A DNA stretch of 60,862 nucleotides from Candidatus Woesearchaeota archaeon (GTDB lineage: Archaea > Nanobdellota > Nanobdellia > Pacearchaeales > GW2011-AR1). This document shows, piece after piece, positions 1 through 60,862 of this stretch. The notes under the pieces are model-generated. The model was not told the DNA's origin and did no database searches. It saw only the letters and a program-made list of their open reading frames with translations. Made by a program: the position numbers and the translations under genes. The stretch is taken from NCBI GenBank assembly GCA_964358765.1, contig CAYHPN010000002.1, forward strand, positions 1 to 60,862, given 5' to 3'. Every line of letters starts with the position of its first letter. The stretch's first letter is position 1.

Positions 1-78
1 AATGAACTAAAAAATGCTTTTTGTATTGAATTTTACCTAAAAAACACTAAGAAAAGCTAGTTTTTTAGCTAAAAATAG

Positions 79-250
79 TCAACTGTCAAAATTAGTTGAG
101 TGAATAAAAACTGATTTTCAATCAAATTTTCTTCGTCAAGAATCTTGTCATATTACGTGTTTTGATTCTTGATCGTGCTCAAGATGTCGAAACATCTTGA
201 CATGTTGAAAATTACTAACTTTCCTGACTCGCCTAGTGGCGATGTCAAGT
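79..250. repeat. Hairpin-array element (REP/MITE-like), copy 1
   Basis: Stems TCAAGAATC(136-144)/GATTCTTGA(164-172), TCAAGATGT-CGAA-ACATCTTGA (179-200) and TGAC-TCGCC-TAGT-GGCGA-T-GTCA (225-246). The same TCAAGA/TCTTGA stems recur at 44328-44375. Confidence 0.7.
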
Positions 251-313
251 TCTAATATTGCCGACCGATTTAATGTGATAAATAATTAATTTTATAAAAA
301 CCAAAAGACTTAT

Positions 314-349
314 AAACTATGGCAACTATAGTAAATATAGATACTATGG
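314..349 (+). promoter_or_regulatory. Four 9-bp tandem repeats, probable antitoxin operator
   Basis: AAACTATGG CAACTATAG TAAATATAG ATACTATGG, downstream of a TTTTATAAAAA TATA-like box and ending at ATG 346. Confidence 0.5.
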
Positions 350-552
350 ATATAACAACAATTCAATTAAGCAAGGAAACGAAGGATAAAATATCCTCTT
401 TTGGAGTGAAGGGGGAGAGTTATGATGAAATTCTTAGAAGGATCTATTCATTAGCACTTAAAGAACAATTAAGAAACTTTCTTATGTCGGATGATGGATT
501 TATCCCAATTGAAGAAGCCATGAAAGAGGCAAATAAAAAATGGCCAAAGTAA
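319..552 (+). CDS. Putative antitoxin, ribbon-helix-helix-like (true start possibly ATG 346)
   Basis: TTIQLSKETKDKI...GESYDEILRRI is the typical pattern of small archaeal RHH antitoxins. It has an acidic C-terminus and overlaps the next gene. Confidence 0.7.
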   Translation: MATIVNIDTMDITTIQLSKETKDKISSFGVKGESYDEILRRIYSLALKEQLRNFLMSDDGFIPIEEAMKEANKKWPK

Positions 553-890
553 CCATTTTAGAAAATTTAAAAGATGAGATAATTAAGAAGTTTAAAGAAG
601 AATCTAAAATAATTTTTAAAAATATGTATTCTTTAGGAGAAAATCCTCATAAAAGTAAAACTCTGGGAAATGTAGGGGGAATTGTTATTAAAGAACTAAA
701 GTATAAGAGTTTTAGATTTTACTTTATTACAGATGGATATAAATTGAAAGTTATGGATGAATCCAAATTAATTGATTTGCTTATTAGATTTGTGAGAATG
801 TCTGATAAAAACTATCAGCAAAAAACTATTGATGAAATTAAAAATATTTTAGCTAATTTTGGACCTGAAGGTTTTAAACAGCGAATTTAA
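540..890 (+). CDS. Putative RelE/ParE-superfamily toxin
   Basis: 116 aa, basic, SLGENPHKSKTL..IKELKYKSFRFYF pattern, overlapping the upstream antitoxin-like gene. Confidence 0.6.
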   Translation: MAKVTILENLKDEIIKKFKEESKIIFKNMYSLGENPHKSKTLGNVGGIVIKELKYKSFRFYFITDGYKLKVMDESKLIDLLIRFVRMSDKNYQQKTIDEIKNILANFGPEGFKQRI

Positions 891-914
891 ATTTTTGGAT
901 TAATATTTTCCTAT

Positions 915-1739
915 TTACTGCAGTTCAACATAGAAATAATAAGGTGTTGAAGAAGTATCCGTGCCGTGACCATTCTCAAGAACTATCATCTCAAAATCAT
1001 TATCCTGCTGATTAAAGCCGTTTAGTGCACCTTCTTCTAAGATTGATGCAAAGATAACTGAAGAAGAAGTTGGTTCATACAAAAGAGCTTCTTCAAATTG
1101 ATTCGTAGCTTGCCCTCCACCACTATTAAATAATTTAGTGCTGAGACATTCTCCAGCTGAAAATTGTAAATTTGAGGTATAAAATAGATCATGGCCATCC
1201 CCTGCTGGAGTGAAAGAGAAAGTTTCATTTACTCCATCTACATCATCAGATAATATTCCAAATTGGGTCTCCAAAACTGATAAATTTGTTCCGGCTAAAT
1301 TTGTTCCTCCAGCAGAACCGGCTGAACCTGTAGTATTTGCAGTAAAATTAAAACATTGAATATTAGACCAAGAAATTGAAGAATTAGTTGAAGAGTAAAT
1401 TTCTCCTTCTGGTTCTGCTAAAGACCAGTTGTAGATTACGTTGTCCGCGTTGTCTGCAAGTTGAATTGTGCCTGTAACATTACCGAAATAACCCTGCCAT
1501 GTTTGCGTTGTTGAAAAGCCATTAATATTAACTGAGGTAACATTTCCTGCTTGAGCTAAAGCGGAACCGGCTGAATCTGCAGGGGCTGTTTGTGGTGTAC
1601 CTGAAGTGATTGATCCTCCTGTAGGAGAAATTGCCAGAACATTAGATATTAAAAATAAAACTAATAAAGTTGAAACTAAGAAGATAAAATCTAGATTAAG
1701 ATTATTGCATCTTTTTTTACTAATTGATTCTCTTTTTAT
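915..1739 (-). CDS. Secreted module-A protein A1 (274 aa if it starts at ATA 1739; the ORF track truncates it at TTG 1274)
   Basis: The frame is open from 1760 to the stop at 915. It reads IKRESISKKRCNNLNLDFIFLVSTLLVLFLISNVLA-ISPTGGSITSGTPQT...TWQGYFGNVTG...YYFYVELQ, a full-length paralog of 12148 and 20316. No ATG/GTG/TTG lies upstream of the signal peptide. Confidence 0.85.
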   Translation of the reverse strand: MKRESISKKRCNNLNLDFIFLVSTLLVLFLISNVLAISPTGGSITSGTPQTAPADSAGSALAQAGNVTSVNINGFSTTQTWQGYFGNVTGTIQLADNADNVIYNWSLAEPEGEIYSSTNSSISWSNIQCFNFTANTTGSAGSAGGTNLAGTNLSVLETQFGILSDDVDGVNETFSFTPAGDGHDLFYTSNLQFSAGECLSTKLFNSGGGQATNQFEEALLYEPTSSSVIFASILEEGALNGFNQQDNDFEMIVLENGHGTDTSSTPYYFYVELQ

Positions 1740-1790
1740 AATAAAGTAAAGAGAGAAAAACTATTTATAAACATATCTTTTACCGACGGA

Positions 1791-1808
1791 TATTTTCATT
1801 TTTGAAAA
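1791..1808. promoter_or_regulatory. TTTTCA-N4-TGAAAA palindromic operator upstream of A1
   Basis: The 18-mer TATTTTCATTTTTGAAAA is identical to 12065-12082 and lies just upstream of a minus-strand TATA box (TTTATAAAT, about 1763-1771). Confidence 0.6.
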
Positions 1809-1829
1809 AAACTTCTAGATTTGAGATAA

Positions 1830-2708
1830 TTATTTAATACCTTCGAGAATTGACTTTAATTGCGTGATATCTTTAGTTAATGATGAAGATTTATTTATTT
1901 CATGAAGGGCGTCAATATATTTCTGAACCTTACTTACCAACTTATCCATTTCGTTTTTATCTACTAAACCTGAAATTTTAATTTTAAGAAAATCTACATC
2001 TTTTGTATTTTGATCTAATGAAACTTTTGTTTCTTTAATACTATCGCTGAACATGTCTATATCTTGAAATTTTCTTCTTAATTCTGCATAAATTGTATTG
2101 ACCTTGTCAGTATCTATATGGACATTTGCTTCCACTCTTTTAATTTCAATTAATTCTTTTTTAACCTCTTCTGCTAACTTTATTATTTCGTCTATGCCTC
2201 TGAAGAAATCTAATTTTTTCCTCATTTCTTTTAATTCCTCCATTACTCTGGATTGGATTGCTTCGTTTCCCTCTAGATTTGCTTTTAATGCTTCAAATTT
2301 GGCATCTTCTTTCTGCATTTCAATCATTAATTTATCAGGCTGAACGCTTTCAACAAGATCTGCTGCCTTTACAGCTTTAAGTTCTATTTCCTGAATTGTC
2401 CTATCTCTATCTAGAATCATCGCCCTGAGTTCACCAATCTGCTGATTCATTGTTGCGATTCTTTCATTTAATGCTTTTCTTACTTCTCCAAAAGATTCAA
2501 TGGATGCTTTCATTCTATCCAATTCTGTGGAAAGTTTTATTAGGTCAGAACTTGCATTTGCAGATAAGGCTATAGGTTGGGCTTCTGGAGCAGTCTTTTT
2601 CTCATTACCATCGTCACTAGCATTTTCACCTCCTGTAGGCATTTCTTCTGTTTTCTCTTTTTTTTTAAATCCGAACATTTTCAATCTCTTTAAAAAATTG
2701 CTAAGCAT
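1830..2708 (-). CDS. Cytoplasmic long coiled-coil protein with N-terminal amphipathic/basic segment
   Basis: MLSNFLKRLKMFGFKKK, then an acidic linker and about 230 aa of heptad-like sequence. It is the last gene of the ATPase-1 operon. Confidence 0.75.
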   Translation of the reverse strand: MLSNFLKRLKMFGFKKKEKTEEMPTGGENASDDGNEKKTAPEAQPIALSANASSDLIKLSTELDRMKASIESFGEVRKALNERIATMNQQIGELRAMILDRDRTIQEIELKAVKAADLVESVQPDKLMIEMQKEDAKFEALKANLEGNEAIQSRVMEELKEMRKKLDFFRGIDEIIKLAEEVKKELIEIKRVEANVHIDTDKVNTIYAELRRKFQDIDMFSDSIKETKVSLDQNTKDVDFLKIKISGLVDKNEMDKLVSKVQKYIDALHEINKSSSLTKDITQLKSILEGIK

Positions 2709-2735
2709 TGCTATGCTTTACAACTTATTTATATA

Positions 2736-3110
2736 TTAAATGTTTAACAACTTTATAAAGTTAATTCGGATAACATTTTCTAACTCTTTTTTTATATTTT
2801 GGATAAGAATTGAAAGTTTATAAAAGTCACTAGAGTTATAATCAACTGCAAAATGTTTAATTTTTGAAGGAACTAAAATTAGATCATTCTTGATGAAAAA
2901 TAAATCATTCTTTTTATTTTCTAAATTTTTAATTTTTATATTTAAATCATGAAATTCGTTTTTAAAATAAGAAATTAATGAAAATTTTAATGCATGAACT
3001 TGTTCTTCTTGGGGTATTGATTTAATTTTCTTTAGAGTTTCTTTTTTTATGATTTTTTTTGCCATTTTCATTAAAGATCTTAGTTCCTTTTTTTGTATTT
3101 TATCTTTCAT
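2736..3110 (-). CDS. Small helical ATPase-partner protein P1
   Basis: ATGA overlap with ATPase 1. It aligns with 58042..58716 (LKxxL..DLxxxI..KK.DL..PxKI..DxYK). Confidence 0.75.
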   Translation of the reverse strand: MKDKIQKKELRSLMKMAKKIIKKETLKKIKSIPQEEQVHALKFSLISYFKNEFHDLNIKIKNLENKKNDLFFIKNDLILVPSKIKHFAVDYNSSDFYKLSILIQNIKKELENVIRINFIKLLNI

Positions 3111-5302
3111 TTTTTCTTTTTGGTATGAGTTTTAGCAGTCTGTTTCTTATCTTTCTTTGTCTCCTCTTTTTTAATTTCTTCTTTTATGTCTTGCTTTACT
3201 TCTTCCTTTTTTACTTCCTCTTTTTTGACAATATTGTTTTCTTCTTTTTTTACCTCTTTATTCTCCTGTTTCTCTGTTTCTTCTCTTGATTTTTGAGCTT
3301 GTTTTAAGGATGATTCTACAACTGAAGTGTCTACTAACTCAAGTTCTCTTTTCTTAGGTTTTTTCCCCAAACTTTGCCAGTGTTTTTCAACTCTCGGTTT
3401 TAGACCTTCAAGATATATATCAACAACGGTAAAATTGCCAGTCATTAATTTATCTTTTACGAGTTTTAATTCCATTTTTATATCGAAGGTATCTATTTTT
3501 TCTTGTTCAAGTTGTTCAATTTGATATTCTATATCTTCTATGTCATCATTATATTTATTGTATTGATCTAAAACCTGATCTGAAAGTCTTCTAGTATTAT
3601 GCAAAATTGGCCTATAATTAATAAAATAGGGTTTTCCTTTATTATATCTTGGATTTACAAACATTCCTACGCCAACTGAAGCTTTGATTAAGGATTGAAG
3701 AAATTCCTCGCCATATTTTGTTTTAATTCTGTTCAAGTCTGCTTCATCCCTTGTCCTCATTTGAACTTCTGTATTAATATTTGCTTTAATTTCTCCAACA
3801 AAATCAGAAAGAACTTGAGAGACTAACATGACGCCAAAACCCCATTTTCTAAATTCTCTGCATGCTCTTTCTATTTGCAAAAATCCTTTACCGCTTCCTC
3901 CAAATTTAGGCAGTAATCTATGAACTTCATCAAATACCAACATTACTCTAAGGCCGGGAAACTCTTTTGGATCAGATTTAAATATGTTTGCAATAACAGT
4001 TGCAACAAAAGTATCAATTTGAGGAGGAGTGAGTTTGTTCATAGTAAAAATTTGAATTTGGCCCGGATTGAAATATTTTTTTATATCTATTGCCTGCCTT
4101 TCGTTAATGATTTGCCTTACGTTACCTGGAAAGGCTTTAGCATCTGATGGTTTAAGATTAAATTTTGGATAGAAAGATAACATTTTTTTATCCTCGCATT
4201 TTCTTAACATTCCAGACCACTGGGCTGTTGGATCAAAAACTATTACTGCGATATTCTTTAATAAGACTTCTTCAATGAGTGTTTGGGCTGTAATGCTTTT
4301 TCCTCCTCCTGTTGCTCCTGCAACTACTGCGTGGGTTGTTAGAGCATCCATTTCTAAATATGCTGGAATATTTGTTTCTGCAACTTTACCTAAAAGAAGA
4401 GTATTATCGCTTTTTTTTGGAAGAGTTTTTGTATAGAGCTGCATTTTATATTTTTTACTTTTCTCAATTTGTTTTCTAATTATCATAAAAGACAGAATTC
4501 CTAAAAGAAGAATAGAAAATAATATTAAAATAAGCCAAAGTGGAAGAAAACCAAATAACCTAATCTGCCAAAATGGGGTTTTTAATAGAATTTCGTTGCT
4601 TGTAATGATTTGTGCATCTTTGTAATTGGTTATAACCTCTAATACGTAATAATCCTCTTTTAATTTATCTGGGACATTAATCTCTTTAGTCAATTGGAGT
4701 GAACCTTTTACATCCAGAGATTCATTACCTAAGGCAATTGAAGTATTTTTATTTAAATTATTTAAAAAATATGAAAATGTAACATTTGGAATTAATTGAC
4801 TTCCAACTATTTTATCCAGTTTTATTTTAAATACGATTTTTCCATTTAATGAAAATTTTTTTCTTGGTAAGGATACATCAACTAAAATATCTGGATTTAA
4901 TGACTCGTTAGTTATTGTTACGTTAATATCTATTTTTTCTGTAATGTCTCCTGTGATATCTATATAACCTTGAAAAGATCCCAGCTCTCTTCCGGTAATC
5001 GTAAAATAGACGATTGAAAGATTATTTGGCTCGATTATTGATCCAGTGGACTCAACATTAATTATCTTTTTTATTGATTCTATTGAAGAAAAAGAGACTT
5101 TTACTTGTTTATCAAGGTAATTGTAAATAGTGAAAGAATCTGTAAAAATGTTTCCTAAAGAGATCTCTCTTTTTACGTAACTTCTTGATACTTCATAATT
5201 ATTATTTTTTATAGGCGGGCCGTATGCTGAATCAGCGGATATAATAGGAATTAAAATTAAAATTAAAAATATTATATTGCTAATTAATAAATTTTTTTTC
5301 AT
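3107..5302 (-). CDS. Membrane-spanning HerA/FtsK-family (DUF87-like) ATPase 1 with two extracellular Ig-like domains
   Basis: Signal peptide, beta-rich ectodomain, TM (LPLWLILILFSILLLGILSFMII), Walker A HAVVAGATGGGKS, IVFDPTAQW, Walker B LVFDEVH, REFRKWGFGVMLVSQ, helical region and K/E-rich tail. Confidence 0.9.
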   Translation of the reverse strand: MKKNLLISNIIFLILILIPIISADSAYGPPIKNNNYEVSRSYVKREISLGNIFTDSFTIYNYLDKQVKVSFSSIESIKKIINVESTGSIIEPNNLSIVYFTITGRELGSFQGYIDITGDITEKIDINVTITNESLNPDILVDVSLPRKKFSLNGKIVFKIKLDKIVGSQLIPNVTFSYFLNNLNKNTSIALGNESLDVKGSLQLTKEINVPDKLKEDYYVLEVITNYKDAQIITSNEILLKTPFWQIRLFGFLPLWLILILFSILLLGILSFMIIRKQIEKSKKYKMQLYTKTLPKKSDNTLLLGKVAETNIPAYLEMDALTTHAVVAGATGGGKSITAQTLIEEVLLKNIAVIVFDPTAQWSGMLRKCEDKKMLSFYPKFNLKPSDAKAFPGNVRQIINERQAIDIKKYFNPGQIQIFTMNKLTPPQIDTFVATVIANIFKSDPKEFPGLRVMLVFDEVHRLLPKFGGSGKGFLQIERACREFRKWGFGVMLVSQVLSDFVGEIKANINTEVQMRTRDEADLNRIKTKYGEEFLQSLIKASVGVGMFVNPRYNKGKPYFINYRPILHNTRRLSDQVLDQYNKYNDDIEDIEYQIEQLEQEKIDTFDIKMELKLVKDKLMTGNFTVVDIYLEGLKPRVEKHWQSLGKKPKKRELELVDTSVVESSLKQAQKSREETEKQENKEVKKEENNIVKKEEVKKEEVKQDIKEEIKKEETKKDKKQTAKTHTKKKK

Positions 5303-7443
5303 TTTTTCTTTTTTGTCTTTATTTTTTTGCTTTGTTTTAATTGTGTTTTAACCTTATTTAATTTAGGTTTATCTGAATTCATTTTTTTGTTTAGTTCGCC
5401 TTTAGCTTCATTAATGTTTTCGACTTTTTTAATTTCTATAGCAGGAATATCATTACTTTTAATTTCAATTTTTGCTTCTTGGAGCGTTTTATTTACTTGC
5501 TGAACATCTTTATTTTCAACTTGATTCTGCGGAGCAGGCCTAGGAGCAACTTCCTCACTTGGTTTTTTAATTTCTACACTAGTCGAATCTTTAACAATTT
5601 CTTGAGAAATTTCTTTTTTATCGCTTTCTTTATTTTCAGCTTGTTTTATATCTATTTGTTCTGCTTTTTTTAATAACTTTAAGTCTATTGTTTCTGATAA
5701 TTTTTTCATTTCAGATATTAAATTCGTTTTATTTTCAAGAATTGTTTTTGAAACTGGCTCCCCATAAATTGCTTTAATTCTAACATAAATATCAATTGCT
5801 TCATCATGCTTTCCTTCTTTAATTAATTTGTTGAGTTGAGTAATCATCATGTATAAGTTAAGCAGTCTCAGCCTCTCTTTATTCTTGTGATGTTTAGCCA
5901 TTAATAAGGCCAAAATAATTGAGGCAAATATTATAAGCATAAATAAAAAATTAGCTTTAATGAATGAAGCTACGTTAAACCCTTCTCCAATTTTAAACGA
6001 ATCCGAATCTAATGCAACTTTTTCTCCAGAAACTGCCCTTGCTATAAAAAGATATTCGCCTTTTTTTGTTCCTAGAGGAATTTCTAATTCTTTATCTAAA
6101 AATTTTATTCTTTCAGAGAAGATAAATTCCTCTGTCTTGGAATTTATGACGTTTCCATAATAGTCTACTACAGAATAATAAAAAGAGAGGTTATTCTCAT
6201 TTAGATCTTTTAGATTTTCTAAAGTAATATTTGCTTTTACAATCTTGCCTGGCTTAACACTTTTATATTCTTTAGAAATATCTACGTTCAAAGTTAATTC
6301 TGCTTCCAATGCTTTGAGAATTATAACAATAGGAACTTCCTTAACCCCTGCCTTTGTTATTATTTTTACGGTGCCATAATAGATCCCAGGAGGAGTAAGT
6401 TTATCTGCAGAAATTTCTATCGTAACTGATTTTGAATCTCCCCCAGACAAATTAAAATTTTCATCACTGATTGTTTTTTTGAATTCATCCAAACCTGATA
6501 ATTCTATTTTGAAATCTAAAGGAACATTTCCAATATTTGTTACTTTGATAGTTACTACTCCTGTTGCTCCTTGTGTTAAGTCGATATTGAAGCCAGCTGC
6601 TGGATCAATTGTAAAATTAAAACTTTCCGAAACTCCTCTTCTTAAGATATTTCCAATGATGCTATCTGAACTGCTTGATGAATCACTACTAGAATCTGAA
6701 GAACCGGTGCCAGTACCGGTGCCTGTTCCTGGAGTAGTAGGGGTAGCGTTCACAGTGAAATTTTGAATATCTGTAACATTCATCTGACCAAAAACATCGT
6801 ATGCATAAAACTTCCAGTAAACGACAGTGCCGCCAGCTGCACTGATTTGTAAAGTATAATTAGATTTATTTACATTTCCTGAAAATGAAAGATTTGAGTA
6901 ATTTGTGAATCCAGCCCCCTCATTTATTGAAAATATATAATGACTTAGACCTCCAGTATCCGTCCAATCCGTATAGAATTTTACAATTGTATTCTGAAAT
7001 ACCGTGGTTTTGTCTTTAGTGGGATTACTCCAGGTTGGAGGTGAAGTATCGTTTACTACGAATAAATAGACTAAGTTGCTTGAATTTGTGAAAAAAGAAT
7101 TTGTAGCGTTAAAAGTTACAGTCTTAGTACCTTCAAAATTGTAATCAGGATAGAAGGAGACACTATGAGTTATTGGATCTATAGAAATTGTTATATTTTC
7201 AACGCTTGAAGCATTGTAAGTTAAACTATCTAAATCGTAAAAATAACTATCTAGATCAAAAGAATTTGTGAGATTTGTGTTTTTTGAAATAGTTTGATTT
7301 GGTATATTTGAAATAAGTTGAGGAGTTGTTAAATTACCCGGAGATATATTTAGATATGTTGGAACTTCTGCAATAGCAAGGTTATTATTTAATACAAAAA
7401 CTAAAGTTATAACTATTAACAATAAACTTCCTCTCTTTTTCAT
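5299..7443 (-). CDS. Membrane-anchored Ig/cadherin-like surface protein with cytoplasmic helical tail
   Basis: Signal peptide, cadherin-like domain (FDLDSYFYD), G/T/S linker, two Ig domains resembling the ATPase ectodomain, TM and a Lys-rich tail. ATGA overlap with ATPase 1. Confidence 0.85.
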   Translation of the reverse strand: MKKRGSLLLIVITLVFVLNNNLAIAEVPTYLNISPGNLTTPQLISNIPNQTISKNTNLTNSFDLDSYFYDLDSLTYNASSVENITISIDPITHSVSFYPDYNFEGTKTVTFNATNSFFTNSSNLVYLFVVNDTSPPTWSNPTKDKTTVFQNTIVKFYTDWTDTGGLSHYIFSINEGAGFTNYSNLSFSGNVNKSNYTLQISAAGGTVVYWKFYAYDVFGQMNVTDIQNFTVNATPTTPGTGTGTGTGSSDSSSDSSSSSDSIIGNILRRGVSESFNFTIDPAAGFNIDLTQGATGVVTIKVTNIGNVPLDFKIELSGLDEFKKTISDENFNLSGGDSKSVTIEISADKLTPPGIYYGTVKIITKAGVKEVPIVIILKALEAELTLNVDISKEYKSVKPGKIVKANITLENLKDLNENNLSFYYSVVDYYGNVINSKTEEFIFSERIKFLDKELEIPLGTKKGEYLFIARAVSGEKVALDSDSFKIGEGFNVASFIKANFLFMLIIFASIILALLMAKHHKNKERLRLLNLYMMITQLNKLIKEGKHDEAIDIYVRIKAIYGEPVSKTILENKTNLISEMKKLSETIDLKLLKKAEQIDIKQAENKESDKKEISQEIVKDSTSVEIKKPSEEVAPRPAPQNQVENKDVQQVNKTLQEAKIEIKSNDIPAIEIKKVENINEAKGELNKKMNSDKPKLNKVKTQLKQSKKIKTKKKK

Positions 7444-7556
7444 ATAGTAGGGAAATGTAGATAGATTAAATACTTTACTTGAGTAAACGAAAAAACTTTA
7501 GAAATGATTGTAAGATAAAACGAAAGAAATATAACTGAGAATTACATAAATATTTT

Positions 7557-8141
7557 ATGAACGAAGATAGTGAATTGCTTGAATTGAAAAATAGATTAAG
7601 TTCAATAATTGATTATAATGCAAAAATTGATTTTATTGAAAAATACTTAAAAAATCAAAACAGTAATCTAAACCTAAACTCAATTGCCCAGATCTATGAA
7701 ATGCTTGGTGAATTAAATTTGAGTGTTGGAAACTTAAAGGGAACATATTTCCAGAAGGCAGGAGCTACTTTTGAGACTTTATCGGTACTAAATTTGGGTA
7801 AAAATGTAATAGACAGAGAAACTTTAAATAGAGCATATAAAAATTATCAAATGGCATATAAAATATTTAAAAAAAATGAAAATTATTCTTTAATGAATGA
7901 AACAGAAAAAAGATTAAATGACTTAAGAGAACAGTTATTTAAGGATCTGGGACCAATGAAAAAACTTACGATTACAAGTGTTTTGTTTTTGTTTGTATTG
8001 TCTTTTTTTCTCTTAAGCTCTTCATTTACTGGATTTGTAGTTGTTCCAATGGATGAAGGAGATACCACCCTTACTGGATTCGTATTTGCGATTACTGCAA
8101 TACTTGGAATGTTTATTGTTTCGAGATGGCTGTTAAAATAA
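7557..8141 (+). CDS. TPR-like helical protein with two C-terminal TM helices
   Basis: AQIYEMLGEL..YFQKAG..AYKNYQMAYKIF, followed by two hydrophobic segments. Confidence 0.7.
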   Translation: MNEDSELLELKNRLSSIIDYNAKIDFIEKYLKNQNSNLNLNSIAQIYEMLGELNLSVGNLKGTYFQKAGATFETLSVLNLGKNVIDRETLNRAYKNYQMAYKIFKKNENYSLMNETEKRLNDLREQLFKDLGPMKKLTITSVLFLFVLSFFLLSSSFTGFVVVPMDEGDTTLTGFVFAITAILGMFIVSRWLLK

Positions 8142-8273
8142 TGCTCTAACTGGTAAGGTGGCGGTTAAAGTAATGGCGAGATTAATTTTAAATCATTAAA
8201 CTTTGGTTTTGCGAACATCGAAAAGGTTTTTAAAAGAGAAAATGCTGTTAAAAATGTATAAAAAAGAGGGTAA

Positions 8274-11200
8274 ATGTTTAGAGATTTATTTGAGAGAGTA
8301 AGGTATTCTGCAGTCGTATTTTTAATTGCAATAGTTATTGTTCTTAGTTTTTTTTCTATAGCACAAGAGAAAATTAATGAAGATACAAAAATTGATAATC
8401 AGGTCGCAAACGAGGAAGTTGAAGGAAGTTCTTTAACTTTTGAAGAAGATGAGAAAATTTTAGATGTTGCAGAGGAAAATGCAGTTATAGAACAGGACGA
8501 CTCAGTTTTAATAAATATTGATAATATTAACAATTATTCTCTTGACGAAGAGGAAAATTTTAGTCTTGATACAAATGATCAAAGTATTGAGGATAATAAA
8601 ACCAGGAATGCTGAGGAAAGTAAAGATGATTTAGAACAAAAAGAGACTGATTATGAATACATAGATATTAAAAATATTAGTGAAGACCAAAATGAACCTG
8701 AAAATGAGGTTAAAGAAGAGTCGGAAGTTGATGAAGAAGATAAAATGAAAGGTATAGTCTCTTTTAAAGGTGGAAAAATAATATATGAATTAGAAATAGA
8801 AGAAAGTAAATTTGAAGAAACAAGATCAATTTTAGATCATTTAAAAATTAATGAAACTAACACTACAGAGGATGGAGAATATAAAAAAGAAGTTAAATTG
8901 AGTAGTGAAGATCATTTAGATAATGAGTTTACTTACTATTCAGAAATAATAGAAATTGAAAATCTCAAGGAAAAAGATATTAAAATATATTGGGAGGAAA
9001 ACGAGACATTTATTGATGTTTCTGAATCTTTTGATAATAATGAAAATGGTTTAATTGATAGAATATCTTGGATTGTACCTCACTTGTCTAATCAGACTTT
9101 TATAATTATGATTAATCTGAATAAGATTGAGAGTACTAATGCTACTGCAATTTTATTAGATGTTTTAAGTGCTCCATTTGGAAATGTAAATAAAACTGAA
9201 GTTTACTTTAATTTTAGTGTTGTATATTATAATTCATCATTAGTTGTATGTAATTTTAATTTAGAAAAAGAGGGGAGCATTATAAAGAGCGAGAATTTCT
9301 CCATAGATTCAATATATGGTTGGAATCTTGAAAATGGGAATTATTCATGGGAAACTCTTTGCAATGATATTAATAATGACAGTATTAGAAATTCAACAAT
9401 CAGGAATTTTACTATAAACTTTGATTATACTCCTATAATTGAATTTAATGTGGATAAGACAACTATTGCACTTGGTGAAATTGTTAATTTTACTGTTAAT
9501 GTTTCTGCTTTGGTAAATAGCAGTATTAATTACACCTTATTTTACGGAGATGTTGGCATTTATGCATTTTTTAATGAAAATAAAAAGAATGTTTTTGATA
9601 TTAGGCAACACCAATATGGTAACCAAGGAACATTTAATGTTATATTAAAAGTATATTTTGAAGGAAGCAATATTCCTATAGAGAGAACTAAAAGTATTCT
9701 TGTTAACGCACAGAATGAAACTGAAAAACCTAAAATTTACTTATTGGAACCTAGCGATAATGAAAATATTAATGGTGATAATTTAAACTTATCTTATAGG
9801 GCATATGATAATACTAATCTAAGCAACTGTACTTTAAGCATATTTTATTATAATAATAGTCAAATTGGGACGTTAGTTTATTCGAATATTAATATAACTA
9901 TTAAGAATAATGATACTGTTAACATTAGTTTAGAAGATTTTGATGATGGAGAGCATTCTTGGGATGTTGGATGTTATGATGTTTTTGGAAATTACAGAGA
10001 AGAAAATAGAGATTTTGAAATTAATTTAGATGATGTTGAAACTCTCGAAAGCTCAAATAGTGCAAATCAAGAAGCACTGAATAAAATAGTTGAACTAAAT
10101 GCAAGTTACGAAGGAAAAGAAGAGGTAGAAAGCGCAATTGATAAAATTAACGACTTTTTTATAAAATATGATAAATTTTCCTTAGAAGAAAAAGAAGCTA
10201 TTGAGGATCTTGGGATAAAAGACAATCTTGATTTCAAGAAGAAGAGACTACTACAAGTTAAAGTAGATTTAGAACATAACATAGATTATATTGGAACTGA
10301 GCAAGCAAGGAATAATAGAAGAGAAGAAGTTTTGAGAGAAATAGAAAATATTACTAATCAGATCCCAGAAAATGTTAGAGTCATTAAAAGCAAAGAATAT
10401 TACAAAAATAGCCTCGAATTTGATTTTGAGAATATAATTAATGCTTATGTAGTTTTCAATAAATTGACTCTGAGTAATAAACAAAAGGAAATAATCTCGT
10501 CTAATAATGAAAGAATTCAAAAAGATATAATCATTTCAGCTAAAGCTAAACAGCTAGAGCTTGAATATGATGAAAATATAGATAAAATAACATTAGTAAG
10601 TAAAAATATAGAAATAAAAAATGATTCTTTTGAGAGTATTATTGAATTTATTCCTAAAGAAATAATTCAAAGTGCTATTTCTGTAATCTTTGTAAATAAA
10701 GCGCAAATTATAAAAGAAAAAGAGATATTTGAGATAAAAAAAGATGAATTAAAAGAAGGAAAGCTCGTGTATTATATTAAAGAGATAATTGATTTAGACC
10801 AAATAGAAAAAACCGATACATTATCCTTTAATTTGAATATTCCTCAAGAAGGATTAAATGGTATAACTGGTTTTGTTGGATTTGTATCAGGAAATGGAGA
10901 AAGGAATATAGGGTTCTATCTTGGCTGGATACTTGCAGGCTTGTTCACAATTTATTTAGCTATTTTTGGGATAAAGAAAACAAAACTAAAGATCTGGAAG
11001 AAAGATGAGAGTGTTAGAGAAATTTATAAGGCTATGCAAGAAATAAAAAGGGCACTAAAGAATAAAGAAATAGAGAAAGCTAGAGAAGGTTATAACAAAA
11101 TCAAAACACATTATGTCAAAATTCCTGCACATTGCAGAAAAGAAATATATAAGGAAATTGAAAAAGCAAGAATTGAGATAGACCGCAAGGATATAGGCAT

Positions 11201-11366
11201 GCTTGTGAAAGAGTTTAACTTGTGTGTAAAAGAACAAAGAAAAAGTGATGCTTTGATATTATATGATAAAATAAGCAAAACTTATAAGAATCTGCCTAAT
11301 AAGTACAGAAAAAAAATATATGATAAAATTATGCCTTTGTATAATGAATTGATGAAAAAAGTATAG
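8274..11366 (+). CDS. Large membrane-anchored surface protein (PHLS module, Ig/PKD-like domains, coiled coil, TM, duplicated cytoplasmic helical module)
   Basis: N-terminal hydrophobic segment, acidic linker, WIVPHLSNQTFII shared with the 3991-aa protein, Cys-paired Ig repeats. The C-terminal half is paralogous to 16281..18350 (IPEN, IIExIP motifs). Confidence 0.85.
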   Translation: MFRDLFERVRYSAVVFLIAIVIVLSFFSIAQEKINEDTKIDNQVANEEVEGSSLTFEEDEKILDVAEENAVIEQDDSVLINIDNINNYSLDEEENFSLDTNDQSIEDNKTRNAEESKDDLEQKETDYEYIDIKNISEDQNEPENEVKEESEVDEEDKMKGIVSFKGGKIIYELEIEESKFEETRSILDHLKINETNTTEDGEYKKEVKLSSEDHLDNEFTYYSEIIEIENLKEKDIKIYWEENETFIDVSESFDNNENGLIDRISWIVPHLSNQTFIIMINLNKIESTNATAILLDVLSAPFGNVNKTEVYFNFSVVYYNSSLVVCNFNLEKEGSIIKSENFSIDSIYGWNLENGNYSWETLCNDINNDSIRNSTIRNFTINFDYTPIIEFNVDKTTIALGEIVNFTVNVSALVNSSINYTLFYGDVGIYAFFNENKKNVFDIRQHQYGNQGTFNVILKVYFEGSNIPIERTKSILVNAQNETEKPKIYLLEPSDNENINGDNLNLSYRAYDNTNLSNCTLSIFYYNNSQIGTLVYSNINITIKNNDTVNISLEDFDDGEHSWDVGCYDVFGNYREENRDFEINLDDVETLESSNSANQEALNKIVELNASYEGKEEVESAIDKINDFFIKYDKFSLEEKEAIEDLGIKDNLDFKKKRLLQVKVDLEHNIDYIGTEQARNNRREEVLREIENITNQIPENVRVIKSKEYYKNSLEFDFENIINAYVVFNKLTLSNKQKEIISSNNERIQKDIIISAKAKQLELEYDENIDKITLVSKNIEIKNDSFESIIEFIPKEIIQSAISVIFVNKAQIIKEKEIFEIKKDELKEGKLVYYIKEIIDLDQIEKTDTLSFNLNIPQEGLNGITGFVGFVSGNGERNIGFYLGWILAGLFTIYLAIFGIKKTKLKIWKKDESVREIYKAMQEIKRALKNKEIEKAREGYNKIKTHYVKIPAHCRKEIYKEIEKARIEIDRKDIGMLVKEFNLCVKEQRKSDALILYDKISKTYKNLPNKYRKKIYDKIMPLYNELMKKV

Positions 11367-11410
11367 ATTTATGTGAACTTTTGTTCTCAGATACTATGAA
11401 TATACTTACT

Positions 11411-11941
11411 TTAGCTTCTTTCCCAGATTACTTTCTTACTTATATCGAAAAGTCCGAGATTTTGCAGATCCTGGTATTGCTTTTCAGGCATTTCTACATA
11501 TTGAATTCTGAAATTGTGCTTATTTTTGATCTCATCTATTAATCGGTTAAGTTTCTCCTTGGAAATTGAGTCTCCAACAATTAAGATCTTTGCACTATTG
11601 CTTGTTTTGGTTTCTAATATAATTTTCTTAACTTTAAGGTTTGATTTTACACGATCTATAAATTCTGAAAGATGATCTTCTTTTTTAAGTATTTTTGAGA
11701 GATATATTGTCTTCTCACTTTGTTTTTGTTTATAAAATTTAGATTTTCCTATTAAAGTTATCTCTATTATCTCGTTTTTTACCAACTTATCAAGCACCCT
11801 AAGAGTTGTAGTGATATTTACGCGGGATTCTTCAGAAACTTCGCTTAAGGAGAACTTCCGCTCAGAGTTTGAAAGGAACAAATCTATAATAGATATTATT
11901 TTTTCATCAAATATTTTTCTTAAAACCTCGATTTCATCCAT
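11411..11941 (-). CDS. Winged-HTH transcriptional regulator with a C-terminal degenerate nucleotidyltransferase-like domain (start ATG 11941 preferred over 11989)
   Basis: FSLSEVSEESRVNITTTLRVLDKLVKNEII...GKSKFY. It is divergent from the A2-A4-B1 operon. Confidence 0.8.
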   Translation of the reverse strand: MDEIEVLRKIFDEKIISIIDLFLSNSERKFSLSEVSEESRVNITTTLRVLDKLVKNEIIEITLIGKSKFYKQKQSEKTIYLSKILKKEDHLSEFIDRVKSNLKVKKIILETKTSNSAKILIVGDSISKEKLNRLIDEIKNKHNFRIQYVEMPEKQYQDLQNLGLFDISKKVIWERS

Positions 11942-12062
11942 AAGACCATTTAATAGAAATGCCTTTATAAACATTTCATTTGAAAACAAATTACTTGCTT
12001 AAATATTAAAATTATATTCGATAATTATATTTTTTTATGAAAACAAAAAATCATTTTTAATA

Positions 12063-12100
12063 TATATTTTCATTTTTGAAAATATAGAAAGGTTTATAAA
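12063..12100 (+). promoter_or_regulatory. Perfect 10-4-10 inverted repeat followed by BRE/TATA
   Basis: TATATTTTCA-TTTT-TGAAAATATA (12063-12086), then GAAAGG TTTATAAA (12087-12100), upstream of ATG 12148. Confidence 0.7.
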
Positions 12101-12147
12101 GTACTCAATATTAGGTATAACAATTATTAAGAGAGTGTGATTAAAAA

Positions 12148-12951
12148 ATGAGGACAAAAGAAATTATCTTGTTTGGTAGTGTTTTGATCGTATTAGGATT
12201 ACTTGTTATTTTGCCTTTAGTTAGAGCTATTACTCCAACTGGTTCATCAGTTACACCTGGTACACCGCAAACGACTCAAGCAGATACTGCTGGAAATGAT
12301 AGTGCTTTTGCAGGAAATACAACATTTATAGCAATAACTGCTTTCTCATCTACCCAGACTTGGCAGGGCTATTTTGGAAACGTTTCTGGCGTTATTCAAT
12401 TAGCTGATAATAGTGATAATGTTATTTATAATTGGACTTTAGCTGAACCATCTGGAGAGGTTTATGCGTCTACGAACTCAAGTGTTTCCTGGCCATTTAT
12501 TCAGTGCTTTAATTTTTCAGCAAACGGTACAGGTTCTGCAAGTGGAGAAACTGCAGGTGGGACAAATGTTAAAGGAGTTAATTTAACCGTACTAGAATCT
12601 AGTTTTGGAATTTTAACAGATGATGTAGATGGAGTAAATGAAACTTTCTCTTTCACTCCAGCAGGGGATGGTCATGATCTATTTTATACAGCTAACTTAC
12701 AATTCTCAGCTGGAGAATGTTTAAGTACCAAGAATTATAATAGCGGTGGAACACCTGCAGCTAATAATTTTGAAGAAGTTTTGTTGTTTGAGCCAGTTAC
12801 TTCAAGCTTAGTATTCGCTTCTATTTTGGAAGAAGGAACTTTAAATGGGTTTAATGGACAGGACAATGATTTTGAGATGCTAGTGCTTGAAAACGGACAC
12901 GGTACAGATACTTCAACCACTACATATTACTTTTTTGTAGAACTTGAGTAA
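12148..12951 (+). CDS. Secreted module-A protein A2
   Basis: Signal peptide ending VRA, then AGNTTFIAI..TWQGYFGNVSG..GEVYASTN..DFEMLVLE..YYFFVELE. Confidence 0.9.
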   Translation: MRTKEIILFGSVLIVLGLLVILPLVRAITPTGSSVTPGTPQTTQADTAGNDSAFAGNTTFIAITAFSSTQTWQGYFGNVSGVIQLADNSDNVIYNWTLAEPSGEVYASTNSSVSWPFIQCFNFSANGTGSASGETAGGTNVKGVNLTVLESSFGILTDDVDGVNETFSFTPAGDGHDLFYTANLQFSAGECLSTKNYNSGGTPAANNFEEVLLFEPVTSSLVFASILEEGTLNGFNGQDNDFEMLVLENGHGTDTSTTTYYFFVELE

Positions 12952-12966
12952 AAGAGGAAAGGAAAA

Positions 12967-13767
12967 ATGCAAAATGATAAGAATAAAAAAAAAACAAATT
13001 TGTGGAAGGAAGGGAATAGACGTTTTGTAAACAGGATATTTTTCGTCCTAGTTTTTGCTTTTATCTATGTTTTTGCATTTTTTAATTTAGCTTTGGTCGA
13101 GGCAGCACCTCAAGGCCCTGCAAGTATTTCAGTAGACGCTAATGAAACAAAAGGAAGCACTTCTGGGATTCTCTTAAACATTTCTGGAGGAAGAATTGCA
13201 ACAATAAACATAACTGCTGATCAGCAAAATCCAAGATGGAAAGGTTTTGTAGGACAGGTTATTGGTACATTTACCTTAGATGATTCATCGAGTTCAACTT
13301 TATATGATTGGACCATGACTAATGTTGGAGGAGAAGTTTATGCCACTAGAAATGCTTCAACGCCAACATGGACAAATATTAGATGTGCAAATAATACTCT
13401 TTTAGAAAATGAGAATCTTTTATTAAATCATTCAAATGCAAATGATAATATAACAAAGACTTTTAATGGAACAACTCATGTTTCCTTTGTTGTTGGATCA
13501 GTAACAATCCCTGCAAATAATTGTTCTACATTAAATACATACAAATCAAATACAACACAGGACACTGATTTTGAAGAAATGGTTTTAACAGATCAGACTA
13601 ATTTCTCTATTCCAAATTATGCTAATTTAATTTATGCCACAATCATGGAATCAAATGTCGTAGGTTTTGATGATAATACTTATGATTTTCAAATGATTGT
13701 CCCTGAAATTGGTCTTGACGGCTATACGAGCGCAACTGCATATTACCTATATGTTGAACTGAGTTAA
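12967..13767 (+). CDS. Secreted module-A protein A4 (divergent paralog)
   Basis: Signal peptide, then GGRIATINI..RWKGFVGQV..GEVYATRN..YDFQMIVPE..YYLYVELS. Confidence 0.88.
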   Translation: MQNDKNKKKTNLWKEGNRRFVNRIFFVLVFAFIYVFAFFNLALVEAAPQGPASISVDANETKGSTSGILLNISGGRIATINITADQQNPRWKGFVGQVIGTFTLDDSSSSTLYDWTMTNVGGEVYATRNASTPTWTNIRCANNTLLENENLLLNHSNANDNITKTFNGTTHVSFVVGSVTIPANNCSTLNTYKSNTTQDTDFEEMVLTDQTNFSIPNYANLIYATIMESNVVGFDDNTYDFQMIVPEIGLDGYTSATAYYLYVELS

Positions 13768-13769
13768 AG

Positions 13770-14765
13770 ATGATAAAAAATGATTGGGGGGGAAAAATTG
13801 AGAAGTTTGCCAGAAGACTGTTTTTTTTAGAGCTAACTTTATTTGTTTTTCTTTTGGTCGCTCTTTTTACTCCAAATATAATGAATGTTGCAGGAGTTGT
13901 TGGAGCGAATAATGTTACTGTAAGGACAACTTTAAATGTTGGGCAAGTTGCTCCTGATATTCTTAGCATCATTGTTAATGGAGGAAATACCATATCTTTG
14001 AGCCCCAATACAACAACTAACGTGACTGTTTACGTTGTAGCTAGAGACTATAATAATGAAAGCGATATAATTAATATCAGCTTGAGATTCTTTGACAATG
14101 TGAATTCTTCATATACCCACGCTAGCGACAATAATAATCATTATAGGAACAATGGATGCACTATAGACATTTCATATGGGGATGAGTATGAAATTAATGC
14201 AACATGTATAGTTGGATTATGGTATTATGCAAATAATGCAACATGGAATGCTACCATTAATGTTACAGATAACTCTACTAGAACAGCCGTTGGTAGTAAT
14301 ACATCAACAGTTAATATTTTATTGGGAATTGGATTGCCGGATTCTATAGATTATGGCACTGTTAATGCTACTGAAGTCTCTTTAGAACAAGTAGCAAATG
14401 TAACTAATTTTGGAAATACTATATTTAACTTGACACTAGATGGGTATGCAAGGAATAGATATGACAACTTTTCAATGAACTGCACCAGAGGAAATATTCA
14501 GAATATATCTATATGGTATGAGAAATACAATTTGAATGTTTCAAATACAAGTATGTTAAGTTTGGCACAATTTGAGAGTATTTATATTAACCTTACTTCT
14601 GCACCTGTAACTAAAACATTTAATCTTTTGCAAAGATATAACGATACATCTCCTTATTTAGATGATACTAATGCAAGTTATTGGAGAATGTATGTTCCTG
14701 TCGGTGTAGCTGGCACTTGCAGTGGAAATATTGTATTTGGCGCCGTTCAGGCAACTGGATCATAA
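13770..14765 (+). CDS. Secreted two-domain module-B protein B1 (Ig-like plus pilin/WxL-like C-terminal domain)
   Basis: Hydrophobic N-terminus, DNNNHY motif, C-terminal YWRMYVPVGVAGTCSGNIVFGA. It is homologous to the C-terminal ~280 aa of 18433..20301. Confidence 0.85.
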   Translation: MIKNDWGGKIEKFARRLFFLELTLFVFLLVALFTPNIMNVAGVVGANNVTVRTTLNVGQVAPDILSIIVNGGNTISLSPNTTTNVTVYVVARDYNNESDIINISLRFFDNVNSSYTHASDNNNHYRNNGCTIDISYGDEYEINATCIVGLWYYANNATWNATINVTDNSTRTAVGSNTSTVNILLGIGLPDSIDYGTVNATEVSLEQVANVTNFGNTIFNLTLDGYARNRYDNFSMNCTRGNIQNISIWYEKYNLNVSNTSMLSLAQFESIYINLTSAPVTKTFNLLQRYNDTSPYLDDTNASYWRMYVPVGVAGTCSGNIVFGAVQATGS

Positions 14766-14882
14766 GAGAGGTTAATTTTTTTCGAAGAAGATTCTTCGTT
14801 GGATTTATTTTGTAGATATATTTATAAAGCATAGGTGTCTTAAAAGTATATAATAAGTAAATTATAAATATACTAAAAGATT

Positions 14883-15083
14883 ATGAAAAGTGACTTAAAA
14901 GTGGCTGAAAAGATAAAAGAGGCTAAAAAAGAAATTAGAAAAGAAAAAATCCCAATTACATTTAACCAAGAGCAATTAAAGATGATCGAGGAAATGGGAG
15001 GAATTCTGGGCAATACAAAAGCTGAAATTATTAGGAACATAGTGATTAATTGGATTATCGAGAAGAAAGGTGGATTAAAATGA
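14883..15083 (+). CDS. CopG/RHH-family regulator
   Basis: IPITFNQEQLKMIEEMGGILGNTKAEIIRNIVINW. Its stop overlaps ATG 15080. Confidence 0.75.
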   Translation: MKSDLKVAEKIKEAKKEIRKEKIPITFNQEQLKMIEEMGGILGNTKAEIIRNIVINWIIEKKGGLK

Positions 15084-16279
15084 AATATATAAAAGTACTC
15101 GTCTTAATATTTATTTTTTCGATAATGATTAAAAATGTTTTTGCCGGCCCTATAGTTGGTATAAGTCCGGGGGTTTTAGATTATAAAAATGTATTAAGAG
15201 GAGGATATTCCCAAAAATTTATTATTGTGACTTTAAGCAGTGATGAAGAAATAAAAGTAAGTCTAGAAGGAAGAGGTGAAATTGCAAATTGGCTTAATTT
15301 CCCAAAAAATTTAACAATATCTAAGAGCAAACCTGCAAGAATCCCAATTGAAGTTTCCCCTCCTTTTGATATACCTAATGGAAACTATAAAGGATTTGTA
15401 AGTGTTTTTACTGAACCATTGACAAAACCTGGAGAGGAGGGTTCAGCCACTGGAGTTGTAAGAGCTGAATTATTAGTTGCAGTCAATGTGGAGATTACAG
15501 ATGTTGAAATAAGACAATGCAGCAGCGGCAGTTACAGAGTTTATTCTGCAGAAAAAGGAGATGATATAAAATTTGAGGCGAGGATTACAAATCTAGGGAA
15601 TATCAGAATGAATCCTACAATAAATGTAAATATCTGGGATGAGGAACAATTAGAAATTGTTAAAAGTTTTGCATTTAAAGGAAAAGAAATACTCCCAACG
15701 CATGAAGAAGGAATTAATTTTAGCACAAAAAGCGATGAACTGGAGATAGGGCAGTACTGGGCGGAAATAAAAGTTGATGATTGCTATTCTACAGATATTT
15801 TAACATTTGATGTACTGGAAGAAGGAGCATTAAAATCTGAAGGAGTACTAATAAGGATTTTTGCAACACCATTTGACGTTGAAACAGGCCAGACAATACC
15901 AATAACTGCAGATTTTCAAAATATAGGAGAAAAAGAGATTTCTGCACAATTTAAAGGCCAGATAAAGAAGGATGGAAATATAATTCAAGTTCTAGAAAGT
16001 GAAAAAACAAGCGTCATAAAAAATGAAATCACAAAGTTTACATTTTATTTCACGCCTAAGGAAGAAGGCAAGTATGTAGTGAGCGGGAGAGTATTTTATG
16101 ATAAAAAAAGAACTTTTGAACTCAGTACTATTATAAATGCAATACAAAGCAACTTTTTGAAGAAAACAGGCATGGTTATAATTTATTTGGCAATTTTATT
16201 GATTATTATAATATTATTTATTAAAATACGAAATGAAAAGAAAAGATACCTCCATAAATTAAGAATGATAAGATCATAA
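15080..16279 (+). CDS. Membrane-anchored three-Ig-domain protein, DUF916/PapD-chaperone-like
   Basis: The start at 15080 (ATGA overlap) gives a clean signal peptide. Motifs VGISPGVL..W..IEVSPPFDIPNGNYKG and TNLGNIRMNP; C-terminal TM plus basic tail. Confidence 0.75.
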   Translation: MKYIKVLVLIFIFSIMIKNVFAGPIVGISPGVLDYKNVLRGGYSQKFIIVTLSSDEEIKVSLEGRGEIANWLNFPKNLTISKSKPARIPIEVSPPFDIPNGNYKGFVSVFTEPLTKPGEEGSATGVVRAELLVAVNVEITDVEIRQCSSGSYRVYSAEKGDDIKFEARITNLGNIRMNPTINVNIWDEEQLEIVKSFAFKGKEILPTHEEGINFSTKSDELEIGQYWAEIKVDDCYSTDILTFDVLEEGALKSEGVLIRIFATPFDVETGQTIPITADFQNIGEKEISAQFKGQIKKDGNIIQVLESEKTSVIKNEITKFTFYFTPKEEGKYVVSGRVFYDKKRTFELSTIINAIQSNFLKKTGMVIIYLAILLIIIILFIKIRNEKKRYLHKLRMIRS

Positions 16280-16280
16280 A

Positions 16281-18350
16281 ATGAAGAACATAATAATAAA
16301 TAAAAAAATATTTTTAATATTCTTAATTGTATTTATGATTAGTGCAGTAAAAGCCAACCTATTAATCTATAATTTTAACACTTCAGTTGAAAATGATGCC
16401 AGCATAAATAATAATGAAATAATTAGATCTGAAGAAATATTGATACAAATAAACACGGATAAAGAAGGAGTTTGCAAATACTCCACTAACAAAGGAAAAT
16501 CTTATACAAATATGGAAGGAAATTTTGAATATGATTATAATGCCGTCCATAAAATGACTTTGACGGACTTAAATGAAGGTATTTACAAATATTATATCAA
16601 GTGCAGAGATAAGAATAATATTGAAAGCAAAGAACTAGAAATTATTTTCAGCGTTTATCTTGGAGTAAGTGCAAAAATTGTAATTGAACAAGGAGAAATT
16701 TTAAATGAGGGAAAAATAGAAGTAAAACTAATAACTTCCAAAATAGTTTCTCAACCTCCAGTACTTAGCTATTCTTTGGATAGTACTAGTTATGCAAATA
16801 TACCTTTAATAGGTGAAAAAACAGAGTGGAAAGGATATTTTATACTTCCAAAACTAGATGATGAAAAAGTAGGATCTTTTAAATTCTCTGCAAGGGATCT
16901 GGAAGGGAATATTGGAACAGAAATTAGTGAAGGTGAACTTTTTATAGTAGATAGTGTTAAACCTAGCACAATTTACGATTTAAGAGCAACAGGAAGAGAT
17001 GGAGTAATAGATTTAAACTGGATTCTTGATGAAGAGATAGAAGACTTCAATTTGTATAGGTCAATATCTCCCGATGTACAAAAATCTGATTTTTATAAAA
17101 TGGTTGCTGGAAAATCATATATCGATACAAATGTTGAGAGAGGCAAGACTTACTATTATAAAATAAGCGGTATTGATGAAGCTGGAAACGAAGGAGATCT
17201 TTCTATAGAAGTATATGCTACGGCATTGCTTGATAGTACCAGTGTTATTCCTTCTGGATTAGACCTGCGATTTTATGGAATAATAGACTCATTAAAGAAT
17301 GAAATTGATATGACAATTGAAGAGTCTAATTCGATAAAAGAAAAATTTAAACAAAGACCAGAAATAGAAAGGACAATATATGTTGATTTTAAGCTGGAAA
17401 GGGATATTGATTCGGCAATTAATGAACTTGATGCATTAATAAAAGAAATTGACAATTACAAAACTCAAAATCTGGATAAAAATGAAATAGATAAAAAACT
17501 TAATAATGCAAAATTGAAATTTAATACTATAAAAAAGAAAATACCTGAAAACTTGTTTTTAATTGATGAAAAGGCTATTGAAAAAACTTTTAATGATGAG
17601 GACTTGACAAAATTAATACTAAGTTTAGATCCTTTAGTTGAAATTTCATTTTTAACAAAAAAAATAAAGAAAATTAATGAAATTGCAAAAAATGATGAAT
17701 TTAAAGTTAAAATTGAGGGGAAAAATCTTGAGATTTCATACCTCGATGGTACGAGAAAAAAATATGCATTAATAAAAGAAAAAATTTCTGGAAAACTGGA
17801 AAATAATGAAAACAACTCCATAATAGAAATAATCCCAAGCAGCATAGAAGAAAAAATCTCAAACATTGATATTAAAAATGTAAATTATGAAATATTAAAT
17901 GAGGAAGGAATTGTTAGTTTTGACCATAATACAAAAGAAATATCCTATTCATTTGAGAAGAATATTGACTTGAATAATCTAGAGGATATTAAGACATTAC
18001 CTTATATTGATTTGCAAGACCAAAAAAGCAATAGCGCTTTAACAGGTTATCTAAGTTTTGTAACTACTAAAGACAATTCTTTTTTTGGAATAGTTATAGG
18101 CTTAATATTTGCCTCATTTTTATTAATTTACTTATTTTTAGACAGGAAAAAAAGAAAAATTGAGGAAAACTTGTTTTTAATGAGAAAAAAAATCCACAAT
18201 ACAAGAGAAAAAATAATTGAGGGTATGAAGAATGATGCAATTAAATCGTATAGTTTAATTTCTCAGGAATATAAAAGCCTGGGGAATAGAGAAAAGAGGG
18301 CAATTTATGGTGAAATCGAAGAGTTATACAGGAAAATTAAAGAAAATTAA
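16281..18350 (+). CDS. Membrane-anchored FN3/Ig surface protein with coiled coil and cytoplasmic helical module
   Basis: FN3 signature LNW..FNLYRS..YIDTNVERGKTYYYKISGIDEAGNEG, TM, and tail AIKSYSLISQEYKSL..IYGEIEELY. Confidence 0.85.
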   Translation: MKNIIINKKIFLIFLIVFMISAVKANLLIYNFNTSVENDASINNNEIIRSEEILIQINTDKEGVCKYSTNKGKSYTNMEGNFEYDYNAVHKMTLTDLNEGIYKYYIKCRDKNNIESKELEIIFSVYLGVSAKIVIEQGEILNEGKIEVKLITSKIVSQPPVLSYSLDSTSYANIPLIGEKTEWKGYFILPKLDDEKVGSFKFSARDLEGNIGTEISEGELFIVDSVKPSTIYDLRATGRDGVIDLNWILDEEIEDFNLYRSISPDVQKSDFYKMVAGKSYIDTNVERGKTYYYKISGIDEAGNEGDLSIEVYATALLDSTSVIPSGLDLRFYGIIDSLKNEIDMTIEESNSIKEKFKQRPEIERTIYVDFKLERDIDSAINELDALIKEIDNYKTQNLDKNEIDKKLNNAKLKFNTIKKKIPENLFLIDEKAIEKTFNDEDLTKLILSLDPLVEISFLTKKIKKINEIAKNDEFKVKIEGKNLEISYLDGTRKKYALIKEKISGKLENNENNSIIEIIPSSIEEKISNIDIKNVNYEILNEEGIVSFDHNTKEISYSFEKNIDLNNLEDIKTLPYIDLQDQKSNSALTGYLSFVTTKDNSFFGIVIGLIFASFLLIYLFLDRKKRKIEENLFLMRKKIHNTREKIIEGMKNDAIKSYSLISQEYKSLGNREKRAIYGEIEELYRKIKEN

Positions 18351-18432
18351 ACTTATTGATTTAACTAATAGTGTTAATTATCTTATTAGGCAATTTGCAG
18401 TAATAGTAATACGGTCAGATAAATTACCTCTA

Positions 18433-20301
18433 ATGAAAACTGAAAATAAAAGGAAATTTCTTTCTTTAAATTATAATTATATAATTGTATTTCTAATCTT
18501 GATATATTTAATGGCATTTATCTCTGGACAAGTACCAGGATTAAGTAATATACAGGGATATATTATGCATAAAGATGGCACTACTCAGGCTCAAAGCAGT
18601 ACTAAAGTTAGAATAGTATCTAATTCAAGCGGGAATATAATTAATTTACTAACTTCTGGACCGCCCGGACATAGCGGATTTTATTCGACTAATATTAATC
18701 ATACAGAGGGAGAAAATTTCACAATTACTGCATTAAATTCAACTGCATATGGAATAAATATTACTACATTAATCAACTCTCCATCAACCCTTAGGTTAAA
18801 TATATCTATGAATAATACAAGGCCTGCGGAAACAGATTTGAATATTACTTCCCCCTCAAATGAGACTTCTGTTGTAAAATATGCTAATTTTAATATTAGC
18901 TTTAATGTTTCAGCAATTGGTGGACAGAATAGCTTAAATTGTAACGTAACTATTAATATTTCTAATGAGAATATTATAAATATTTCAACTATTGAAAATA
19001 AAACTAAACAATTAGGAAATATTAACTTGGGAACATCTTTAGCAGGATATTTTAATATGCAGGCAAATAACCAAGGTTCAAGTTATATAGCCTTAACAAG
19101 TGCCTGTTCAAGTGATGGATTAAATTTTGAAAACTTACAAAGTGAGTCTATTACAATCGATGTTTCAAATCAGCCTCCTCAATTACATACTATTCAAGGG
19201 TATATTTTTAATTTGAATAATGTTACTCAAGTACCTACTGGAATAAATGTAACTATAAATGCTACAGCTACGGGAAGTTCAATTTCCATATTGACTTCAG
19301 GTCCTCCAGGACACACGGGTTTTTATTCTACCACCATTTATGCTAGTGATGGAGAAGTTATTATTATTAGAGCAAATAATGGTACATACCATGGTATAAA
19401 AAATACAACTTTATTGAATTCTCCCAGCATCACAAGATTAAACTTGAGTTTAGATAGAGAGAATTTGGAACCTCCTATTGTTGATGATGTTGTTGTAGAT
19501 GATGAATTTTTATCCCCTACTGATGAAATTGATTTGACAGTTGCAGGGACAAAACTAATTAGCTGCATTGGAAATGTGAGTGATCCAAATAACTATACGG
19601 ACATTAAAAATGTAACTGCTATTCTATATGATATGAATAATGCATCTTTGACTTCGCAAGATGACAAAAACAACCATTATACAAACAATTCTTGCATTTT
19701 AACTAACTGTTCAGGAGAATCTTGCGGATTTGAATGTTCATTTGATGTTTGGTACTTTGCAAATGCAAATACCGATCTAGGATGGATATGTTATGTTACT
19801 GGAACAGATAATTCAAATACTAGCGGATTTGGAAGTGATGCAGTTTCTATAAATACTTTACTAGGAGTCGAATTTCCGGATACAATAGATTTTGGTAGTG
19901 TTGGAAACAATAAAGTTTCCAATGAAAGTTCAAATAATGTAACAAACAGAGGAAATGTAATGATAGATATAAGTCTTGATGGTTATGGAGGAACAGATGG
20001 AGATGGAAATGCAATGAATTGCAGTAATGGGAGAAATATATCTATTGGTTATGAAAAATACAACTTAACTGCGTCAAATCCAGGAGACTTAACCTTAGCC
20101 CAATTCGCAAGTTTATACAAAAATTTAACTGATAATGCTGTTAACGAAACTGAATTTAATCTTGATTTTAGAAAAAATGATACTTCTGATTTTATAGATG
20201 ATTTTAAATTAGCATACTGGAGGATATTTGTACCTGGCGGAATCGCAGTAAATACCTCTTGTTCAGGAAAAATCAATATTGGAGCAATGATTGATACATA
20301 A
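18433..20301 (+). CDS. Secreted protein with a GPPG-repeat head and module-B tail (start ATG 18433 preferred over 18307)
   Basis: ATG 18433 precedes the signal peptide and avoids an overlap with the previous gene. Two TSGPPGHxGFYS repeats are shared with 49460; the C-terminus is YWRIFVPGG..CSGKINIGA. Confidence 0.85.
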   Translation: MKTENKRKFLSLNYNYIIVFLILIYLMAFISGQVPGLSNIQGYIMHKDGTTQAQSSTKVRIVSNSSGNIINLLTSGPPGHSGFYSTNINHTEGENFTITALNSTAYGINITTLINSPSTLRLNISMNNTRPAETDLNITSPSNETSVVKYANFNISFNVSAIGGQNSLNCNVTINISNENIINISTIENKTKQLGNINLGTSLAGYFNMQANNQGSSYIALTSACSSDGLNFENLQSESITIDVSNQPPQLHTIQGYIFNLNNVTQVPTGINVTINATATGSSISILTSGPPGHTGFYSTTIYASDGEVIIIRANNGTYHGIKNTTLLNSPSITRLNLSLDRENLEPPIVDDVVVDDEFLSPTDEIDLTVAGTKLISCIGNVSDPNNYTDIKNVTAILYDMNNASLTSQDDKNNHYTNNSCILTNCSGESCGFECSFDVWYFANANTDLGWICYVTGTDNSNTSGFGSDAVSINTLLGVEFPDTIDFGSVGNNKVSNESSNNVTNRGNVMIDISLDGYGGTDGDGNAMNCSNGRNISIGYEKYNLTASNPGDLTLAQFASLYKNLTDNAVNETEFNLDFRKNDTSDFIDDFKLAYWRIFVPGGIAVNTSCSGKINIGAMIDT

Positions 20302-20315
20302 ATATTTTTATTAAA

Positions 20316-21107
20316 TCATTGAAGTTCAACAAAGAAGAAATATGGTGTTGAAGTTGTATCAGCACCATGCCCATCCTCTAGAACTATCATTTGAAAATCA
20401 TTATCTTGCTGGTTAAAACCATTTAATATACCTTCTTCAAGAATTGATGCAAATACAACTGAAGAAGTTGTTGGTTCATATAATAATACTTCTTCAAACT
20501 GATTTGCCCCTAATAATCCTGTTGCATTATTTAATTTAGTGCTTAGACATTCGGCTGAACTAAAAGATAAGGAAGCAGTTACAAATGCGTCATGACCTTC
20601 GCCTGCTGGAGTGAAAGAGAAAGTTTCATTTACTCCATCTAAGTCATCTGAAATTATATTGTAACGAGTTTCTAAAACTGTCAAGTTTGTTCCTGCAAGG
20701 TTAGTTGAGCCTGCGGAACCGACTGAACCTGTGGCATTAGCAGTGAAATTAAAACACTGTATACTGCTCCAAGTAATTGATGAATTTGTTGATGAATATA
20801 CCTCTCCTGAAGGTTCCGTTAATGTCCAGTTATATATTGCATTAGCGGAACTATCTGCTAGAGTTATTCCTCCTGTAACATTACCAAAATAACCCTGCCA
20901 GGTCTGAGTAACTGAAACTCCAGAAATCCCCAGATACGTTATATTTCCCGCATATGCTGAATTATTTCCAGAACCATCAGTAGGCGATGTTTGAGGTGTA
21001 CCAGCCGCGACCGTACCACCAGAAGGAGATAAAGAATAAGTGAATGAAGAAAAGAAAATTATAATTACTATTGAAAATAATAATATAAAACTTTTATTTA
21101 TACGCAT
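20316..21107 (-). CDS. Secreted module-A protein A3
   Basis: Signal peptide, then AGNITYLGI..TWQGYFGNVTG..DFQMIVLE..YFFFVELQ. Confidence 0.9.
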   Translation of the reverse strand: MRINKSFILLFSIVIIIFFSSFTYSLSPSGGTVAAGTPQTSPTDGSGNNSAYAGNITYLGISGVSVTQTWQGYFGNVTGGITLADSSANAIYNWTLTEPSGEVYSSTNSSITWSSIQCFNFTANATGSVGSAGSTNLAGTNLTVLETRYNIISDDLDGVNETFSFTPAGEGHDAFVTASLSFSSAECLSTKLNNATGLLGANQFEEVLLYEPTTSSVVFASILEEGILNGFNQQDNDFQMIVLEDGHGADTTSTPYFFFVELQ

Positions 21108-21108
21108 A

Positions 21109-21729
21109 CTAAATATATCCTCCCTCAGATAATTTTTGATTAGTTAGAGATTCTTGATCGTAAATTGAAATAAAATCAATTTTACTAGATTTTTTATTAT
21201 CACTTCCAATTACTGTACATTCAATTTGATTGTTCAGATCCTTAAGATAGGAACTTATCTTTAATTTTAGTGTTTTTGAGTCAGATATTATAATAACCTG
21301 GATTTTGCCAGAGTTTTTTGATTTTTCAACCAGGATAGACTTTATATCTTTTAAATCGCTTTCAAGTTTCCAATATAATTTTTCTATAAAATAATGAGAC
21401 TCTGCATTTTCTAACAACCATATTTTCAATATAGTTTTATGGTGAGAAGATAGATAAACCAATTTCTTTGCTGGATGCCCTCTAATTAAAGAAGTTATAA
21501 AAACAAATTCTTTTGAAATTTCATATAAGTTTCTTGCTTGACCCTTATCTGATTTTCCTGTTTTTGTTTTAAAAATAAATTTTGCGGCCTCAAGGAGTTT
21601 TAATTGCTGAGAAATATAAGCAACTGAAGTATTGAGTTTTTTTGAAATTTCTAAAGGAGAAGAAGGCACTGTTGTTAAAATTTCTAAAATTTTCCACCGA
21701 GGTTCGCTAAAGAAAATGTCTGCTTCCAT
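21109..21729 (-). CDS. ArsR-like winged-HTH regulator
   Basis: RWKILEIL..SPLEISKKLNTSVAYISQQLKLLEAAKFI..GQARNLY. It ends 1 nt before the A3 start. Confidence 0.85.
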   Translation of the reverse strand: MEADIFFSEPRWKILEILTTVPSSPLEISKKLNTSVAYISQQLKLLEAAKFIFKTKTGKSDKGQARNLYEISKEFVFITSLIRGHPAKKLVYLSSHHKTILKIWLLENAESHYFIEKLYWKLESDLKDIKSILVEKSKNSGKIQVIIISDSKTLKLKISSYLKDLNNQIECTVIGSDNKKSSKIDFISIYDQESLTNQKLSEGGYI

Positions 21730-21982
21730 AAATTATCTAGAAACAAGTAGTATTTAAATGTTTCGTTTATTTAACTAATAATATATTTTGATAATTTATT
21801 ATCTTTTATATATTTAAGTATTTAGTTAATTACTAATATTTATATGTTATCGACGGAATAATATAAAATTAATTGATGTTAAAGCAATCTTTTTTCTAAA
21901 TTAGATAGTTAAAAGCAATTAACCTATTTTGATAAATTTAAGTATAATTGTAATATATTCATAATTTTATTATAGAAAATTA

Positions 21983-21998
21983 ATTTCAAATATGAAAT
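21983..21998. promoter_or_regulatory. ATTTCA-N4-TGAAAT palindrome upstream of the 2510-aa gene
   Basis: Same TTTCA-N4-TGAAA core as 1793-1808 and 12067-12082, upstream of GAAAAGC-TTTTATAA (22034-22048). Confidence 0.5.
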
Positions 21999-22080
21999 AA
22001 TTTATAGCCATTATATAGTAAATTAATCGTGGAGAAAAGCTTTTATAACTAAAAATTATTCAATTTCTAGAGAGAGGATA

Positions 22081-25000
22081 ATGAATAAAAGAGGCATAAT
22101 TAGAGCAAGTATTTTTGGATTAATATTAATCCTTCTATTATTAATAGTAATACTTGTTCTCAATAGCTTAAATATCAGGGCTGAAATTGTAAAAGATAAA
22201 TATGTTGTTGGAGAAACAGTAAAAATAAATCTTGAAAATATAAAAAACTTTAAAATTAAGATATTGACTCCTTCTAAAACGATAGTGAAGGTAGGAAGTA
22301 AAGAAACCTTTGTTTTTAAGGCAAATGAAATTGGAAAATATAAATTTGTTTTAACTTATGGGGATAATCAAGAAGAATACAAATTTGATGTAATAGAAAA
22401 GGAAAATAAAACAGAATTAAGAAATCAACCAGTGGATGTAAATAAAACGGCGTATTATAGGAACAATTATGATAGAAAAAAAATGGAATTCAAAATAGAT
22501 CAAAATTCCATTGCAGGTAGTGAATTGAAATTAGTTAAAAAAAATGGAAATGATAAAGTAGAAATCCGAAAGCAGATACCCTCAACATGGAAAATTAAGG
22601 ATTCCAAGAAAATAAAATTAATTTTGGATGAGAACAACCAAGAAATAAACTTTAGCGGTAGTGATTTAAACAATGATAGTATTATCGATGAGATAAATTG
22701 GACAGTAACAAATTTAACTGGTGAACAGACATATAGTATTATAATTATTACTAATGCAGAACATCTGGATACAAACAGAACGTTTATTTCTGATATATAC
22801 GATTCAGTTAAAGAGCAGGACGGGATATGGAGCGAGAATATAGACGCAGGGGAGTATGTTAGGGTAACTTTTGAAATACCTTTGGACAATACTAGAGATA
22901 TAACAATTTGGCCAAGAGTAATAAGTGGAACTCCTAGAGTTGAAGTTTATGAAATAGGTGGGAGTGAATTAGTAGCTAGCTTTGATAATTTAAGGGAAAA
23001 TGAATATAATAAAGTATATTTAACTAATTTAATTGGAATGCTGGATACTTTTGATTTAAGGGTTGTTGGAGGAACAATTCAATTTGATCATATAATTGAT
23101 CCGTTAACTTCTAATTTTATTGATGGGGCGGCCACTGGAACAATAAGCACAAATGTCGCTGCACCCACAACTCTTACGGCATTAAGCACGGCTTTTCCTG
23201 CCGGCAACAATTTGGTGTTTGCATCCGTACAGGTGCTCAGTACTGATGGAGGAGCAGAAAATATTCCTGCTGGAGGATTAATCCTTTTAAGAAATGATGG
23301 GACGGCGCTTTCTTCTAACCAATATGCGATACAAGTTAGTACGGCAAACTTAAATAATAACTATTTCTTAATTGGTTTGGATAGTGGTGCTGGTGCCAAT
23401 GTTGGATACAATGTGACTGGATATTCCAGCGCCACTGCAGTTAATACAGAAGCAAAAATTACTGCTATTTCTGGATTGAGTTATGTAAATTTCAGCGATT
23501 CGGGTTCGGTAGCATTTTCTGCAGCAACTGAAACTGAAATTACGACTCTCCCTACAGAATTTTCTGCGGGCGGGAATGTAATAATTGCTTCCGTTCAGAT
23601 AGATAATGGTGCAGCTATCCAGCAAATTACTGCAGATAGCATAAAAATAAAGAATGGTAGTGGGGCAACACTATCTTCAAATGAATTTGAAATTAACTTT
23701 TCTTCTGCTGCCCCAACAGATAAGCAAAGTATTGTTATTCTTGCGTATGAAGAAAATGCCCCTGCAAATGCAGTATATAATGTCTCAATTATTGGTCCTC
23801 AAGCAGGCGATGCTGAAGTAAAACTCGCTGTTTTTAGACCGAGAGGTGCTCAATTTTTAGATGGGGCGAGCGTAAACCTGGGGAACGCAGTATTGACAAG
23901 CATAGGAAACATAACAAATAATTTTGCGAATAATTCAGAACTCTTAGTAATTGCAACTGGGCAGATAGATGATACCGATGCAGGTGTTGAAACTCTAGCC
24001 GCAGATACAGGATTTACTCTTCAAGAGATCCAAAACACAGTATCTGCTAACGATTTAATCATGTCTGCTTTTGCAGCAAGTCCGACTGTTGGATCAGGCA
24101 TAAGACATACTTTAATGTGGAGAAATTCTACATCAATTCAAGGAACAATTTATAATTTAACTGCGACTGCAAGCGCATTACAATTAAGGGCTGAAGCGAA
24201 AATTCTCATATTGCAATTATCTGATAAGATTGCTCCTTCGGTTACTTCCATAGTGGAATATCCTACGGATCCTGTAAATTATACTTTTGCAGGAGTATAT
24301 AATTTCAGCTCAATAATAACCGATGACGAATTAGGTACCGTGATATTTACTTTAAACGGAGTTAATTATACTACTTCAAATGTTTCTTCCACTTACAATA
24401 AATCATTTATAGGTCTAGGGGCAGGAACGTACAATTACAGTTGGTATGCAAATGATAGCGCAGGAAACATAAATAATAGTGAAAATGGAACCTATACTAT
24501 AAACAAAGCCATGCCAATGGGAAATCTGACAAACACTACTTCTTGGACTATTACATTTCCAACTTCGGTAACTGTTGGACTAGCGGAAGGAAATTTAGGC
24601 GATGGAGATGTAACTTATGTTGTGTATAGAAATAATGTTTCGGTTGGCACTGGCGAAACTATAGTGCTTGGAGGAGGAACCTACGTCTATCTTTTGAATA
24701 CGACTGGAGGAGCGAACTATACTGCAAATGTGAGCATGGATCAGGAAGTATTAACTGTTAATAGGGCGAACTCTGTACTTAATTTGACTTTAGGAGGAAT
24801 AGCAGGAAATGTCACAGTCGAAGTTGGAAGCACTGTTAATCTCACAGGATATAAATTAACTGGAGACCCTAGCGGATTAATTAGTTTGTATGTTGAAGGA
24901 AATTCAATTAACCAAGGGGCAGGCAATATTTCCAATTTGTCCACTTTTAATTTTGTTGGAATTTATAATATTACAGTCATTTATTCAGAAAGCCAGAACT

Positions 25001-28000
25001 ATTCGCAAAGTTCTTTAACTTATTATATTCTTGTAAATGACACGACTAAGCCATTATGGAGAAACCAAAATCAAAGTGGTAATGCCGTTGGACAGGGAGA
25101 AATTAATAATTTATGGGTAAACTGGACTGATAATTATGCCCTAGCAAATGTCTGGCTTGAGACAAATGAAAGCGGAAGTTGGCAGAATTACACTCCAAGA
25201 AAAGCAGGATTAACTATAAATGATTTTTCAGGTACTTCTGAAATATTTATTGACCCTGTTTCTGCCAGCGCCACTATTAGTTCCGTTGATGAAGGATTTG
25301 TAAGGCAGGGCATCAATTTAAGTTATAACTACGATTCCGCATTTGGCACAGATACCTTTCATGTAGTGGTAAATACATCTGCGATTAACATAAGCGCATA
25401 TCAAAATATTTCATATTATATCAAGGTAGATATTGCAGGATTTCACGAGACAAATTTAATAGTTATAAGTAGCGGGGCTGCATGTGATGTTACGACTCCG
25501 CAAACAATTTCTGGAACTGGTTTTACTCTTATTACAATAAATATTGCAGATATTACCGGGGGTTGTGACTTGAACAATATTGATCAATTTAGGATTAGAA
25601 TTGGTGACGATAGTGACGCTTCGACTGGAACGGGAAACATCACTTTAGATGAATTATATTTAACAAGTGATTTATTAAGGGAATCAATAATTAACTTTAG
25701 TTGGAGAAATTCATCCTTATCTGGAGGAAGTGTGAGCTGGAGAATATACATGAATGACACTTTAGGCAATTTAAATAGAACAGATATAATGACATTTAAT
25801 ATTCAAGACTTAGTATTTCCCCAATGGAGTAATAACCTAAGCACTCCTGAGTCGCCTCAAACATATAATTCAACAAGAAATTATCAGTTCAATACAACAT
25901 GGACGGACAATGTGAATATTCAAACGGTTAGAATTCAACATAATTTTACTGGAACGATGCAAAATTATTCAATGAGTGGAAGCGACGGAAACGTATATTA
26001 TTATGATTTTACAGGCATTCCTACAGGAACATATACTTGGCAGATTATTGCAAACGACACAAGTGGAAACGTTAACCAAACTGGATTTTATATATACACT
26101 GTGAACAAAGCTTCAAGCGAAGTCAATTTAACACTTGACGGAATTGACGGGAATGTTACTGTTCAAGTTGGAAATAATAATGTGAATCTTACGGCTTTTA
26201 GATTAAATGGGGAAGGAAATATTAAATTATATAATAATGGAACATTGGTTAATGAGGGGTCTCCTGCTATTTTTAATATTACTAATTTTACTCAACTGGG
26301 AGATTATAATATAACGGTAATATACGAGCAAACTCAAAATTATACTTCGAGTTTTAGAACCAATTATCTTTTTGTAAGAGATAATTTGTTCCCAAATGTT
26401 ACATTAAATTCTCCAATTAATGGACTAAATTCTTCAGTAAATTATTTAATATTTAACGCAACGGTAAGAGAGGATTATAATTTAACAAATGTAAGTTTAA
26501 TGGCAAATTTCTCTGGAAGTTTTATTATTAACCAAACAAATACTTCTGGAATTAATGGAGATTATTTATTTAATGTGACAAATATTGCAGATGGGGGATA
26601 TATATGGGCAATAATAGCATGTGATGGTTCAAACAATTGCAATCAAACGGAAAATAGAACTTTATTAATCGATAGTGTGAATCCTCTTATAGGGTACGGA
26701 ATCGGTACGGACGCGGATGGAAGTAATTTTACCAGAAATTGGGTTTATGTTAATGTGACGGTTACAGAACTAAATGAAGTTAATATAAGCTATAAATTGT
26801 TTAATAATACTGGACTTTATAATGAGAGTATTTATACAAATGGGCAAAGAACGATTAATTGGACGGGTTTGCCTAATGGAATTTATACCTATAACGTTAG
26901 TATAACTGACCACACGAATAAAATTAATTCGACTACTACAAGACGGATAACATTGGATACGATTGCGCCAAATTGGAGCGGGAATGTTACTAGCCCGGCA
27001 AATCCCGCAACTTATACGCCAGAGGGATTTTATCAATTTAATGTTAGTTGGACTGATAATGTAATTGGAATACAAACAGTGTTTATTGAACATAACTTTA
27101 CAGGGATTTTTGCAAATTATTCAATGAGCGGGAATAGTGGAGCAGTTTACTTTTATAATAGGACAAATCTAGCTGCGGGAGGGTATGCCTGGAGAATGTA
27201 TGCAAATGATACTTTAAATAATAGAAACCAAACAGATTTATTTACATATACTGTTAGTAAGTCAAATCCTTTGCTAAACTTGACTCTTGATGAGGTTGAT
27301 GGTAATAAAACAGTTGAAGTTCATACAATTGTAAATTTAACTGCATATAGATTATCTGGAGAAGGAATTATAAGTTTATACAATGATGGAGTTTTAATAA
27401 ATTCGGGTGATGGACCACTTGAGAATTTAACTTCATTTAACAACACTGGATCATACAATATCACTATTGTTTATGAAGGTACTCAGAACTATACTCAAAA
27501 CTCTAGGACTAATTATGTAATTGTCCAGGATACTGAGTTTCCTACAATAAGTCAAGAATCTCCAGTAAACTTTTATAACATTAGCAGTAGAAACGTAACT
27601 TTTAATGTTACGGCAAATGATAATTATAATATTACAAACGTTAGCATATGGGGGAATTTTTCGGGCCCATATATCATAAATCAAACAAATTCGTCAGGTA
27701 CAAATGGCAATTATAGTTTTATAATTACTAATATTGCAGATGGAAGGTATAATTGGAGTGCTCAGGTTTGCGACAGTTCAAATAATTGCAATATTACCTT
27801 AAATAGAACAATAACCATTGATGCGACGCCCCCAGTTATAAGTGCGGGAGCTATAAATGCTACAAATATATCATTGAATGGATACGTAAGGATAAATTGT
27901 ACAGTTACGGATGCTCTGATAGGATTAGATACTGTTTTAATCGGGGCTGAGAAACCAACTTTGCCACAAGAGAACTATTCAACTGGCATTCTTGCTGGAA

Positions 28001-29613
28001 ATACAAGATATAGTGACATTTTACTTAACGAGGTAGGAAATTGGACTTTTAGTTGTTTTGCAAATGATACTCTGAATAACCTTGCAGGTTATCATATTGG
28101 AAATGTATCTGTTATTCAGGCGGCTGACGCTCCGAGTGTTCCGGTTTTGCAATATCCTGCTGATGGCGCAAATTTATCATCTATTCCTCAGTTTAATTGG
28201 ACAAACTCAACTGATCCGAATGGAGATTTGATAACTTATATTTTAGAAATTGATGATGATGCGGGTTTTGGTAGCCCAGAATATTTCAATGGTTCAATTA
28301 CAGAAACAAACAATCCAACTGAAGATAATTCTGTTGTTTTACCAACAGATGGACAATATAATTGGAGAGTAAGGGCGAGTGATGGAGGGATAAATTCAAG
28401 TTTCTCCCCATCAAGAAGTTTTGTTATTGATAGAGCCCCTCCAGCCATAAATCTGTTGTACCCTGCAAATAATTCCAATGTGACAAGCAAAGAAGTAAAC
28501 TTTACATGGAATGTGTCTGATAATTTAAATTACCCCATTTATTGTAATTTGACGATAGATGGTACAGTAAATGCAAGCGATATAACCTCAAATAATGGTT
28601 TTAATACTAGCAGTATTGTTAGTGAGCTGGCAAATGGGATACATTATTGGAACATAACTTGCCGAGACTTAGTAAATATTAATACTTCAGCAACAAATCA
28701 GTTTACCGTGTATACTGTATCTAACCCAGCGCAAATAAATATTAGTTTAGATAGCAATAATGAAAGTTTAACAATTAGATGGAATAATGTTTCTACTACA
28801 ACATCTTACAATATCTATATTTCAACTAACTTTTCTGCTGGATTTTCCTCTATTCCAAATGTTACAGGAATAACAGATTTGAATTATACTGATAATAATG
28901 CAAACCAAAGCTTACTTAGATTCTATAAAGTTTCTGCTGTTTATGGGCCTGCTGAGAATTTAAGCCAGATTATTGTTGGAAAAATACAACCTGCCCAGTT
29001 GAGTGCAGGATTTAACATGATAAGCTGGCCTTTAAATTTGACCAATTATATATTAAATAATGGAACTAATAATGGTTATAACATTCCAACTAAACCAAGT
29101 AATTGCTTATTGTCATTATTTACATATAATGGATCAAAGTTTTTAGAAACTAATAACGATCAGGGTGCATGGGCTCCTTCTATAGGAGATGAGAATTTTG
29201 TTGGATTAGAGCCATTAAGAAGCTATTGGGCGGAAATTAACACTGGATGCAATATAACATTTATAGGAGAAGTACCAAGATTTAATCTTACCACTTCATT
29301 AAATAATACATTTAATATGATTGGATGGAATTCAGCTTATCATTCTAGACTTGGGGAAGAAGCTACACTTGGGAATCCCCTGAGTGTATCTCCTGTTGAT
29401 TCTTTTGATAATATATTTAGATATAATTCGTCTAAAGCTGTAAACAACCCGCAATTGTCGGGTTTCCAAGGAATGCATCATTTCTCAGGATATGGGTGGT
29501 GGCCATTTTATGGAGATGATGATTTTAACAAATTAATTTATAGTGAGGGATATTATGTGGAAATCAGTGTAGCACAATCAAATTGGACACATAATCCGAA
29601 CTTTAATAATTAA
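22081..29613 (+). CDS. Giant secreted glycoprotein G1 (2510 aa): prodomain ending in IIDP, Ig-like repeats, possible carbohydrate-binding domain, duplicated GFNMISWP-type C-terminal domain
   Basis: The N-terminal ~340 aa are homologous to the 3991-aa protein. Repeated W..YANDxxGNxN Ig units, dense NxS/T, no C-terminal TM. Confidence 0.9.
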   Translation: MNKRGIIRASIFGLILILLLLIVILVLNSLNIRAEIVKDKYVVGETVKINLENIKNFKIKILTPSKTIVKVGSKETFVFKANEIGKYKFVLTYGDNQEEYKFDVIEKENKTELRNQPVDVNKTAYYRNNYDRKKMEFKIDQNSIAGSELKLVKKNGNDKVEIRKQIPSTWKIKDSKKIKLILDENNQEINFSGSDLNNDSIIDEINWTVTNLTGEQTYSIIIITNAEHLDTNRTFISDIYDSVKEQDGIWSENIDAGEYVRVTFEIPLDNTRDITIWPRVISGTPRVEVYEIGGSELVASFDNLRENEYNKVYLTNLIGMLDTFDLRVVGGTIQFDHIIDPLTSNFIDGAATGTISTNVAAPTTLTALSTAFPAGNNLVFASVQVLSTDGGAENIPAGGLILLRNDGTALSSNQYAIQVSTANLNNNYFLIGLDSGAGANVGYNVTGYSSATAVNTEAKITAISGLSYVNFSDSGSVAFSAATETEITTLPTEFSAGGNVIIASVQIDNGAAIQQITADSIKIKNGSGATLSSNEFEINFSSAAPTDKQSIVILAYEENAPANAVYNVSIIGPQAGDAEVKLAVFRPRGAQFLDGASVNLGNAVLTSIGNITNNFANNSELLVIATGQIDDTDAGVETLAADTGFTLQEIQNTVSANDLIMSAFAASPTVGSGIRHTLMWRNSTSIQGTIYNLTATASALQLRAEAKILILQLSDKIAPSVTSIVEYPTDPVNYTFAGVYNFSSIITDDELGTVIFTLNGVNYTTSNVSSTYNKSFIGLGAGTYNYSWYANDSAGNINNSENGTYTINKAMPMGNLTNTTSWTITFPTSVTVGLAEGNLGDGDVTYVVYRNNVSVGTGETIVLGGGTYVYLLNTTGGANYTANVSMDQEVLTVNRANSVLNLTLGGIAGNVTVEVGSTVNLTGYKLTGDPSGLISLYVEGNSINQGAGNISNLSTFNFVGIYNITVIYSESQNYSQSSLTYYILVNDTTKPLWRNQNQSGNAVGQGEINNLWVNWTDNYALANVWLETNESGSWQNYTPRKAGLTINDFSGTSEIFIDPVSASATISSVDEGFVRQGINLSYNYDSAFGTDTFHVVVNTSAINISAYQNISYYIKVDIAGFHETNLIVISSGAACDVTTPQTISGTGFTLITINIADITGGCDLNNIDQFRIRIGDDSDASTGTGNITLDELYLTSDLLRESIINFSWRNSSLSGGSVSWRIYMNDTLGNLNRTDIMTFNIQDLVFPQWSNNLSTPESPQTYNSTRNYQFNTTWTDNVNIQTVRIQHNFTGTMQNYSMSGSDGNVYYYDFTGIPTGTYTWQIIANDTSGNVNQTGFYIYTVNKASSEVNLTLDGIDGNVTVQVGNNNVNLTAFRLNGEGNIKLYNNGTLVNEGSPAIFNITNFTQLGDYNITVIYEQTQNYTSSFRTNYLFVRDNLFPNVTLNSPINGLNSSVNYLIFNATVREDYNLTNVSLMANFSGSFIINQTNTSGINGDYLFNVTNIADGGYIWAIIACDGSNNCNQTENRTLLIDSVNPLIGYGIGTDADGSNFTRNWVYVNVTVTELNEVNISYKLFNNTGLYNESIYTNGQRTINWTGLPNGIYTYNVSITDHTNKINSTTTRRITLDTIAPNWSGNVTSPANPATYTPEGFYQFNVSWTDNVIGIQTVFIEHNFTGIFANYSMSGNSGAVYFYNRTNLAAGGYAWRMYANDTLNNRNQTDLFTYTVSKSNPLLNLTLDEVDGNKTVEVHTIVNLTAYRLSGEGIISLYNDGVLINSGDGPLENLTSFNNTGSYNITIVYEGTQNYTQNSRTNYVIVQDTEFPTISQESPVNFYNISSRNVTFNVTANDNYNITNVSIWGNFSGPYIINQTNSSGTNGNYSFIITNIADGRYNWSAQVCDSSNNCNITLNRTITIDATPPVISAGAINATNISLNGYVRINCTVTDALIGLDTVLIGAEKPTLPQENYSTGILAGNTRYSDILLNEVGNWTFSCFANDTLNNLAGYHIGNVSVIQAADAPSVPVLQYPADGANLSSIPQFNWTNSTDPNGDLITYILEIDDDAGFGSPEYFNGSITETNNPTEDNSVVLPTDGQYNWRVRASDGGINSSFSPSRSFVIDRAPPAINLLYPANNSNVTSKEVNFTWNVSDNLNYPIYCNLTIDGTVNASDITSNNGFNTSSIVSELANGIHYWNITCRDLVNINTSATNQFTVYTVSNPAQINISLDSNNESLTIRWNNVSTTTSYNIYISTNFSAGFSSIPNVTGITDLNYTDNNANQSLLRFYKVSAVYGPAENLSQIIVGKIQPAQLSAGFNMISWPLNLTNYILNNGTNNGYNIPTKPSNCLLSLFTYNGSKFLETNNDQGAWAPSIGDENFVGLEPLRSYWAEINTGCNITFIGEVPRFNLTTSLNNTFNMIGWNSAYHSRLGEEATLGNPLSVSPVDSFDNIFRYNSSKAVNNPQLSGFQGMHHFSGYGWWPFYGDDDFNKLIYSEGYYVEISVAQSNWTHNPNFNN

Positions 29614-29614
29614 A

Positions 29615-31138
29615 ATGGAAATTAAAAATAAAATAATAAGCAAGAGAATAATTTTCTTAGTGATAACTATCTTTTTTGCAATTATTCTTTTGAATAAAAT
29701 AGGCGCACAAAGTTTGCCATTATCAATTCATGGAGAAGTTTTTGATTTAGACGGAAACAAAATAAATGAAAGCGTTTGGATTAAAATAAATGATACAACT
29801 TCAGGATATTATGCACAAGGAAAAAGCGGGACTTTTTACAATAAAGGAAAATATTCAGCAAGTGTCCAAGGAAATAATGGAGATAATGTTATAATAACTG
29901 CCTCAAACGGCTATCATGATGTTAGTTATGTTATTAATTTGCAAGGAAGCTTAAGAAACGTTAGTTTGTACTTGAATATGAGTAAACCTCCTAAGGTAAA
30001 TAGACCTCCGGAAATTATTTCGGAACCTTTAAGAGAAGCCTTTAGCGGAGTATTTTATACATATGATGTAAATGCGATTGATGCGGATGGAGATGAATTG
30101 ACTTATTCTCTAATTGAGTCTCCAGCAAGGATGACAATTAATCCCACTAATGGAATAATTGAGTGGATGCCCAGATTCAGAGACATTGGCACTAAAAGAG
30201 TAAAAGTAAAAGTTGATGATGGTCAAAATGGAACAGATACGCAAGAATTTGGCATTAGAGTCAGATTAAGAATAAAAAATATTAATATTAGCGATTATTA
30301 CAGAGGTTTAATTAATAATGAAAGTTTGGATGAAAAAAGCTATATCTTAGATCTAAAACCTAATGAAAATTATAAATTTGGAAATGATATGATCCTAAAC
30401 GAAGTTAAACTTAATGAGATAAATGAAGAAACGTTTTTATTAATAAGAGAATTTGATAAAAAACCTGATGAAATAAAGAACACATTTAGAAGCGTTTATA
30501 GATATTTACAATTAAATTCACTTAATATTGAATCTGAGATAGTTGAGAATATAACTTTAATATATAAGATTGACAAAAACTGGATGAAGACTCAAAAAAA
30601 TACCAAAGAAGAAATTGGAATTGCAAGATATAGCGAAGGTAACTGGTATTATTTTGTCCCAAAAATTATAAAAGAGGATGAAAATTATATTTATTATAAA
30701 GTTGAAATTAATGGACTTGACTATTTTGTAATATTTGCTGGAAAATTTAGAGATGTAAAGAAATTCGATAATTTAATTGAAATGCCTTATTTTGTTGTAG
30801 GTACGATATTTGAAAATGACGGAAAAACCCAGTCTGAAAGAAATAAAGAAATTAAAATATTAAATGAAAAGACAGGACAGGAAATAATAATATATTCTGG
30901 AATTGGACCGATGGATGGTGCTTATGCAACTTATATAAATGGGGAGCAGGGAGAGAGAATAATAATAAAAATTGGAGATAATGATAAATCGAGTTATAAA
31001 TTTACTTTAAATAATCAAAGAGGCAATGAGATTAATTTCAAAAAGAATATCCTGGGCAATTATAAAGCTAAGAAAGAAAATATTCTAAACTTAGAGATAT
31101 CTAATTTGATTAACTTTTTAGGAAATTTATTTAATTAA
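29615..31138 (+). CDS. Secreted protein with GPPG-like domains, a He_PIG/cadherin-like Ig domain and a PGF-pre-PGF-like domain
   Basis: NRPPEIISEP..YTYDVNAIDADGDELTYSL and VYRYLQL..YKIDKNWM..EDENYIYYKVEINGLDYFVI. It starts 1 nt after G1. Confidence 0.8.
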   Translation: MEIKNKIISKRIIFLVITIFFAIILLNKIGAQSLPLSIHGEVFDLDGNKINESVWIKINDTTSGYYAQGKSGTFYNKGKYSASVQGNNGDNVIITASNGYHDVSYVINLQGSLRNVSLYLNMSKPPKVNRPPEIISEPLREAFSGVFYTYDVNAIDADGDELTYSLIESPARMTINPTNGIIEWMPRFRDIGTKRVKVKVDDGQNGTDTQEFGIRVRLRIKNINISDYYRGLINNESLDEKSYILDLKPNENYKFGNDMILNEVKLNEINEETFLLIREFDKKPDEIKNTFRSVYRYLQLNSLNIESEIVENITLIYKIDKNWMKTQKNTKEEIGIARYSEGNWYYFVPKIIKEDENYIYYKVEINGLDYFVIFAGKFRDVKKFDNLIEMPYFVVGTIFENDGKTQSERNKEIKILNEKTGQEIIIYSGIGPMDGAYATYINGEQGERIIIKIGDNDKSSYKFTLNNQRGNEINFKKNILGNYKAKKENILNLEISNLINFLGNLFN

Positions 31139-31193
31139 TAGCATGCCATTTCATAAGATTTTATAAATTAAAATAAAAAAACAATAATTTTTA

Positions 31194-31337
31194 TTAGTGT
31201 TCTACTACGACAATTTGTCTTTTTTGATTTTTTACAATTTCTTCTCTTTTTTCAAACAATTGCTCTCGCTCCTCACTGAATATTTGTTTGACTTCATTAT
31301 CTGTAAAACCTAAATATTTGCTAATTGAAACTTTCAT
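31194..31337 (-). CDS. Small 47-aa ORF absent from the ORF track
   Basis: MKVSISKYLGFTDNEVKQIFSEEREQLFEKREEIVKNQKRQIVVVEH, preceded by AAGGAGGT and overlapping the end of the DUF2080-like gene. Confidence 0.55.
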   Translation of the reverse strand: MKVSISKYLGFTDNEVKQIFSEEREQLFEKREEIVKNQKRQIVVVEH

Positions 31338-31560
31338 TTTTTACCTCCTTTTTATTTCTATTTGGATTATCAAATACAATTACTCCAACTTTTTTATCAA
31401 GATACTCTTTAGATAAAACTACATGGGAGGAATTTCCGAAGGAAGTAGTCTGTCTTAGGATAGTTTGCGGTAGAAGTTCCTGGATCAGCTTATTTACATA
31501 TTCAATCTTCTCTGATATTTCAGAAAAAGTTTTCTGAATTTCCTTAGCTTTTGACACCAT
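31321..31560 (-). CDS. DUF2080/AbrB-like small DNA-binding protein
   Basis: Motif TTSFGNSSHVVLSKEYLDKKVGVIV. Confidence 0.75.
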   Translation of the reverse strand: MVSKAKEIQKTFSEISEKIEYVNKLIQELLPQTILRQTTSFGNSSHVVLSKEYLDKKVGVIVFDNPNRNKKEVKNESFN

Positions 31561-31580
31561 GTATATACATTTGTATATAC
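31561..31580. promoter_or_regulatory. Perfect inverted repeat abutting the start codon of the DUF2080-like gene
   Basis: GTATATACA-TT-TGTATATAC. Confidence 0.65.
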
Positions 31581-31674
31581 TCCTTTTTAAATGTTTTTAT
31601 CATTTAAATTTTATCGAAGAGAAAATATTTTTACCTAAAGTGAAATTCCTATTGACTTGCTTTGAGTCATCTAA

Positions 31675-31803
31675 ATATTAACTGATTACAACTTATTGCC
31701 TTGGCACCTATTTAATTTAAAAATTCCACATTAATCTTTTATTTTATCCACATTCGTGGTTTAATCCACTAATCTGCTTTGAGGTATTACTGATAATGAA
31801 AAT
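31675..31803. repeat. Conserved ~130-bp non-coding element, copy 1
   Basis: Collinear with 59005-59134 and roughly 80% identical by eye. Confidence 0.85.
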
Positions 31804-34800
31804 TAAGTAACTTCTGTATAAAATACTACTGAAGAAGTTTGAGTAGTTCTATACTCTCTTAATCTTGCTGGTATCCTAATTTCATAATCGTAAGTGCCGT
31901 AAGCTCCGGTTTTATCTTTATTAATTTGAGTTGAAAAAATTAAATCTTCTTTATCAGTTATATCAAATTGGGAATTATTTGTTGCATTGTTATCTGACAT
32001 ATCCCAAAGAATACCTGTATAAAAATTTGTATTATTTGTTGAATTTGCTATTGGCACATTATTTACATAAATATTAAAAACAAGATAATTTGTAATATTT
32101 CGAGGAGAAGTTCCGTTAGAAAATAGGGTAGTTACTGAATCTGTATAATTAGTCATGTTAAGAAGTGAATCTATATCTGAAAAATCATTTGTTGTGTTTT
32201 GATTTGTTGTATTTTTGCCTATAGCTTGTAGAGTTGCCCATGAAACTATTGACTCTGAATCGGTTACATATATATTTCCGGTATCAAAATTAACCGACTC
32301 CCACCTAACTACGCTATTATTTTGTGAATCTGCCAGATCATATTTTGTATTAGAATTAATTTCCCCATAGACGAACTGCCATGCTCCGGTAGTTATAGAA
32401 TTATTTGCAATATTATTTGTTTCTGTCCATTCTTCAATTGATCCATTAGATGAATAAGGAGGGTCCACAACGACAAAAATTATATTAGTACCAAGTTCTG
32501 CACTCCAAACTATAGAAGCTGTTGTTTGAGATAATGGAGATAAAACTGCAATGGTCTGATTACTTCCTATTTGCCTGCCAGTTGTCCTAGGATCTCCATT
32601 GTAGAATGCTATAGTAATATTAGAAACTGTTACATTTACTAAATTATAAATTGTTGCATTAATTAAAACGCTGTCATTCTCTGAAGGAGAAGTGGTATTG
32701 AAATTTATACTAGTTGAGTTAACCATTAAGTCTGCAAGTGTGACATTATACTGCCATTTACTAGACCAACCTCTATTTCTTGCATCATCAACACAAGAAA
32801 CATTCCAGGAGTGTGCACCTAATGCGTGATTATAAACTGTTCTTGAAACTATAGATCCATTTGTTAGATTTATGCTTGAGAGATTTAATGAATTATCTAT
32901 ATAGAAGTTACAAGAAAGATTTAAGTCTGCATCTAAATTATCAAATGCTGTGAAATTAAATATTACTGCTCTTAACTGATTAGTGTTATTTTCTGGAGTA
33001 ATTAAAGTAATATTAGGAGCAGTATTATCTATTGTGAAATTGTTTAATTGTGCCGTAAAAAGATTAAAGTCTGGAAAAATGTCAGTACATGCTACGGTCC
33101 AATTATGAATTCCTTCTGAAATTCCATTAACTGTGAAAGAATTATTTGCATTAGCTGTAATAGTTCCTGATGAAGAATTTATAGCATTATCTATGATTAA
33201 TGAACAGTTAAAGATGCCAATTGCATCTGATGGATAGTAAATAAATGTTAAATTATTAATATTTGAAATGTTGCCATTTTGTGGAGATTGTAGAGTTACA
33301 TTTGGAGGAGCTTCTACAGTGAAATCTCGTGTTTCACTAAAGTTTAAATTACCTGAATCATCAATACATTGAACATTCCATAAATAATTTCCGTCTGACC
33401 TTGTCACGTAATTGATAACTTCAGTTGCATTATATGATGGAATATTAATAACTACCATAGATTCGTCTATGCTAATATTACAAGTTAGATTTGTATCCAT
33501 ATTATCAAATGCCGTATAATTAATAGTTATATTATTAGTTGACAAAGTTGTTGTATTTGGAGGATAATTTAGAATTATTGATGGCTGTTTAGTGTCTATG
33601 GTTAAAACTCTAAATGAGGCATCTGTACCAACTAAATTTGTTAAATCTGAAACGTTTACTGTCCAAAGATATATTCCATCTGGAAGAGTAATGGCAAAAT
33701 TGTTTGTTGCGTCATTTAATAAAGCAGATTGATTAGTTTGATTATTTTGACCGTTTAGAATTAAAGTTGAATTTGCTAAATTATCATTTGAATCCGAAAT
33801 ATCATAGTAAAATATTGCTGAAGAAATATTTTGAAAAGTATTATTTATTGGGTCTCCTAATGCAACTGAAGGCCCTTGTTCAAGGCTAAAATTTCTAGTA
33901 ATACTTGTTATTCTATTTGATGAATCGTCAACGCAGGTTACATTCCAAATTTTTGTTCCACCGGTTGCAAATGTTATTGATCTATTTGTTAATGCTCCGC
34001 TTGTTACAGTAGAAGAATTTACAACTATGCTATTTACTGTAATATTACAATCCAGAGTAGTATCTATGTTATCAGTTGCATTAAAACTAAGATTTAAAGT
34101 TAATACGAATAAATTCGCACCATCTTGAGGGTAAATTAAACTAATATTTAGTCCATCTAAATCTACAGTAAATGATCTAATTTGGGATTGATTTCTTAAT
34201 TGTATAGTATCATTACATGCTGTGTACCAGGTATGAACTCCTTCAGAAATTCCTGAAACTGTAAAGCTATTTTGAACTCCGTTTGATATTGTATCATCGG
34301 TTTGATTAAAGGCATTATCTATATATAAATCACAATAATCTAATGCAGTGTTATCTGAGGGAGTATAATTTAAGATAAATGAAGTAGAGTTATAAAAACT
34401 GTTATTGGCCGTGTTTAAAGAAATCGAAGGATATTCAGTTATGTTTACTACCCAATTTTGTGAAATATTAAAGTTGCCTGCATCGTCAAAACAAGTTACA
34501 TTCCAGATTTTTTCTCCATCTGTAAAACCTGTAATCTGTCGATTTGTTAAACTTCCATTATTTGCTGCAAAGTTAAGGTCTGATTTTTCTCCGGCAGTTA
34601 GATTACATAATAAGATCGTATCGATTGAATCTATTACTGTGAAATTGAAGTTAACAGTTGATGAATTTGAATAAGAATTATTTGCTGGAAGATTTAAGGA
34701 AATATTTGGTGCCCTCTTATCCACCATAAATGTTCTAACTGAAAGATTTGTTGCGTTCAATCCTCCAGAATCGGTGACGTTTACTGTCCATGTATAAGTC

Positions 34801-37800
34801 CCTTCGTTTAAATTTAATAATGAGAAATTGTTATATTGGCCATTTAAAACGGCTGATTGATTTGTCATATTCAAATTGGAGTTTAAAACTAACTGTGCAC
34901 TTGAAAATCCGTTATTATCTGTTGCATTATAAATTAAAGTTATATTGCCTGTTGTAGAATATGAAAGATTTGAAGTTATTAATGAAACTAAAGGTGGAAG
35001 ATCTAAAATCGTGAAATTTCTAGTTAGAGAAGTATTCGTATTTAAAGCCTCATCAATACAAGTAACATTCCAGAAGTGAGTTCCTGTTGATAATGATGAA
35101 ATGGTCGTATTAATTAATGTTCCATTTGGTGAACTAATGCCTGAGAGCTGTACAACACTATCTATAGTTAAATTACAGGATAATGTTGTATCCATATTAT
35201 CAAATGCTGTGAAATTGAATTCAACATAACTTACTTGAAATGAGGAGTTAGCTTGCGGTGCTGATAAATTTATGGAAGGTTTTTGTGTGTCGATAAAGAA
35301 TGTTCTAAAAGATGTATTAGTTCCTTCTAGATTTGTGGCGTCAGTGACATTTACGGTCCAAGTATAAGTGCCACTTGCTAAATTTGTTAGGTTAAAACTG
35401 CTATTGCCTGCATTGTTTACTGCTGATTGATTTGTTTGATTTCTTAAACCATTTAGAATAAGTGTTGAATTAGCAATATTACTATTAACATCAGTGGTGT
35501 TGTAATTTATTGTTATGTTTGGAGTATTAAACCATGTTGCATTGCTTGGAGAAGTTAAATATATAACAGGAGCGGCTGCCGCTGCACCTCCAACAGTTAC
35601 AACCTGTGTGCTAGTTCCATTTGCTGAATCATAAGTTGAAACTGCGATACATCTTATATTATTTGTGGATAATGCGTTTCCATTTAATGAAAAATTGGAA
35701 GAAACTAGAGTAGTCGATAAATTTCCAAAAGAATGAGGATTTGTCTCACCTGGACTTAAAATTATATTTCCTGATGCATTTATATTGGTCCAATTCTCTG
35801 TTGAAGTATTTCTCTGAATATAAACTTGCGTATTTCTACAAGTACCTATTGAGCAATATGCCTGGCAGGTAACATTAAAGTTAGAATTTAACGAAGGCGC
35901 TGGATCGGAAGTTGGATATGATAAATTGACTCTTAGAAAACCCTCAGTTGATATGTTAATTGCAACAAAAGAAGAAGTTGGTGAATCCCAATCGTGAGTT
36001 ATTGTTCTTGTTGTACCTCCATTAGTATTAAATGCGTCTATAAGGTATAATAATCTGTCTGAAGGGCTTAGTCTTATATTTGAACTTATACAAGTAGTAT
36101 TTTGTCCGGTTATAGTTCCAGCTAGAGGAGTGCCAGAAGAACCGTCATCCCCATTTTGACATAATAAAGTGATTCCAGTACTATTTGAAATATATATTTT
36201 CCATGTTGCTTCAACATTTGCATGACTTGCAGAGAAACTAGACGAGAAATCAACCACGCTTCCATAAGGAATTACTGCTCCATTTGCCCCGATTATTTGG
36301 GTTGAAGCATTTACAATATTTCTTAAAGTAGAAGGAGGAATATTCCAGGTAACTGAATTTTGGGTTGTATCCTGAGAATTGTTTAATCTTATAACTGCTG
36401 TAACATTATTTGAAAAACTGCTTGTAAATGTTTCATAAAGTACTCTTTGGAAACTAATATCTGTGTAATTTACATTAACTGTTCTGTTGGCAGTTATATT
36501 TGTGTTTCCATACTGATCTGTGCAAGAGACACTCCATAAATACTGGCCGTTAGACAGGTAATGGTAAAATGTTTCGTTTACATCTTTAGAAATTGAAGAA
36601 CGGAATTCTGTAGGAGTTCCATCTGTATATAAAGTACAATTACCAATTGCAGAAGTATCAGTTACATTAAAAACAAAATAAAAGCTAAAACCATCAGTAA
36701 TATTTGAATTGTTTGCTGGAAAGACTAAAGAAACAAGCGGAGGAGTAACATCGACCGTAGTTGTTGTAAAATTATAAACTCCAGAAGAATTGCATCTTCC
36801 ATCTATACAAGAAGTAATGTTGAAAAAATAAGTTATTTGACCAGAGAGCCCAGTTAAATTGAAAGTGTGCGAAGTTTTAGGAAAATTATTTCCTAGAACT
36901 GTTCCTAATGATGGTGTAGTTCCATAGTTAATTGTTGAATTTGACTCTACATCTGTACTCCAGTTTACTTTAGCTGAAGAAATAGTAATTTGAGATACAT
37001 TGACATTAAATATTGAAGGTAAGCTGGTTGGACAGATTCCGGACCAGGAAGTACCGTTTGGATAAAATGCTTCCCATATTGCTTGAAAAGTAGTATTTGC
37101 GAATGAAACTATATAAGCATTTTCACAAAGCTGAATCTGTGTTGTAAATAATTCTGATGCTACATCGCTATATTGATCAGAATTCGACTCGACAGTATTT
37201 GTTTGTGAAATATTAGTTCCATTAATTATTAAAGTTTGAGCATATGTGCCTACATCAGTATTATCATCATACCATGAAATTACAAAATCATCTTGAGTTA
37301 TTGCAGAAACTCTAGTGTCTCTCCCAGTGTTTGGGTTGGCATCAACACTTGTTGTACTTACAGAAACCGTCCCATTAGGAAGATATACTTGAAAACTGAT
37401 TAAATTATCGTTTATATCTGACCAGCCTATTACAATCTTGCTTTCATTTATTGCTGCTACTGAAACTGATCTTGAATTTCCACCATTTGAATCTACTGTA
37501 ATTGCTGATGAAATGGCAGATCCAGAAAGACTATAAGTTTGAAAAAACACGTCATTGTTATTTCCACCATCATCGAACCACCCAACTGCAAATGCTGTCG
37601 AATTGATTGCTGAGACTTCTATGGATTGAGATGATCCTCCGACATTAGTGTCAACGTCAGTAGCTGAAAGAATAGTTGATCCAGAACTTGAATAAACTGC
37701 AACAGTATCATCTGAACTCCCTCCAGTACCTGTTTCATCATGCCAGCCCATTACGAAAGCAGTTGAATTTATTGCTGAAACTGAAACTGCGTAAGAATTT

Positions 37801-40800
37801 CCAGCAGATGTGTCTGCATTAACTATTCCGGTAGTATTTGATAAAGAAGAATTAAACATTTGGAATCTAATAGCATCATCTACAGAATCATACCATGCTA
37901 CTACAAAAAGATTTTTGGTTAAAGGAGTTATATCTACTGAATGACCTGCTCCATTTGCACTGCAAGCTCCCGCGCTTGTATCGACATCGTAAGGCTGATA
38001 TAATAATTTCCCTGAAGTATTGAAAACAGCTGATGAAATATCATCTTCAGTGTCGTCGCACCATGCTACCAATAGTTTATCAAAATCCAAAGGCGCATTT
38101 GCAACCGAAGTGACGGAATTATTAGAAAATTGACTTAATGTATAAAAATTCGTAATAAATGAGGATTGATCATATTTTGTAGAGTCATTTACACTTGTAA
38201 CATTAAAAGAAATTGTATAAACATTTGATGTTTGTGCAGACGTATTAATTTCAAAGAAAATAGTCGTACCATTTTGAATATTTGTGAAATAAGACTGGTT
38301 TAATGTAGCATAAGATGCGCCAGAGACATTCGAAATATTTACAATGTAATCGCTTGCGACAGTTCCATTATTTGTAAAATTTAAAATATATCTTACGTTG
38401 GTGTTGACTGACCAGATTTGCTGTGTTACTGGCTCTCCTATGATTGGAGTTCTGTCTCCATCAGTAGTTGTGAAATTGTGAGTTCCAGTAGTATTGCATC
38501 TTCCTTCGAAACAAGAGGTAACATTGTAATAATATAAGGTATTAGAAGACAATCCTAATAAAGTAAAAGCCCTATTTAATACTGGGTTGTTACTTGATTG
38601 AATTGTTCCAAGACTCTGAGTTGCTCCATAGTTAATTGTTGAATTTGCTAAAATGTCCGTTGTCCAGTTTACAATTGCAGATAAACCCGTAATTGATGAA
38701 ACAGTTAAGTTTAATATTTGAGGGACATTTGTTGGACAGATTCCGGACCAAATTGTACCGTTCGAATAAAATGGCTTGAAAAAACCTTGAGTTGAAATGT
38801 TCGATATTGCAACAACAAAATTATTTTCACATAATTGAATTCCAGTGGAATACTCTTCTGAAGCTACATCTTGAAAGGACAAAGTAGTAGTCTGAATGAC
38901 CGTTTCTGATGATAATTGAGTTAAATCAGTAAGCAAGGTTTGGGCAGAAACACCAACATCTGTGCTTGAATCATACCAAGATAAAACAAATCTATCTTCT
39001 GCAAGGGAAGAAACTCTAAGAGGTCTTCCCGTATCTCCAACATTTGTATCTATATCCTGGGTTCCGCTAATTGAAGTTGATAAAGTTGTAATTGTGGAGA
39101 AAGAGGCATCATTAACCGGAGTTCCTCCCCCGCGATCCACCCAAGACAAAACTGCCAAAGAAGAATTTAATACGGAAATAGAAACTGACTCGGAAGTACC
39201 TGCTCCACCATCTACATCAAAAATAGAAGAAAGTGCTGTTCCAGAAACTGAATAAGTAATAACACTCGCATCATTTTGGCCTCCATCAAACCAAGCGAAC
39301 ATAAAAGCAGTCGAATTTATTGCGGATACATCTACAGAATTTCCTGTAGTTCCCGAATCTGTATCGGCATCAGTTTCTACTGAAATAGCTGTTCCGGAAG
39401 AAGTATAAGTTCTAAAAGTTGAATCTGATGAAGTAGCATCATACCAACCTAATATGAATGCTGTTGAATTAAATGCTGAAGCGGAAACTGCTGCCGAAGC
39501 TCCTGAATCTGAATCAACATCAACATTATCTGTAAGATTGGATAAAGAGGAATTTAAAATTTTAAAAGTTATATCTGAATCGACTGAATCGTACCAAGAA
39601 ACAACAAAATTGTTTGAATCTAATGCGGAAACTGAAACAGAATAACCAACGGAATTTGCTGTGCAACTCCCAGCAGTTGTATCAACATCGTAGATTTGCT
39701 CCTGCAGTATTCCTGATGTATTAAAAATGCCTAAAGAAATATCGTCATCCGTGTCATCGCACCAAGCAATAATCACTTTATCATAATCGAATGGAGCAAC
39801 GGAAATTGAGGTAATATTATTTGAAGAAAATTGAAATGCTTGTAGGAATGTTGTTTTAAAGGATGCGGAATCTCTAAATGTAGTATCATTTATACTTGTT
39901 ACGTTCAAAGTAATATTTATGGTGTTTAAAGTAGATGAAGATATATTTAATTCTAAAAATACAGTAGAACCTGGGGCAATATTGTTGAAGCTCGATTGGT
40001 TAAGTGCTATATAAGACGCACCAGAAGTATTTGTAAAGTTAACCATGTAATTATTTGATGCTGTTCCGTTATTTGAGAAATTAAGGTAATAAATTACATT
40101 TTGATTAACAGTCCAAGTTTGATTCGTAATAGGATCACCAATAACTGGAGTGTAATTTACTAAATATTTAGAGAAAATCAAAGATGTTGAATAATTAACA
40201 TTTCCAACAGTATCATTACAATATGCCCTTATTGTGTAACTTCCATCTGCGATGGAAGAGTTTGTTGCATTGAATCCTGTATTAGATGAATTGGCAGTCA
40301 TTGTGTAATTAAAGACTCCTGAATTTAAAGTGTATCTACAGTTACCTGCTTCATTTAATGTAAAGTTGAATGGGATGGATGAAGAAGTATAAGTTATATT
40401 TTGAGGATTAACAATTGTAACTTGAGGGGGGATTGAATCGACACCAAAATACCTTATTCCAGAAGAGGAATTCATATTTCCTTCAGTATTGTTACATGCA
40501 AAAACAACAGTATGGGAACCTTGCGACATAGAAGAATTTGTATAGTTAAAATATGTACTATTAAACTGAGTCATTGAGATATTTGATGCACCATTTAAGG
40601 ATAAACCGCACCAACTTCCAGCCATGTTTAAAGAAGTATTGAAATTTATTATAGTAGTTGTGTAATTTTGACTCAATGGAGACACAATTGAAATTGTTGG
40701 TTTAGGCAGAGGAATAATCGTTACATTTCCTGTGCTGTTAACCCAGGAAGTATAATTTATACTGTCAAAATATCTAAGTGCACAAGACCAATTTTGACCA

Positions 40801-43778
40801 ATTGAAAGATTTCCGCTAGCTAATGATGAAATAAACAACGTTCCATTTGAATAGGAATTATTATAATCTAAAGTTAAATTTAAAGCATTATTTTTAAACC
40901 ATCTCACTGAAACATTCATTGATTGATTATTTTGATCTGCAACATTATCATAACAGTTGAGATTGCTACTTGAAGAATTTAATCCATTTGTTGAATTAAT
41001 TTTAGGAAGAGGAGCTACTGGGGCGGTGTTTTCAAGATAAATTAAAACATTATCTAATCTTTGAGCACTTGTATCACCCGCATTATCATCAGGAGTCTCT
41101 CCAATTCCTACTCCTGCCCTTCCTGAAGCAATATTTGAATCAACTGCTGAACAAACTACATTATTTCCATCATAAACTTGGATTAAAGTTCCAGATACTT
41201 TTAAAGTAACATTGTCTCCAGTAGTGAATTGGTTGTCTGCTCCACAAGAAGTATTAAGATTTGCTTCTGTACCGCTGACTGCTCTCCATAAATAGGTATT
41301 TGCCGCAGTTGCACTAAAACTAAATACATATGCATTAGCCATTGTTGCATCAGATCTAACAGTTAGGTAAGAATAATCATCTCCAGTATCTTGTACTGTG
41401 TAAGTGGCTTTAATCATTTGATTTGCGACCCAAGGCTGAGAAATGCCTGCATAACCTGCTGAACCATCATTTCCAGCTCCACTACCAATTAATTGATTTG
41501 AATTTATTTCTAAATCTGAACCTGAACTAAATATTTCTGTCCAACCAGTTCCTAAATTGGGAGTATGTTGAGTAAATAAATTGTCCCCATCTGTATCAGT
41601 AAAAGTATCATTAAAAACTAAGACCATATTATCTTCAGGAGGGTCAATAATATGGTCAAATTCTAATGAACCTGAAACGACTCTAAGGTCAAAAATATCT
41701 TGTTCTAATGAGAGATTGGCTAAAATAAGTTTATTATATACATTCTCATTTATTGGGGAAAACTCTCCAATCTTTATCGAACTATTAAATTCATATACTT
41801 CAACTCTTGGATTTCCAGAAACAATTCTAGGAAAAATAGTAATGTCGTTTCCATTGGTTAACGCCCTTTCAAATTTTATTCTAACATATTCATTGTTATT
41901 TACTGGTGAACTCCAAATATTATCCTGCTCTTTAACTTTATCATAAATATCTTCAATAAATAATTTATTTTCATCTAAATGCTCTGCCTTTATTACTACT
42001 ATAATCTGAAATGTCTGAAATGATAAATGGGGCACATTCCATTCTATATAATCCAATAAACCATCTTTGTCTGTGTCTATTGCATTAAAATCTATGAACC
42101 TGTTTTCTTCTTTCCAGAATATCTTTATTGAATTTTTATCGGAAGTCAGTTCTTCTATATTTGCGTAGGCCAAAACATTTTCATAATGTAAATTGCTAGG
42201 AGAGCTAATTTCTACTATTTTTTCTTTATATGATAATACTTTCTCTTCTTTTTTAGGTGGCTCTGTAAAATATTCTATTTCCATATTTGAAAAATTTTGT
42301 TCATTTATTAAAATTATGGTTTTATTTCCTATTACGCTAGATACATAATTTACTGGTAAACCTGTTAATTTATTAATGACTGTAAAATTTATTGAAATTG
42401 GAATTTCCACTGTATTTTCTTTAACAACTTTTTTCCATTTAACTGGAAGATCAATTTCTGCGAAATACTGAATTTCCTCAATTGAATTATCAACTACATT
42501 AAAAGAGTAAACAGTTTTTTTGTTTCCAATTATTAATTCTAATGAATAAACACCAATTTGATCTAAATTGTATATGAAGAAGTCATTTGAACCAACTCTT
42601 GAAATTTTCCCATTTGAAGGAGAAGTTAAGATTAATTCATAGCTACCCAACGTCCTTAAATTTATCTTTAGTCTTTCTCCTAAAGAATATGAATTTGAGT
42701 TTTGAAAATTAAACTCAATAATATTTCCAACAACTATATTAAATGTTTGGTCGCTTAAATGCGGAGCATCCCATTGTATATTATCATAAAGTCCATTATT
42801 GTTCATGTCAAATAGATCAAAATCCAGATATTCATCTTCTTCATTCCAAAAAATAGAGACCATGCTTTCTTTAGAAACTTCTTCTGGTAGATTTACATGG
42901 GAAACAACATTTCTATAATGCATTCCTTTTGGTGAAGAAATTTTAACATGCTTTTCTTTTTCTGAAACGAGAGCTTCTGATAATATTGCAGGATCTGTAT
43001 AATATTCTATCCCCATTGGAACATTTTCATTATCAAGAGTAATTGTTATATCTCCTAAATTATCATTTAAACTGATTAAACGAGAGAATGTGTTCTTAAT
43101 TGGATTATTTGAAACTTTAAATTCTGATTTTTCAATCTTGTTATTGATAATTTTATAGGCGGTAATATTTTTCGCCTGGATAGGAATATCTAATTTTATT
43201 TCCCTAGTTTTACCATTTATTATTTTAGTCCATTTAACCTGCTTATCGATTTCTACCCTTTCATTATTAATCTTAATTCTATTTTCTAGAATTTTATTAT
43301 TGAACTCTATTCTTTTAGAATAAGATTGAGATTGAAAGTTGCCTTCTTTTGAACTTGATTCACGCAAGATTGGTTTAACCTGTTCATTAAAAGTTTTAGG
43401 AGGGTTTTCTTTAATAGATTCTTTAATGTTCGAACTGTTGATTTCCGTATTATTTGCCAAGACTTCAAAATAAAATTCCTTAGTTATTTCGCCGTATGAT
43501 AAAATTAAATTGTATTCTCCAATTTCCTCTGGATTAAATGTAAAGAAATCATTTGATCCTTTTTTAATAAAAGAAGTTGAAGGCGTATTTATCTTAATTG
43601 TATAATTCTGAAAATCTTGAAGATTGATTTTTACCTTATCACCTAGGAAATAAGTGTTCTTTTCAATTATTGCTGAAGCATTTTTAGTTGAAAATGAAAT
43701 AATTAATACAGATATAACTAAGGCTATAAAAAATGTAAATACGCCTGTTTTAATTAAACCTCTCTTATTCATTCTCAA
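31803..43778 (-). CDS. Giant secreted glycoprotein G2 (3991 aa): duplicated prodomain, IIDP, lectin-like domain, two propeller+FN3 blocks, tandem Ig repeats, CARDB and C-terminal module-A-like domain
   Basis: WxxPHLSxQTF twice, FDHIIDP near aa 712, SVxVSAxxxxxFVxxWYD repeats, WNVTCxD Ig repeats, and C-terminal AWQFVYG..YDYEIRIPARLREY..VFYTEVT. Confidence 0.92.
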   Translation of the reverse strand: MRMNKRGLIKTGVFTFFIALVISVLIISFSTKNASAIIEKNTYFLGDKVKINLQDFQNYTIKINTPSTSFIKKGSNDFFTFNPEEIGEYNLILSYGEITKEFYFEVLANNTEINSSNIKESIKENPPKTFNEQVKPILRESSSKEGNFQSQSYSKRIEFNNKILENRIKINNERVEIDKQVKWTKIINGKTREIKLDIPIQAKNITAYKIINNKIEKSEFKVSNNPIKNTFSRLISLNDNLGDITITLDNENVPMGIEYYTDPAILSEALVSEKEKHVKISSPKGMHYRNVVSHVNLPEEVSKESMVSIFWNEEDEYLDFDLFDMNNNGLYDNIQWDAPHLSDQTFNIVVGNIIEFNFQNSNSYSLGERLKINLRTLGSYELILTSPSNGKISRVGSNDFFIYNLDQIGVYSLELIIGNKKTVYSFNVVDNSIEEIQYFAEIDLPVKWKKVVKENTVEIPISINFTVINKLTGLPVNYVSSVIGNKTIILINEQNFSNMEIEYFTEPPKKEEKVLSYKEKIVEISSPSNLHYENVLAYANIEELTSDKNSIKIFWKEENRFIDFNAIDTDKDGLLDYIEWNVPHLSFQTFQIIVVIKAEHLDENKLFIEDIYDKVKEQDNIWSSPVNNNEYVRIKFERALTNGNDITIFPRIVSGNPRVEVYEFNSSIKIGEFSPINENVYNKLILANLSLEQDIFDLRVVSGSLEFDHIIDPPEDNMVLVFNDTFTDTDGDNLFTQHTPNLGTGWTEIFSSGSDLEINSNQLIGSGAGNDGSAGYAGISQPWVANQMIKATYTVQDTGDDYSYLTVRSDATMANAYVFSFSATAANTYLWRAVSGTEANLNTSCGADNQFTTGDNVTLKVSGTLIQVYDGNNVVCSAVDSNIASGRAGVGIGETPDDNAGDTSAQRLDNVLIYLENTAPVAPLPKINSTNGLNSSSSNLNCYDNVADQNNQSMNVSVRWFKNNALNLTLDYNNSYSNGTLFISSLASGNLSIGQNWSCALRYFDSINYTSWVNSTGNVTIIPLPKPTISIVSPLSQNYTTTIINFNTSLNMAGSWCGLSLNGASNISMTQFNSTYFNYTNSSMSQGSHTVVFACNNTEGNMNSSSGIRYFGVDSIPPQVTIVNPQNITYTSSSIPFNFTLNEAGNCRYTLNSGVFNYTMTANSSNTGFNATNSSIADGSYTIRAYCNDTVGNVNYSTSLIFSKYLVNYTPVIGDPITNQTWTVNQNVIYYLNFSNNGTASNNYMVNFTNTSGASYIALNQSSFNNIAPGSTVFLELNISSSTLNTINITLNVTSINDTTFRDSASFKTTFLQAFQFSSNNITSISVAPFDYDKVIIAWCDDTDDDISLGIFNTSGILQEQIYDVDTTAGSCTANSVGYSVSVSALDSNNFVVSWYDSVDSDITFKILNSSLSNLTDNVDVDSDSGASAAVSASAFNSTAFILGWYDATSSDSTFRTYTSSGTAISVETDADTDSGTTGNSVDVSAINSTAFMFAWFDGGQNDASVITYSVSGTALSSIFDVDGGAGTSESVSISVLNSSLAVLSWVDRGGGTPVNDASFSTITTLSTSISGTQDIDTNVGDTGRPLRVSSLAEDRFVLSWYDSSTDVGVSAQTLLTDLTQLSSETVIQTTTLSFQDVASEEYSTGIQLCENNFVVAISNISTQGFFKPFYSNGTIWSGICPTNVPQILNLTVSSITGLSAIVNWTTDILANSTINYGATQSLGTIQSSNNPVLNRAFTLLGLSSNTLYYYNVTSCFEGRCNTTGTHNFTTTDGDRTPIIGEPVTQQIWSVNTNVRYILNFTNNGTVASDYIVNISNVSGASYATLNQSYFTNIQNGTTIFFEINTSAQTSNVYTISFNVTSVNDSTKYDQSSFITNFYTLSQFSNNSVTSVANAPLDFDKLLVAWCDDTEDDISSAVFNTSGKLLYQPYDVDTSAGACSANGAGHSVDITPLTKNLFVVAWYDSVDDAIRFQMFNSSLSNTTGIVNADTSAGNSYAVSVSAINSTAFVMGWHDETGTGGSSDDTVAVYSSSGSTILSATDVDTNVGGSSQSIEVSAINSTAFAVGWFDDGGNNNDVFFQTYSLSGSAISSAITVDSNGGNSRSVSVAAINESKIVIGWSDINDNLISFQVYLPNGTVSVSTTSVDANPNTGRDTRVSAITQDDFVISWYDDNTDVGTYAQTLIINGTNISQTNTVESNSDQYSDVASELFTTQIQLCENAYIVSFANTTFQAIWEAFYPNGTSWSGICPTSLPSIFNVNVSQITISSAKVNWSTDVESNSTINYGTTPSLGTVLGNNFPKTSHTFNLTGLSGQITYFFNITSCIDGRCNSSGVYNFTTTTVDVTPPLVSLVFPANNSNITDGFSFYFVFNVTDTSAIGNCTLYTDGTPTEFRSSISKDVNETFYHYLSNGQYLWSVSCTDQYGNTNITANRTVNVNYTDISFQRVLYETFTSSFSNNVTAVIRLNNSQDTTQNSVTWNIPPSTLRNIVNASTQIIGANGAVIPYGSVVDFSSSFSASHANVEATWKIYISNSTGITLLCQNGDDGSSGTPLAGTITGQNTTCISSNIRLSPSDRLLYLIDAFNTNGGTTRTITHDWDSPTSSFVAINISTEGFLRVNLSYPTSDPAPSLNSNFNVTCQAYCSIGTCRNTQVYIQRNTSTENWTNINASGNIILSPGETNPHSFGNLSTTLVSSNFSLNGNALSTNNIRCIAVSTYDSANGTSTQVVTVGGAAAAAPVIYLTSPSNATWFNTPNITINYNTTDVNSNIANSTLILNGLRNQTNQSAVNNAGNSSFNLTNLASGTYTWTVNVTDATNLEGTNTSFRTFFIDTQKPSINLSAPQANSSFQVSYVEFNFTAFDNMDTTLSCNLTIDSVVQLSGISSPNGTLINTTISSLSTGTHFWNVTCIDEALNTNTSLTRNFTILDLPPLVSLITSNLSYSTTGNITLIYNATDNNGFSSAQLVLNSNLNMTNQSAVLNGQYNNFSLLNLNEGTYTWTVNVTDSGGLNATNLSVRTFMVDKRAPNISLNLPANNSYSNSSTVNFNFTVIDSIDTILLCNLTAGEKSDLNFAANNGSLTNRQITGFTDGEKIWNVTCFDDAGNFNISQNWVVNITEYPSISLNTANNSFYNSTSFILNYTPSDNTALDYCDLYIDNAFNQTDDTISNGVQNSFTVSGISEGVHTWYTACNDTIQLRNQSQIRSFTVDLDGLNISLIYPQDGANLFVLTLNLSFNATDNIDTTLDCNITVNSIVVNSSTVTSGALTNRSITFATGGTKIWNVTCVDDSSNRITSITRNFSLEQGPSVALGDPINNTFQNISSAIFYYDISDSNDNLANSTLILNGQNNQTNQSALLNDATNNFAITLPDGIYLWTVNVSDLTNLVGTDASFRVLTIDTKQPSIILNYPPNTTTLSTNNITINYTAFDNMDTNLTCNISIDESMVVINIPSYNATEVINYVTRSDGNYLWNVQCIDDSGNLNFSETRDFTVEAPPNVTLQSPQNGNISNINNLTFIYYPSDAIGIFNCSLIIDNAINSSSGTITANANNSFTVNGISEGIHNWTVACTDIFPDFNLFTAQLNNFTIDNTAPNITLITPENNTNQLRAVIFNFTAFDNLDADLNLSCNFYIDNSLNLSSINLTNGSIVSRTVYNHALGAHSWNVSCVDDARNRGWSSKWQYNVTLADLMVNSTSINFNTTSPSENDSVLINATIYNLVNVTVSNITIAFYNGDPRTTGRQIGSNQTIAVLSPLSQTTASIVWSAELGTNIIFVVVDPPYSSNGSIEEWTETNNIANNSITTGAWQFVYGEINSNTKYDLADSQNNSVVRWESVNFDTGNIYVTDSESIVSWATLQAIGKNTTNQNTTNDFSDIDSLLNMTNYTDSVTTLFSNGTSPRNITNYLVFNIYVNNVPIANSTNNTNFYTGILWDMSDNNATNNSQFDITDKEDLIFSTQINKDKTGAYGTYDYEIRIPARLREYRTTQTSSVVFYTEVT

Positions 43779-43995
43779 TTATGCCTCTATTTTTTATTTT
43801 TGTAGGAAAAAGATCAAAATGTTCTTTTTTATTTCGCTTTTTTACTTTATCTTGAGAAGAAATTTTTCTAGGAATATTCCAATAAGGAGATTTGCAGGCT
43901 GAACAGACTATTGGTTTATGCGTCGAGTTTGTTCTCGGAACCCATTTATGATTACATCTATCACATATATATCCCAATAAAGAAATTTCACCCAT
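43765..43995 (-). CDS. Small zinc-ribbon protein
   Basis: CDRCNHKW..CSACKSPYW. It overlaps the G2 start. Confidence 0.8.
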   Translation of the reverse strand: MGEISLLGYICDRCNHKWVPRTNSTHKPIVCSACKSPYWNIPRKISSQDKVKKRNKKEHFDLFPTKIKNRGIIENE

Positions 43996-44042
43996 TTTTA
44001 TAACGCTGAAAAGAAGAAAAATGGGTTTATATACCTTGCCGT

Positions 44043-44069
44043 TAGTAATATACCATTAGTATATTACTA
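44043..44069. promoter_or_regulatory. Perfect 11-5-11 inverted repeat upstream of the Zn-ribbon/G2 operon
   Basis: TAGTAATATAC-CATTA-GTATATTACTA next to a TATA-like TTTATATA at about 44026-44033. Confidence 0.65.
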
Positions 44070-44208
44070 TTAGGTATATACAAATTATTTTCATAAAAAA
44101 TTATCAATTTTTTTTATAAAAATGCATATTACATTTGAAAAATAGTTGATGATCTATTTCGCTCTATCCGCATTATAAGCAGTAGATAACAGAATTGATG
44201 ATAATATT

Positions 44209-44430
44209 AAGAACCATACACTGAAGTGTATGGCGTGTTCTGGTTCTTGATCACCTCAAAATATTTTATATTTTGACGGCACAAAAATCCTTGATTTTTC
44301 TTGTGCGCTAGAATTGTTTTTTCTTCATCAAGAATCAATGATTCTTGAGTGCTCTCAAGATTTTTCAAATCTTGAAGTCTCACGAACTAAAGTAGGAAGT
44401 TTACAAAAAAAACAATTCTTGACATATTAA
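44209..44430. repeat. Hairpin-array element (REP/MITE-like), copy 2
   Basis: CCATACAC-TGAA-GTGTATGG, TCAAAATAT/ATATTTTGA, TCAAGAATC-AAT-GATTCTTGA and TCAAGATTT-TTC-AAATCTTGA. It ends AAACAATTCTTGACATATTAA, as copy 3 does. Confidence 0.75.
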
Positions 44431-44492
44431 TATATTTTCATTATAATATATATGACAGAATTGTTTTAATATATATAATATATCAGATAAGT

Positions 44493-45086
44493 ATGATAAA
44501 AGCAATTGTTTTTGATTTGTCAGGCGTAATTTTTACAAGAATGAGCAACATACATGAAATATTGGAACCTATAATAGGTTTAAAGAAAGACGAAATAACT
44601 TTAAAAATGAAAAATAAAAGTTTTTATGATTTCTTAGAGGGAAAAATAAATGAAGATGATTATTGGAAGAAAATAATAGGGGGCAATAGCTGGAATATTT
44701 CCATTGATGAATTAAAAAAAGCAATGAGAGATAACTTTAGAGAAATTGAAGGAACTTTAAATATTATTAAAAAATTAAAAAAAAATGGTTTTTTACTTGG
44801 ACTTTTATCTTCACATACAAAAGAATGGACTCAATATTTAAATCAAAAATACGATTATGAAAAATATTTTGATGGAATTGTATATTCTTTTAACGAAGGC
44901 GATACAAAGACAAACATTTCTTTATATAAAGAAATACTATTTAAATTGAAGGTTAGTTCTTATGAATGTATTTATATTGATGATAAAGAAAAATATATAG
45001 AACCTGCAAAAATATTGGGAATGAAAACTATTTTGTTTGAGGATTCTGAAAAGTTAAAAAATAGATTAAATTATTTTTTAAGATGA
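44493..45086 (+). CDS. HAD-superfamily phosphatase (YihX-like subfamily IA)
   Basis: MIKAIVFDLSGV, LGLLSS, K in GDTK, and CIYIDD..AKILGM. Confidence 0.9.
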   Translation: MIKAIVFDLSGVIFTRMSNIHEILEPIIGLKKDEITLKMKNKSFYDFLEGKINEDDYWKKIIGGNSWNISIDELKKAMRDNFREIEGTLNIIKKLKKNGFLLGLLSSHTKEWTQYLNQKYDYEKYFDGIVYSFNEGDTKTNISLYKEILFKLKVSSYECIYIDDKEKYIEPAKILGMKTILFEDSEKLKNRLNYFLR

Positions 45087-47002
45087 TAATGAATAAAACC
45101 AGTATAACTCAATTGTTAGAGAAAGGTAATTTTGGAGAGTACACTTTATTGGAAAAAGTTGGCGATACTAGTAAAAGTCTAGTTTATATTGGAAAACACC
45201 TAAGATTAGAAAGAATAGACGTTGTTAAAATTCTTAAAGATCCGACAGATGGGGACAGAATACAACAATTTTTGGACGAAGGTAAAAGACTTGTTGAAGC
45301 TGGTGAACTTGATAATCTTCCCCATGTATATTATGCAGGTGAATATCAAGGATTCCCCTATATCGTAACAAGTCACATTAAAAGCGATGAAGGAAATTTA
45401 GAAGATGTTGTTAAATCAAATAAATCACTACCTCTCAAAGATTGTTTGGATATTTTGATTGATAGTTCCAGAGGATTATATAATCTTCATAATATGGGAA
45501 TTATACATGGAGATGTTAAACTCAAAAATCTAATTAGGGGAGAAAGTAAAAATATTTTACTAGGAGAAAGAAAGAAAACATATTTAATTGATTTAGGTGG
45601 GAAATTATCTGTTCAATCAAACTATCCTGGTGATGTGGAAGCTCTTGCAAATTGTATGTTAGAAGTTACAAATATTTCCGATATAAATACTCCGCAAAGA
45701 ATAAGAGATTATTTAGAAACGGTTTCACGAAATAGTGAAAAAACTAACGCACAAGATTTCCATTATCAAATTTTAAGATTTAGAAAGATAATTTCAAGAA
45801 GAGAATTTATAAAAAAGGCGACAATTATTGGGGCCTGCACTTCTCCTATTATGGCTGGATCTGTTACTTTATATAATAAACTTAAATACGAAAAAACAAT
45901 TGATTATGTTATAGATGAGATAAAAAATACCCCCACTCAAGATCATGGAGGATTAGAAAGATTATTTAAAAAACTAAAGTTTAGGATATGTGATCAAAAA
46001 ATTGGATGGTTAAGTGAGGAAAAAATAAATAGCAAGGAATTGCCTTTTGCAACAACAAAAGACGGAAATTATTTTAAAATGGATCCAGGTTATTGGACTG
46101 ATGGTTTTTGGTCTGGAATTTTATGGGAGGCTTATTTAACCACGAAAGAGGAGAAATTTAAGATTTTGGCAGAAAAAAAAACACTTGAAATTGATAGTAT
46201 GAAAGAAGATGAAGACGCAAATAATGCGGTGAGATATTTTTATTCTCATGCTAAAGCCTATGAAATTACTGGAAAAGAGGTATTTAAGAAAAGGGCCAGT
46301 AAAGGTTTGGAGATATTAAAAAATAAATTTGATGAAAGAATTGGGATTTTTTCCATTAATAAGGAAAAATTAGCCTCTGAAGCTGGAACTATGATGGATT
46401 TTGTCCCCTTTCAATTATGGGGTTACAAAATTACAGGAGACAAAGATTACCTAAGTAAAACTAAAGAACATGTGCAAAATGTTTGCAAATACAATATTCG
46501 AGATGATGGTTCAGTAAGGAGAGCTGCAATTGTAAATTCCGAGACAAAGAAAGTTATTGGAGAGCTTAATCAAAGTGGCATAACAAATGAAAGTACAGTA
46601 TCAAGAAATCAATCCCAAGTAATTATGGGAATTGTTAAATATTTAGAGATTAACCCTGATGATGAAATTGTTAATAAATACATGGAAAGAATAATAGATT
46701 ATTATACCTTGTCTGAAAATCTCACTGAAGATTTTATTCCTTATTTTGATTTTAGTGCAGAAAGAAATGGCAAGTATCCAAAGGATAGTTCAGCAGCTTC
46801 TATGTTTATTTATGCAATTAAAAACTTAAAACAGTATAAAAAATATTATTATCCAATTAAGAGATCATTATGCTTAAACTATCTTTCTAGCAATTTAGAA
46901 AATTATGAAGGATTAATAAAAAACGGATGCAGCAATTGGAAAGAAAATAATTATACCCAGAGTTCTTTAATTTGGGGAGATTATTTTTTTATAGCAAGTT
47001 AA
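45083..47002 (+). CDS. Ser/Thr protein kinase fused via an SRR/hydrophobic segment to a GH88 (unsaturated glucuronyl hydrolase)-like domain
   Basis: Kinase motifs VVKIL, FLDE, IIHGDVKLKN, LIDLG; then ISRREFIKKATIIGA; then GH88-like WTDGFWSGILW, TMMD, SRNQ, KDSSAAS, SLIWGDYFF. Confidence 0.85.
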   Translation: MIMNKTSITQLLEKGNFGEYTLLEKVGDTSKSLVYIGKHLRLERIDVVKILKDPTDGDRIQQFLDEGKRLVEAGELDNLPHVYYAGEYQGFPYIVTSHIKSDEGNLEDVVKSNKSLPLKDCLDILIDSSRGLYNLHNMGIIHGDVKLKNLIRGESKNILLGERKKTYLIDLGGKLSVQSNYPGDVEALANCMLEVTNISDINTPQRIRDYLETVSRNSEKTNAQDFHYQILRFRKIISRREFIKKATIIGACTSPIMAGSVTLYNKLKYEKTIDYVIDEIKNTPTQDHGGLERLFKKLKFRICDQKIGWLSEEKINSKELPFATTKDGNYFKMDPGYWTDGFWSGILWEAYLTTKEEKFKILAEKKTLEIDSMKEDEDANNAVRYFYSHAKAYEITGKEVFKKRASKGLEILKNKFDERIGIFSINKEKLASEAGTMMDFVPFQLWGYKITGDKDYLSKTKEHVQNVCKYNIRDDGSVRRAAIVNSETKKVIGELNQSGITNESTVSRNQSQVIMGIVKYLEINPDDEIVNKYMERIIDYYTLSENLTEDFIPYFDFSAERNGKYPKDSSAASMFIYAIKNLKQYKKYYYPIKRSLCLNYLSSNLENYEGLIKNGCSNWKENNYTQSSLIWGDYFFIAS

Positions 47003-47024
47003 AAAAAATAAAAAACAAAAATAA

Positions 47025-47330
47025 CTAGTATGGGTTGCATGGAGGATATCCTGGATCTCCACATCTAATTTTAGTTCCTGCATCTAGAGTTCTTGTTCCA
47101 GAAGTTGTTTCCATTGTCGTTTGCTGAGTTAATGTTATATAATTTTCTGGAGAACCTCCTATAAGAGACCCAACTGGTAAATCCATGGCCCCTATACTGG
47201 TCAGTGCATTATACTCAGTTAGTGCAAGTTCATAAGGTACTGGATCATCGGCAGTTGACATATTAAGAGCAACCACAATTAACACTATGGACAAAAGTGC
47301 AATTATTGAATAAAATAGCTTTTTTTTCAT
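47025..47330 (-). CDS. Small secreted/membrane protein with C-terminal CGDPGYPPC motif
   Basis: Signal peptide and an upstream AAGGAGGT ribosome-binding site. Confidence 0.75.
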   Translation of the reverse strand: MKKKLFYSIIALLSIVLIVVALNMSTADDPVPYELALTEYNALTSIGAMDLPVGSLIGGSPENYITLTQQTTMETTSGTRTLDAGTKIRCGDPGYPPCNPY

Positions 47331-47417
47331 TTTTGTAACCTCCTTTTATAGGTTACTCTAAAAATATATCTTAAACCACACTGAGTAAATGGGATAAAAT
47401 TTTTCATTTCTGGATAA

Positions 47418-48302
47418 CTAACTATTTAATTCCAAAATTAAGGGCAATATATTTCTTAAACCAATAAGAATCGCGGATAAATGTTGGTCTCCTTTTTTTG
47501 ACAAATTAATTTTATTTGAAAGCTCCTTTGATTCCAAGAAAAGCAATTCTAATTGAGCATCATCATATTTATTATATATAGCATGTAATTCTGATAATTG
47601 TTTATTTAATAATCTTAAATTCTCAATTAAAGAAAGAGAAATTCTATCTAGATTAAGTGAGAGAAAATTGCAAATATCCTTGTATTTGTCTGCAGTTTCT
47701 TCTAAACTTTTTACTAAATAATAATATTTAGGAGTTTTCTTAAAATCAGAATGCCCTCTTTTAATTAGCACCCTAAGGCAGTAGTTAGAAAGTTTATTTA
47801 TTGATTTGTCAAGTTTTGATATATCTTTAAGCTTTAACGCATCTTTGCTTTTTATTGCGTTTAAACTTTCATTGGATAAGTCAATTAATAAGTACCATAA
47901 TCTTTTGAATGCGTGATTATATTCATTTTTTTCGTTTCCTGTTAAATCTTTAATAGTACATGAATTTTTATCTTCTAAGATTATATCAAAACCTATTAAT
48001 TCTTCCTTCACTATTTCTCTTATTTCTTTGATAAACGCCGGGTCCTTAAAATGAATTATAATTTCATCAAAACCCAACCTATATGCTGAAGTTATTGAAC
48101 TTTTGCCAATTCTTCTTAAGTTTCCAATATATATTTCTTTTTTTCCATAACTGGTATCTAAATTTTTACTTATCATTAAATCGTGCCCTAGTTCTTCTAC
48201 CTCAAGCTCATCTCCCTTTTTTATGTTTTGATTTCTGGCCCAGATAGAAGGGAGAGAGATAGTTAAAGTTGAAGGGCCGTGAAGAATAATTTTTCTTTTC
48301 AT
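47418..48302 (-). CDS. Archaeal AbrB-PhoU-type regulator
   Basis: MKRKIILHGPSTLTISLPSIWA..IKKGDEL; SAYRLGFDEI; DKSINKLSNYCLR; LEETAD. Confidence 0.85.
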   Translation of the reverse strand: MKRKIILHGPSTLTISLPSIWARNQNIKKGDELEVEELGHDLMISKNLDTSYGKKEIYIGNLRRIGKSSITSAYRLGFDEIIIHFKDPAFIKEIREIVKEELIGFDIILEDKNSCTIKDLTGNEKNEYNHAFKRLWYLLIDLSNESLNAIKSKDALKLKDISKLDKSINKLSNYCLRVLIKRGHSDFKKTPKYYYLVKSLEETADKYKDICNFLSLNLDRISLSLIENLRLLNKQLSELHAIYNKYDDAQLELLFLESKELSNKINLSKKGDQHLSAILIGLRNILPLILELNS

Positions 48303-48401
48303 TTTAATAAGGATACTGTTTAATATAAATAATTATCTAATAACCTATAATGTATATGTGTATATATTATGTGATAAATAGATTCATAAATTTGACAATA
48401 C

Positions 48402-48436
48402 TTTTAGGATAAATAAATTAAATATTTATCCTAAAA
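48402..48436. promoter_or_regulatory. Perfect 14-7-14 inverted repeat
   Basis: TTTTAGGATAAATA-AATTAAA-TATTTATCCTAAAA, 5 nt before ATG 48442. Confidence 0.7.
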
Positions 48437-48441
48437 ACAAA

Positions 48442-48831
48442 ATGGGAATGATAATAAGCTCTAAGAAAAAAGGAAAAAAGATAATTTCTGAATTTTTATC
48501 CGATTACGATGAATTTTTACAATTAAAAGGACATTTGGATGATATCCGATTGTTTTCTGAAAATGTCGGAGGAGTCCAAACAAATATTAGCCAAAGAGGG
48601 AAAAATGAAGCAACAAAATATTTCTTGATTCCAAAGCAATATAGGAGAGGTTTTAAATTTAATAATTCAGTATCATGTCAGAAGCTAGATTTTGATGATA
48701 AAGCAATATTTGTTTATATTGTAGATAAAACAAAAATAAACCCTTCAAAAAGAGAACAGTCTATCAAAAAAATAGAAGAAAAATATACCCAAATTGAAAA
48801 GACTTCCCATTTACCTTATGGGAGTTTATAA
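48442..48831 (+). CDS. Hypothetical protein, possible AbrB-like swapped-hairpin DNA-binding domain
   Basis: RGKNEATKYFLIPKQYR. It is divergent from the PhoU-type regulator. Confidence 0.65.
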   Translation: MGMIISSKKKGKKIISEFLSDYDEFLQLKGHLDDIRLFSENVGGVQTNISQRGKNEATKYFLIPKQYRRGFKFNNSVSCQKLDFDDKAIFVYIVDKTKINPSKREQSIKKIEEKYTQIEKTSHLPYGSL

Positions 48832-48853
48832 TATAAGAAAAAAGAGGTTTCAT

Positions 48854-49279
48854 TTAAATTTTTGGAAGATTATTTTTATTTTTAATTAATTTAGTTAATA
48901 CAATATCTCGCGTCATTATCAACTCTTTTAACTCGTCATTTTTCACATTATTTAATAAATCCAGGCCTTCTGAAATCTGTTCATTGGATAAAGAAACAGA
49001 GGTTAAGAATTTTCTTATGCTAGATAGTATCAGAGTAGTAATTATTATCAATATAATGAGAGATAAAAAAGAAACTGTAACAAACAGATTAAAATTCTGA
49101 TTTAAACCCTCTTCTTTTATAACATATGAATTTATCTTTGAATCATAAAATACAATTAAAGAAAATACCCCTAGAAAAAATATTAAAAAAGAAAATAAAG
49201 TGATAACTCTTACCCTTCTCAAAATCTTATTTATTTTAAGATTATTAATTTTCTTATTAGCCTTTTTATTTTTTATCAT
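48854..49279 (-). CDS. Two-TM membrane protein
   Basis: Two long hydrophobic segments with basic termini. Confidence 0.65.
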   Translation of the reverse strand: MIKNKKANKKINNLKINKILRRVRVITLFSFLIFFLGVFSLIVFYDSKINSYVIKEEGLNQNFNLFVTVSFLSLIILIIITTLILSSIRKFLTSVSLSNEQISEGLDLLNNVKNDELKELIMTRDIVLTKLIKNKNNLPKI

Positions 49280-49459
49280 ATGTCCTAGCTTTAGATATTT
49301 TAAATTAAAAATCTCACCCGTTATTTAGGATAATTAATTAATAAAAAAGCACTAGAAAATTGAAAATTTATCCCGAATATATAAAAAATAAATTAGAAAA
49401 ATAAGGCCTTTTTACTTTACTTTAAACAAGTTTATAAATTATAAAAAGTCTATTTATAC

Positions 49460-51412
49460 ATGAGAAATACGAAAGGAGGAAAGATACTTACTTGGAAGTT
49501 TATAATTATATCAATAATGATGTTTATTTTTTCTTTTTATCTAATTTACGCACAATTAATTCCAGGATTACATACAATTCAAGGTTATATTTTTAATAAT
49601 GGAGGAAGTCAAGCACCCGCAGGAACAAAAGTCTGGATAAATGCAACTACAACGGGAAGTTTTACTTCATTATTAACCTCCGGACCGCCTGGAAACACTG
49701 GATTTTATTCTTCTTCAATAAATGCGAGTGATGGAGAAAGTATAATTGTTACTGTATTTAATGCTACTGCATATGGGAGAAATTCAACTTTATTATTAAA
49801 CTCTCCTTTATCTACTAGATTTAATTTGACTATGAATAATACTAGACCTGGAGAAACAGATATTAATATTACTTCTCCATCTAATGGTGCATCCTTTGGA
49901 CAGTATGTAGTTTTTAATGTTAATTTTAGTATTACTGCTATTGGGGGGGAGAATAGTGTAAATTGTAATGTTACAATAAATATTTCTGATGAGAATATAA
50001 TGAATATTACAACTCTAGAAAATAAAACTAAACAATTGGGAAATATTAACTTAGGAAATTCTTTAGGGGGATATTTCAATATTCAGGCAAAAAACCAGGG
50101 ATCTAGTTATATAACTTTGACAAGTGTCTGTTCAAGTGATGGAATTAATTTTGAAAACTTGAAGAGTGAAACAATTGGCGTAAGTGTATCTGCTCAACCG
50201 CCTCAAATGCATACCATACAAGGATATATTCTAAATATAAATAATGTTACTCAAGTTCCGACTGGGACAAATGTTACTATAAATGCTACGACTAGTGGAA
50301 GTTACATGTCAGTCTTGACTTCTGGGCCTCCTGGACAGACTGGATTTTATTCTACTACTATAAACGCAATTGATGGAGAACAATTTATTGTTCATGCACA
50401 GAATGGAACGTATGAAGGGACAAAGACCATAAATGCAGTAAATAGTCCAGGCACTACAAGAGTTAATGTAACACTAGATACTAAGATTATTCCAGATTTA
50501 TTTATTAATTTTAGCGACATTTTGTTTTATGGAAACTTAATAGAGAATGTAAACATAACTGTAAATGCTACTATAAAAAACATTGGAAGGGCAGATGTCG
50601 GTAATTTCACAGTTCAGTTTTTTAAAGAAGATCCAGATTTTGGAGGAACTTTGATACAAGGAAATTTGACAATAAACAATCTTTCAAAAGGACAATCTGC
50701 AACCTTATCCGTAAACTATACAACAACAATAGGAAATAACAATATTTTTGTTCTTGTGGATGTTCCTTTTTCCGTGAATGGAAGTTATTCTGAATCAAAT
50801 GAAACAAACAATAAGGCAAATAATACTTTGAATATTACTGCATGGCAGACTATTTATGGAAATATTTCTATTGACAAATTGATAGGAGATAACTCAACTA
50901 GGAATATAAGTATATGGTATGATGAACAGAGTTTCTCTGGAAATGTCTTTATCAGTGATACTGAAAATACAATAAACTGGAAATCTTTGCTGGCAATTGG
51001 CAATAACCTAAGTGGAACTAATACAACAAATGATTATTCAGATTTAGATGCCTTATTCAATATGACTATTTTTAGAGATTCTGTATCAAATAAATTTACA
51101 ACTGATGGAAATCATCCAAGAGGCTTGACAAGCATCCTTGCATATCAGAGGAATATAACTAATATCTCGGTTATAAATTCTACAAATACCTCTAACTTTT
51201 TAACCGGCATATTATGGGATAGCTCTGATGATGCAGCAGATGGAGAATTCAGTCAGGATGATAAGGAAGACGTAGTATTTTTTACAAATGTAAACAAAGG
51301 TATGCAGGGAGCGTATGGAACTTATGATTATGAGATAAGCATCCCAGTAAGATTAAGGGAATATAGAAATAATGATGTACAAAATGTTTTTATTTATTTT
51401 GATATCAATTAA
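49460..51412 (+). CDS. Secreted protein with a GPPG-repeat head, CARDB and module-A-like tail
   Basis: The first ~340 aa are paralogous to 18433..20301. The last ~300 aa are paralogous to the G2 C-terminus (ESNETNN, AWQTIYGN, YDYEISIPVRLREY). Confidence 0.9.
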   Translation: MRNTKGGKILTWKFIIISIMMFIFSFYLIYAQLIPGLHTIQGYIFNNGGSQAPAGTKVWINATTTGSFTSLLTSGPPGNTGFYSSSINASDGESIIVTVFNATAYGRNSTLLLNSPLSTRFNLTMNNTRPGETDINITSPSNGASFGQYVVFNVNFSITAIGGENSVNCNVTINISDENIMNITTLENKTKQLGNINLGNSLGGYFNIQAKNQGSSYITLTSVCSSDGINFENLKSETIGVSVSAQPPQMHTIQGYILNINNVTQVPTGTNVTINATTSGSYMSVLTSGPPGQTGFYSTTINAIDGEQFIVHAQNGTYEGTKTINAVNSPGTTRVNVTLDTKIIPDLFINFSDILFYGNLIENVNITVNATIKNIGRADVGNFTVQFFKEDPDFGGTLIQGNLTINNLSKGQSATLSVNYTTTIGNNNIFVLVDVPFSVNGSYSESNETNNKANNTLNITAWQTIYGNISIDKLIGDNSTRNISIWYDEQSFSGNVFISDTENTINWKSLLAIGNNLSGTNTTNDYSDLDALFNMTIFRDSVSNKFTTDGNHPRGLTSILAYQRNITNISVINSTNTSNFLTGILWDSSDDAADGEFSQDDKEDVVFFTNVNKGMQGAYGTYDYEISIPVRLREYRNNDVQNVFIYFDIN

Positions 51413-51425
51413 AAATATTGTCTAT

Positions 51426-52043
51426 TTAATTATTTTCTTTTATATCCTCTTTCTTTTCATCTTTTGGTTTTTTATCTTTTTTCTTGAATATTTTTCCTAA
51501 AAATGCAAGAACTTTTCCTGGGATTCCAACTGATTTCTCCATCATTTTTTTTGATGATTCCTTTAACCATTCTGTTAATTTTTCAAAGAGAATCTTAATC
51601 TTATCAATAATTGATGAATATAAACTTGAAATCTTCATTTTAATTTTTTTTAATCTCAATTTAAAACGTATAAAGAGAAATGAAATATAATCTGGGGTAA
51701 ATTTTCTGATGAAATTCTTATATTGGATTTTAAATTTAAAAATAAATAACTGTCTATTTAACCTCTTTTTTTCTTTAGAGGTTAAATCTGTAGATTTATC
51801 ATCTACTTTGTAGGCTAAATTATCTTCCGCAGGCGATTTTTTGGTTATTTTTCTTGAATTTTTTTGGTTTTTTAAATAATCTTGGATTGATGAATAATAT
51901 TTGTCTCTTGATTTTTGGAGTTTATTTTTAAAATTATTTTCTAGCTGAGAGATGTTTTTCTTTTTTGCGATTCCATCTGTAAATTCTTTTTCTGCAGTTT
52001 CTACATCTTTCTTATATAAAAAATCTATTTCTTCTAGATCCAT
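51426..52043 (-). CDS. Lys-rich helical hypothetical protein
   Basis: 205-aa ORF with ATG start and amphipathic helices; no family recognised. Confidence 0.65.
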   Translation of the reverse strand: MDLEEIDFLYKKDVETAEKEFTDGIAKKKNISQLENNFKNKLQKSRDKYYSSIQDYLKNQKNSRKITKKSPAEDNLAYKVDDKSTDLTSKEKKRLNRQLFIFKFKIQYKNFIRKFTPDYISFLFIRFKLRLKKIKMKISSLYSSIIDKIKILFEKLTEWLKESSKKMMEKSVGIPGKVLAFLGKIFKKKDKKPKDEKKEDIKENN

Positions 52044-52130
52044 GATGTTTTATGATTAAAATTACTTATAAAGTTAATCTCAGTTAATGTTTTACATTTT
52101 TATGTAATGATAATTATTCTCAATACTATT

Positions 52131-52568
52131 TTATTTACATGCACAATCACAAGAATTACAATCTCCTACGTTTTCTTTAAATGTTGAATTATAGTACTTT
52201 AATTTATATGTATTGCATCGAGTAATGCAGGATAACTGGCAGGAACCTTCATCTTTAATATTATGTATTAATTGTCCTACAACTAATGAGCATTCGTCTT
52301 TAATAATGAAATTTTGAACTTTTTTTGATAAAAAGAGGGCTGGATTTTGGATAATATTTAATTGTATTAATAATAAAGGCACAATTAATATTAATAAAAC
52401 GAACAGACAGAAGATTATAGAGAGTAAAAATTTTTTAGAAACTTTTGATCTTTGAACAGATTTTGAAATTACGGGAAGAGGATTATCTTTAACTTTTTTA
52501 TTTTCAATAGATAGAGAGATATTTAACTTTTCCTGTGTACTTTTAGAATATTTTTTCTTTTTTATCAT
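52131..52568 (-). CDS. Single-TM protein with a C-terminal 8-Cys domain
   Basis: Basic N-terminus, TM, then C-x16-CxxxCxxxC-x18-CxxCxCxC. Confidence 0.75.
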   Translation of the reverse strand: MIKKKKYSKSTQEKLNISLSIENKKVKDNPLPVISKSVQRSKVSKKFLLSIIFCLFVLLILIVPLLLIQLNIIQNPALFLSKKVQNFIIKDECSLVVGQLIHNIKDEGSCQLSCITRCNTYKLKYYNSTFKENVGDCNSCDCACK

Positions 52569-52617
52569 TAAATATAGGTATTATTTAAGATTATAAAGAT
52601 TTAGATTTACAAACCTG

Positions 52618-53262
52618 TTATTTTTTATTCTTAGTTTTAGAACCGGATAAACTTTCTTTGCTTAGTGAATTCTTGTACAAAGAAATAAATTCGGAAAGAG
52701 AATCCTTAAGCTCTTTTTCTTCTTTGCGAATATCTTCTTCTTTTGCTATTAAGTTAAAATAAATTTGCTGCCATTCCTTTTCTAGATTATGTAGTTTACC
52801 TGTTTGATCCAATAATTTATTTTTTAATTCTCCACTAACGTTTTTTAATAATAATTCTGGCTGCTGCTTTTGCCAATATTCTCTCATTTGAAAAACCATA
52901 TCTCCAGGAGCGAATTTATTTTTATACCATGAATCTAATTTTGAAGCATCCTGCTTCTCTTCCGTTACGCTTTTAATCAGCTCTTTAAAATAGCCCTGTT
53001 CTTCATAAAAAGGCTGATTTATTGAATTTTGTGCAGCATTCTGAGAAGAAGAAGCAGAAGTACTAGAAGTAGAATTTGAATTTTGTGCTGATTGTGAGGA
53101 AGGACTAGCTTGATTTTGTGAATTTAGATTAAGGTCTTGTTTTATTTTTGTTTGATCAGAAGAAATATTAAGGCTAGCGGATGCTATATTCTTATTTATT
53201 TCTTCTATGGCTAAACTTGGAAGTTCAGCTGGAACCTCTTTTTTTTTGAATAAAAACCCCAT
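52618..53262 (-). CDS. Cytoplasmic coiled-coil protein with MGFLFKKK start and S/Q/N-rich linker
   Basis: Low-complexity linker and C-terminal heptads. Confidence 0.7.
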   Translation of the reverse strand: MGFLFKKKEVPAELPSLAIEEINKNIASASLNISSDQTKIKQDLNLNSQNQASPSSQSAQNSNSTSSTSASSSQNAAQNSINQPFYEEQGYFKELIKSVTEEKQDASKLDSWYKNKFAPGDMVFQMREYWQKQQPELLLKNVSGELKNKLLDQTGKLHNLEKEWQQIYFNLIAKEEDIRKEEKELKDSLSEFISLYKNSLSKESLSGSKTKNKK

Positions 53263-53383
53263 TTTTCAGCTATGTTTATAATTCCTTATTTATAAAGTTT
53301 TTTGTTAGTGGAAAAAGTAAAAAATATATTAAAAAGGTTTATAAATTTTAGATTATGTCGAATTAGATGTTTGAAGAGATAAA

Positions 53384-53614
53384 ATGAACAATAAGAAAAA
53401 ATATTTTTATTTACCATTTGCATCTTTATTAGTTTATACCTTTGGGGCTTTTTTTTTATTTAATTTTAACTCGGGAGGTGTGTCTCTTTCTCCTGGTGGA
53501 GGTACACTAGGAAACGGAGTTTCTATCTCGATAGTCTCAGGTATTTTATTTTTAGTTTTATTAATGCTGTTTTTTTCTGTAAAAAAGAAAAATGGAGAAA
53601 AAAATGAACGATAA
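53384..53614 (+). CDS. Small two-TM membrane protein
   Basis: Two hydrophobic segments linked by GGVSLSPGGG; TATA-like GGTTTATAAA upstream. Confidence 0.6.
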   Translation: MNNKKKYFYLPFASLLVYTFGAFFLFNFNSGGVSLSPGGGTLGNGVSISIVSGILFLVLLMLFFSVKKKNGEKNER

Positions 53615-53963
53615 AATTTTGGAAAAGAACCGAAAAATAGGTAGTTTTGATATGGCAGAACAAGCAAGTAGAATTGTTGAAGATACTCTGGTAAAAGAAG
53701 AGCAATCAGATAAGGATATGAATAAATTTATTTATATTTTCGGAATTATAGCTCCCTGTCTTGCTCTTTTTCAAGCCTATAAGATATTTTACTTGCAAAG
53801 TGCAGCAGCTGTGTCGGGCGTTTATTGGCTAGGATATTTAGCTGTCGCGGCAGTTTGGTTTGGATATGGAATATATTATAAAAATAAAGCAATAATGTTC
53901 GTATATGGTTTTTGGATTTTTGTTGAACTAGTTGTTTTGAATGGGATTTATATTTATAAGTAA
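53592..53963 (+). CDS. SemiSWEET/PQ-loop-like 3-TM protein (PQ replaced by FQ)
   Basis: GIIAPCLALFQAYKIF..QSAAAVS..W..VWFGYGIYYKNKAI. Confidence 0.75.
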   Translation: MEKKMNDKILEKNRKIGSFDMAEQASRIVEDTLVKEEQSDKDMNKFIYIFGIIAPCLALFQAYKIFYLQSAAAVSGVYWLGYLAVAAVWFGYGIYYKNKAIMFVYGFWIFVELVVLNGIYIYK

Positions 53964-54114
53964 ATTTTAGATTATAAAGATTTGGACATTATTTAGTTTG
54001 AATATTTTCAAGTACATATTTTTCTTTTATTATGGTAAGTGCGAACGTACGTACTAATATTGATATATAATGTTAGTTAGTAATGTTTAAATAATTAAAT
54101 ATTTTCATAAAGAT

Positions 54115-54339
54115 ATGAAGTTTAGAGAAAAGAGAGGAAAAGAGATAGATAAAAAAATTATTGATATTTTAAATAAAGAAGAAAGGCCTATTTCTACAAG
54201 AGAAATTTCTATACGTGCAGGATATTCCTGGCATACAATAATAAATCATTGTCTAAAACTACAGCTTAAAGATAAATTAATTGGGTATAAAATTAGCGAA
54301 ATAAATGTATGGTTATTGAATAAAAAAGGAGAGAAATAA
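54115..54339 (+). CDS. Small winged-HTH regulator
   Basis: KIIDILNKEERPISTREISIRAGYSWHTIINHCLKL. It ends 1 nt before ATPase 2. Confidence 0.8.
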   Translation: MKFREKRGKEIDKKIIDILNKEERPISTREISIRAGYSWHTIINHCLKLQLKDKLIGYKISEINVWLLNKKGEK

Positions 54340-54340
54340 A

Positions 54341-57300
54341 ATGAAATATAATAATGAAAAGCTTATTGTTAGAATAAGAAGAGAAGAACTTTATAAAGAG
54401 AGAAGAGAAAATAAAATATATAATCTTTTAATTGGTTTCTTTATAATTACTTTGCTCATAGTAATATCTTTAACTATTTTTAATTGGTCTAAAATTACAG
54501 GATATGTTAATTCCATCTCAAGCCAGGCAGGATATATTACAAGCGTTACTATATACTCTAAGACAAATACAACCATATGGGGAGGACTTTATGGACTAGC
54601 ATTACGAGTACCTGGATTTACACAACAGTTATTTGAGGATCTAAATTCAGGAACAGTAGAAAGAACTGACGTATTTTTTGATTGCCTAAAAACTGATGCA
54701 CAGGGAGGCCCTGAAATCTATGTTTCTACCAATCCTTCTTTAGTCATCTCAGCCGGGACTGTGGCTGCAGGAAGTGTAAGTACGGTAGATTCTTATATTG
54801 GTTGCAGTGGAGAAATTTATTGTGCAAACAACACATATACAAACAATATGACCATTTATGTAGGTTCCACACAAATAACTGGCATTCCTTCTACACATAC
54901 TTATAAGTTTAATGCATCAAATAATATTTTTGACATAGGAGTTTTAAATATTTCTGGAAGTTTAGCATTTGTTTCGCATGTAAATGCTTCTATACAAAAA
55001 GGATTTAATCCAAACGCATTAGTAAATTATCAAATGCTTTTACCCACGCCTGCAAATACTACTGTTAATTATTATTTTTATTCAGACCCAAATGATGTTT
55101 GCCCATCAGGAGGAATTGGAAGCACAATTGATTCTACAGTTTCCGGATATACAAAAGACTCGAATGGAAATATCTTGGGGGATGTTAGTGTCACTTTCGT
55201 AGGCAATACTACGACATCCAACAGCACTACTGGTTTTTATAATATAAGCTACTCGGTTTTAGAAGGAACTTTTAATTTAATTGGCCAAAAAAGCGGATAT
55301 GATACTAATATCTCAAATGTTATTATAAACTCCAGCGATTATATAGTCTATAAAAATATTAGCCTGAAATCTTCAATAGTCGCAACTGAGAATAATAGTG
55401 CAATTATTATAGTTAGAGGAATAGTTAAAGATACTGGAGGAACAACAATTTCTGGAGCTAATATCTCTGCAGGAGATTCTTCTACTTTAACAAACAGCTC
55501 TGGACAATATTATTTTTCACCATTGTTAGTCAGAGGAACTCAACCAATAATATCTGTTAAAGCAGATTATGATAATTACGTCGGATTTCTCACTGTTAAT
55601 TCAACAACATCAATAATAGATTATAACATTACTATGGAACCTGCAAATCTAAATCAATATTTGAATCCTCCTACCGAAGCTGCAGGAGTTGATGCAGCTG
55701 GAACAAAAACAGAAGATGAAACTTCTCAGGCTAGGACAGAAGCAGAAAAAGCAGGACAAGATTTCTGGATCAGCGCTGCAGAGATAAATAAACAAATAAG
55801 AGAAAATACATTTGTAGAAGAGAAAATAAGTATTTACAATTTTAAAAGTGGAGGAATGAATATTGTATTTTCAATTATTGGAGAGCAAATTGAAGACATT
55901 ATTAAAATTGATAAAAGCGCTTTATCCATTGGATCAAATACATTTGACAGCGTGATACTCACCATATATGGAACTAAGCAAATTGGAACTTATAAAGGCA
56001 AATTAAAAATAACCGGAGATTTGGATGTTGAAGTACCAGTAAATATTGAAATTGTCCCTAAAAGACTCCCAGTAGAAACTTTAGTTATGGAAATTGAACT
56101 ATTTGAGGATAGCGTTAATATTGGAGATGATTTGAAATACAGATTAAATTTGCAAAATTTGTTAACTGACCAAGGATATAAAGTAAAGCTCAAACATTTA
56201 ATTTATGAATATGGTGATTCAAATAAATCCCAGATAATTGCTGAAGAAAACGAAGAAGTTGAAATAAAGAACTCTTTGAGTTTGATTAAAGAATTTGATA
56301 TTAAAAATGTCAGCGATGGCAAGTATTTAGTTAGTATTGAAGCAGAATATTTAGGACTATATTCTAATGTAGCCTCTCCATTTGAAATTACAAGACCAAT
56401 TTATCTTTATTCTTTTTTTGGAATACCTTTGTGGATTATTTTTATTATTATTTCTGCATTCTCATTTATTTTATTGAATTTATTTATTTATAAAAGACAA
56501 GCAGAAAAGAAAAAAAGATACCATCTTGCGCTTAGGCTGGATACTTTGCCTAAACCGGGCGAGAGATCTATAAAACTTGGAAAAATTGCAGAGAAAAATA
56601 TCGATGCCTTTTATAATATGGATGACTTAACAACTCACGCAATAGTTGCAGGAGCTACAGGAGGAGGAAAAAGTATTGCGGCACAAGTGTTTGTAGAAGA
56701 AATGCTCTTAAAGGGAATAGCCGTAATAGTGTTTGATCCAACCGCACAGTGGTCTGGAATGCTTAGAAAATGTGATGATAAAAGAATGATGTCCTTTTAT
56801 CCAAAATTTGGATTAAAACCGTCTGATGCAAAAGCATTCCCTGGAAATGTAAGGCAAATTACTAATTATTTAGAATCTTTAGATATAAATAAATATGTTA
56901 ATCCTGGCCAGATCCAAGTATTTACTATGAATAAAATGGAACCTAAACAGATAGATATATTTGTTGCTGGAGTTATATCAAATATTTTTAAATCTGATCC
57001 TAAAGAATTTCCTGGTTTAAGAGTTATATTAGTATTTGATGAAGTTCATAGATTGCTGCCAAAGTTTGGAGGAAGCGGTAAAGGATTTTTGCAAATAGAA
57101 AGGGCGTGTAGAGAATTTAGAAAGTGGGGATTAGGAGTAATGCTAGTATCTCAGGTTTTGTCTGACTTTGTTGGAGAAATTAAAGCAAACATAAACACTG
57201 AATGCCTAATGAGGGCTGCGGAAGAAAAAGACCTGGAAAGAATTAAAGAGAGATATGGACTTGATGCGTTGAAATCATTAGTAAGAGCAGATGTTGGAAC

Positions 57301-58045
57301 AGCTATGCTTCAGAATGCGGAATACAATAAAGGACTTCCATATTTTGTAAACTTAAGGCCCATATTGCATAACACTAGAAGGTTAAGTGATGAAGTTTTG
57401 GATAAATACAACCAGTATAATGATACGATTGATGATTTAGATTATCAAATACAACAATTAGAACAAGAAAAAATAGATATTTTTGACTTGAAAATGGAAC
57501 TAAAACTTGTAAAAGATAAATTGATGACTGGCAATTTCACCGTAGTTGACATATATCTAGAAGGATTAAAACCAAGAGTGGAGAAAAACTGGCAGACAAT
57601 TGGAAAACAACCAAAAAAAAGAGAATTAAAATTAATTGATGTTGCTGAACTCGAAAGCGCATTAGCAAAAGCTAATGCTGAAAAACTAAAATGGCAAGCA
57701 CAGAATGCAAAGACAGAAGAAGCAAAACAAGAAAAAGCCATTGACAAAGGAGCTATAATCGTTAAGCCGATTACTTTTGATAATGGATTGATGGTTTCTT
57801 CATTAAATGAATTGAAAGATGTTATGCCTACATTTGATGATTCTGTATTTAAAATTCATGTAAATGATAACAAGAATGATATTGCAGATTGGATTGGAAA
57901 AGAAATTGATGCAGATCTAGGGAAGAAAGTTAAAGATGTTAAGACTAAACAGGAGATTATGGCAATTATTCAAAACTTTGGAAAAGAAGTTAAAGCTGAA
58001 GAGGTAAAGAAAGATGAGGTGAAAAAGGAGGAGGTGAAGAAATGA
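54341..58045 (+). CDS. Membrane-spanning HerA/FtsK-family ATPase 2: module-A domain, two carboxypeptidase-regulatory-like domains, two Ig domains, TM, ATPase, DUF5752-like domain
   Basis: GATGGGKS, LVFDEVH, REFRKWGLGVMLVSQ. The ATPase core is highly similar to 3107..5302; the C-terminus has FDNG..SLNEL..FKIHVNDNKNDIADW. Confidence 0.9.
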   Translation: MKYNNEKLIVRIRREELYKERRENKIYNLLIGFFIITLLIVISLTIFNWSKITGYVNSISSQAGYITSVTIYSKTNTTIWGGLYGLALRVPGFTQQLFEDLNSGTVERTDVFFDCLKTDAQGGPEIYVSTNPSLVISAGTVAAGSVSTVDSYIGCSGEIYCANNTYTNNMTIYVGSTQITGIPSTHTYKFNASNNIFDIGVLNISGSLAFVSHVNASIQKGFNPNALVNYQMLLPTPANTTVNYYFYSDPNDVCPSGGIGSTIDSTVSGYTKDSNGNILGDVSVTFVGNTTTSNSTTGFYNISYSVLEGTFNLIGQKSGYDTNISNVIINSSDYIVYKNISLKSSIVATENNSAIIIVRGIVKDTGGTTISGANISAGDSSTLTNSSGQYYFSPLLVRGTQPIISVKADYDNYVGFLTVNSTTSIIDYNITMEPANLNQYLNPPTEAAGVDAAGTKTEDETSQARTEAEKAGQDFWISAAEINKQIRENTFVEEKISIYNFKSGGMNIVFSIIGEQIEDIIKIDKSALSIGSNTFDSVILTIYGTKQIGTYKGKLKITGDLDVEVPVNIEIVPKRLPVETLVMEIELFEDSVNIGDDLKYRLNLQNLLTDQGYKVKLKHLIYEYGDSNKSQIIAEENEEVEIKNSLSLIKEFDIKNVSDGKYLVSIEAEYLGLYSNVASPFEITRPIYLYSFFGIPLWIIFIIISAFSFILLNLFIYKRQAEKKKRYHLALRLDTLPKPGERSIKLGKIAEKNIDAFYNMDDLTTHAIVAGATGGGKSIAAQVFVEEMLLKGIAVIVFDPTAQWSGMLRKCDDKRMMSFYPKFGLKPSDAKAFPGNVRQITNYLESLDINKYVNPGQIQVFTMNKMEPKQIDIFVAGVISNIFKSDPKEFPGLRVILVFDEVHRLLPKFGGSGKGFLQIERACREFRKWGLGVMLVSQVLSDFVGEIKANINTECLMRAAEEKDLERIKERYGLDALKSLVRADVGTAMLQNAEYNKGLPYFVNLRPILHNTRRLSDEVLDKYNQYNDTIDDLDYQIQQLEQEKIDIFDLKMELKLVKDKLMTGNFTVVDIYLEGLKPRVEKNWQTIGKQPKKRELKLIDVAELESALAKANAEKLKWQAQNAKTEEAKQEKAIDKGAIIVKPITFDNGLMVSSLNELKDVMPTFDDSVFKIHVNDNKNDIADWIGKEIDADLGKKVKDVKTKQEIMAIIQNFGKEVKAEEVKKDEVKKEEVKK

Positions 58046-58716
58046 AAAAGAAAAAAGAAATTAAGCCAATTAAGAAGAAAAAAATAAAAAATTCAAAGAA
58101 AAGCACTATAAAACCTAAAACTTCAGATAATAAAGTTGAAAATAAAGCAGATGTTAAAATTGAAGAAAAGAAAATTGAGATAAAAAACGAAATTAGAATT
58201 GATGCCAAATTAAGCCTGGATGAGGAAAAGATAAAAGAATTTTTAGATATTGGGCATTTATACGAATTATTATATTTAATAAGCATATTAAAAAACGAGG
58301 AAATAAAGAATTTTATAGAACACTATAAACAGAATGCTATAAAATCTAGAGATGATAAGATTGACAGACTGATAAGGAATTCTAAAAGCGAAAAAGATTT
58401 AATCTTAAATTTAAAAAAAGAGTTAACTAATACATTAAACGAAGATTATATAGATTTAAGAAAGGAAATAAGTATTGAAAGAAAAAAGGGCGTGGATCTT
58501 TATATAGAAGATATTACTTCAATGTCTATTCCTCTTAAAATTAGAATGTATTCTGCAACTATGAAAAAAGAAGATTATTATAAAATTAAAAAAATTTTTG
58601 AAGATGTGAGAAATAGCATAAAATTAAAAAAAGAGATATTTGAAAAAGAAAAAGTTGAAAAAGATAGATTTTTCTGGGCAATGAAGAATAGAGATATGAA
58701 GAATTCTGGCAATTAA
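58042..58716 (+). CDS. Helical ATPase-partner protein P2
   Basis: ATGA overlap with ATPase 2. The C-terminal half aligns with 2736..3110. Confidence 0.75.
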   Translation: MKKKKEIKPIKKKKIKNSKKSTIKPKTSDNKVENKADVKIEEKKIEIKNEIRIDAKLSLDEEKIKEFLDIGHLYELLYLISILKNEEIKNFIEHYKQNAIKSRDDKIDRLIRNSKSEKDLILNLKKELTNTLNEDYIDLRKEISIERKKGVDLYIEDITSMSIPLKIRMYSATMKKEDYYKIKKIFEDVRNSIKLKKEIFEKEKVEKDRFFWAMKNRDMKNSGN

Positions 58717-58879
58717 TTTAATTTTGACCTAGAATCTTCAATGGACAATTCTGAAAAACTAATGATGTAATAAACAGAATTGCCCATATTGATGCAGAGA
58801 AAGAGATAGAAAAAAATACAAGAATAGTTAATGAAGCTAATACAAATAATAATCAAGCTAATGTAGATGTGAAGAAGTG

Positions 58880-59010
58880 AAACCCCCACAGCAAGCGATA
58901 GGGCATCTAAATGTCAAGGATTTTTTGAATAAATTCAAGATAATTTTTGGAATCCTTGAACATGCTCGAGAATTGAAACTAAAAAAGATTAAACAATTCT
59001 CGACATATTA
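58880..59010. repeat. Hairpin-array element (REP/MITE-like), copy 3
   Basis: AACCCCCACAGCAAGCGATAGGGCATC, TCAAGGATT/AATCCTTGA and TCGAGAATTG/CAATTCTCGA, ending AAACAATTCTCGACATATTAA. Confidence 0.7.
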
Positions 59011-59134
59011 ACTGATTACTACTTATTGCCTTTGCGTCCATTTAATTTAAAAATTCCATATTGCATCTTTTATTTTATATACCTTCGTGGTTTAATCCGC
59101 TATGCCTGCCTTGGAGTATTACTGATAATAAAAT
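59005..59134. repeat. Conserved ~130-bp non-coding element, copy 2
   Basis: Collinear with 31675-31803. Confidence 0.85.
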
Positions 59135-59285
59135 TTATTATTTACAGATAAATAGAACAGGAAAATAATTAGGATAAATGTTATAAATAAATATTATCAA
59201 ATACAACTTTTGAATATATACAAAAATTTAAGTAAATATTTTATCAAGAAACCTATATGAGATAATTTATAAAAATAATTAAATA

Positions 59286-60862
59286 TTATCTAAAATCTTC
59301 ATCGTCTTTCCTTCTTTTCCAAAGAAAAAATAAGATTATGATTGAGATTATTATAATGATAATTAAGGCAAATAAGCCTATTGTTGCAAATGATACTGAC
59401 TCTATTTTAAGTGCAAACTTGCCCTGTAAAATTTTAATTAAATTATCCTCTCTTTCACCATAATAGGCAACTATATTTACAAATTGATTGTCTTTTATGT
59501 CTGCCTCTGACATCTCCTGCTTAATTATAATATTTCTACTTTTTCCACTAGGTATTTTTATTGAACCATCAGATCCTATTGTTTTTTTAATTTTATCAAT
59601 GAGTATATCTTTTATTTCTGAATCTGCAAAACAATCAATCATGCCAATATTTTTTAAAGTAATATAAAAAGAGGATTTAGGCTTAGAATATTTAACTTTT
59701 TCAATTTCCATATTACAATTGTCAATGACATTTACTTTTTGAACTTCAATTGTTTTTTCAAGCACTTTTTCTAAAGATGAAGGAGTATCTCCGTATAAAG
59801 TAAAGACTTGCAATGAGATTTTATCTCCTTGTAAATCTAGATCTGAATAAGTAACCGTTTTATAATCATTTGGTGCAATAAATATCGGATCTACGTCTCC
59901 TAATCTAGATCCTTCTCCAGAATCAGTTTTTGGAGTAATTGTGCCTTTGAAGAAAACCGGGATATTTGAAGTGCTTTTATAAGTTAACTCTAATTGTGAA
60001 GATGCACTATTATATTTTGCTGAGTAAAGGTCTAACTCCATAATTGGGATTGGAAGGTAGAACAAATCTAAACCTTCAACTGCAGAAATTGCTCCCGTTC
60101 TTGCTCTTGCACCCCTTGCAAATTTTACTATTACAGATATTCCTGTTGTCCTCCTTATATTAGTTGCTGTACCTACTAGATCTGCCCCAACTAATACTCC
60201 TACCTCAATATCTGAATTTTTTATGTAGTCTCTGATTTGATCTGGAACATTTTCCTTACCTGTAAATAATGTTGGAGACGAACCAGAGATTAATTCACTT
60301 TCTATAAATTCTCCATTTGAAAGAAGAACTTGCTTTGCAGGGTTTATTTTAAAATACTTATCAACAATAAGAGTGTTATCTTTAAACCTATCCCCTGTGT
60401 CTATAATTTCAGGATTAAAACTTGAAAGGGCATTTCTAACTTCCCTATCAACAAAACCATAAATAATTAGTTCCTTAACATTTCTATTGGATAAAATTGA
60501 TTCTATTTCAGCAATATTCACTCTGTCTGCAAAAAAAACCCAGGATTTATCTATAACTGCATATGGTGCTACTGCGATCGCATTATAACCATAGGTATTA
60601 CCTATAATAATAAAGTTCTCAATATTTGGAAGATCTTTAATTAATTCTAAATTTGCGTTGTCAAAAACTTGCTCGTCTGCATTTGTGTACCCATTACTTC
60701 TAAGGTCACCATCATAATTTAAAACAAAAGGCACTGTAGAAGAAGAAATAACTCTGACATAATTGTCTTTTTTTATTCCACTCATTAAAATAGGCCCATG
60801 TCTTGTACTCACAAGAAAATCAACTCCCACTCCTTTATGACGAGCATATAGTATAGTAGAGT
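59286..60862 (-). CDS. 5'-truncated membrane-anchored surface protein with CWB2-like alpha/beta repeats and Ig domains
   Basis: The frame stays open to the window edge (..STILYARHKGVGVDFL). Motifs NAIAVAPYA..WVFF..KELIIYG and PTLFT..VPDQIRDYI..VLVG; C-terminal TM plus KRRK. Confidence 0.8.
   Translation of the reverse strand, partial: STILYARHKGVGVDFLVSTRHGPILMSGIKKDNYVRVISSSTVPFVLNYDGDLRSNGYTNADEQVFDNANLELIKDLPNIENFIIIGNTYGYNAIAVAPYAVIDKSWVFFADRVNIAEIESILSNRNVKELIIYGFVDREVRNALSSFNPEIIDTGDRFKDNTLIVDKYFKINPAKQVLLSNGEFIESELISGSSPTLFTGKENVPDQIRDYIKNSDIEVGVLVGADLVGTATNIRRTTGISVIVKFARGARARTGAISAVEGLDLFYLPIPIMELDLYSAKYNSASSQLELTYKSTSNIPVFFKGTITPKTDSGEGSRLGDVDPIFIAPNDYKTVTYSDLDLQGDKISLQVFTLYGDTPSSLEKVLEKTIEVQKVNVIDNCNMEIEKVKYSKPKSSFYITLKNIGMIDCFADSEIKDILIDKIKKTIGSDGSIKIPSGKSRNIIIKQEMSEADIKDNQFVNIVAYYGEREDNLIKILQGKFALKIESVSFATIGLFALIIIIIISIIILFFLWKRRKDDEDFR

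What the first reader, a model, noticed from the sequence alone, without database searches (positions are those of the whole stretch)
915..58716. Candidate undescribed archaeal surface-fibre system: one module-A domain used as free subunit, as tail of adhesins and as ectodomain of a transmembrane HerA ATPase
Seen: the domain 'WxGxxG...GEIYxxxN...GF...D/NF/YxMxxP/L...YYFxxE/D' occurs seven times. Four are small secreted proteins (915, 12148, 12967, 20316), two are at the extreme C-terminus of large cargo proteins (31803-32384 in the 3991-aa giant; 50840-51412), and one is at the N-terminus of ATPase 2 (54521-55087). The locus also has a DUF916/PapD-like Ig membrane protein, several TM anchors and a shared upstream palindrome. 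Established: donor-strand fibres (chaperone-usher pili, TasA-like archaeal bundling pili) use small beta-sandwich subunits, and chaperone-usher tip adhesins carry the pilin domain C-terminally without an N-terminal extension; membrane-bound HerA/VirB4-like ATPases (e.g. CedB) drive archaeal DNA transfer. Inference: A1-A4 are shaft subunits, G2 and 49460 are tip adhesins, and ATPase 2 is a base subunit linking the fibre to a cytoplasmic motor, perhaps for host attachment or macromolecule uptake by a DPANN symbiont. I know of no described system with this architecture.
Basis: partly seen in the sequence, partly recalled or inferred. Interest (0 to 1): 0.92.

Follow-up and report, generated by a model that had tools for sequence, protein, structure and literature searches.

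The report
Archaeal surface module tied to ATPase
A previously undescribed protein domain of small symbiotic (DPANN) archaea occurs as free secreted subunits, as the tail of giant surface proteins and on a membrane-bound motor ATPase, which points to a new kind of cell-surface attachment apparatus that has so far only been inferred by computation.

Summary
The seven-fold domain is real. A profile of 73 diverse free "A" proteins hits exactly the seven predicted places among 206 window ORFs. Profile-profile comparisons link free A, the ATPase-2 N-domain and the cargo tails (E 1e-13, 8e-9, 3e-10). The domain has no Pfam family. Its confident model (pLDDT 92) matches no solved fold.

In 401 genomes of the phylum, A occurs in 105, the tail in 89 (86 shared) and the transmembrane HerA ATPase in 78. 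Of 45 genomes with the "long" ATPase, 41 have A.

Two operons are conserved. One is cargo-with-tail, a DUF5752-like cytoplasmic protein, A, A' and B. The other is a large membrane protein, HerA and a coiled-coil protein.

A three-copy prediction passes its controls (0.63 against 0.00). The N-terminal arm of one subunit lies between the first and last strands of the next. The tails lack that arm.

The fibre reading is therefore partly supported. The fold is not pilin-like, the DUF916/PapD label failed, and the ATPase's role as fibre base is inference. No literature search found the system described.

The parts
918..1760 (-). A1, a free A-module protein. The open frame is 281 aa and has no canonical in-frame start before codon 163.
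   Evidence: A4 profile E 9.3e-87. Start region read. One N-terminal hydrophobic segment.
1793..1808 (.). 16-nt palindrome TTTTCATTTTTGAAAA upstream of A1
   Evidence: One of two exact copies in the window.
1830..2708 (-). Coiled-coil cytoplasmic protein (CC), a conserved partner of the TM-HerA ATPase
   Evidence: A homologue lies downstream of the long HerA in 19 of 20 loci and next to 2 of 3 giant HerA genes. No TM segment.
3107..5302 (-). ATPase 1, the short TM-HerA form: signal/TM segment, Ig-like ectodomain, TM segment, HerA/FtsK-type ATPase
   Evidence: Pfam DUF87 48 bits (cut-off 23.2), plus HerA_C and FtsK_SpoIIIE. TM segments at 20-38 and 272-290 of the frame.
5299..7443 (-). Single-pass surface protein (signal peptide, ectodomain, TM segment, Lys-rich cytoplasmic tail) directly upstream of ATPase 1
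   Evidence: Weak Ig-like Pfam hits only.
8274..11366 (+). 1030-aa membrane protein (P1030): N-terminal TM segment, large ectodomain, C-terminal TM segment and cytoplasmic tail
   Evidence: Homologues in 15 of 20 long-HerA loci, in nearly all of them directly upstream of and co-directional with HerA.
11411..11989 (-). Winged-helix regulator, divergent from A2
   Evidence: Weak wHTH Pfam hits.
12067..12082 (.). Second copy of the palindrome, upstream of A2
12148..12951 (+). A2, a free A-module protein (267 aa; signal peptide, about 44-aa arm, domain)
   Evidence: 741 homologues. AF2 model pLDDT 92. Self-association prediction.
12967..13767 (+). A3, a divergent free A paralogue (30% identical to A2)
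   Evidence: It is hit by the tail profile (3.9e-9) and the ATPase-N profile (8.8e-12).
13770..14765 (+). B, a free two-domain Ig-like protein and the last gene of the conserved cassette
   Evidence: Present in 13 of 20 A cassettes. Unrelated to A (hhalign probability 0.2). The Atlas structure resembles CARDB/Ig-like proteins.
18307..20301 (+). Cargo protein with a C-terminal B module (about nt 19432-20298)
20316..21107 (-). A4, a free A-module protein
21109..21729 (-). Winged-helix regulator upstream of A4
   Evidence: Pfam wHTH hits. Homologues sit between A genes in 6 of 20 cassettes.
31803..43778 (-). G2, a 3991-aa secreted giant protein. Its last ~200 aa (nt 31812-32405) are an arm-less A module.
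   Evidence: A4 profile E 3.8e-7 and tail profile E 4e-84. One N-terminal hydrophobic segment only. Big_13 repeats.
49460..51412 (+). T, a 650-aa secreted cargo protein (CarboxypepD_reg-like repeats and CARDB). Its end (nt 50822-51409) is an arm-less A module.
52618..53262 (-). Cytoplasmic protein weakly like the middle part of the cassette's M protein
   Evidence: phmmer E 1.1e-5 to one M-like ORF. Weak.
54341..58045 (+). ATPase 2, the long TM-HerA form. Parts: TM1 at nt 54425-54481; A-like domain at 54506-55081; CarboxypepD_reg and Ig-like ectodomains; TM2 at 56432-56488; ATPase core at 56477-57496; DUF5752-like domain at 57773-57979.
58042..58716 (+). Small coiled-coil protein downstream of ATPase 2
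   Evidence: homologues in 2 of 20 loci.

Best explanation
The A module is a roughly 200-residue extracellular, beta-rich domain with no recognisable relatives, and it serves as a self-associating building block.

Proposed mechanism:
- Free A proteins carry a signal peptide, a ~44-residue N-terminal arm holding the conserved A-x-A-G-N-(I/V)-T stretch, and the domain. They are exported and join head to tail: the arm of one subunit lies along the first strand (T-W-Q-G-Y-F-G) and beside the last strand (Y-Y-F) of the next. This is a donor-strand-like or arm-exchange polymer.
- Large secreted cargo proteins (G2, T) end in an A module without the arm. They can accept an arm but cannot donate one, so they would sit at one end of the polymer as caps that display adhesive domains.
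- The long transmembrane HerA ATPase carries an A-like domain, arm-strand included, directly after its first membrane helix. It would tie the assembly to the membrane.
- On the cytoplasmic side, the ATPase C-terminus shares a DUF5752-like domain with a protein (M) encoded in the A cassette.

What is shown: homology of the three forms, absence of the arm from the tails, topology from hydropathy, co-occurrence and linkage, and the two conserved operons.
What is predicted: self-association through the arm.
What is inferred: that the assembly is a fibre rather than a short chain, the cap and base roles, and any work done by the ATPase.
For: (1) Homology of the three forms. hhalign gives E 1e-13, 8.3e-9 and 3.2e-10. 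The diverse free-A HMM hits exactly the 7 sites among 206 ORFs. Tail and ATPase-N profiles hit free A proteins in most of the 20 cassette loci at 1e-5 to 1e-17 and in G311 and G039.

(2) Polarity. The free-A against ATPase-N alignment starts at the A-x-A-G-N arm (column 60). The free-A against tail alignment starts only at T-Q-x-W-Q-G-Y (column 79). The tail ends the protein in 29 of 30 loci, or 28 of 29 without L071 from an unpublished genome.

(3) Self-association. Three copies of mature A2 with a 73-row alignment gave a median score of 0.63 against a best control of 0.00. The mark was reached by 20 of 30 proteins solved as pairs of one chain and by 1 of 23 solved as single chains. The runs agree in at least 46% of contacts and the partner pLDDT is at least 72. 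These counts hold only roughly here, because my own alignment and three copies were used. The confident contacts are arm residues 24-33 of one copy with residues 44-50, 219-222 and 233-235 of the next. No similar solved complex exists that the model could have recalled.

(4) Cassette. In 20 loci from 20 genomes, chosen around A genes, tail-bearing ORFs of 500 to over 4300 aa are present in 18, tandem A paralogues in 20 (by construction), B in 13 and M in 12.

(5) Link to the ATPase.
- 41 of 45 genomes with a long HerA have A, against 4 of 16 with only giant forms and 105 of 401 overall.
- 47 of 53 genomes with close A homologues (best E <= 1e-40, a post hoc cut) have the ATPase. By hand count, that is 25 of 28 taxonomic families.
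- A and HerA lie on the same contig in at least 23 genomes (coordinates).
- The A-like N-domain is present in all 21 long forms examined.
- The DUF5752-like domain of M sits at the C-terminus of 19 of 21 long HerAs.

(6) Fusion logic. In 3 of 3 giant forms examined, a 3300-4900-aa ectodomain lies between TM1 and TM2 of the same ATPase, and there is no A, tail or ATPase-N match. Genomes with such forms only mostly lack A.

(7) Surface features. A, B, T, G1 and G2 carry 3-7 N-x-S/T sequons per 100 residues and a single N-terminal hydrophobic segment.
Against: - The confident monomer model is a closed fold in which the arm has pLDDT 83-87 but almost no regular strand. The arm may therefore simply pack in cis.
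- In the three-copy prediction only one of the two possible head-to-tail contacts is confident; copy 1 touches with 4 residues. A regular filament was not obtained.
- The fold matches no pilin, cannula or TasA-like structure.
- The arm is on average less conserved than the rest of the protein (1.95 against 2.25 bits).
- 49 of the 105 genomes with any A match lack the ATPase at E <= 1e-20. The ATPase therefore cannot be an obligatory base for all A-like proteins.
- If both the tails and the ATPase copy were acceptor-only, a simple linear chain could not hold both ends. The ATPase copy keeps the arm-strand but has almost no linker to TM1.
- Related genomes are not independent, so the co-occurrence counts overstate the support.
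- There are no expression, protein or imaging data.
Confidence: 0.4

Rival explanations
1. The A module is a docking or anchoring module rather than a polymer. The arm-less tail on secreted cargo binds the A-like domain of the membrane ATPase, or another surface component, one to one. This holds giant adhesins on a cell that lacks other anchors. Free A proteins act as adaptors, spacers or competitors.
For: - Cargo proteins have no C-terminal membrane segment and end in the module.
- In giant HerA forms the ectodomain is covalently attached instead, and A is mostly absent.
- Only one confident subunit contact appeared.
- The monomer model is closed.
Against: - It does not explain 2 to 10 free paralogues per genome in tandem arrays.
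- It does not explain why free A keeps an arm that the tails lack.
- 6 of 53 genomes with close A homologues, and 43 of 52 with divergent ones, have no ATPase to dock on.
Confidence: 0.25
2. Free A proteins form a two-dimensional surface layer (S-layer-like lattice) by arm exchange. Tails co-assemble cargo into the lattice, and the ATPase A-like domain pins the lattice to the membrane.
For: - The proteins are secreted and rich in glycosylation sequons.
- Self-association is predicted.
- There are several paralogues per genome.
Against: - The distribution is patchy: 105 of 401 genomes, and 1 of 27 other genomes in the window's own family.
- The cassette is organised like an adhesin operon, with regulators in it.
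- No lattice geometry was predicted.
Confidence: 0.15
3. There is no physical assembly. The window is a fast-evolving island of surface-protein genes in which domains are shuffled freely, and the shared module reflects recombination rather than interaction. The ATPase has an unrelated job, such as DNA or protein translocation.
For: - There is much modular shuffling. T and the 18307 protein share N-terminal repeats but carry different tails (A or B).
- A also occurs fused behind other domains, including ones with an S59 autopeptidase H-F-S motif.
- The distribution is patchy.
Against: - Gene order is conserved across at least 13 of 20 genomes from many families.
- The long ATPase and A go together in 41 of 45 genomes.
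- A second shared domain lies on the cytoplasmic side.
- The self-association prediction passes its controls.
Confidence: 0.1
4. The locus is a virus-derived or mobile element. The HerA/FtsK ATPase would be a packaging or transfer motor and A a capsid-like protein.
For: - HerA/FtsK ATPases are common in archaeal mobile elements (passages of PMC4158269).
- The top Foldseek rows are polyomavirus VP1 jelly rolls, but at E > 0.3 and TM about 0.1, so they are not significant.
Against: - No integrase or other viral hallmark gene was seen in the Pfam scans of the window.
- The ATPase has a large extracellular domain between two membrane helices.
- A proteins carry signal peptides.
- The genes include giant glycoprotein-like ORFs.
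Confidence: 0.03

Closest known systems
Archaeal donor-strand filaments: Sulfolobus threads (Saci_0406), Pyrodictium cannulae (CanA/CanX) and TasA-like bundling pili
   Same: - Small secreted glycoproteins with Sec-type signal peptides are proposed to polymerise without an outer-membrane usher.
- In cannulae, the N-terminal strand A docks into a groove between the first strand (B) and the last strand (K) of the neighbour (passages of PMC12518558). The predicted A2 contact likewise puts the arm between the first and last strands.
- Threads have a paralogous putative cap encoded next to the subunit gene (PMC9715654 abstract and section 13).
   Different: - There is no sequence or fold match to any of them.
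- The A fold is not a recognisable jelly roll or Ig fold.
- A homologous domain sits in a membrane ATPase, which the passages and abstracts I read do not mention for these systems.
Bacterial chaperone-usher pili (recalled knowledge, plus statements in PMC13278184 and PMC9715654)
   Same: - The operon logic is similar: adhesin, major subunit and minor subunits.
- Two-domain tip adhesins carry the subunit-type domain at the C-terminus and lack the donor extension.
- Polymerisation is polar, by strand donation.
   Different: - No PapD-like chaperone or usher was detected.
- There is no outer membrane.
- The subunit fold is different.
- An ATPase is associated, whereas chaperone-usher assembly needs none.
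Pam pili of Candidate Phyla Radiation bacteria (PMC13278184; abstract and passages read)
   Same: - They are thin filaments of ultra-small episymbionts, built by donor-strand exchange.
- The operon encodes a tip subunit and membrane-anchored assembly and anchor proteins.
- No trans-envelope machine is involved.
   Different: - Pam pilins are Ig-like, and that paper reports them as exclusive to CPR bacteria.
- Pam chaperones are PapD-like with a C-terminal TM helix.
- 'ATPase' occurs 0 times in that text.
Membrane-anchored HerA/FtsK-superfamily translocases: Ced system ATPases, VirD4/TrwB-type coupling proteins, FtsK/SpoIIIE, TraB
   Same: - P-loop ATPase of the HerA/FtsK superfamily (Pfam DUF87, HerA_C, FtsK_SpoIIIE, TrwB_AAD_bind).
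- Solved relatives are HerA helicases.
- Two membrane helices precede the cytoplasmic ATPase, as in coupling proteins (recalled).
   Different: - The segment between the two helices is an ectodomain of 230 to over 4500 residues.
- Family scores are far below the cut-offs: CedD 40 against 600, TraD 22 against 366.
- No other T4SS or Ced component was seen in the scans.
WxL / Csc cell-surface clusters of Firmicutes (recalled; lead only)
   Same: These are clusters in which small proteins and large proteins share one C-terminal surface-binding domain, next to a membrane-anchored DUF916 protein. The architectural logic is the same as A/tail and B/B-tail here.
   Different: - The only signal is an Atlas feature score of 0.75 for B, which is below the tool's level of trust.
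- Pfam WxL and DUF916 do not match.
- The hosts are archaea without peptidoglycan.

Membership tests
HerA/FtsK superfamily of P-loop ATPases | Pfam DUF87/HerA central domain above the gathering score; Walker A and B motifs | tested here: met
   DUF87 scores 48.2 bits (cut-off 23.2) for ATPase 1 and 37.2 for ATPase 2. HerA_C scores 34.9 and 34.3 (cut-off 22). G-A-T-G-G-G-K-S and hydrophobic-D-E motifs are visible in the translations. The best solved relatives are HerA proteins.
Ced DNA-import system ATPases (CedB/CedD) | NCBIfam equivalog score above the cut-off | tested here: not met
   CedD NF053655 scores 30.6 and 40.4 bits against a cut-off of 600.
Type IV coupling proteins (TraD/VirD4/TrwB) | Family model above the cut-off | tested here: not met
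   TIGR03743 scores 22 bits against 366. Pfam TrwB_AAD_bind scores 16.6 against 20.5.
Chaperone-usher pilins | Incomplete Ig-like fold resembling solved pilins | tested here: inconclusive
Chaperone-usher pilins | PapD-like chaperone and usher encoded in the operon | tested here: not met
   No PapD, usher or DUF916 Pfam match in the 20 window proteins scanned. The 15050 protein gives CARDB only.
Donor-strand / arm-exchange polymers in general (a mechanism, not a family) | An N-terminal extension of one subunit completes or extends a sheet of the next | tested here: inconclusive
   The prediction passes its controls (0.63 against 0.00), with the arm on the neighbour's first and last strands. Only one of the two contacts is confident, and the monomer model is closed. 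There are no experimental data.
TasA-like / camelysin (Peptidase_M73) bundling pilins | Pfam or PDB sequence match | tested here: not met
   0 Pfam families for A2 and A4 at E <= 0.1. The profile search against PDB sequences gave no relevant hit.
Cannula proteins (CanA-like) | Jelly-roll fold resembling the solved CanA/CanX structures | tested here: inconclusive
DUF5752 (PF19027) | Pfam score above the gathering score | tested here: met
   This holds for the cassette's M protein: L089 ORF 47.7 bits and L091 ORF 25.0 bits against a cut-off of 23; L082 ORF scores 20.6, just below. The ATPase-2 C-terminus matches the M C-terminal profile (E 1.3e-16) but not Pfam directly.
WxL domain proteins | Pfam WxL match | tested here: not met
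   No Pfam match for B or any of its 17 aligned relatives. Atlas feature score 0.75 only.

The most novel reading that the evidence does not exclude
The A polymer is seated on a ring of the transmembrane HerA ATPase and forms, together with it, a cell-to-cell apparatus of a new kind. Giant adhesin caps grip the host. The arm-exchange fibre or tube connects to the A-like domains that surround the ATPase's membrane pore. The HerA/FtsK-type motor, coupled in the cytoplasm to the coiled-coil and DUF5752 proteins, moves DNA, protein or other macromolecules between the DPANN cell and its host, or reels the fibre in. Such an apparatus would be unrelated to type IV pili, type IV secretion and the Ced system. 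The giant forms, with ectodomains of up to about 12,000 residues fused into the same ATPase, would be its single-chain version.
Probability: 0.17. Interest if true: 0.95.

Novelty: new variant of a known kind. Interest (0 to 1): 0.8.

Why it matters
DPANN archaea live attached to other cells and depend on them, yet the molecules that make and use this contact are largely unknown.

What this work adds:
- It defines a protein module with no family and no known fold. The module is found in about a quarter of 401 sampled genomes of the phylum.
- It shows the module's three contexts: free subunit, tail of giant surface proteins, and ectodomain of a membrane ATPase.
- It finds two conserved operons and a prediction of arm-mediated self-association.

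Together these give concrete, testable candidates for the attachment apparatus: which proteins to express, which arm to delete, and what to look for in tomograms.

The work also brings to light a family of HerA/FtsK ATPases whose extracellular insert ranges from 230 to more than 4500 residues in the three giant forms read through here. Open frames of up to 12,056 residues contain the ATPase domain. If the ATPase does mechanical or transport work on a surface assembly, that would be a new principle for archaeal cell envelopes.

Tried and rejected
**Narrow profiles.** An HMM of A2-A4 alone and the 42-sequence profile did not detect the fused copies. Only the more diverse profile and the profile-profile comparisons did.

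**First structure job.** The full-length protein with the narrow alignment gave pLDDT 58.8 and was set aside.

**Sequence searches.**
- Profile searches of PDB sequences with the A, tail and B alignments found nothing relevant.
- Pfam and NCBIfam give nothing for A, B, P1030 or the small proteins.
- The DUF916/PapD idea for 15050-16279 found no support.
- B is not a distant A (hhalign probability 0.2).

**Free N-terminus idea.** I considered that A needs a free N-terminus, because some longer fusions carry a Nup98-type S59 autopeptidase. I rejected this. The H-F-S site lies about 120 residues upstream of the A arm, and the arm sequence is kept internally.

**Interface conservation.** The acceptor side is more conserved than the rest (2.69 against 2.07 bits), but it also contains core strands. 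The arm is less conserved (1.95 against 2.25). I take this as inconclusive.

**Expression.** No RNA holder is listed. The 4 runs holding the stretch belong to one study of groundwater metagenomes and are kept as DNA contigs.

**Literature.** Searches for a prior description found none. These searches cover only the held open-access library.

**Mobile-element reading.** I considered a viral or mobile origin and ranked it low (see rivals).

Full report
**Setting.** The window is the first 60,862 bases of a 129-kb contig in a 1.75-Mb, 69-contig genome bin. The bin is 87% complete and 1.6% contaminated, with about 30% G+C. Sources that name homologues call them Nanoarchaeota, Pacearchaeota, Nanobdellota or Woesearchaeota, which are DPANN archaea. 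The only public runs that hold the stretch are groundwater metagenomes from one study.

**The observation.**
- Three full-length free proteins (A2, A3, A4) are plain ORFs. A1 is a full-length 281-aa open frame at 918-1760 (-), but it has no in-frame ATG, GTG or TTG ahead of its signal-peptide-like segment. An ATG lies one base out of frame just upstream.
- Profiles built only from close free copies did not reach the fused copies.
- An alignment of 73 free A proteins (23-76% identical to A2), taken from 30 other genomes and the protein database, gave an HMM. At E <= 0.01 it hits exactly seven of the 206 window ORFs. These are the four free copies, the last 200 residues of G2 (3.8e-7), residues 63-254 of the ATPase-2 frame (4.8e-7) and the end of the 49460 protein (1.3e-5).
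- I built two independent alignments: the N-terminal 330 residues of 21 long ATPases from 21 genomes, and 30 tails. Both match the free-A alignment by hhalign over essentially the whole domain (E 1e-13 and 8.3e-9). They also match each other (3.2e-10).
- The tail and ATPase-N profiles also hit free A proteins directly, in the window and in other genomes.
- The seven-fold occurrence is therefore homology, not chance.
- The genome holds three more copies outside the window. One is fused behind a 350-residue N-terminal region.

**What the module is.**
- It has no Pfam or NCBIfam family and no relative among PDB sequences.
- With the diverse alignment and without the signal peptide, AlphaFold2 gives a confident model: pLDDT 92, pTM 0.87. 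It has about 13 strands and two short helices. The first 44 residues are confident (83-87) but hardly regular.
- The module is thus not a recognisable pilin-type Ig fold. It may be a new fold.
- Conserved positions are mostly G, W, Y, F and a Cys pair, which suggests a structural domain rather than an enzyme.

**The polarity of the three forms.**
- Free A has a signal peptide, then an arm of about 44 residues, then the domain. The arm has a conserved P-x-G near its start, a Thr/Pro/Gly-rich stretch and a conserved A-x-A-G-N-(I/V)-T-x-L stretch. The domain begins at W-Q-G-Y-F-G-N and ends at the C-terminal Y-Y-F-x-V-E-L.
- The ATPase copy aligns from the A-G-x-I arm-strand onward, and follows the first membrane helix by about 15 residues.
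- The tail copies align only from W-Q onward and directly follow a CARDB-like domain.
- The tail is at the extreme C-terminus in 29 of 30 loci. The proteins that carry it range from about 250 to over 7000 residues.
- In the window they have one N-terminal hydrophobic segment and no other membrane segment.

**Self-association.**
- One complex prediction was allowed. I used it for three copies of mature A2 with the 73-row alignment. After five unanswered attempts it ran.
- It passed: median score 0.63, best of three controls 0.00. The mark was reached by 20 of 30 proteins solved as pairs of one chain and by 1 of 23 solved as single chains.
- The runs agree in at least 46% of contacts and the partner pLDDT is at least 72. 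The tool warns that its counts hold only roughly for my own alignment and three copies.
- The confident contacts put arm residues 24-33 (D-S-A-F-A-G-N-T-T-F) of one copy along residues 44-50 (T-W-Q-G-Y-F-G) and next to 219-222 and 233-235 (Y-Y-F) of the next copy. That is between the first and last strands.
- This is topologically what is described for cannulae, where strand A docks between strands B and K (passages of PMC12518558).
- Against it: only one of the two possible head-to-tail contacts was confident. The monomer model keeps the arm on its own domain. The arm is not more conserved than the rest.

**Distribution and linkage.**
- In an even sample of 401 genomes of the phylum, A matches occur in 105 (71 of 280 genera), usually as 2-10 paralogues. 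The tail occurs in 89. The ATPase domain occurs at E <= 1e-20 in 78.
- Overlaps: A with tail 86; A with ATPase 56; all three 47.
- With close A homologues (best E <= 1e-40, a cut chosen afterwards), 47 of 53 genomes have the ATPase, against 9 of 52 with only divergent A matches.
- The ATPase comes in three sizes: about 640-950 aa (short), about 1040-1760 aa (long) and 2000-12,056 aa (giant).
- All 21 long forms examined carry the A-like N-domain.
- 41 of 45 genomes with a long form have A, against 4 of 16 with giant but no long forms.
- A and the ATPase lie on one contig in at least 23 genomes, 22 of them within 50 kb (coordinates).
- Related genomes are not independent. By hand count, the close-A set spans 28 families, 25 of them with the ATPase.
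- In the window's own family only 1 of 27 other genomes has A. The bin is twice the size of its relatives, so the island may be recently acquired or the bin may be mixed.

**Two conserved operons.**
- Around 20 long ATPase genes, a homologue of the window's 1030-aa membrane protein lies upstream in 15. In nearly all of these it is directly upstream and co-directional. A homologue of the coiled-coil protein 1830-2708 lies downstream in 19.
- Around 20 A clusters the order is: one or two tail-bearing large ORFs (18 of 20); then a charged, coiled-coil, evidently cytoplasmic protein M (12 of 20); then two or more A genes; then B (13 of 20). A winged-helix regulator sits between A pairs in 6.
- M ends in a DUF5752-like domain (Pfam E 1.5e-12).
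- The same domain forms the C-terminus of 19 of 21 long ATPases, including ATPase 2.
- The long ATPase thus shares one domain with the cassette outside the cell and another inside it.
- B is a separate two-domain Ig-like module that also occurs as a cargo tail (18307-20301). It is unrelated to A.

**Fusion logic.**
- Three giant forms were read through. Each is one frame with an N-terminal hydrophobic segment where the frame is complete. An ectodomain of 3300-4900 residues follows, then a membrane helix and the ATPase. None has an A, tail or ATPase-N match. The coiled-coil gene follows in 2 of 3.
- One of them shares repeats with the window's G1 (E 8.9e-27).
- Where the ectodomain is covalently part of the ATPase, A is mostly absent. 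Where giant proteins are separate and end in an A tail, the ATPase bears an A-like domain.
- This is the pattern expected if A-A contacts replace the covalent link.

**Reading.**
- The best-supported model is an arm-exchange assembly of A subunits. Arm-less cargo tails cap it, and the A-like domain of the long ATPase connects it to the membrane.
- I give it 0.4. Only homology, polarity, operons and co-occurrence are shown, and self-association is only predicted.
- The rivals are a one-to-one docking module (0.25), a planar lattice (0.15) and no physical link (0.1).
- The ATPase belongs to the HerA/FtsK superfamily. It is not a member of the Ced or coupling-protein families. What it does is open.

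**Comparison and novelty.**
- The mechanism resembles archaeal threads, cannulae and bundling pili, bacterial chaperone-usher pili and the CPR Pam pili.
- My basis for these comparisons: abstract and passages of PMC13278184; abstract and section 13 of PMC9715654; passages of PMC12518558; search listings only for the others.
- It differs in fold, in using giant cargo tails as caps, and in the homologous domain inside a membrane ATPase.
- Six literature searches found no description of the A family or of ectodomain-bearing HerA ATPases. The library is partial and supplements were closed.
- I rate it a new variant of a known kind (strand- or arm-exchange surface polymers). A categorically new reading, a fibre coupled to a translocase, remains open.

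**Limits.** Everything here is computational.

Noticed in passing
window 1640-1840 (-): A1 has a full-length open frame but no in-frame ATG/GTG/TTG before its hydrophobic segment. An ATG sits one base out of frame just upstream. This could be a frameshift, an assembly error or an unusual start.
   Followed up: partly
G357:C3:5823-6800, G364:C4:34575-35522, G077:C10:175709-176626, G311:C2:303134-304138; L101-L103: The same TM-HerA ATPase domain closes open frames of 2000 to 12,056 residues in other genomes. Three were read through (3954, 5222 and 5479 aa). Each is a single frame with the giant ectodomain between two membrane helices.
   Followed up: partly
P0126, P0127, P0129: Some longer A-module proteins carry a Nup98-type S59 autopeptidase domain with an intact H-F-S-S-Y motif about 120 residues upstream of the A arm. 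This suggests self-cleaving precursors.
   Followed up: partly
window 57773-57979; L082, L085, L086, L089-L091, L093-L097, L100: A DUF5752-like domain of about 70 residues (H-H-V-N-x-x-[KR]-N-D-F-x-x-W) is shared by the C-terminus of long HerA ATPases and by a cytoplasmic coiled-coil protein encoded between the cargo genes and the A genes.
   Followed up: yes
window 13770-14765 and 19432-20298: A second module (B; two Ig-like domains with conserved cysteines) also exists both as a free protein and as the C-terminal tail of a cargo protein. That cargo protein's N-terminal repeats resemble those of T.
   Followed up: partly
window 5299-7443, 8274-11366, 16281-18350 (C-terminal ~100 residues): By eye, the cytoplasmic tails of three single-pass surface proteins share a helical pattern of spaced Y/I/L and K/R residues after the membrane helix. 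I did not test this.
   Followed up: no
whole genome G000: The bin is 1.75 Mb, whereas 27 genomes of the same family are 0.5-0.9 Mb. The same-genus genome G250 has the ATPase and a tail but no A match. The island may be recently acquired, or the bin may hold two organisms.
   Followed up: no
window 44493-47002: A HAD-like hydrolase ORF is followed by a 639-aa ORF that begins like a protein kinase and continues with a long C-terminal region. They lie between G2 and T. I read them by eye from the translations only and did not scan them.
   Followed up: no
G000:C18:27902-29686: A 595-aa frame outside the window has a TM/signal segment, an Asn/Gly-rich low-complexity stretch, a domain of about 130 residues and then a complete A module including its arm.
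   Followed up: partly
P0104: One close A homologue is labelled Leptospiraceae bacterium by its source, on a 1151-base contig. This is probably a binning error rather than a bacterial copy.
   Followed up: no

Follow-up and report, generated by a model that had tools for sequence, protein, structure and literature searches.

Why should one genome attach the same N-terminal head to two different C-terminal tails, and what do the tails do? This question is raised by a contig (CAYHPN010000002.1) of a very small archaeon from groundwater (Candidatus Woesearchaeota), of which we analysed a stretch of 60,862 nucleotides, hereafter the window. Our answer is that both tails probably plug the head into one conserved cell-surface structure.

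The two proteins are encoded on the same strand, 30 kb apart. We refer to them as HB (664-aa ORF, 18307..20301, forward strand) and HA (ORF 49460..51412, forward strand), and they are composed as follows.

18433..18531, forward strand: HB signal peptide, Sec-type, from the probable true start Met43 (translation; single N-terminal hydrophobic segment, residues 51-79)
18532..19461, forward strand: HB head, aa 76-385, with a GPPG domain, an Ig/CARDB-like domain and a second GPPG domain (BLASTP against HA)
19462..20301, forward strand: HB tail, module B, aa 386-664, lacking both the signal peptide and the N-terminal strand seen in free B
49460..49549, forward strand: HA signal peptide (translation; hydrophobic segment, residues 8-37)
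49550..50488, forward strand: HA head, aa 31-343 (BLASTP, internal repeat, tree)
50489..50824, forward strand: HA CARDB domain, aa 344-455 (PF07705, E 4.1e-11)
50825..51412, forward strand: HA tail, module A, aa 456-650, S-like but lacking the extension at the N-terminus (hhalign with the S family)

The gene before HB stops at 18350, and the HB cleavage site is a reading of the translation. The first-pass annotation had proposed that both ORFs begin with the same head, and this proved correct: residues 76-385 of HB and 34-342 of HA are identical at 200 of 310 positions (65%, E 3e-136, BLASTP), and nothing beyond the head was significant when HB was compared with HA by BLASTP (next best E 2.2). 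The head is built as an internal repeat on either side of a middle domain, the first HB domain being 43% identical to HA 213-310 (E 3e-19). The middle domain stays below the CARDB cut-off of 22.7 bits (HB 176-263, 18.3 bits, E 0.0028; HA piece, 15.3 bits); HA 345-454 is a CARDB domain (PF07705) at 43.4 bits against the gathering cut-off of 22.7. The tails had also been assigned correctly. One ORF ends in module B, which is homologous to the free protein encoded at 13770..14765 (HB 426-661, 107 of 240 positions identical, 45%, E 2e-55), and the other in CARDB plus module A, which is homologous to the C-terminal end of a 3991-aa giant protein (HA 344-649 against residues 3681-3990, 42% over 311 aa, E 5e-65). 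By tblastn, the 1.75-Mb genome holds exactly two copies each of the head, module A and module B.

Repeated heads might in principle mislead an assembler, so that one of the two genes would be a chimera. We found no evidence supporting this and consider its probability negligible. The two heads are just 75.6% identical in DNA, and the HB head/tail junction at nt 19462 was bridged by Logan contigs of all four runs (4/4), with 0-1 differences and no joints; these runs represent two samples of one study, possibly the source sample, and they speak for the HB junction only. None of the runs listed for this HB stretch was an RNA run. For HA, the exact protein is recorded from three contigs. Apart from HA and a nearly identical HB, 15 proteins were found by the search with the head; 7 of them carry A, 5 carry B and 3 neither. 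Accordingly, complete proteins of both architectures are known from other contigs, both recur in relatives, and neither gene appears to be an assembly product; the 96 representatives with the head plus A or B, described below, point the same way.

To understand the tails, their free relatives have to be considered. The window encodes several of them, together with the giant that ends in module A.

12148..12951, forward strand: free S type a, 267 aa, with signal peptide, approximately 45-aa extension and beta-rich domain (AF2 model)
12967..13767, forward strand: free S type b, 266 aa; the stop precedes the start of B by 2 nt
13770..14765, forward strand: free B (B1), 331 aa, with signal/hydrophobic N-terminus, short N-terminal strand and two beta-sandwich domains (AF2, pLDDT 75.7)
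20316..21107, reverse strand: third S paralogue, 263 aa, just past HB on the opposite strand, 62% identical to the 12148 protein
915..1763, reverse strand: fourth S copy, a 281-aa open frame with signal peptide and no ATG, GTG or TTG before codon ~163
31806..32738, reverse strand: CARDB plus module A at the C-terminal end of the 3991-aa giant (ORF 31803..43778), 42% identical to HA 344-649

The S proteins form a multicopy family of secreted proteins of approximately 260 aa, with members in the window at 12148, 12967 and 20316; they have a signal-like N-terminus and a conserved extension ahead of the beta-rich domain. Module A matched the S family by hhalign (97.6%, E 3.9e-12, 178 columns), residues 5-195 of A aligning to 70-267 of S1. 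The homology is remote but extends over the full length of A, and the recognition, by sequence comparison, that module A has a free relative is new here. The giant's C-terminal end is the best match of profile A3 (1.5e-129), and giants ending in A comprise 2000-7500 aa with Ig-like repeats. On the B side, the free protein has 323 homologues and no Pfam family, and the B-family HMM covers HB from profile position 55 to 325. A type IV pilin-like identity with a class III signal peptide was considered for free B and rejected, since the Gly five residues before the conserved helix Glu occurs in only about 9 of 36 sequences; a VxA|xVG site in the consensus, past the helix, points to signal peptidase I.

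Judged from these alignments, the free forms have an N-terminal extension that the fused A and B modules lack. Module A aligns from S1 residue 70 onwards, so that the S extension (26-69) is missing from it. Likewise, B matches in long open frames, which are fusions, start at profile position ~42-70, and those in frames of approximately 300-330 aa, which are free B, at ~1-27. In HA, HB, S, B and the giants the sole hydrophobic segment is the N-terminal one, with no membrane anchor besides the signal peptide, and there are 3.4-6.9 N-glycosylation sequons per 100 aa; HA and HB are thus predicted to be secreted and unanchored, and are probably heavily N-glycosylated.

Gene order indicates how the two subunit families are related. 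In 76 loci found through B, S adjoins free B in 49, the order S-S-B occurs in 39, and a giant with module A, followed by an optional regulator and then S-S-B, in 25 (type I cluster). The S-to-B gap lies within -11..+11 nt in 34 of 53 adjacent pairs; in the window, S stops at 13767 and B starts at 13770. On this evidence S-S-B is one tightly coupled operon. The fusions themselves lie together in a second conserved cluster, to which the following genes of the window correspond.

15050..18350, forward strand: two membrane-anchored partners with signal peptide and C-terminal TM, one of 409 aa with CARDB-like domains, the other of 689 aa with a coiled coil
3107..5302, reverse strand: membrane HerA/FtsK-like ATPase with extracellular N-terminal part, TM and DUF87 ATPase (DUF87 1.9e-12, HerA_C, FtsK_SpoIIIE)
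54341..58045, forward strand: second, longer HerA/FtsK-like ATPase, 3 kb downstream of HA (Pfam; 54% to 3107..5302 over 662 aa)

An A-fusion and a B-fusion share one cluster in 9 of the 76 loci. The 409-aa/689-aa partner pair is kept adjacent in 20 of 76, flanked by B- and A-fusions, and the ATPase gene adjoins the A-fusion in type II clusters. By gene order, then, A- and B-fusions belong together with a membrane HerA/FtsK-like ATPase.

The tails had been interpreted as interchangeable display or incorporation tags for two parallel structures. The first half of that idea fits our results, considering that the tails act like constant, portable attachment modules with free paralogues and the head like their cargo, but the second half is not supported. 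On the one hand, two separate surface structures, with the head loaded on both, would agree with the lack of sequence relation between A/S and B (hhalign probability 0.1% and 10.8%) and with the loss of its own family's extension from each fusion, which would suit two homotypic polymers. Among 301 sampled genomes of the phylum, S occurs in 76 and B in 41; 33 of the 41 B genomes have S and 8 do not, and S is found without B in 43, so that each can exist alone. On the other hand, S-b and B are translationally coupled, A is a remote S homologue whose giant form, in 25 of the 76 loci, lies directly upstream of the S-S-B operon, and the A- and B-fusions of the nine shared loci have the same two membrane proteins and ATPase. 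Accordingly, one system with two subunit types fits better than two, and we regard two parallel structures as improbable. The genomes with S and no B also count against the one-system reading, as does one genome of the same genus (G250, 95% complete). There, a B-fusion and an A-fusion stand in tandem with unrelated heads (BLASTP E 0.6), in the same neighbourhood as the longer ATPase, and no free S or B was found, indicating that fusions can exist without free subunits.

Whether the tails could dock onto free subunits was addressed by complex modelling. A model of CARDB plus A with S1 27-267 reached ipSAE values of 0.64, 0.65 and 0.62, and the best of three controls 0.00; the ipSAE mark applied is attained by 116 of 157 complexes of known structure and by 2 of 215 mismatched pairs. 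Agreement between runs covered at least 86% of contacts, with partner pLDDT of at least 66. In the model, S1 56-69 lies in register along A 119-130, beside the last strand of A (302-306). Residues 26-37 and 40-68 of the S type a AF2 model are below pLDDT 50, yet the extension is placed with low error in the complex. The S extension is thus predicted to dock onto the A tail. Alongside the homologies, gene order, co-occurrence and grouping of heads by genome, which were observed, S-A binding is a prediction, given by one model and made between two homologous domains.

These data also bear on a more ordinary explanation, namely domain shuffling among Ig-rich surface proteins without co-assembly, the tails being beta domains that do not interact and the free S and B unrelated small exoproteins. 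DPANN surface proteins are highly modular, the genome with both fusions and no free S or B found agrees with this explanation, and the modules match no fold or family that is known. Searches of Pfam and NCBIfam returned nothing for S or B, for module A, or for the GPPG and AHYIVG domains of the heads. The S model had no Foldseek match at E 0.001 or better, its insignificant rows being 7uii (E 0.37), 8aur (E 0.57) and 7ueg (E 1.0) with TM ~0.1; against known strand-donating fibre subunits S/A showed no fold match (Foldseek best E 0.24, VIA best Z 2.8). The B model found only generic tandem Ig-like rows in the PDB (Foldseek E ~1e-4, TM at most 0.36). Profile searches of PDB sequences gave none for S, chance-level rows for B (E 0.026 and 0.98), and for A3 a match in its CARDB part only, to the uncharacterized protein 2kut. 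The ESM Atlas places S and B in archaeal clusters without a name, with a WxL-domain row at 0.75 that is a lead only. Our literature search found no paper on the S/B families or this cluster, which is not proof of their absence in print; what it returned were general papers on DPANN attachment and those on strand-donation fibres. Against mere shuffling, the module is always C-terminal, the synteny is kept over dozens of genera, A and free S occur together in 61 of the 67 A genomes, the complex model passed, every control scoring 0.00, and the secreted fusions have no other means of cell retention. Therefore, we consider domain shuffling unlikely.

The heads, finally, show what the two tails have in common. 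The same head recurs on both tail types in relatives: among the 150 best cluster representatives with the head, module B is present in 61, module A in 35 and neither in 54, and 84 of the 98 with at least 500 aa carry A or B. All nine other loci holding both fusions share a head between them (9/9, 50-100% identical). The DNA of one such pair is 96.5% identical over 723 bp, reaching approximately 320 bp upstream of the start (L071), and that of another 99.75% over 405 bp (L063); in 8 of 9 pairs the identity ends at about +330 to +430 nt, at the junction, and in L069 earlier. In a tree of 12 heads, those of HA and HB are sisters (100/99 support), and the tail label changes 4 times on 6 rows against a shuffled mean of 3.9. 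Pairing of the heads by genome is seen in just 5 of the 9 loci, and the two copies in G036, G093 and G081 are just 33-38% identical. Overall, the tree and alignments group the heads by genome, not by tail. A shufflon or inversion that would connect one head with alternative tails was set aside, the two genes being 75.6% identical in DNA and lying on one strand 30 kb apart.

Head types differ by clade: an AHYIVG type of approximately 105 aa, a GPPG type of approximately 310 aa and a LamG-like type in G250. Homology between the GPPG domain and the AHYIVG head is unestablished (hhalign 3.5%, E 0.012, 45 columns in register). The GPPG domains resemble carboxypeptidase-regulatory-like or prealbumin-like domains in pattern only, and this identity was rejected, as neither PF13620 nor any relative was matched up to E 1; in Pfam the first GPPG domain had no match and the second only DUF3869 (E 0.81).

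The head pairs invite a reading of opposite polarity, in which the head is the constant piece recognised by the cell's own machinery or envelope and the tails are the outward functional parts. The head comes right behind the signal peptide and is what stays alike within a genome (in L071 together with the upstream DNA), and long head-bearing proteins nearly all have A or B. However, head types vary by clade and the tails stay 40-65% identical, the tails also occur on unrelated heads and giants and have free paralogues, and a variable head on a constant tail is the usual adhesin logic. Considering these points, reversed polarity seems quite improbable to us. Between two genes that are otherwise unrelated, the head has repeatedly been homogenised, a clear example of concerted evolution limited to a single domain. 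This singles out the head as being under joint functional constraint, and thus as a candidate host-recognition element.

Returning to one system with two subunit types, we propose that the tails are subunit-derived docking modules of a single DPANN surface system and that the fusions cap an S/B polymer, a proposal to which we give an even chance. The HA and HB tails would derive from the S (~260 aa) and B (~330 aa) structural subunits of one operon, and in the fusions the head, or thousands of Ig-like repeat residues in the giants, would replace the subunit's N-terminal extension. Free S and B would assemble into a surface fibre or lattice, each donating its N-terminal strand to the neighbouring subunit. 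The fusions would be acceptor-only and able to sit only at the chain end, so that docking falls to the tail and display to the head, as in bacterial pilus tip adhesins with two domains. Recurrent recombination where head and tail meet would maintain the same head on both tail types. We infer that a polymer forms, that strands are donated, that the fusions sit at the tip, that the head binds the host and that the ATPase takes any part. More specifically, and as a rather doubtful extension, S and B may form an undescribed fibre of Pacearchaeota/Woesearchaeota with chaperone-free strand donation, acceptor-only caps that bear either giants of thousands of residues or a small head, and heads matched on the S-type and B-type caps by gene conversion; in a stronger variant, the two caps may join by way of an S-B contact to give an adhesin with two heads.

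These archaea are abundant, uncultured and probably dependent on other cells. If this extension is true, the fibre and the membrane HerA/FtsK-like ATPase cluster would be a host-attachment apparatus of uncultured symbionts. The analysis makes a testable parts list of formerly hypothetical proteins, namely S, B, a head family almost dedicated to docks and the membrane ATPase cluster. Additionally, proteins proposed to dock onto S or B can be recognised by an S-like or B-like module at the C-terminus that lacks the N-terminal extension.

Among known systems, TasA/TapA, the AbpA bundling pili and the Pyrodictium cannulae of CanA are described as chaperone-free fibres outside the cell, made of small secreted beta-rich subunits with strand donation, TapA being a related accessory subunit of the TasA system. 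With the S model their solved structures come up without significance (E 0.4-1, TM ~0.1), and we know of no head-bearing fusions of the HA/HB kind in such fibres.

The thread of Sulfolobus acidocaldarius offers a further parallel. According to its description, the subunit Saci_0406 has a Sec-type signal peptide cut by signal peptidase I, donates an N-terminal tail strand to the next subunit and is heavily N-glycosylated, and its operon partner Saci_0405, which has a related fold, is a putative cap with a proposed place at the chain end (PMC9715654). S/B resemble it in a signal-like N-terminus, a conserved N-terminal extension, probable heavy N-glycosylation and an operon partner, strand donation being only predicted for them. 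Profile searches of PDB sequences and fold searches detected no similarity between S/B and the thread. Moreover, the thread cap is proposed to be donor-only, whereas the HA/HB fusions look acceptor-only and bear large heads.

In tip adhesins of the FimH/PapG type, the binding domain is N-terminal and is followed at the C-terminal end by a subunit-like domain from which the subunit's N-terminal extension is missing. The free subunits of these chaperone-usher pili keep that extension, and the adhesin stands at the chain end. Their Ig-like pilin fold is incomplete until a neighbour supplies a strand; the complex model lays S1 56-69 along A in a comparable way, and neither Foldseek (E at best 0.24) nor VIA (Z at most 2.8) returned a pilin fold. 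HA and HB likewise consist of a head and a C-terminal subunit-like module without the extension of the free subunit, a match of layout by analogy only, since the families are unrelated and share no detectable sequence or fold relation. The organism, an archaeon, has no outer membrane, and the scan of the window ORFs against Pfam/NCBIfam gave no match to a periplasmic chaperone or outer-membrane usher, so that this archaeal system differs in having no chaperone, usher or outer membrane. In contrast to FimH and PapG, two unrelated subunit-like tails here bear the same head, the same tail also ends giants of several thousand residues, and a membrane HerA/FtsK-like ATPase belongs to the cluster.

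The two secreted proteins HB (ORF 18307..20301) and HA (49460..51412) share a GPPG head and differ in their tails. Residues 76-385 of HB and 34-342 of HA are identical at 200 of 310 positions (65%, E 3e-136), with no similarity beyond. A start at 18433, which is Met43 of its open frame, gives HB a normal signal peptide and no overlap with the preceding gene. The head consists of three domains, of which the first and third are repeats (43% identity, E 3e-19) and the middle one is Ig/CARDB-like, with a CARDB match below threshold. The tail of HB, module B, matches the free 331-aa protein B1 (13770..14765; 45% over 240 aa, E 2e-55). In HA, the head is followed by a CARDB domain proper (E 4.1e-11), and residues 344-649, CARDB plus module A, match the last 310 residues of a 3991-aa minus-strand ORF (42%, E 5e-65). 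The first-pass annotation had described the shared head, its domain make-up and both tails, and these four observations are confirmed. A search of the full genome gives two copies each of the head, module A and module B.

The window (G+C about 30%) lies on contig 2 of this 1.75-Mb, 69-contig genome, and its genes have homologues in MAGs that carry the labels Pacearchaeota, Woesearchaeota or Nanoarchaeota. Secreted or membrane proteins make up most of its coding content. The giants (large Ig-repeat secreted proteins) and the ATPases are as follows.

3107..5302, minus strand: HerA/FtsK-like ATPase (DUF87, Pfam), membrane-anchored
54341..58045, plus strand: second, longer HerA/FtsK-like ATPase (DUF87, Pfam), membrane-anchored, beside HA
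22081..29613, plus strand: giant of 2510 aa, with N-terminal regions and Ig arrays in common with the 3991-aa giant
31803..43778, minus strand: giant of 3991 aa, ending in CARDB plus module A

The two ATPases are 54% identical over 662 aa; each has an extracellular N-terminal part, and in the longer one there is also a CarboxypepD_reg domain outside the membrane. The N-terminal regions of the giants are 31-33% identical; the CARDB plus A end is found only in the longer one, and the 2510-aa giant has a different C-terminal end, with a 507-aa He_PIG/Big_9 protein encoded after it. Elsewhere, at 45083..47002 (plus strand), a protein kinase domain is fused to a Glyco_hydro_88-like domain, an unusual pairing; an HAD hydrolase adjoins this gene, and an AbrB/MazE-PhoU fusion (47418..48302) lies on the opposite strand.

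When HB was checked as a possible assembly chimera, no artefact was found. Its head/tail junction is bridged by Logan contigs in 4 of 4 groundwater runs (two samples of one study, possibly the source sample among them); the contigs differ at 0-1 positions and contain no joints. Both architectures recur in other proteins. Apart from HA itself and a protein on another contig two residues off HB, the head search gave 15 further proteins, with A in 7, B in 5 and neither in 3 (one of them partial). Two 18-nt stretches, 19883-19900 inside the HB tail and 20305-20322 just after it, also occur in 3 of the 4 runs on much deeper contigs (depth 19-86 where listed, against about 5 for the genome of the window); these are probably a short word shared with another organism or element.

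Module A also has a free-standing relative, the secreted S family, which is represented in the window by four frames.

12148..12951, plus strand: intact secreted S protein, about 265 aa
12967..13767, plus strand: intact secreted S protein, about 265 aa
20316, minus strand: intact secreted S protein, about 265 aa
915..1763, minus strand: fourth S-family open frame, 281 aa, with an intact-looking signal peptide

The three intact paralogues show identities of 62% and about 30%. In the fourth copy, no ATG, GTG or TTG lies upstream of the TTG at 1274; translation may begin at a rare start codon, or the start may have been lost recently. Seven S-type places were counted in the whole genome. Profile comparison by hhalign of 42 A tails with 60 S proteins gave a probability of 97.6% (E 3.9e-12) over 178 columns, pairing A 5-195 with S1 (the protein at 12148) 70-267, and A and S share a terminal motif (FYVEL / IYFDIN). 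The same method detected no relation of A or S to B. Each tail therefore has a free-standing counterpart, S for A and free B for the tail of HB.

The pairing of one head with two tails recurs elsewhere. With the head as query, 1.84 billion cluster representatives gave 174 matching proteins (E 0.001 or better). Among the best 150 of these, B was found in 61, A in 35, both in none and neither in 54, of which 40 are shorter than 500 aa and could be fragments; among the 98 proteins of at least 500 aa in this set, 84 have A or B. B tails were found on other heads as well. In all nine other loci with two fusions, the B-fusion (about 400 aa) and the A-fusion (about 625 aa) have in common an N-terminal domain of about 105 aa, from AAHYIVG to LNSPP, with within-locus identities of 100, 98, 84, 83, 74, 69, 61, 59 and 50%, and the likeness stops at the junction. 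Copies of the duplicated head hardly differ in DNA at two Woesearchaeota MAG loci, with identities of 99.75% over 405 bp (L063) and 96.5% over 723 bp (L071, 2110..2902 and 6927..7719). The latter includes about 320 bp upstream of the start codon, so the B- and A-fusion genes probably share their promoter too.

In a tree of the 18 heads from these nine loci, same-locus heads are sisters in five, and the tail label changes 6 times against a shuffled mean of 6.3. For the head type of the window, HA and HB are sisters (support 100/99), an A-type and a B-type protein from two metagenome contigs (P0125 and P0126) differ by one head position, and the tail label is likewise unclustered (4 changes, shuffled mean 3.9). 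A shared head that evolves in concert is the rule. The exceptions are G250, a genome of the same genus as the window, where the heads of the tandem B- and A-fusions are unrelated (E 0.6), and G036, G093 and G081, with only 33-38% identity between the two head copies.

Gene order was described from 76 loci surrounding homologues of B, with ORFs assigned through BLASTP comparison with the proteins of the window. The type I layout consists of a giant (1300-2800 aa) ending in CARDB plus A, an optional winged-helix regulator on the opposite strand, S, S and free B. S adjoins B in 49 of the 76 loci and the order S-S-B occurs in 39; 25 loci show the complete layout including the giant, and in two more a contig end interrupts it. 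Among the 53 adjacent S-B pairs, 34 have a gap of -11 to +11 nt; the commonest gap is 1 nt, and S-to-S gaps are mostly 25-100 nt. In the window, S ends at 13767 and the B gene begins at 13770. The type II layout consists of a B-fusion, an optional free B, membrane proteins resembling the 409-aa and 689-aa proteins of the window, and an A-fusion, then an ATPase and a 714-aa-like protein on the opposite strand. The two membrane genes are side by side in 20/76 loci, a B-fusion occurs in 19/76, a mid-size A-fusion in 11/76, and both fusions in 9/76. The ATPases of the window are members of this conserved cluster.

The window is a rearranged mixture of both layouts, in the order ATPase (3107), 5299, 8274, regulator, S, S, B, small gene, 15050, 16281, HB, S (minus strand), regulator (minus strand) and the two giants; HA lies 30 kb away, beside the second ATPase (54341). 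The small gene (14883..15083, plus strand), between B and the 409-aa gene, encodes 66 aa that look like a ribbon-helix-helix regulator; at E 1e-5, just 2 of the 76 loci contain it. After HA, 51426..53262 (minus strand) holds genes for a Lys-rich 205-aa, a Cys-rich 145-aa membrane and a 214-aa coiled-coil protein; the latter two are found again beside the A-fusion of G250 (E 9e-13 and 4e-11), and the Lys-rich protein matches in other loci only.

Among 301 sampled genomes of the phylum, at cut-offs that we set (E 1e-20 for B and S, 1e-40 for CARDB plus A), B was found in 41, S in 76 and CARDB plus A in 67; A and S co-occur in 61, B and S in 33 and B and A in 29; 28 genomes have all three. These tallies take in G243, which is flagged unpublished and positive for S and A. 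The A tails mostly terminate open frames of 2000-7500 aa.

The first-pass annotation read A and B as interchangeable tags for two parallel structures. Interchangeable incorporation tags fit the data. Two parallel structures fit less well than one system: S does occur without B in some genomes, and in G250 (95% completeness) no free S or B was found, which keeps rival readings alive, but the S-S-B operon is coupled, the giant-A gene lies directly upstream, and both fusions stand in a joint cluster. Accordingly, we prefer one system with two subunit types.

The free forms differ from the fusions at the N-terminus. S has a signal peptide, about 45 conserved residues and a beta-rich domain (pLDDT about 75-90); residues 26-37 and 40-68 are unplaced in the monomer model (pLDDT below 50). 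The A-to-S alignment begins only at the beta-rich domain, and the S extension is absent from A. Free B has a basic hydrophobic N-terminus, the consensus VxA|xVG, which we read from the sequence as a putative signal-peptidase-I site, NVTVxTxLxVG and two beta-sandwich domains. In the sampled genomes, the B-profile match starts at about 1-27 in free B (frames of about 300-330 aa) and at about 42-70 in the long fusion frames.

We modelled a complex of CARDB plus A from HA and mature S1 (residues 27-267), using alignments of 35 and 48 rows respectively. Three runs gave ipSAE 0.64, 0.65 and 0.62, against 0.00 for the best of three controls, with contact agreement of at least 86% and partner pLDDT of at least 66; this ipSAE mark was reached in 116 out of 157 solved complexes and in 2 out of 215 mismatched pairs. 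In the predicted interface, residues 56-69 of the S extension lie alongside the first strand of A (119-130), in register and next to the C-terminal strand of A (302-306), and a portion of the S body rests on A 138-149. The model supports binding of S to the A tail of HA, the figure being a model confidence rather than a measurement, for domains that are homologous to each other.

Fusions and free subunits have no anchor except the signal peptide, so protein contacts are needed to keep them on the cell; they carry 3.4-6.9 N-glycosylation sequons per 100 aa. Most likely, each tail is a constant docking module that descends from one of two structural subunits, both belonging to a single conserved DPANN surface system; the heads and the Ig arrays of the giants would be the parts on display. 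Two features, the replacement of the extension by a head and the modelled S-A interface, suggest that assembly would proceed by strand donation, with acceptor-only fusions placed at the chain end. Polymer formation and assembly polarity are what we infer here, as are the roles of the two membrane proteins, the binding target of the head and the role of the HerA/FtsK-like ATPases, which may act in secretion, assembly or DNA transfer. The S, A and B families have no detectable sequence or fold relation to FimH-type tip adhesins or archaeal threads. The likeness would be one of logic: an acceptor-only fusion at the chain end would correspond to FimH-type tip adhesins, and strand donation may be likened to that of archaeal threads (PMC9715654).

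Follow-up and report, generated by a model that had tools for sequence, protein, structure and literature searches.

The window, a 60,862-nt stretch from a tiny groundwater-dwelling Candidatus Woesearchaeota archaeon (GCA_964358765.1, contig CAYHPN010000002.1; source genome G000, 87% complete), encodes a protein in which a compact Hanks-type kinase is joined to a GH88-like barrel; between the two domains lie a twin-arginine motif and then a segment of weak hydrophobicity (Table 1). With moderate confidence, we read this protein as a receptor-type Ser/Thr kinase of a DPANN-type archaeon, in which a non-cleaving GH88-like domain would serve as the sensor and the signal would pass to an AbrB-PhoU regulator encoded alongside it. 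The AF2 model of the protein had a pLDDT of 89.3, and the layout given in a preliminary description of this DNA, with a kinase followed by SRREFIKK, a hydrophobic segment, and a GH88-like barrel, was confirmed in the open reading frame. No tRNA and no Rfam family was found between positions 43000 and 49500.

Table 1. Positions of the kinase-GH88 gene, its parts, and the neighboring genes in the window
Feature	Position	Strand	Description
HAD-IA family hydrolase	44493..45086	+	Pfam HAD_2, E 4.1e-16; NCBIfam HAD subfamilies; window-specific neighbor
Kinase-GH88 gene	45083..47002	+	639 aa; compact Hanks-type kinase, RR motif with weak hydrophobic segment, helical linker, GH88-like barrel predicted to be catalytically dead
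Kinase domain, ~aa 14-222	45122..45748	+	K49, E66, H142, D144, N149, and D170 present
Internal twin-arginine motif SRREFIKK (aa 238-245) and weakly hydrophobic ATIIGACTSPIMAGSVTLY (aa 246-264)	45794..45874	+	Putative signal-anchor, N-terminus inside
GH88-like (alpha/alpha)6 barrel, aa 318-639	46034..46999	+	Predicted to lack the catalytic residues
Small secreted Cys-loop protein, 101 aa	47025..47330	-	N-terminal signal-like segment; C-terminal Cys-loop C-G-D-P-G-Y-P-P-C; no Pfam family
AbrB(SpoVT)-PhoU regulator, 294 aa	47418..48302	-	Pfam MazE_antitoxin/AbrB-type and PhoU
Small conserved protein p129, 129 aa	48442..48831	+	Divergent from the AbrB-PhoU gene; fourth cassette member

A search for the kinase-GH88 architecture returned 30 further full-length cluster representatives and eight carrier genomes, and the domain junction was bridged by contigs from two samples, both from a single groundwater study with four DNA runs listed and no RNA run among them. 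The fusion is thus neither an assembly artefact nor a unique decaying allele, the two concerns raised earlier, but real and conserved. In a tree of 137 GH88-like domains, built with FastTree only, a branch supported at 99% separated 83 stand-alone GH88s from the other 54 rows, which were kinase-linked or short and N-terminally incomplete. In every longer protein of the kinase-linked side that was scanned against Pfam, the other domain was Pkinase. This GH88-like clade thus appears to be fused to a protein kinase in every informative case, which fits the sensor domain of a receptor-type kinase. In the literature search, no description of an architecture joining Glyco_hydro_88 and Pkinase was found, and nothing on it appeared among the papers listed on DPANN kinases, on twin-arginine motifs, and on archaeal AbrB and PhoU proteins.

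The kinase domain matched Pfam Pkinase (PF00069) over residues 20-157 with 43 bits against a cut-off of 31.7 (E 4.6e-11), and this match covered only profile positions 1-136 of 263. By sequence, the best kinase match was PknB, reached with the family profile (E 5e-35), and PknB (1mru_A) was also the best structural match of the kinase-domain model (pLDDT 83.2) among the best 50 listed by VIA-align, with a Z of 19.9 and an rmsd of 3.1 A over 212 aligned residues. The motif HGDVKLKN begins at residue 142 and DLG at residue 170. Among the 32 family members, which share 23-41% identity, K49, H142, D144, N149, and D170 were invariant and E66 was present in 31. The N-terminal domain is a Hanks-type kinase in which none of the residues required for phosphotransfer is missing. 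In 28/32 members, HxDxKxxN retains the Lys that is typical of Ser/Thr kinases. The Gly-rich loop GxGxxG was absent; the loop reads VGDTSKS, with a conserved T29 (30/32) and K31 (27/32) in its place. No APE-like motif follows the DFG position in the window protein, no [ASGT]PE was found in any member of the truncated family, and the spacing from the DFG Asp to the alphaF Asp was 10-16 residues in all 32. The activation segment and the P+1/APE region are therefore deleted. In these Pfam matches and motif counts, the compact kinase of the preliminary description, with HGDVKLKN and DLG retained, a degenerate Gly-loop, and no APE, was borne out.

With neither an activation segment nor a P+1 loop, the domain may phosphorylate proteins only poorly. 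Bud32 and RIO act as nucleotide-driven switches or ATPases, and PhoU-domain proteins can modulate a kinase by binding, as PhoU does with PhoR. The present fold could work in the same manner, signaling by binding AbrB-PhoU or p129 without phosphorylation, and the loss of the activation segment, P+1 loop, and APE in 32/32 members points in this direction, as does a faint hit to the archaeal Bud32 model of NCBIfam (E 3.8e-5), which fell far under the cut-off. However, the nearest structures were true Hanks kinases, with no RIO or Bud32 among the best 50 listed, and the typical Ser/Thr-kinase Lys is widely retained. We consider a switch that dispenses with phosphotransfer unlikely.

The C-terminal domain matched Pfam Glyco_hydro_88 (PF07470) over residues 333-604 with 28.5 bits against a cut-off of 26.6. 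Solved GH88 enzymes were matched by sequence with E values from 2.7e-20 to 8.5e-15, the Bacillus unsaturated glucuronyl hydrolase (UGL) 1vd5 was matched by the family profile with E 1.6e-62, and an hhalign comparison with 24 canonical GH88s gave Prob 100 and E 1.7e-75. In a Foldseek search with the AF2 model, 3wiw was matched with a TM of 0.86 and an rmsd of 2.3 A, and 2zzr and 1vd5 with TM values of 0.77-0.79. With the UGLs of Bacillus sp. GL1 (1vd5), Streptococcus agalactiae (2zzr), and Pedobacter (3wiw), the barrel thus shares the (alpha/alpha)6 fold and clear homology, and it also keeps their DSSA and WGDY motifs.

A chain made of a kinase and an alpha/alpha barrel also resembles lanthipeptide synthetases, and the protein might on this ground be taken for an enzyme that modifies the small Cys-containing peptide encoded nearby. 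Foldseek did list the class III synthetases ThurKC, CuvL, and SalKC (E ~4e-9), and the small Cys-bearing protein is a conserved neighbor, but those matches had an rmsd of ~25 A and TM values of 0.2-0.3 and amount to no more than a chain that pairs domains of similar type. By its sequence match to 1vd5, the barrel belongs to GH88; no LanC-type Pfam match appeared at E up to 0.1, where the hits were confined to kinase families, GH88, and, weakly, DUF4844; and there is no space for a lyase domain before residue 14. Furthermore, the small protein has a secretion signal and not a leader peptide, and the two domains would face opposite sides of the membrane. A class III/IV lanthipeptide synthetase (LanKC or LanL) was rejected with both the N-terminal lyase and the LanC-like cyclase missing, and we regard a synthetase-like activity as extremely improbable.

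The catalytic positions of the UGLs were located with four alignment methods. Three of them, MAFFT, the HMMER profile against 1vd5, and hhalign, placed Gly435 at the position of D149, while a phmmer single-sequence alignment to the Streptococcus enzyme put Asp439 on the second catalytic Asp, a register that the three profile or multiple alignments do not support. At the position of D88, A382 (HMMER profile, hhalign), N380 (MAFFT), or N381 (phmmer) was found, and Asp by no method; R480 takes the position of H193. Over the 32 members, the D88 column had Asp in one, the D149 column had D in 12, G in 11, E in 3, and other residues in 6, and the H193 column had Q in 16, K in 7, E in 4, D in 3, and R and S in one each, with no His. 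An excerpt of PMC4528949 names D149, H193, D88, and F46 as important in UGL. In the UGL pocket, W42, F46, R221, and Q223 are the only residues with counterparts in the barrel, where W338, F342, and R508 are retained; the UGL residues Q211, W219, W225, Y338, and H339 are replaced. By the alignments, the C-terminal domain is a true GH88 homologue without equivalents of D88, D149, and H193, and since these are lost, the barrel is not expected to be an unsaturated glucuronyl hydrolase. In contrast to the GH88 UGLs, it has A/N for D88, G for D149, and R for H193, it carries a new, family-specific invariant Arg, R384, at the position of UGL G90, and it belongs to a kinase-fused clade separate from the 83 ordinary GH88s.

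These results agree with the reading made by eye in the preliminary description, which had matched DANNAVRY and EAGTMMD to the catalytic segments and concluded that both Asp appeared lost. The mapping was essentially right, and in the alignment to the Bacillus GL1 UGL, the catalytic Asp residues of the window protein were not conserved by three methods. The sensor proposed there, belonging to a glycan-sensing receptor kinase, holds in so far as a non-hydrolytic sensor domain fits the lost catalytic set and the constant fusion of the clade to a kinase. The uronic-acid specificity suggested there finds no support in the pocket, given the replaced residues. According to the PDB titles 2fv0 and 3ank, the UGL mutants D88N and D175N were crystallized with substrate bound, and losing one Asp therefore leaves binding intact.

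The barrel could also remain an enzyme by means of other residues, for example D439, D475, D556, or D568; the protein would then be a glycan-processing enzyme anchored in the membrane and linked to a kinase. In this direction point the single-sequence alignment with D439 on the second catalytic Asp, the Asp retained at the D149 column in 12/32, and the GH105 enzymes YesR and RhiN, which, in the same excerpt of PMC4528949, are still enzymes with Asn at the first Asp position. In those 12 members, residual chemistry may be possible. For the window protein, however, the three profile or multiple alignments show Gly at the D149 column; only 9/32 members have Asp at the D439 column, none has His at the H193 column, the five pocket residues named above are replaced, and no substrate-producing lyase was found in the genome. 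Thus, we judge a still-active barrel to be very unlikely. At the 87% completeness of the genome, searches for PL8 and heparinase II/III lyases came back empty and the barrel is the sole GH88-like gene, so that its role is probably not catabolic.

The 19-mer at residues 246-264 had a mean Kyte-Doolittle (KD) value of 1.26. The threshold of Kyte and Doolittle is 1.6, and only 11/29 family members reached at least this value. The SRREFIKK segment follows the pattern S/T-R-R-x-F-L-K and leads into a mildly hydrophobic h-region, and its residues are conserved in the family (R239 in 29/32, R240 in 30/32, F242 in 18/32, L/I243 in 23/32, and K244 in 15/32). Seven K/R occur in the 14 residues before the hydrophobic segment and three in the 12 residues after it. 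The NCBIfam TAT_signal model gave 13.6 bits, under its cut-off of 16.7, and the motif starts at residue 238 of the 639, behind the kinase domain and not at the N-terminus as expected of a Tat signal. In the AF2 model, the pLDDT fell below 50 at residues 239-260. A sister subclade (P0037, P0046 from G188, and P0074) has a full kinase and no hydrophobic segment (KD 0.13-0.74), which suggests that the barrel-kinase fold can work in the cytoplasm.

It was also considered whether the whole protein is cytoplasmic, with the weak segment as a linker helix and the barrel controlling the kinase by sensing a sugar acid, a sugar phosphate, or a comparable metabolite inside the cell. The low KD value of the window protein, the continuous helix drawn over residues 223-250 in the AF2 model, the related full-kinase subclade, and the fact that no Tat system was found to export a folded barrel all accord with this arrangement. 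Against it stand the conservation of the RR motif and h-region in ~29-30/32 members, 11 of which reach the KD threshold, a charge bias that fits a signal-anchor, the signal sequence of a co-encoded partner, and the frequent secretion of canonical GH88 relatives, seen in their signal peptides, Por tails, and dockerins. We regard a wholly cytoplasmic protein as unlikely, and the kinase-GH88 protein is more probably inserted in the membrane. Regarding the moderately hydrophobic or transmembrane segment of the preliminary description, a segment following SRREFIKK is indeed present, but it is weak and absent from the sister subclade.

Internal twin-arginine signal-anchors are known from the actinobacterial Rieske protein Sco2149, and anchors of this type depend on TatABC. 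As in Sco2149, the S/T-R-R-x-F-L-K motif here precedes a hydrophobic segment that is not N-terminal and is followed by a folded C-terminal domain; unlike in that system, neither TatC nor TatA was found in the genome, its relatives, or the other carriers searched. TatC (PF00902) had no match in G000, none over the cut-off in 41 relatives, and none in five other carriers, and TIGR01912 and TatA (PF02416) likewise gave none, G000 being 87% complete. An N-terminal RR with an h-region occurred in 3 of the 1662 ORFs of G000, and KK took its place in 38. General use of Tat by the organism was rejected on these counts. A textbook Tat motif inside the protein is thus conserved, yet no TatC or TatA was found.

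The surrounding genes form a conserved four-gene cassette of the kinase-pseudoGH88 protein, the secreted Cys-loop protein, AbrB-PhoU, and p129, for which no describing paper was found in the literature search. The AbrB-PhoU gene was present in 8/8 carriers; it adjoins the kinase gene in 6/7 other loci, lies 2.2 kb off in G088, and is kept near it in G188 despite a rearranged gene order. A profile of this paralogue scored 302-462 bits in exactly 7 carriers among 401 genomes, with the next best at 268, a result that is partly circular in that the profile was built from six of the seven carriers, with G088 left out. The other two AbrB-PhoU paralogues of the genome have no kinase beside them. AbrB-PhoU is the likely output of the kinase. 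A p129 homologue was directly divergent from AbrB-PhoU in 7/7 other carriers (E 9e-33 to 6e-57; identity 45-66%), and thus in 8/8 with the window. No PDB entry matched p129 with an E value below 0.35, Pfam assigned it to no family consistently, and the ESM Atlas returned archaeal hypothetical clusters with a score of 0.89, which is a lead only. The Cys-loop gene is located downstream of AbrB-PhoU and is convergent with the kinase-GH88 gene, with 22 bp between the stops. Homologues or look-alikes with C-x-PPGYPN[PD]-C were found in L002, L010, L011, L013, and L015, making 6/8 carriers with the window. A complex prediction of the ectodomain (aa 262-639) with the mature Cys-loop protein (aa 27-101) scored 0.01, the mark being 0.32, a result that bears on binding in neither direction. 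The partners AbrB-PhoU, Cys-loop protein, and p129 had not been mentioned in the preliminary description.

In the receptor mechanism that we favor, the RR motif and weak hydrophobic segment would hold the protein in the membrane, leaving the kinase on the inner side and the barrel on the outer, and the barrel would bind a ligand without cleaving it. The remodeled and more basic pocket (R384, R480, R508) suggests an anionic sugar or a similar ligand. Ligand occupancy may then alter the activity or oligomeric state of the kinase, which would phosphorylate, or bind in a nucleotide-dependent manner, the DNA-binding AbrB-PhoU protein and so change transcription. In an excerpt of PMC6213207, AbrB is phosphorylated by the Bacillus subtilis Hanks kinases PrkC, PrkD, and YabT. 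A more far-reaching version, which we hold to be doubtful, is a self-contained DPANN circuit: the barrel would be displayed by a Tat-independent route that still reads the RR signal-anchor, either an acidic glycan of the host surface or the secreted Cys-loop protein would bind to it, acting as an autocrine or contact signal, and the kinase without an activation loop would act on its dedicated AbrB-PhoU transcription factor and p129. Such a circuit has no parallel in the literature searched.

The bacterial PASTA receptor kinases PknB, PrkC, StkP, and Stk1 have the same order of an N-terminal cytoplasmic Hanks kinase, a single hydrophobic segment, and a C-terminal sensor. The present protein differs from them in its archaeal host, in a sensor that would be a dead glycoside-hydrolase barrel instead of PASTA repeats, in the missing activation segment and APE, in a T/K loop in place of GxGxxG, and in the twin-arginine motif before the hydrophobic segment. 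The RsgI anti-sigma factors of Clostridium thermocellum carry CBM or GH-like sensor domains, and the tobacco receptor kinase CHRK1 has a chitinase-like ectodomain without the catalytic Glu. These proteins, as the present one would, reuse a carbohydrate-active fold to bind a ligand outside the cell and so drive a signaling domain in the cytoplasm, whereas their folds are GH10, GH5, CBM, and GH18 and not GH88, and the output domains and organisms also differ. No example of a GH88-based pseudo-enzyme sensor was found in the literature searched.

DPANN archaea are thought to depend on contact with a host cell, and to our knowledge very little is known about their signal transduction. A kinase with a re-purposed carbohydrate-enzyme fold and its own DNA-binding regulator would offer a concrete, testable sensing pathway, and the self-contained circuit, if true, would be a first handle on host sensing by these episymbiotic archaea. 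Beyond this, the family provides a naturally minimal Hanks kinase that does without the activation segment, and a clean example of how a glycoside hydrolase has become a pseudo-enzyme. Its textbook twin-arginine motif, conserved although no Tat machinery was found in these organisms, is relevant to the way in which motifs of this kind are read.

Outside the cassette, the adjacency of the divergent giant surface-protein gene was not seen in the other carrier loci, and the control of the surface locus suggested in the preliminary description thus finds no support in gene order. The HAD gene on the other side had been linked to the kinase gene in the preliminary description, and the overlap of its stop with the kinase ATG as ATGA was confirmed. 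A conserved partnership did not hold: no HAD homologue was found beside the kinase-GH88 gene in any of the seven other carriers, and the HAD phosphatase was rejected as a partner on this count. The HAD gene is a local addition, and its motif I reads D-L-S, with the Asp+2 replaced by Ser.

The N-terminal domain of the 639-residue protein is a kinase of the Hanks type: its phosphotransfer centre is intact, and the segment for activation and substrate positioning is deleted. Pfam Pkinase matched residues 20-157 (E 4.6e-11), covering profile positions 1-136 of 263. In a family alignment of 32 sequences, K49, H142, D144, N149, and D170 were invariant, and E66 (31/32), G172 (31/32), and D184 (30/32) were nearly so. 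The Gly-rich loop had no GxGxxG and carried conserved T29 (30/32) and K31 (27/32), a search for an APE-like motif after the DFG found none, and the DFG Asp was followed by the alphaF Asp at a spacing of 10-16 residues in all 32 sequences. In protein kinase A, this spacing is about 36. The preliminary description of a compact kinase with a degenerate Gly-loop and no APE segment was thus borne out. Although the deleted activation segment would suit it, a nucleotide switch in place of a protein kinase is rather improbable. The model of residues 1-240 had a pLDDT of 83.2, and the nearest structure to it was PknB (1mru_A), superposed over 212 residues with an rmsd of 3.1 A (Z 19.9). For the protein as a whole, the role of a lanthipeptide-like modifier appeared scarcely credible.

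The C-terminal barrel was matched to GH88 unsaturated glucuronyl hydrolases at E values of 2.7e-20 to 8.5e-15 in a single-sequence PDB search, the family profile matched the Bacillus enzyme (UGL) at 1.6e-62, and profile-profile comparison with 24 canonical GH88s gave Prob 100 and E 1.7e-75. The full-length AF2 model (pLDDT 89.3) was superposed on 3wiw, 2zzr, and 1vd5 with target TM values of 0.77-0.86. In the available text of PMC4528949, D149, H193, D88, and F46 of UGL are described as functionally important and W42 as stacking on the unsaturated sugar. The loss of both catalytic Asp residues, previously read by eye, was confirmed: D149 corresponds to G435 in the MAFFT, HMMER, and hhalign alignments, and D88 to A382 in two alignments (HMMER family profile and hhalign) and to N380 or N381 in others. 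H193 is replaced by R480; W42, F46, R221, and Q223 are kept as W338, F342, R508, and Q510; and Q211, W219, W225, Y338, and H339 become S, V, Q, S, and N. Family-wide, Asp occupied the D88 column in 1/32 and His the H193 column in 0/32, the D149 column held D in 12, G in 11, E in 3, and other residues in 6 (n = 32), and R384, at the position of UGL G90, was Arg in 31/32. The replaced residues together with R384 therefore give a remodelled, more basic pocket. A contrary register, in which one phmmer alignment to a Streptococcus enzyme sets D439 at the second Asp, falls in a column with Asp in only 9 of the 32 members, and enzyme activity remaining in the domain is very unlikely. PDB entry titles record crystal structures of D88N and D175N mutants in complex with substrate, so a barrel lacking these Asp residues can still bind ligand. 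Neither another GH88 nor a PL8 or heparinase-type lyase was found in the source genome (87% complete), which argues against a catabolic role.

The GH88-like barrels form what the sequences indicate to be a kinase-specific clade. In a FastTree of 137 such domains, midpoint-rooted for drawing only and omitting P0006 and P0154-P0157 (duplicates or fragments), a branch with 99% local support parted 54 domains from 83 stand-alone or CAZyme-type GH88s. Forty of the 54 were flagged as kinase-linked, 35 via the HxDxKxxN motif and five as genome copies labelled by handle; these labels rest on full-length matches and, for genome G188, also on Pkinase. Pfam Pkinase is present in P0026 and P0057, the family alignment includes P0032, P0033, P0043, and P0068 at full length, P0152 aligns with the kinase part, and seven rows of 353-494 aa, which may be fragments, start within or after the kinase tail. 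Longer relatives with complete kinase domains are P0065, P0075, P0037, P0046, P0074, P0042, and P0049.

Between the two domains, residues 238-245 read SRREFIKK, and the next stretch, ATIIGACTSPIMAGSVTLY, averages 1.26 on the Kyte-Doolittle (KD) scale. The family logo (n = 32), [ILV]-[TS]-R(29)-R(30)-[KR]-F(18)-[LI](23)-K(15)-x-[AG]-[AG], is that of a twin-arginine motif of textbook form, and the most hydrophobic 19-mer lies directly behind it in 29/32 sequences (KD 0.85-2.24; at least 1.6 in 11 of the 29). Of the earlier claim of an SRREFIKK motif and a moderately hydrophobic segment near residue 238, the motif held, with the arginines in 29-30 of 32, and the hydrophobicity proved weak. Seven K/R residues before the segment versus three after it fit an N-terminus inside and a C-terminus outside. 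TatC was found neither in the source genome, G000 (1.75 Mb in 69 contigs, 87% complete; PF00902 and TIGR01912), nor in five other carriers of the gene (89-96% complete), 41 relatives gave no TatC above the cut-off (one match at 19.6 bits), and no TatA was found in G000. Arginine is sparse in G000 (4.1% versus 9.5% lysine), and an N-terminal RR plus h-region occurs in only 3 of its 1662 ORFs. A single ORF of the genome has a convincing N-terminal Tat-like signal (SRREILKY, then an Ala-rich stretch). The sister subclade P0037, P0046 (the G188 copy), and P0074, which combines a complete kinase domain with the GH88-like barrel, lacks any hydrophobic segment, and these proteins are therefore presumably cytoplasmic. 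Since the segment is weak, no Tat genes were found, and this subclade lacks the segment, we only infer membrane insertion of the window protein. That the whole protein is a cytoplasmic sensor, as the subclade would suggest, is unlikely in view of the RR-linked segment and the charge bias.

Doubts that the fusion was an assembly artefact or a unique allele were dispelled. Independent-assembly contigs from two samples of one study, which may be the window's own source, covered 45265-46030 and 45558-46182 with zero differences, spanning kinase, RR segment, and barrel and bridging the kinase-barrel junction. The window DNA was present in groundwater metagenome runs. Exhaustive searching across 1.84 billion representatives turned up 40 proteins with E values no higher than 1e-30, and 30 proteins of 612-678 aa among the 150 matches listed aligned in one stretch over both domains, all of them rare metagenomic sequences with 1-3 members each. 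The gene is present in 2 of 41 close relatives (G000, G010) and in 7 of 401 phylum-sampled genomes (G000, G281, G224, G309, G188, G088, G403), a sample that takes in G433, G283, G371, G360, and G284; these five, flagged as unpublished, count only in this tally and that of the AbrB-PhoU profile, and none of the claims depends on them. The G403 copy is spread over two overlapping frames, owing to a frameshift or to an error in sequencing.

Features of the kinase-GH88 locus and related loci
Feature	Location	Strand	Remarks
Kinase-GH88 ORF	45083..47002	+	639 aa, intact
HAD-family ORF	44493..45086	+	Pfam HAD_2, E 4.1e-16
Small secreted protein	47025..47330	-	C-terminal Cys-loop C-x-PPGYPN[PD]-C; beside kinase gene in 6/8 carriers
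AbrB-PhoU regulator	47418..48302	-	conserved neighbour
p129	48442..48831	+	129 aa; divergent from AbrB-PhoU gene in 8/8 carriers
Genes for giant surface proteins (Ig-like/CARDB) and for two ATPases (HerA/FtsK-like)	3107..5302 (-), 54341..58045 (+), 22081..29613 (+), 31803..43778 (-), 49460..51412 (+)		
ORF with Tat-like signal	G000:C13:27677-28447	+	
G188 kinase-GH88 copy	L015 1486..3411 (G188:C1)		
G403 kinase-GH88 copy	L013 1501..3246 + 3204..3491 (G403:C14)		two overlapping frames
G021 membrane kinase	L005 1468..3030 (G021:C2)		520 aa

The ATGA overlap between the HAD stop and the kinase-GH88 start codon was read in the sequence as described, and the proposed HAD phosphatase partner was abandoned, a counterpart adjoining the kinase gene in 0/7 other carriers. 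Motif I of the HAD protein is D-L-S, with Ser at the place where HAD phosphatases have their general acid, Asp+2; the protein is perhaps no ordinary phosphatase. The AbrB-PhoU gene adjoins the kinase gene in 6/7 other loci (L002, L010, L011, L013, L014, L015) and lies 2.2 kb away in G088; in G188, the gene order is rearranged and the pairing kept. A profile of this paralogue scored 302-462 bits in exactly the seven carriers among the 401 genomes (next match 268), with G088 as the only independent test because the other six had been used to build it. Two other AbrB-PhoU paralogues of G000 have no adjoining kinase. The p129 proteins share 45-66% identity among carriers, no family was found for them in Pfam or PDB, and ESM Atlas pointed, as a lead only, to clusters of hypothetical proteins from archaea (Nanobdellota and Aenigmatarchaeota, at a score of 0.89).

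On balance, we lean towards a receptor-type kinase, in which the non-hydrolytic GH88 barrel would bind an extracellular ligand that is probably anionic, and the compact kinase would then act on the dedicated AbrB-PhoU regulator. The available text of PMC6213207 reports AbrB phosphorylation by B. subtilis PrkC, PrkD, and YabT, and that of PMC6316755 includes PhoU-family proteins among archaeal transcription factors. Hanks kinases of receptor type and glycan sensors built on pseudo-enzymes are both already known; as far as our searches reach in the literature available in part, the combination of a GH88-derived sensor, an activation-segment-less kinase, an internal Tat-type motif with no Tat genes found, and a four-gene cassette (kinase-GH88, Cys-loop protein, AbrB-PhoU, p129) is new. 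G021 has a convergent pair of an AbrB-PhoU gene and a gene for another membrane kinase, whose full kinase domain is joined to an unrelated C-terminal part, so the association extends beyond the GH88 family.

The window is AT-rich (26-36% G+C), and G000, whose relatives have genomes of 0.4-1.5 Mb, is archaeal, encoding ribosomal protein S3Ae, matched among control genomes only in the four archaeal ones. A divergent gene for a 3991-residue surface protein starts at 43778, upstream of the HAD/kinase pair, and has a 714-bp region in front of it. Giant surface proteins and HerA/FtsK-like ATPase genes dominate the window, as is typical of DPANN cell-surface loci.
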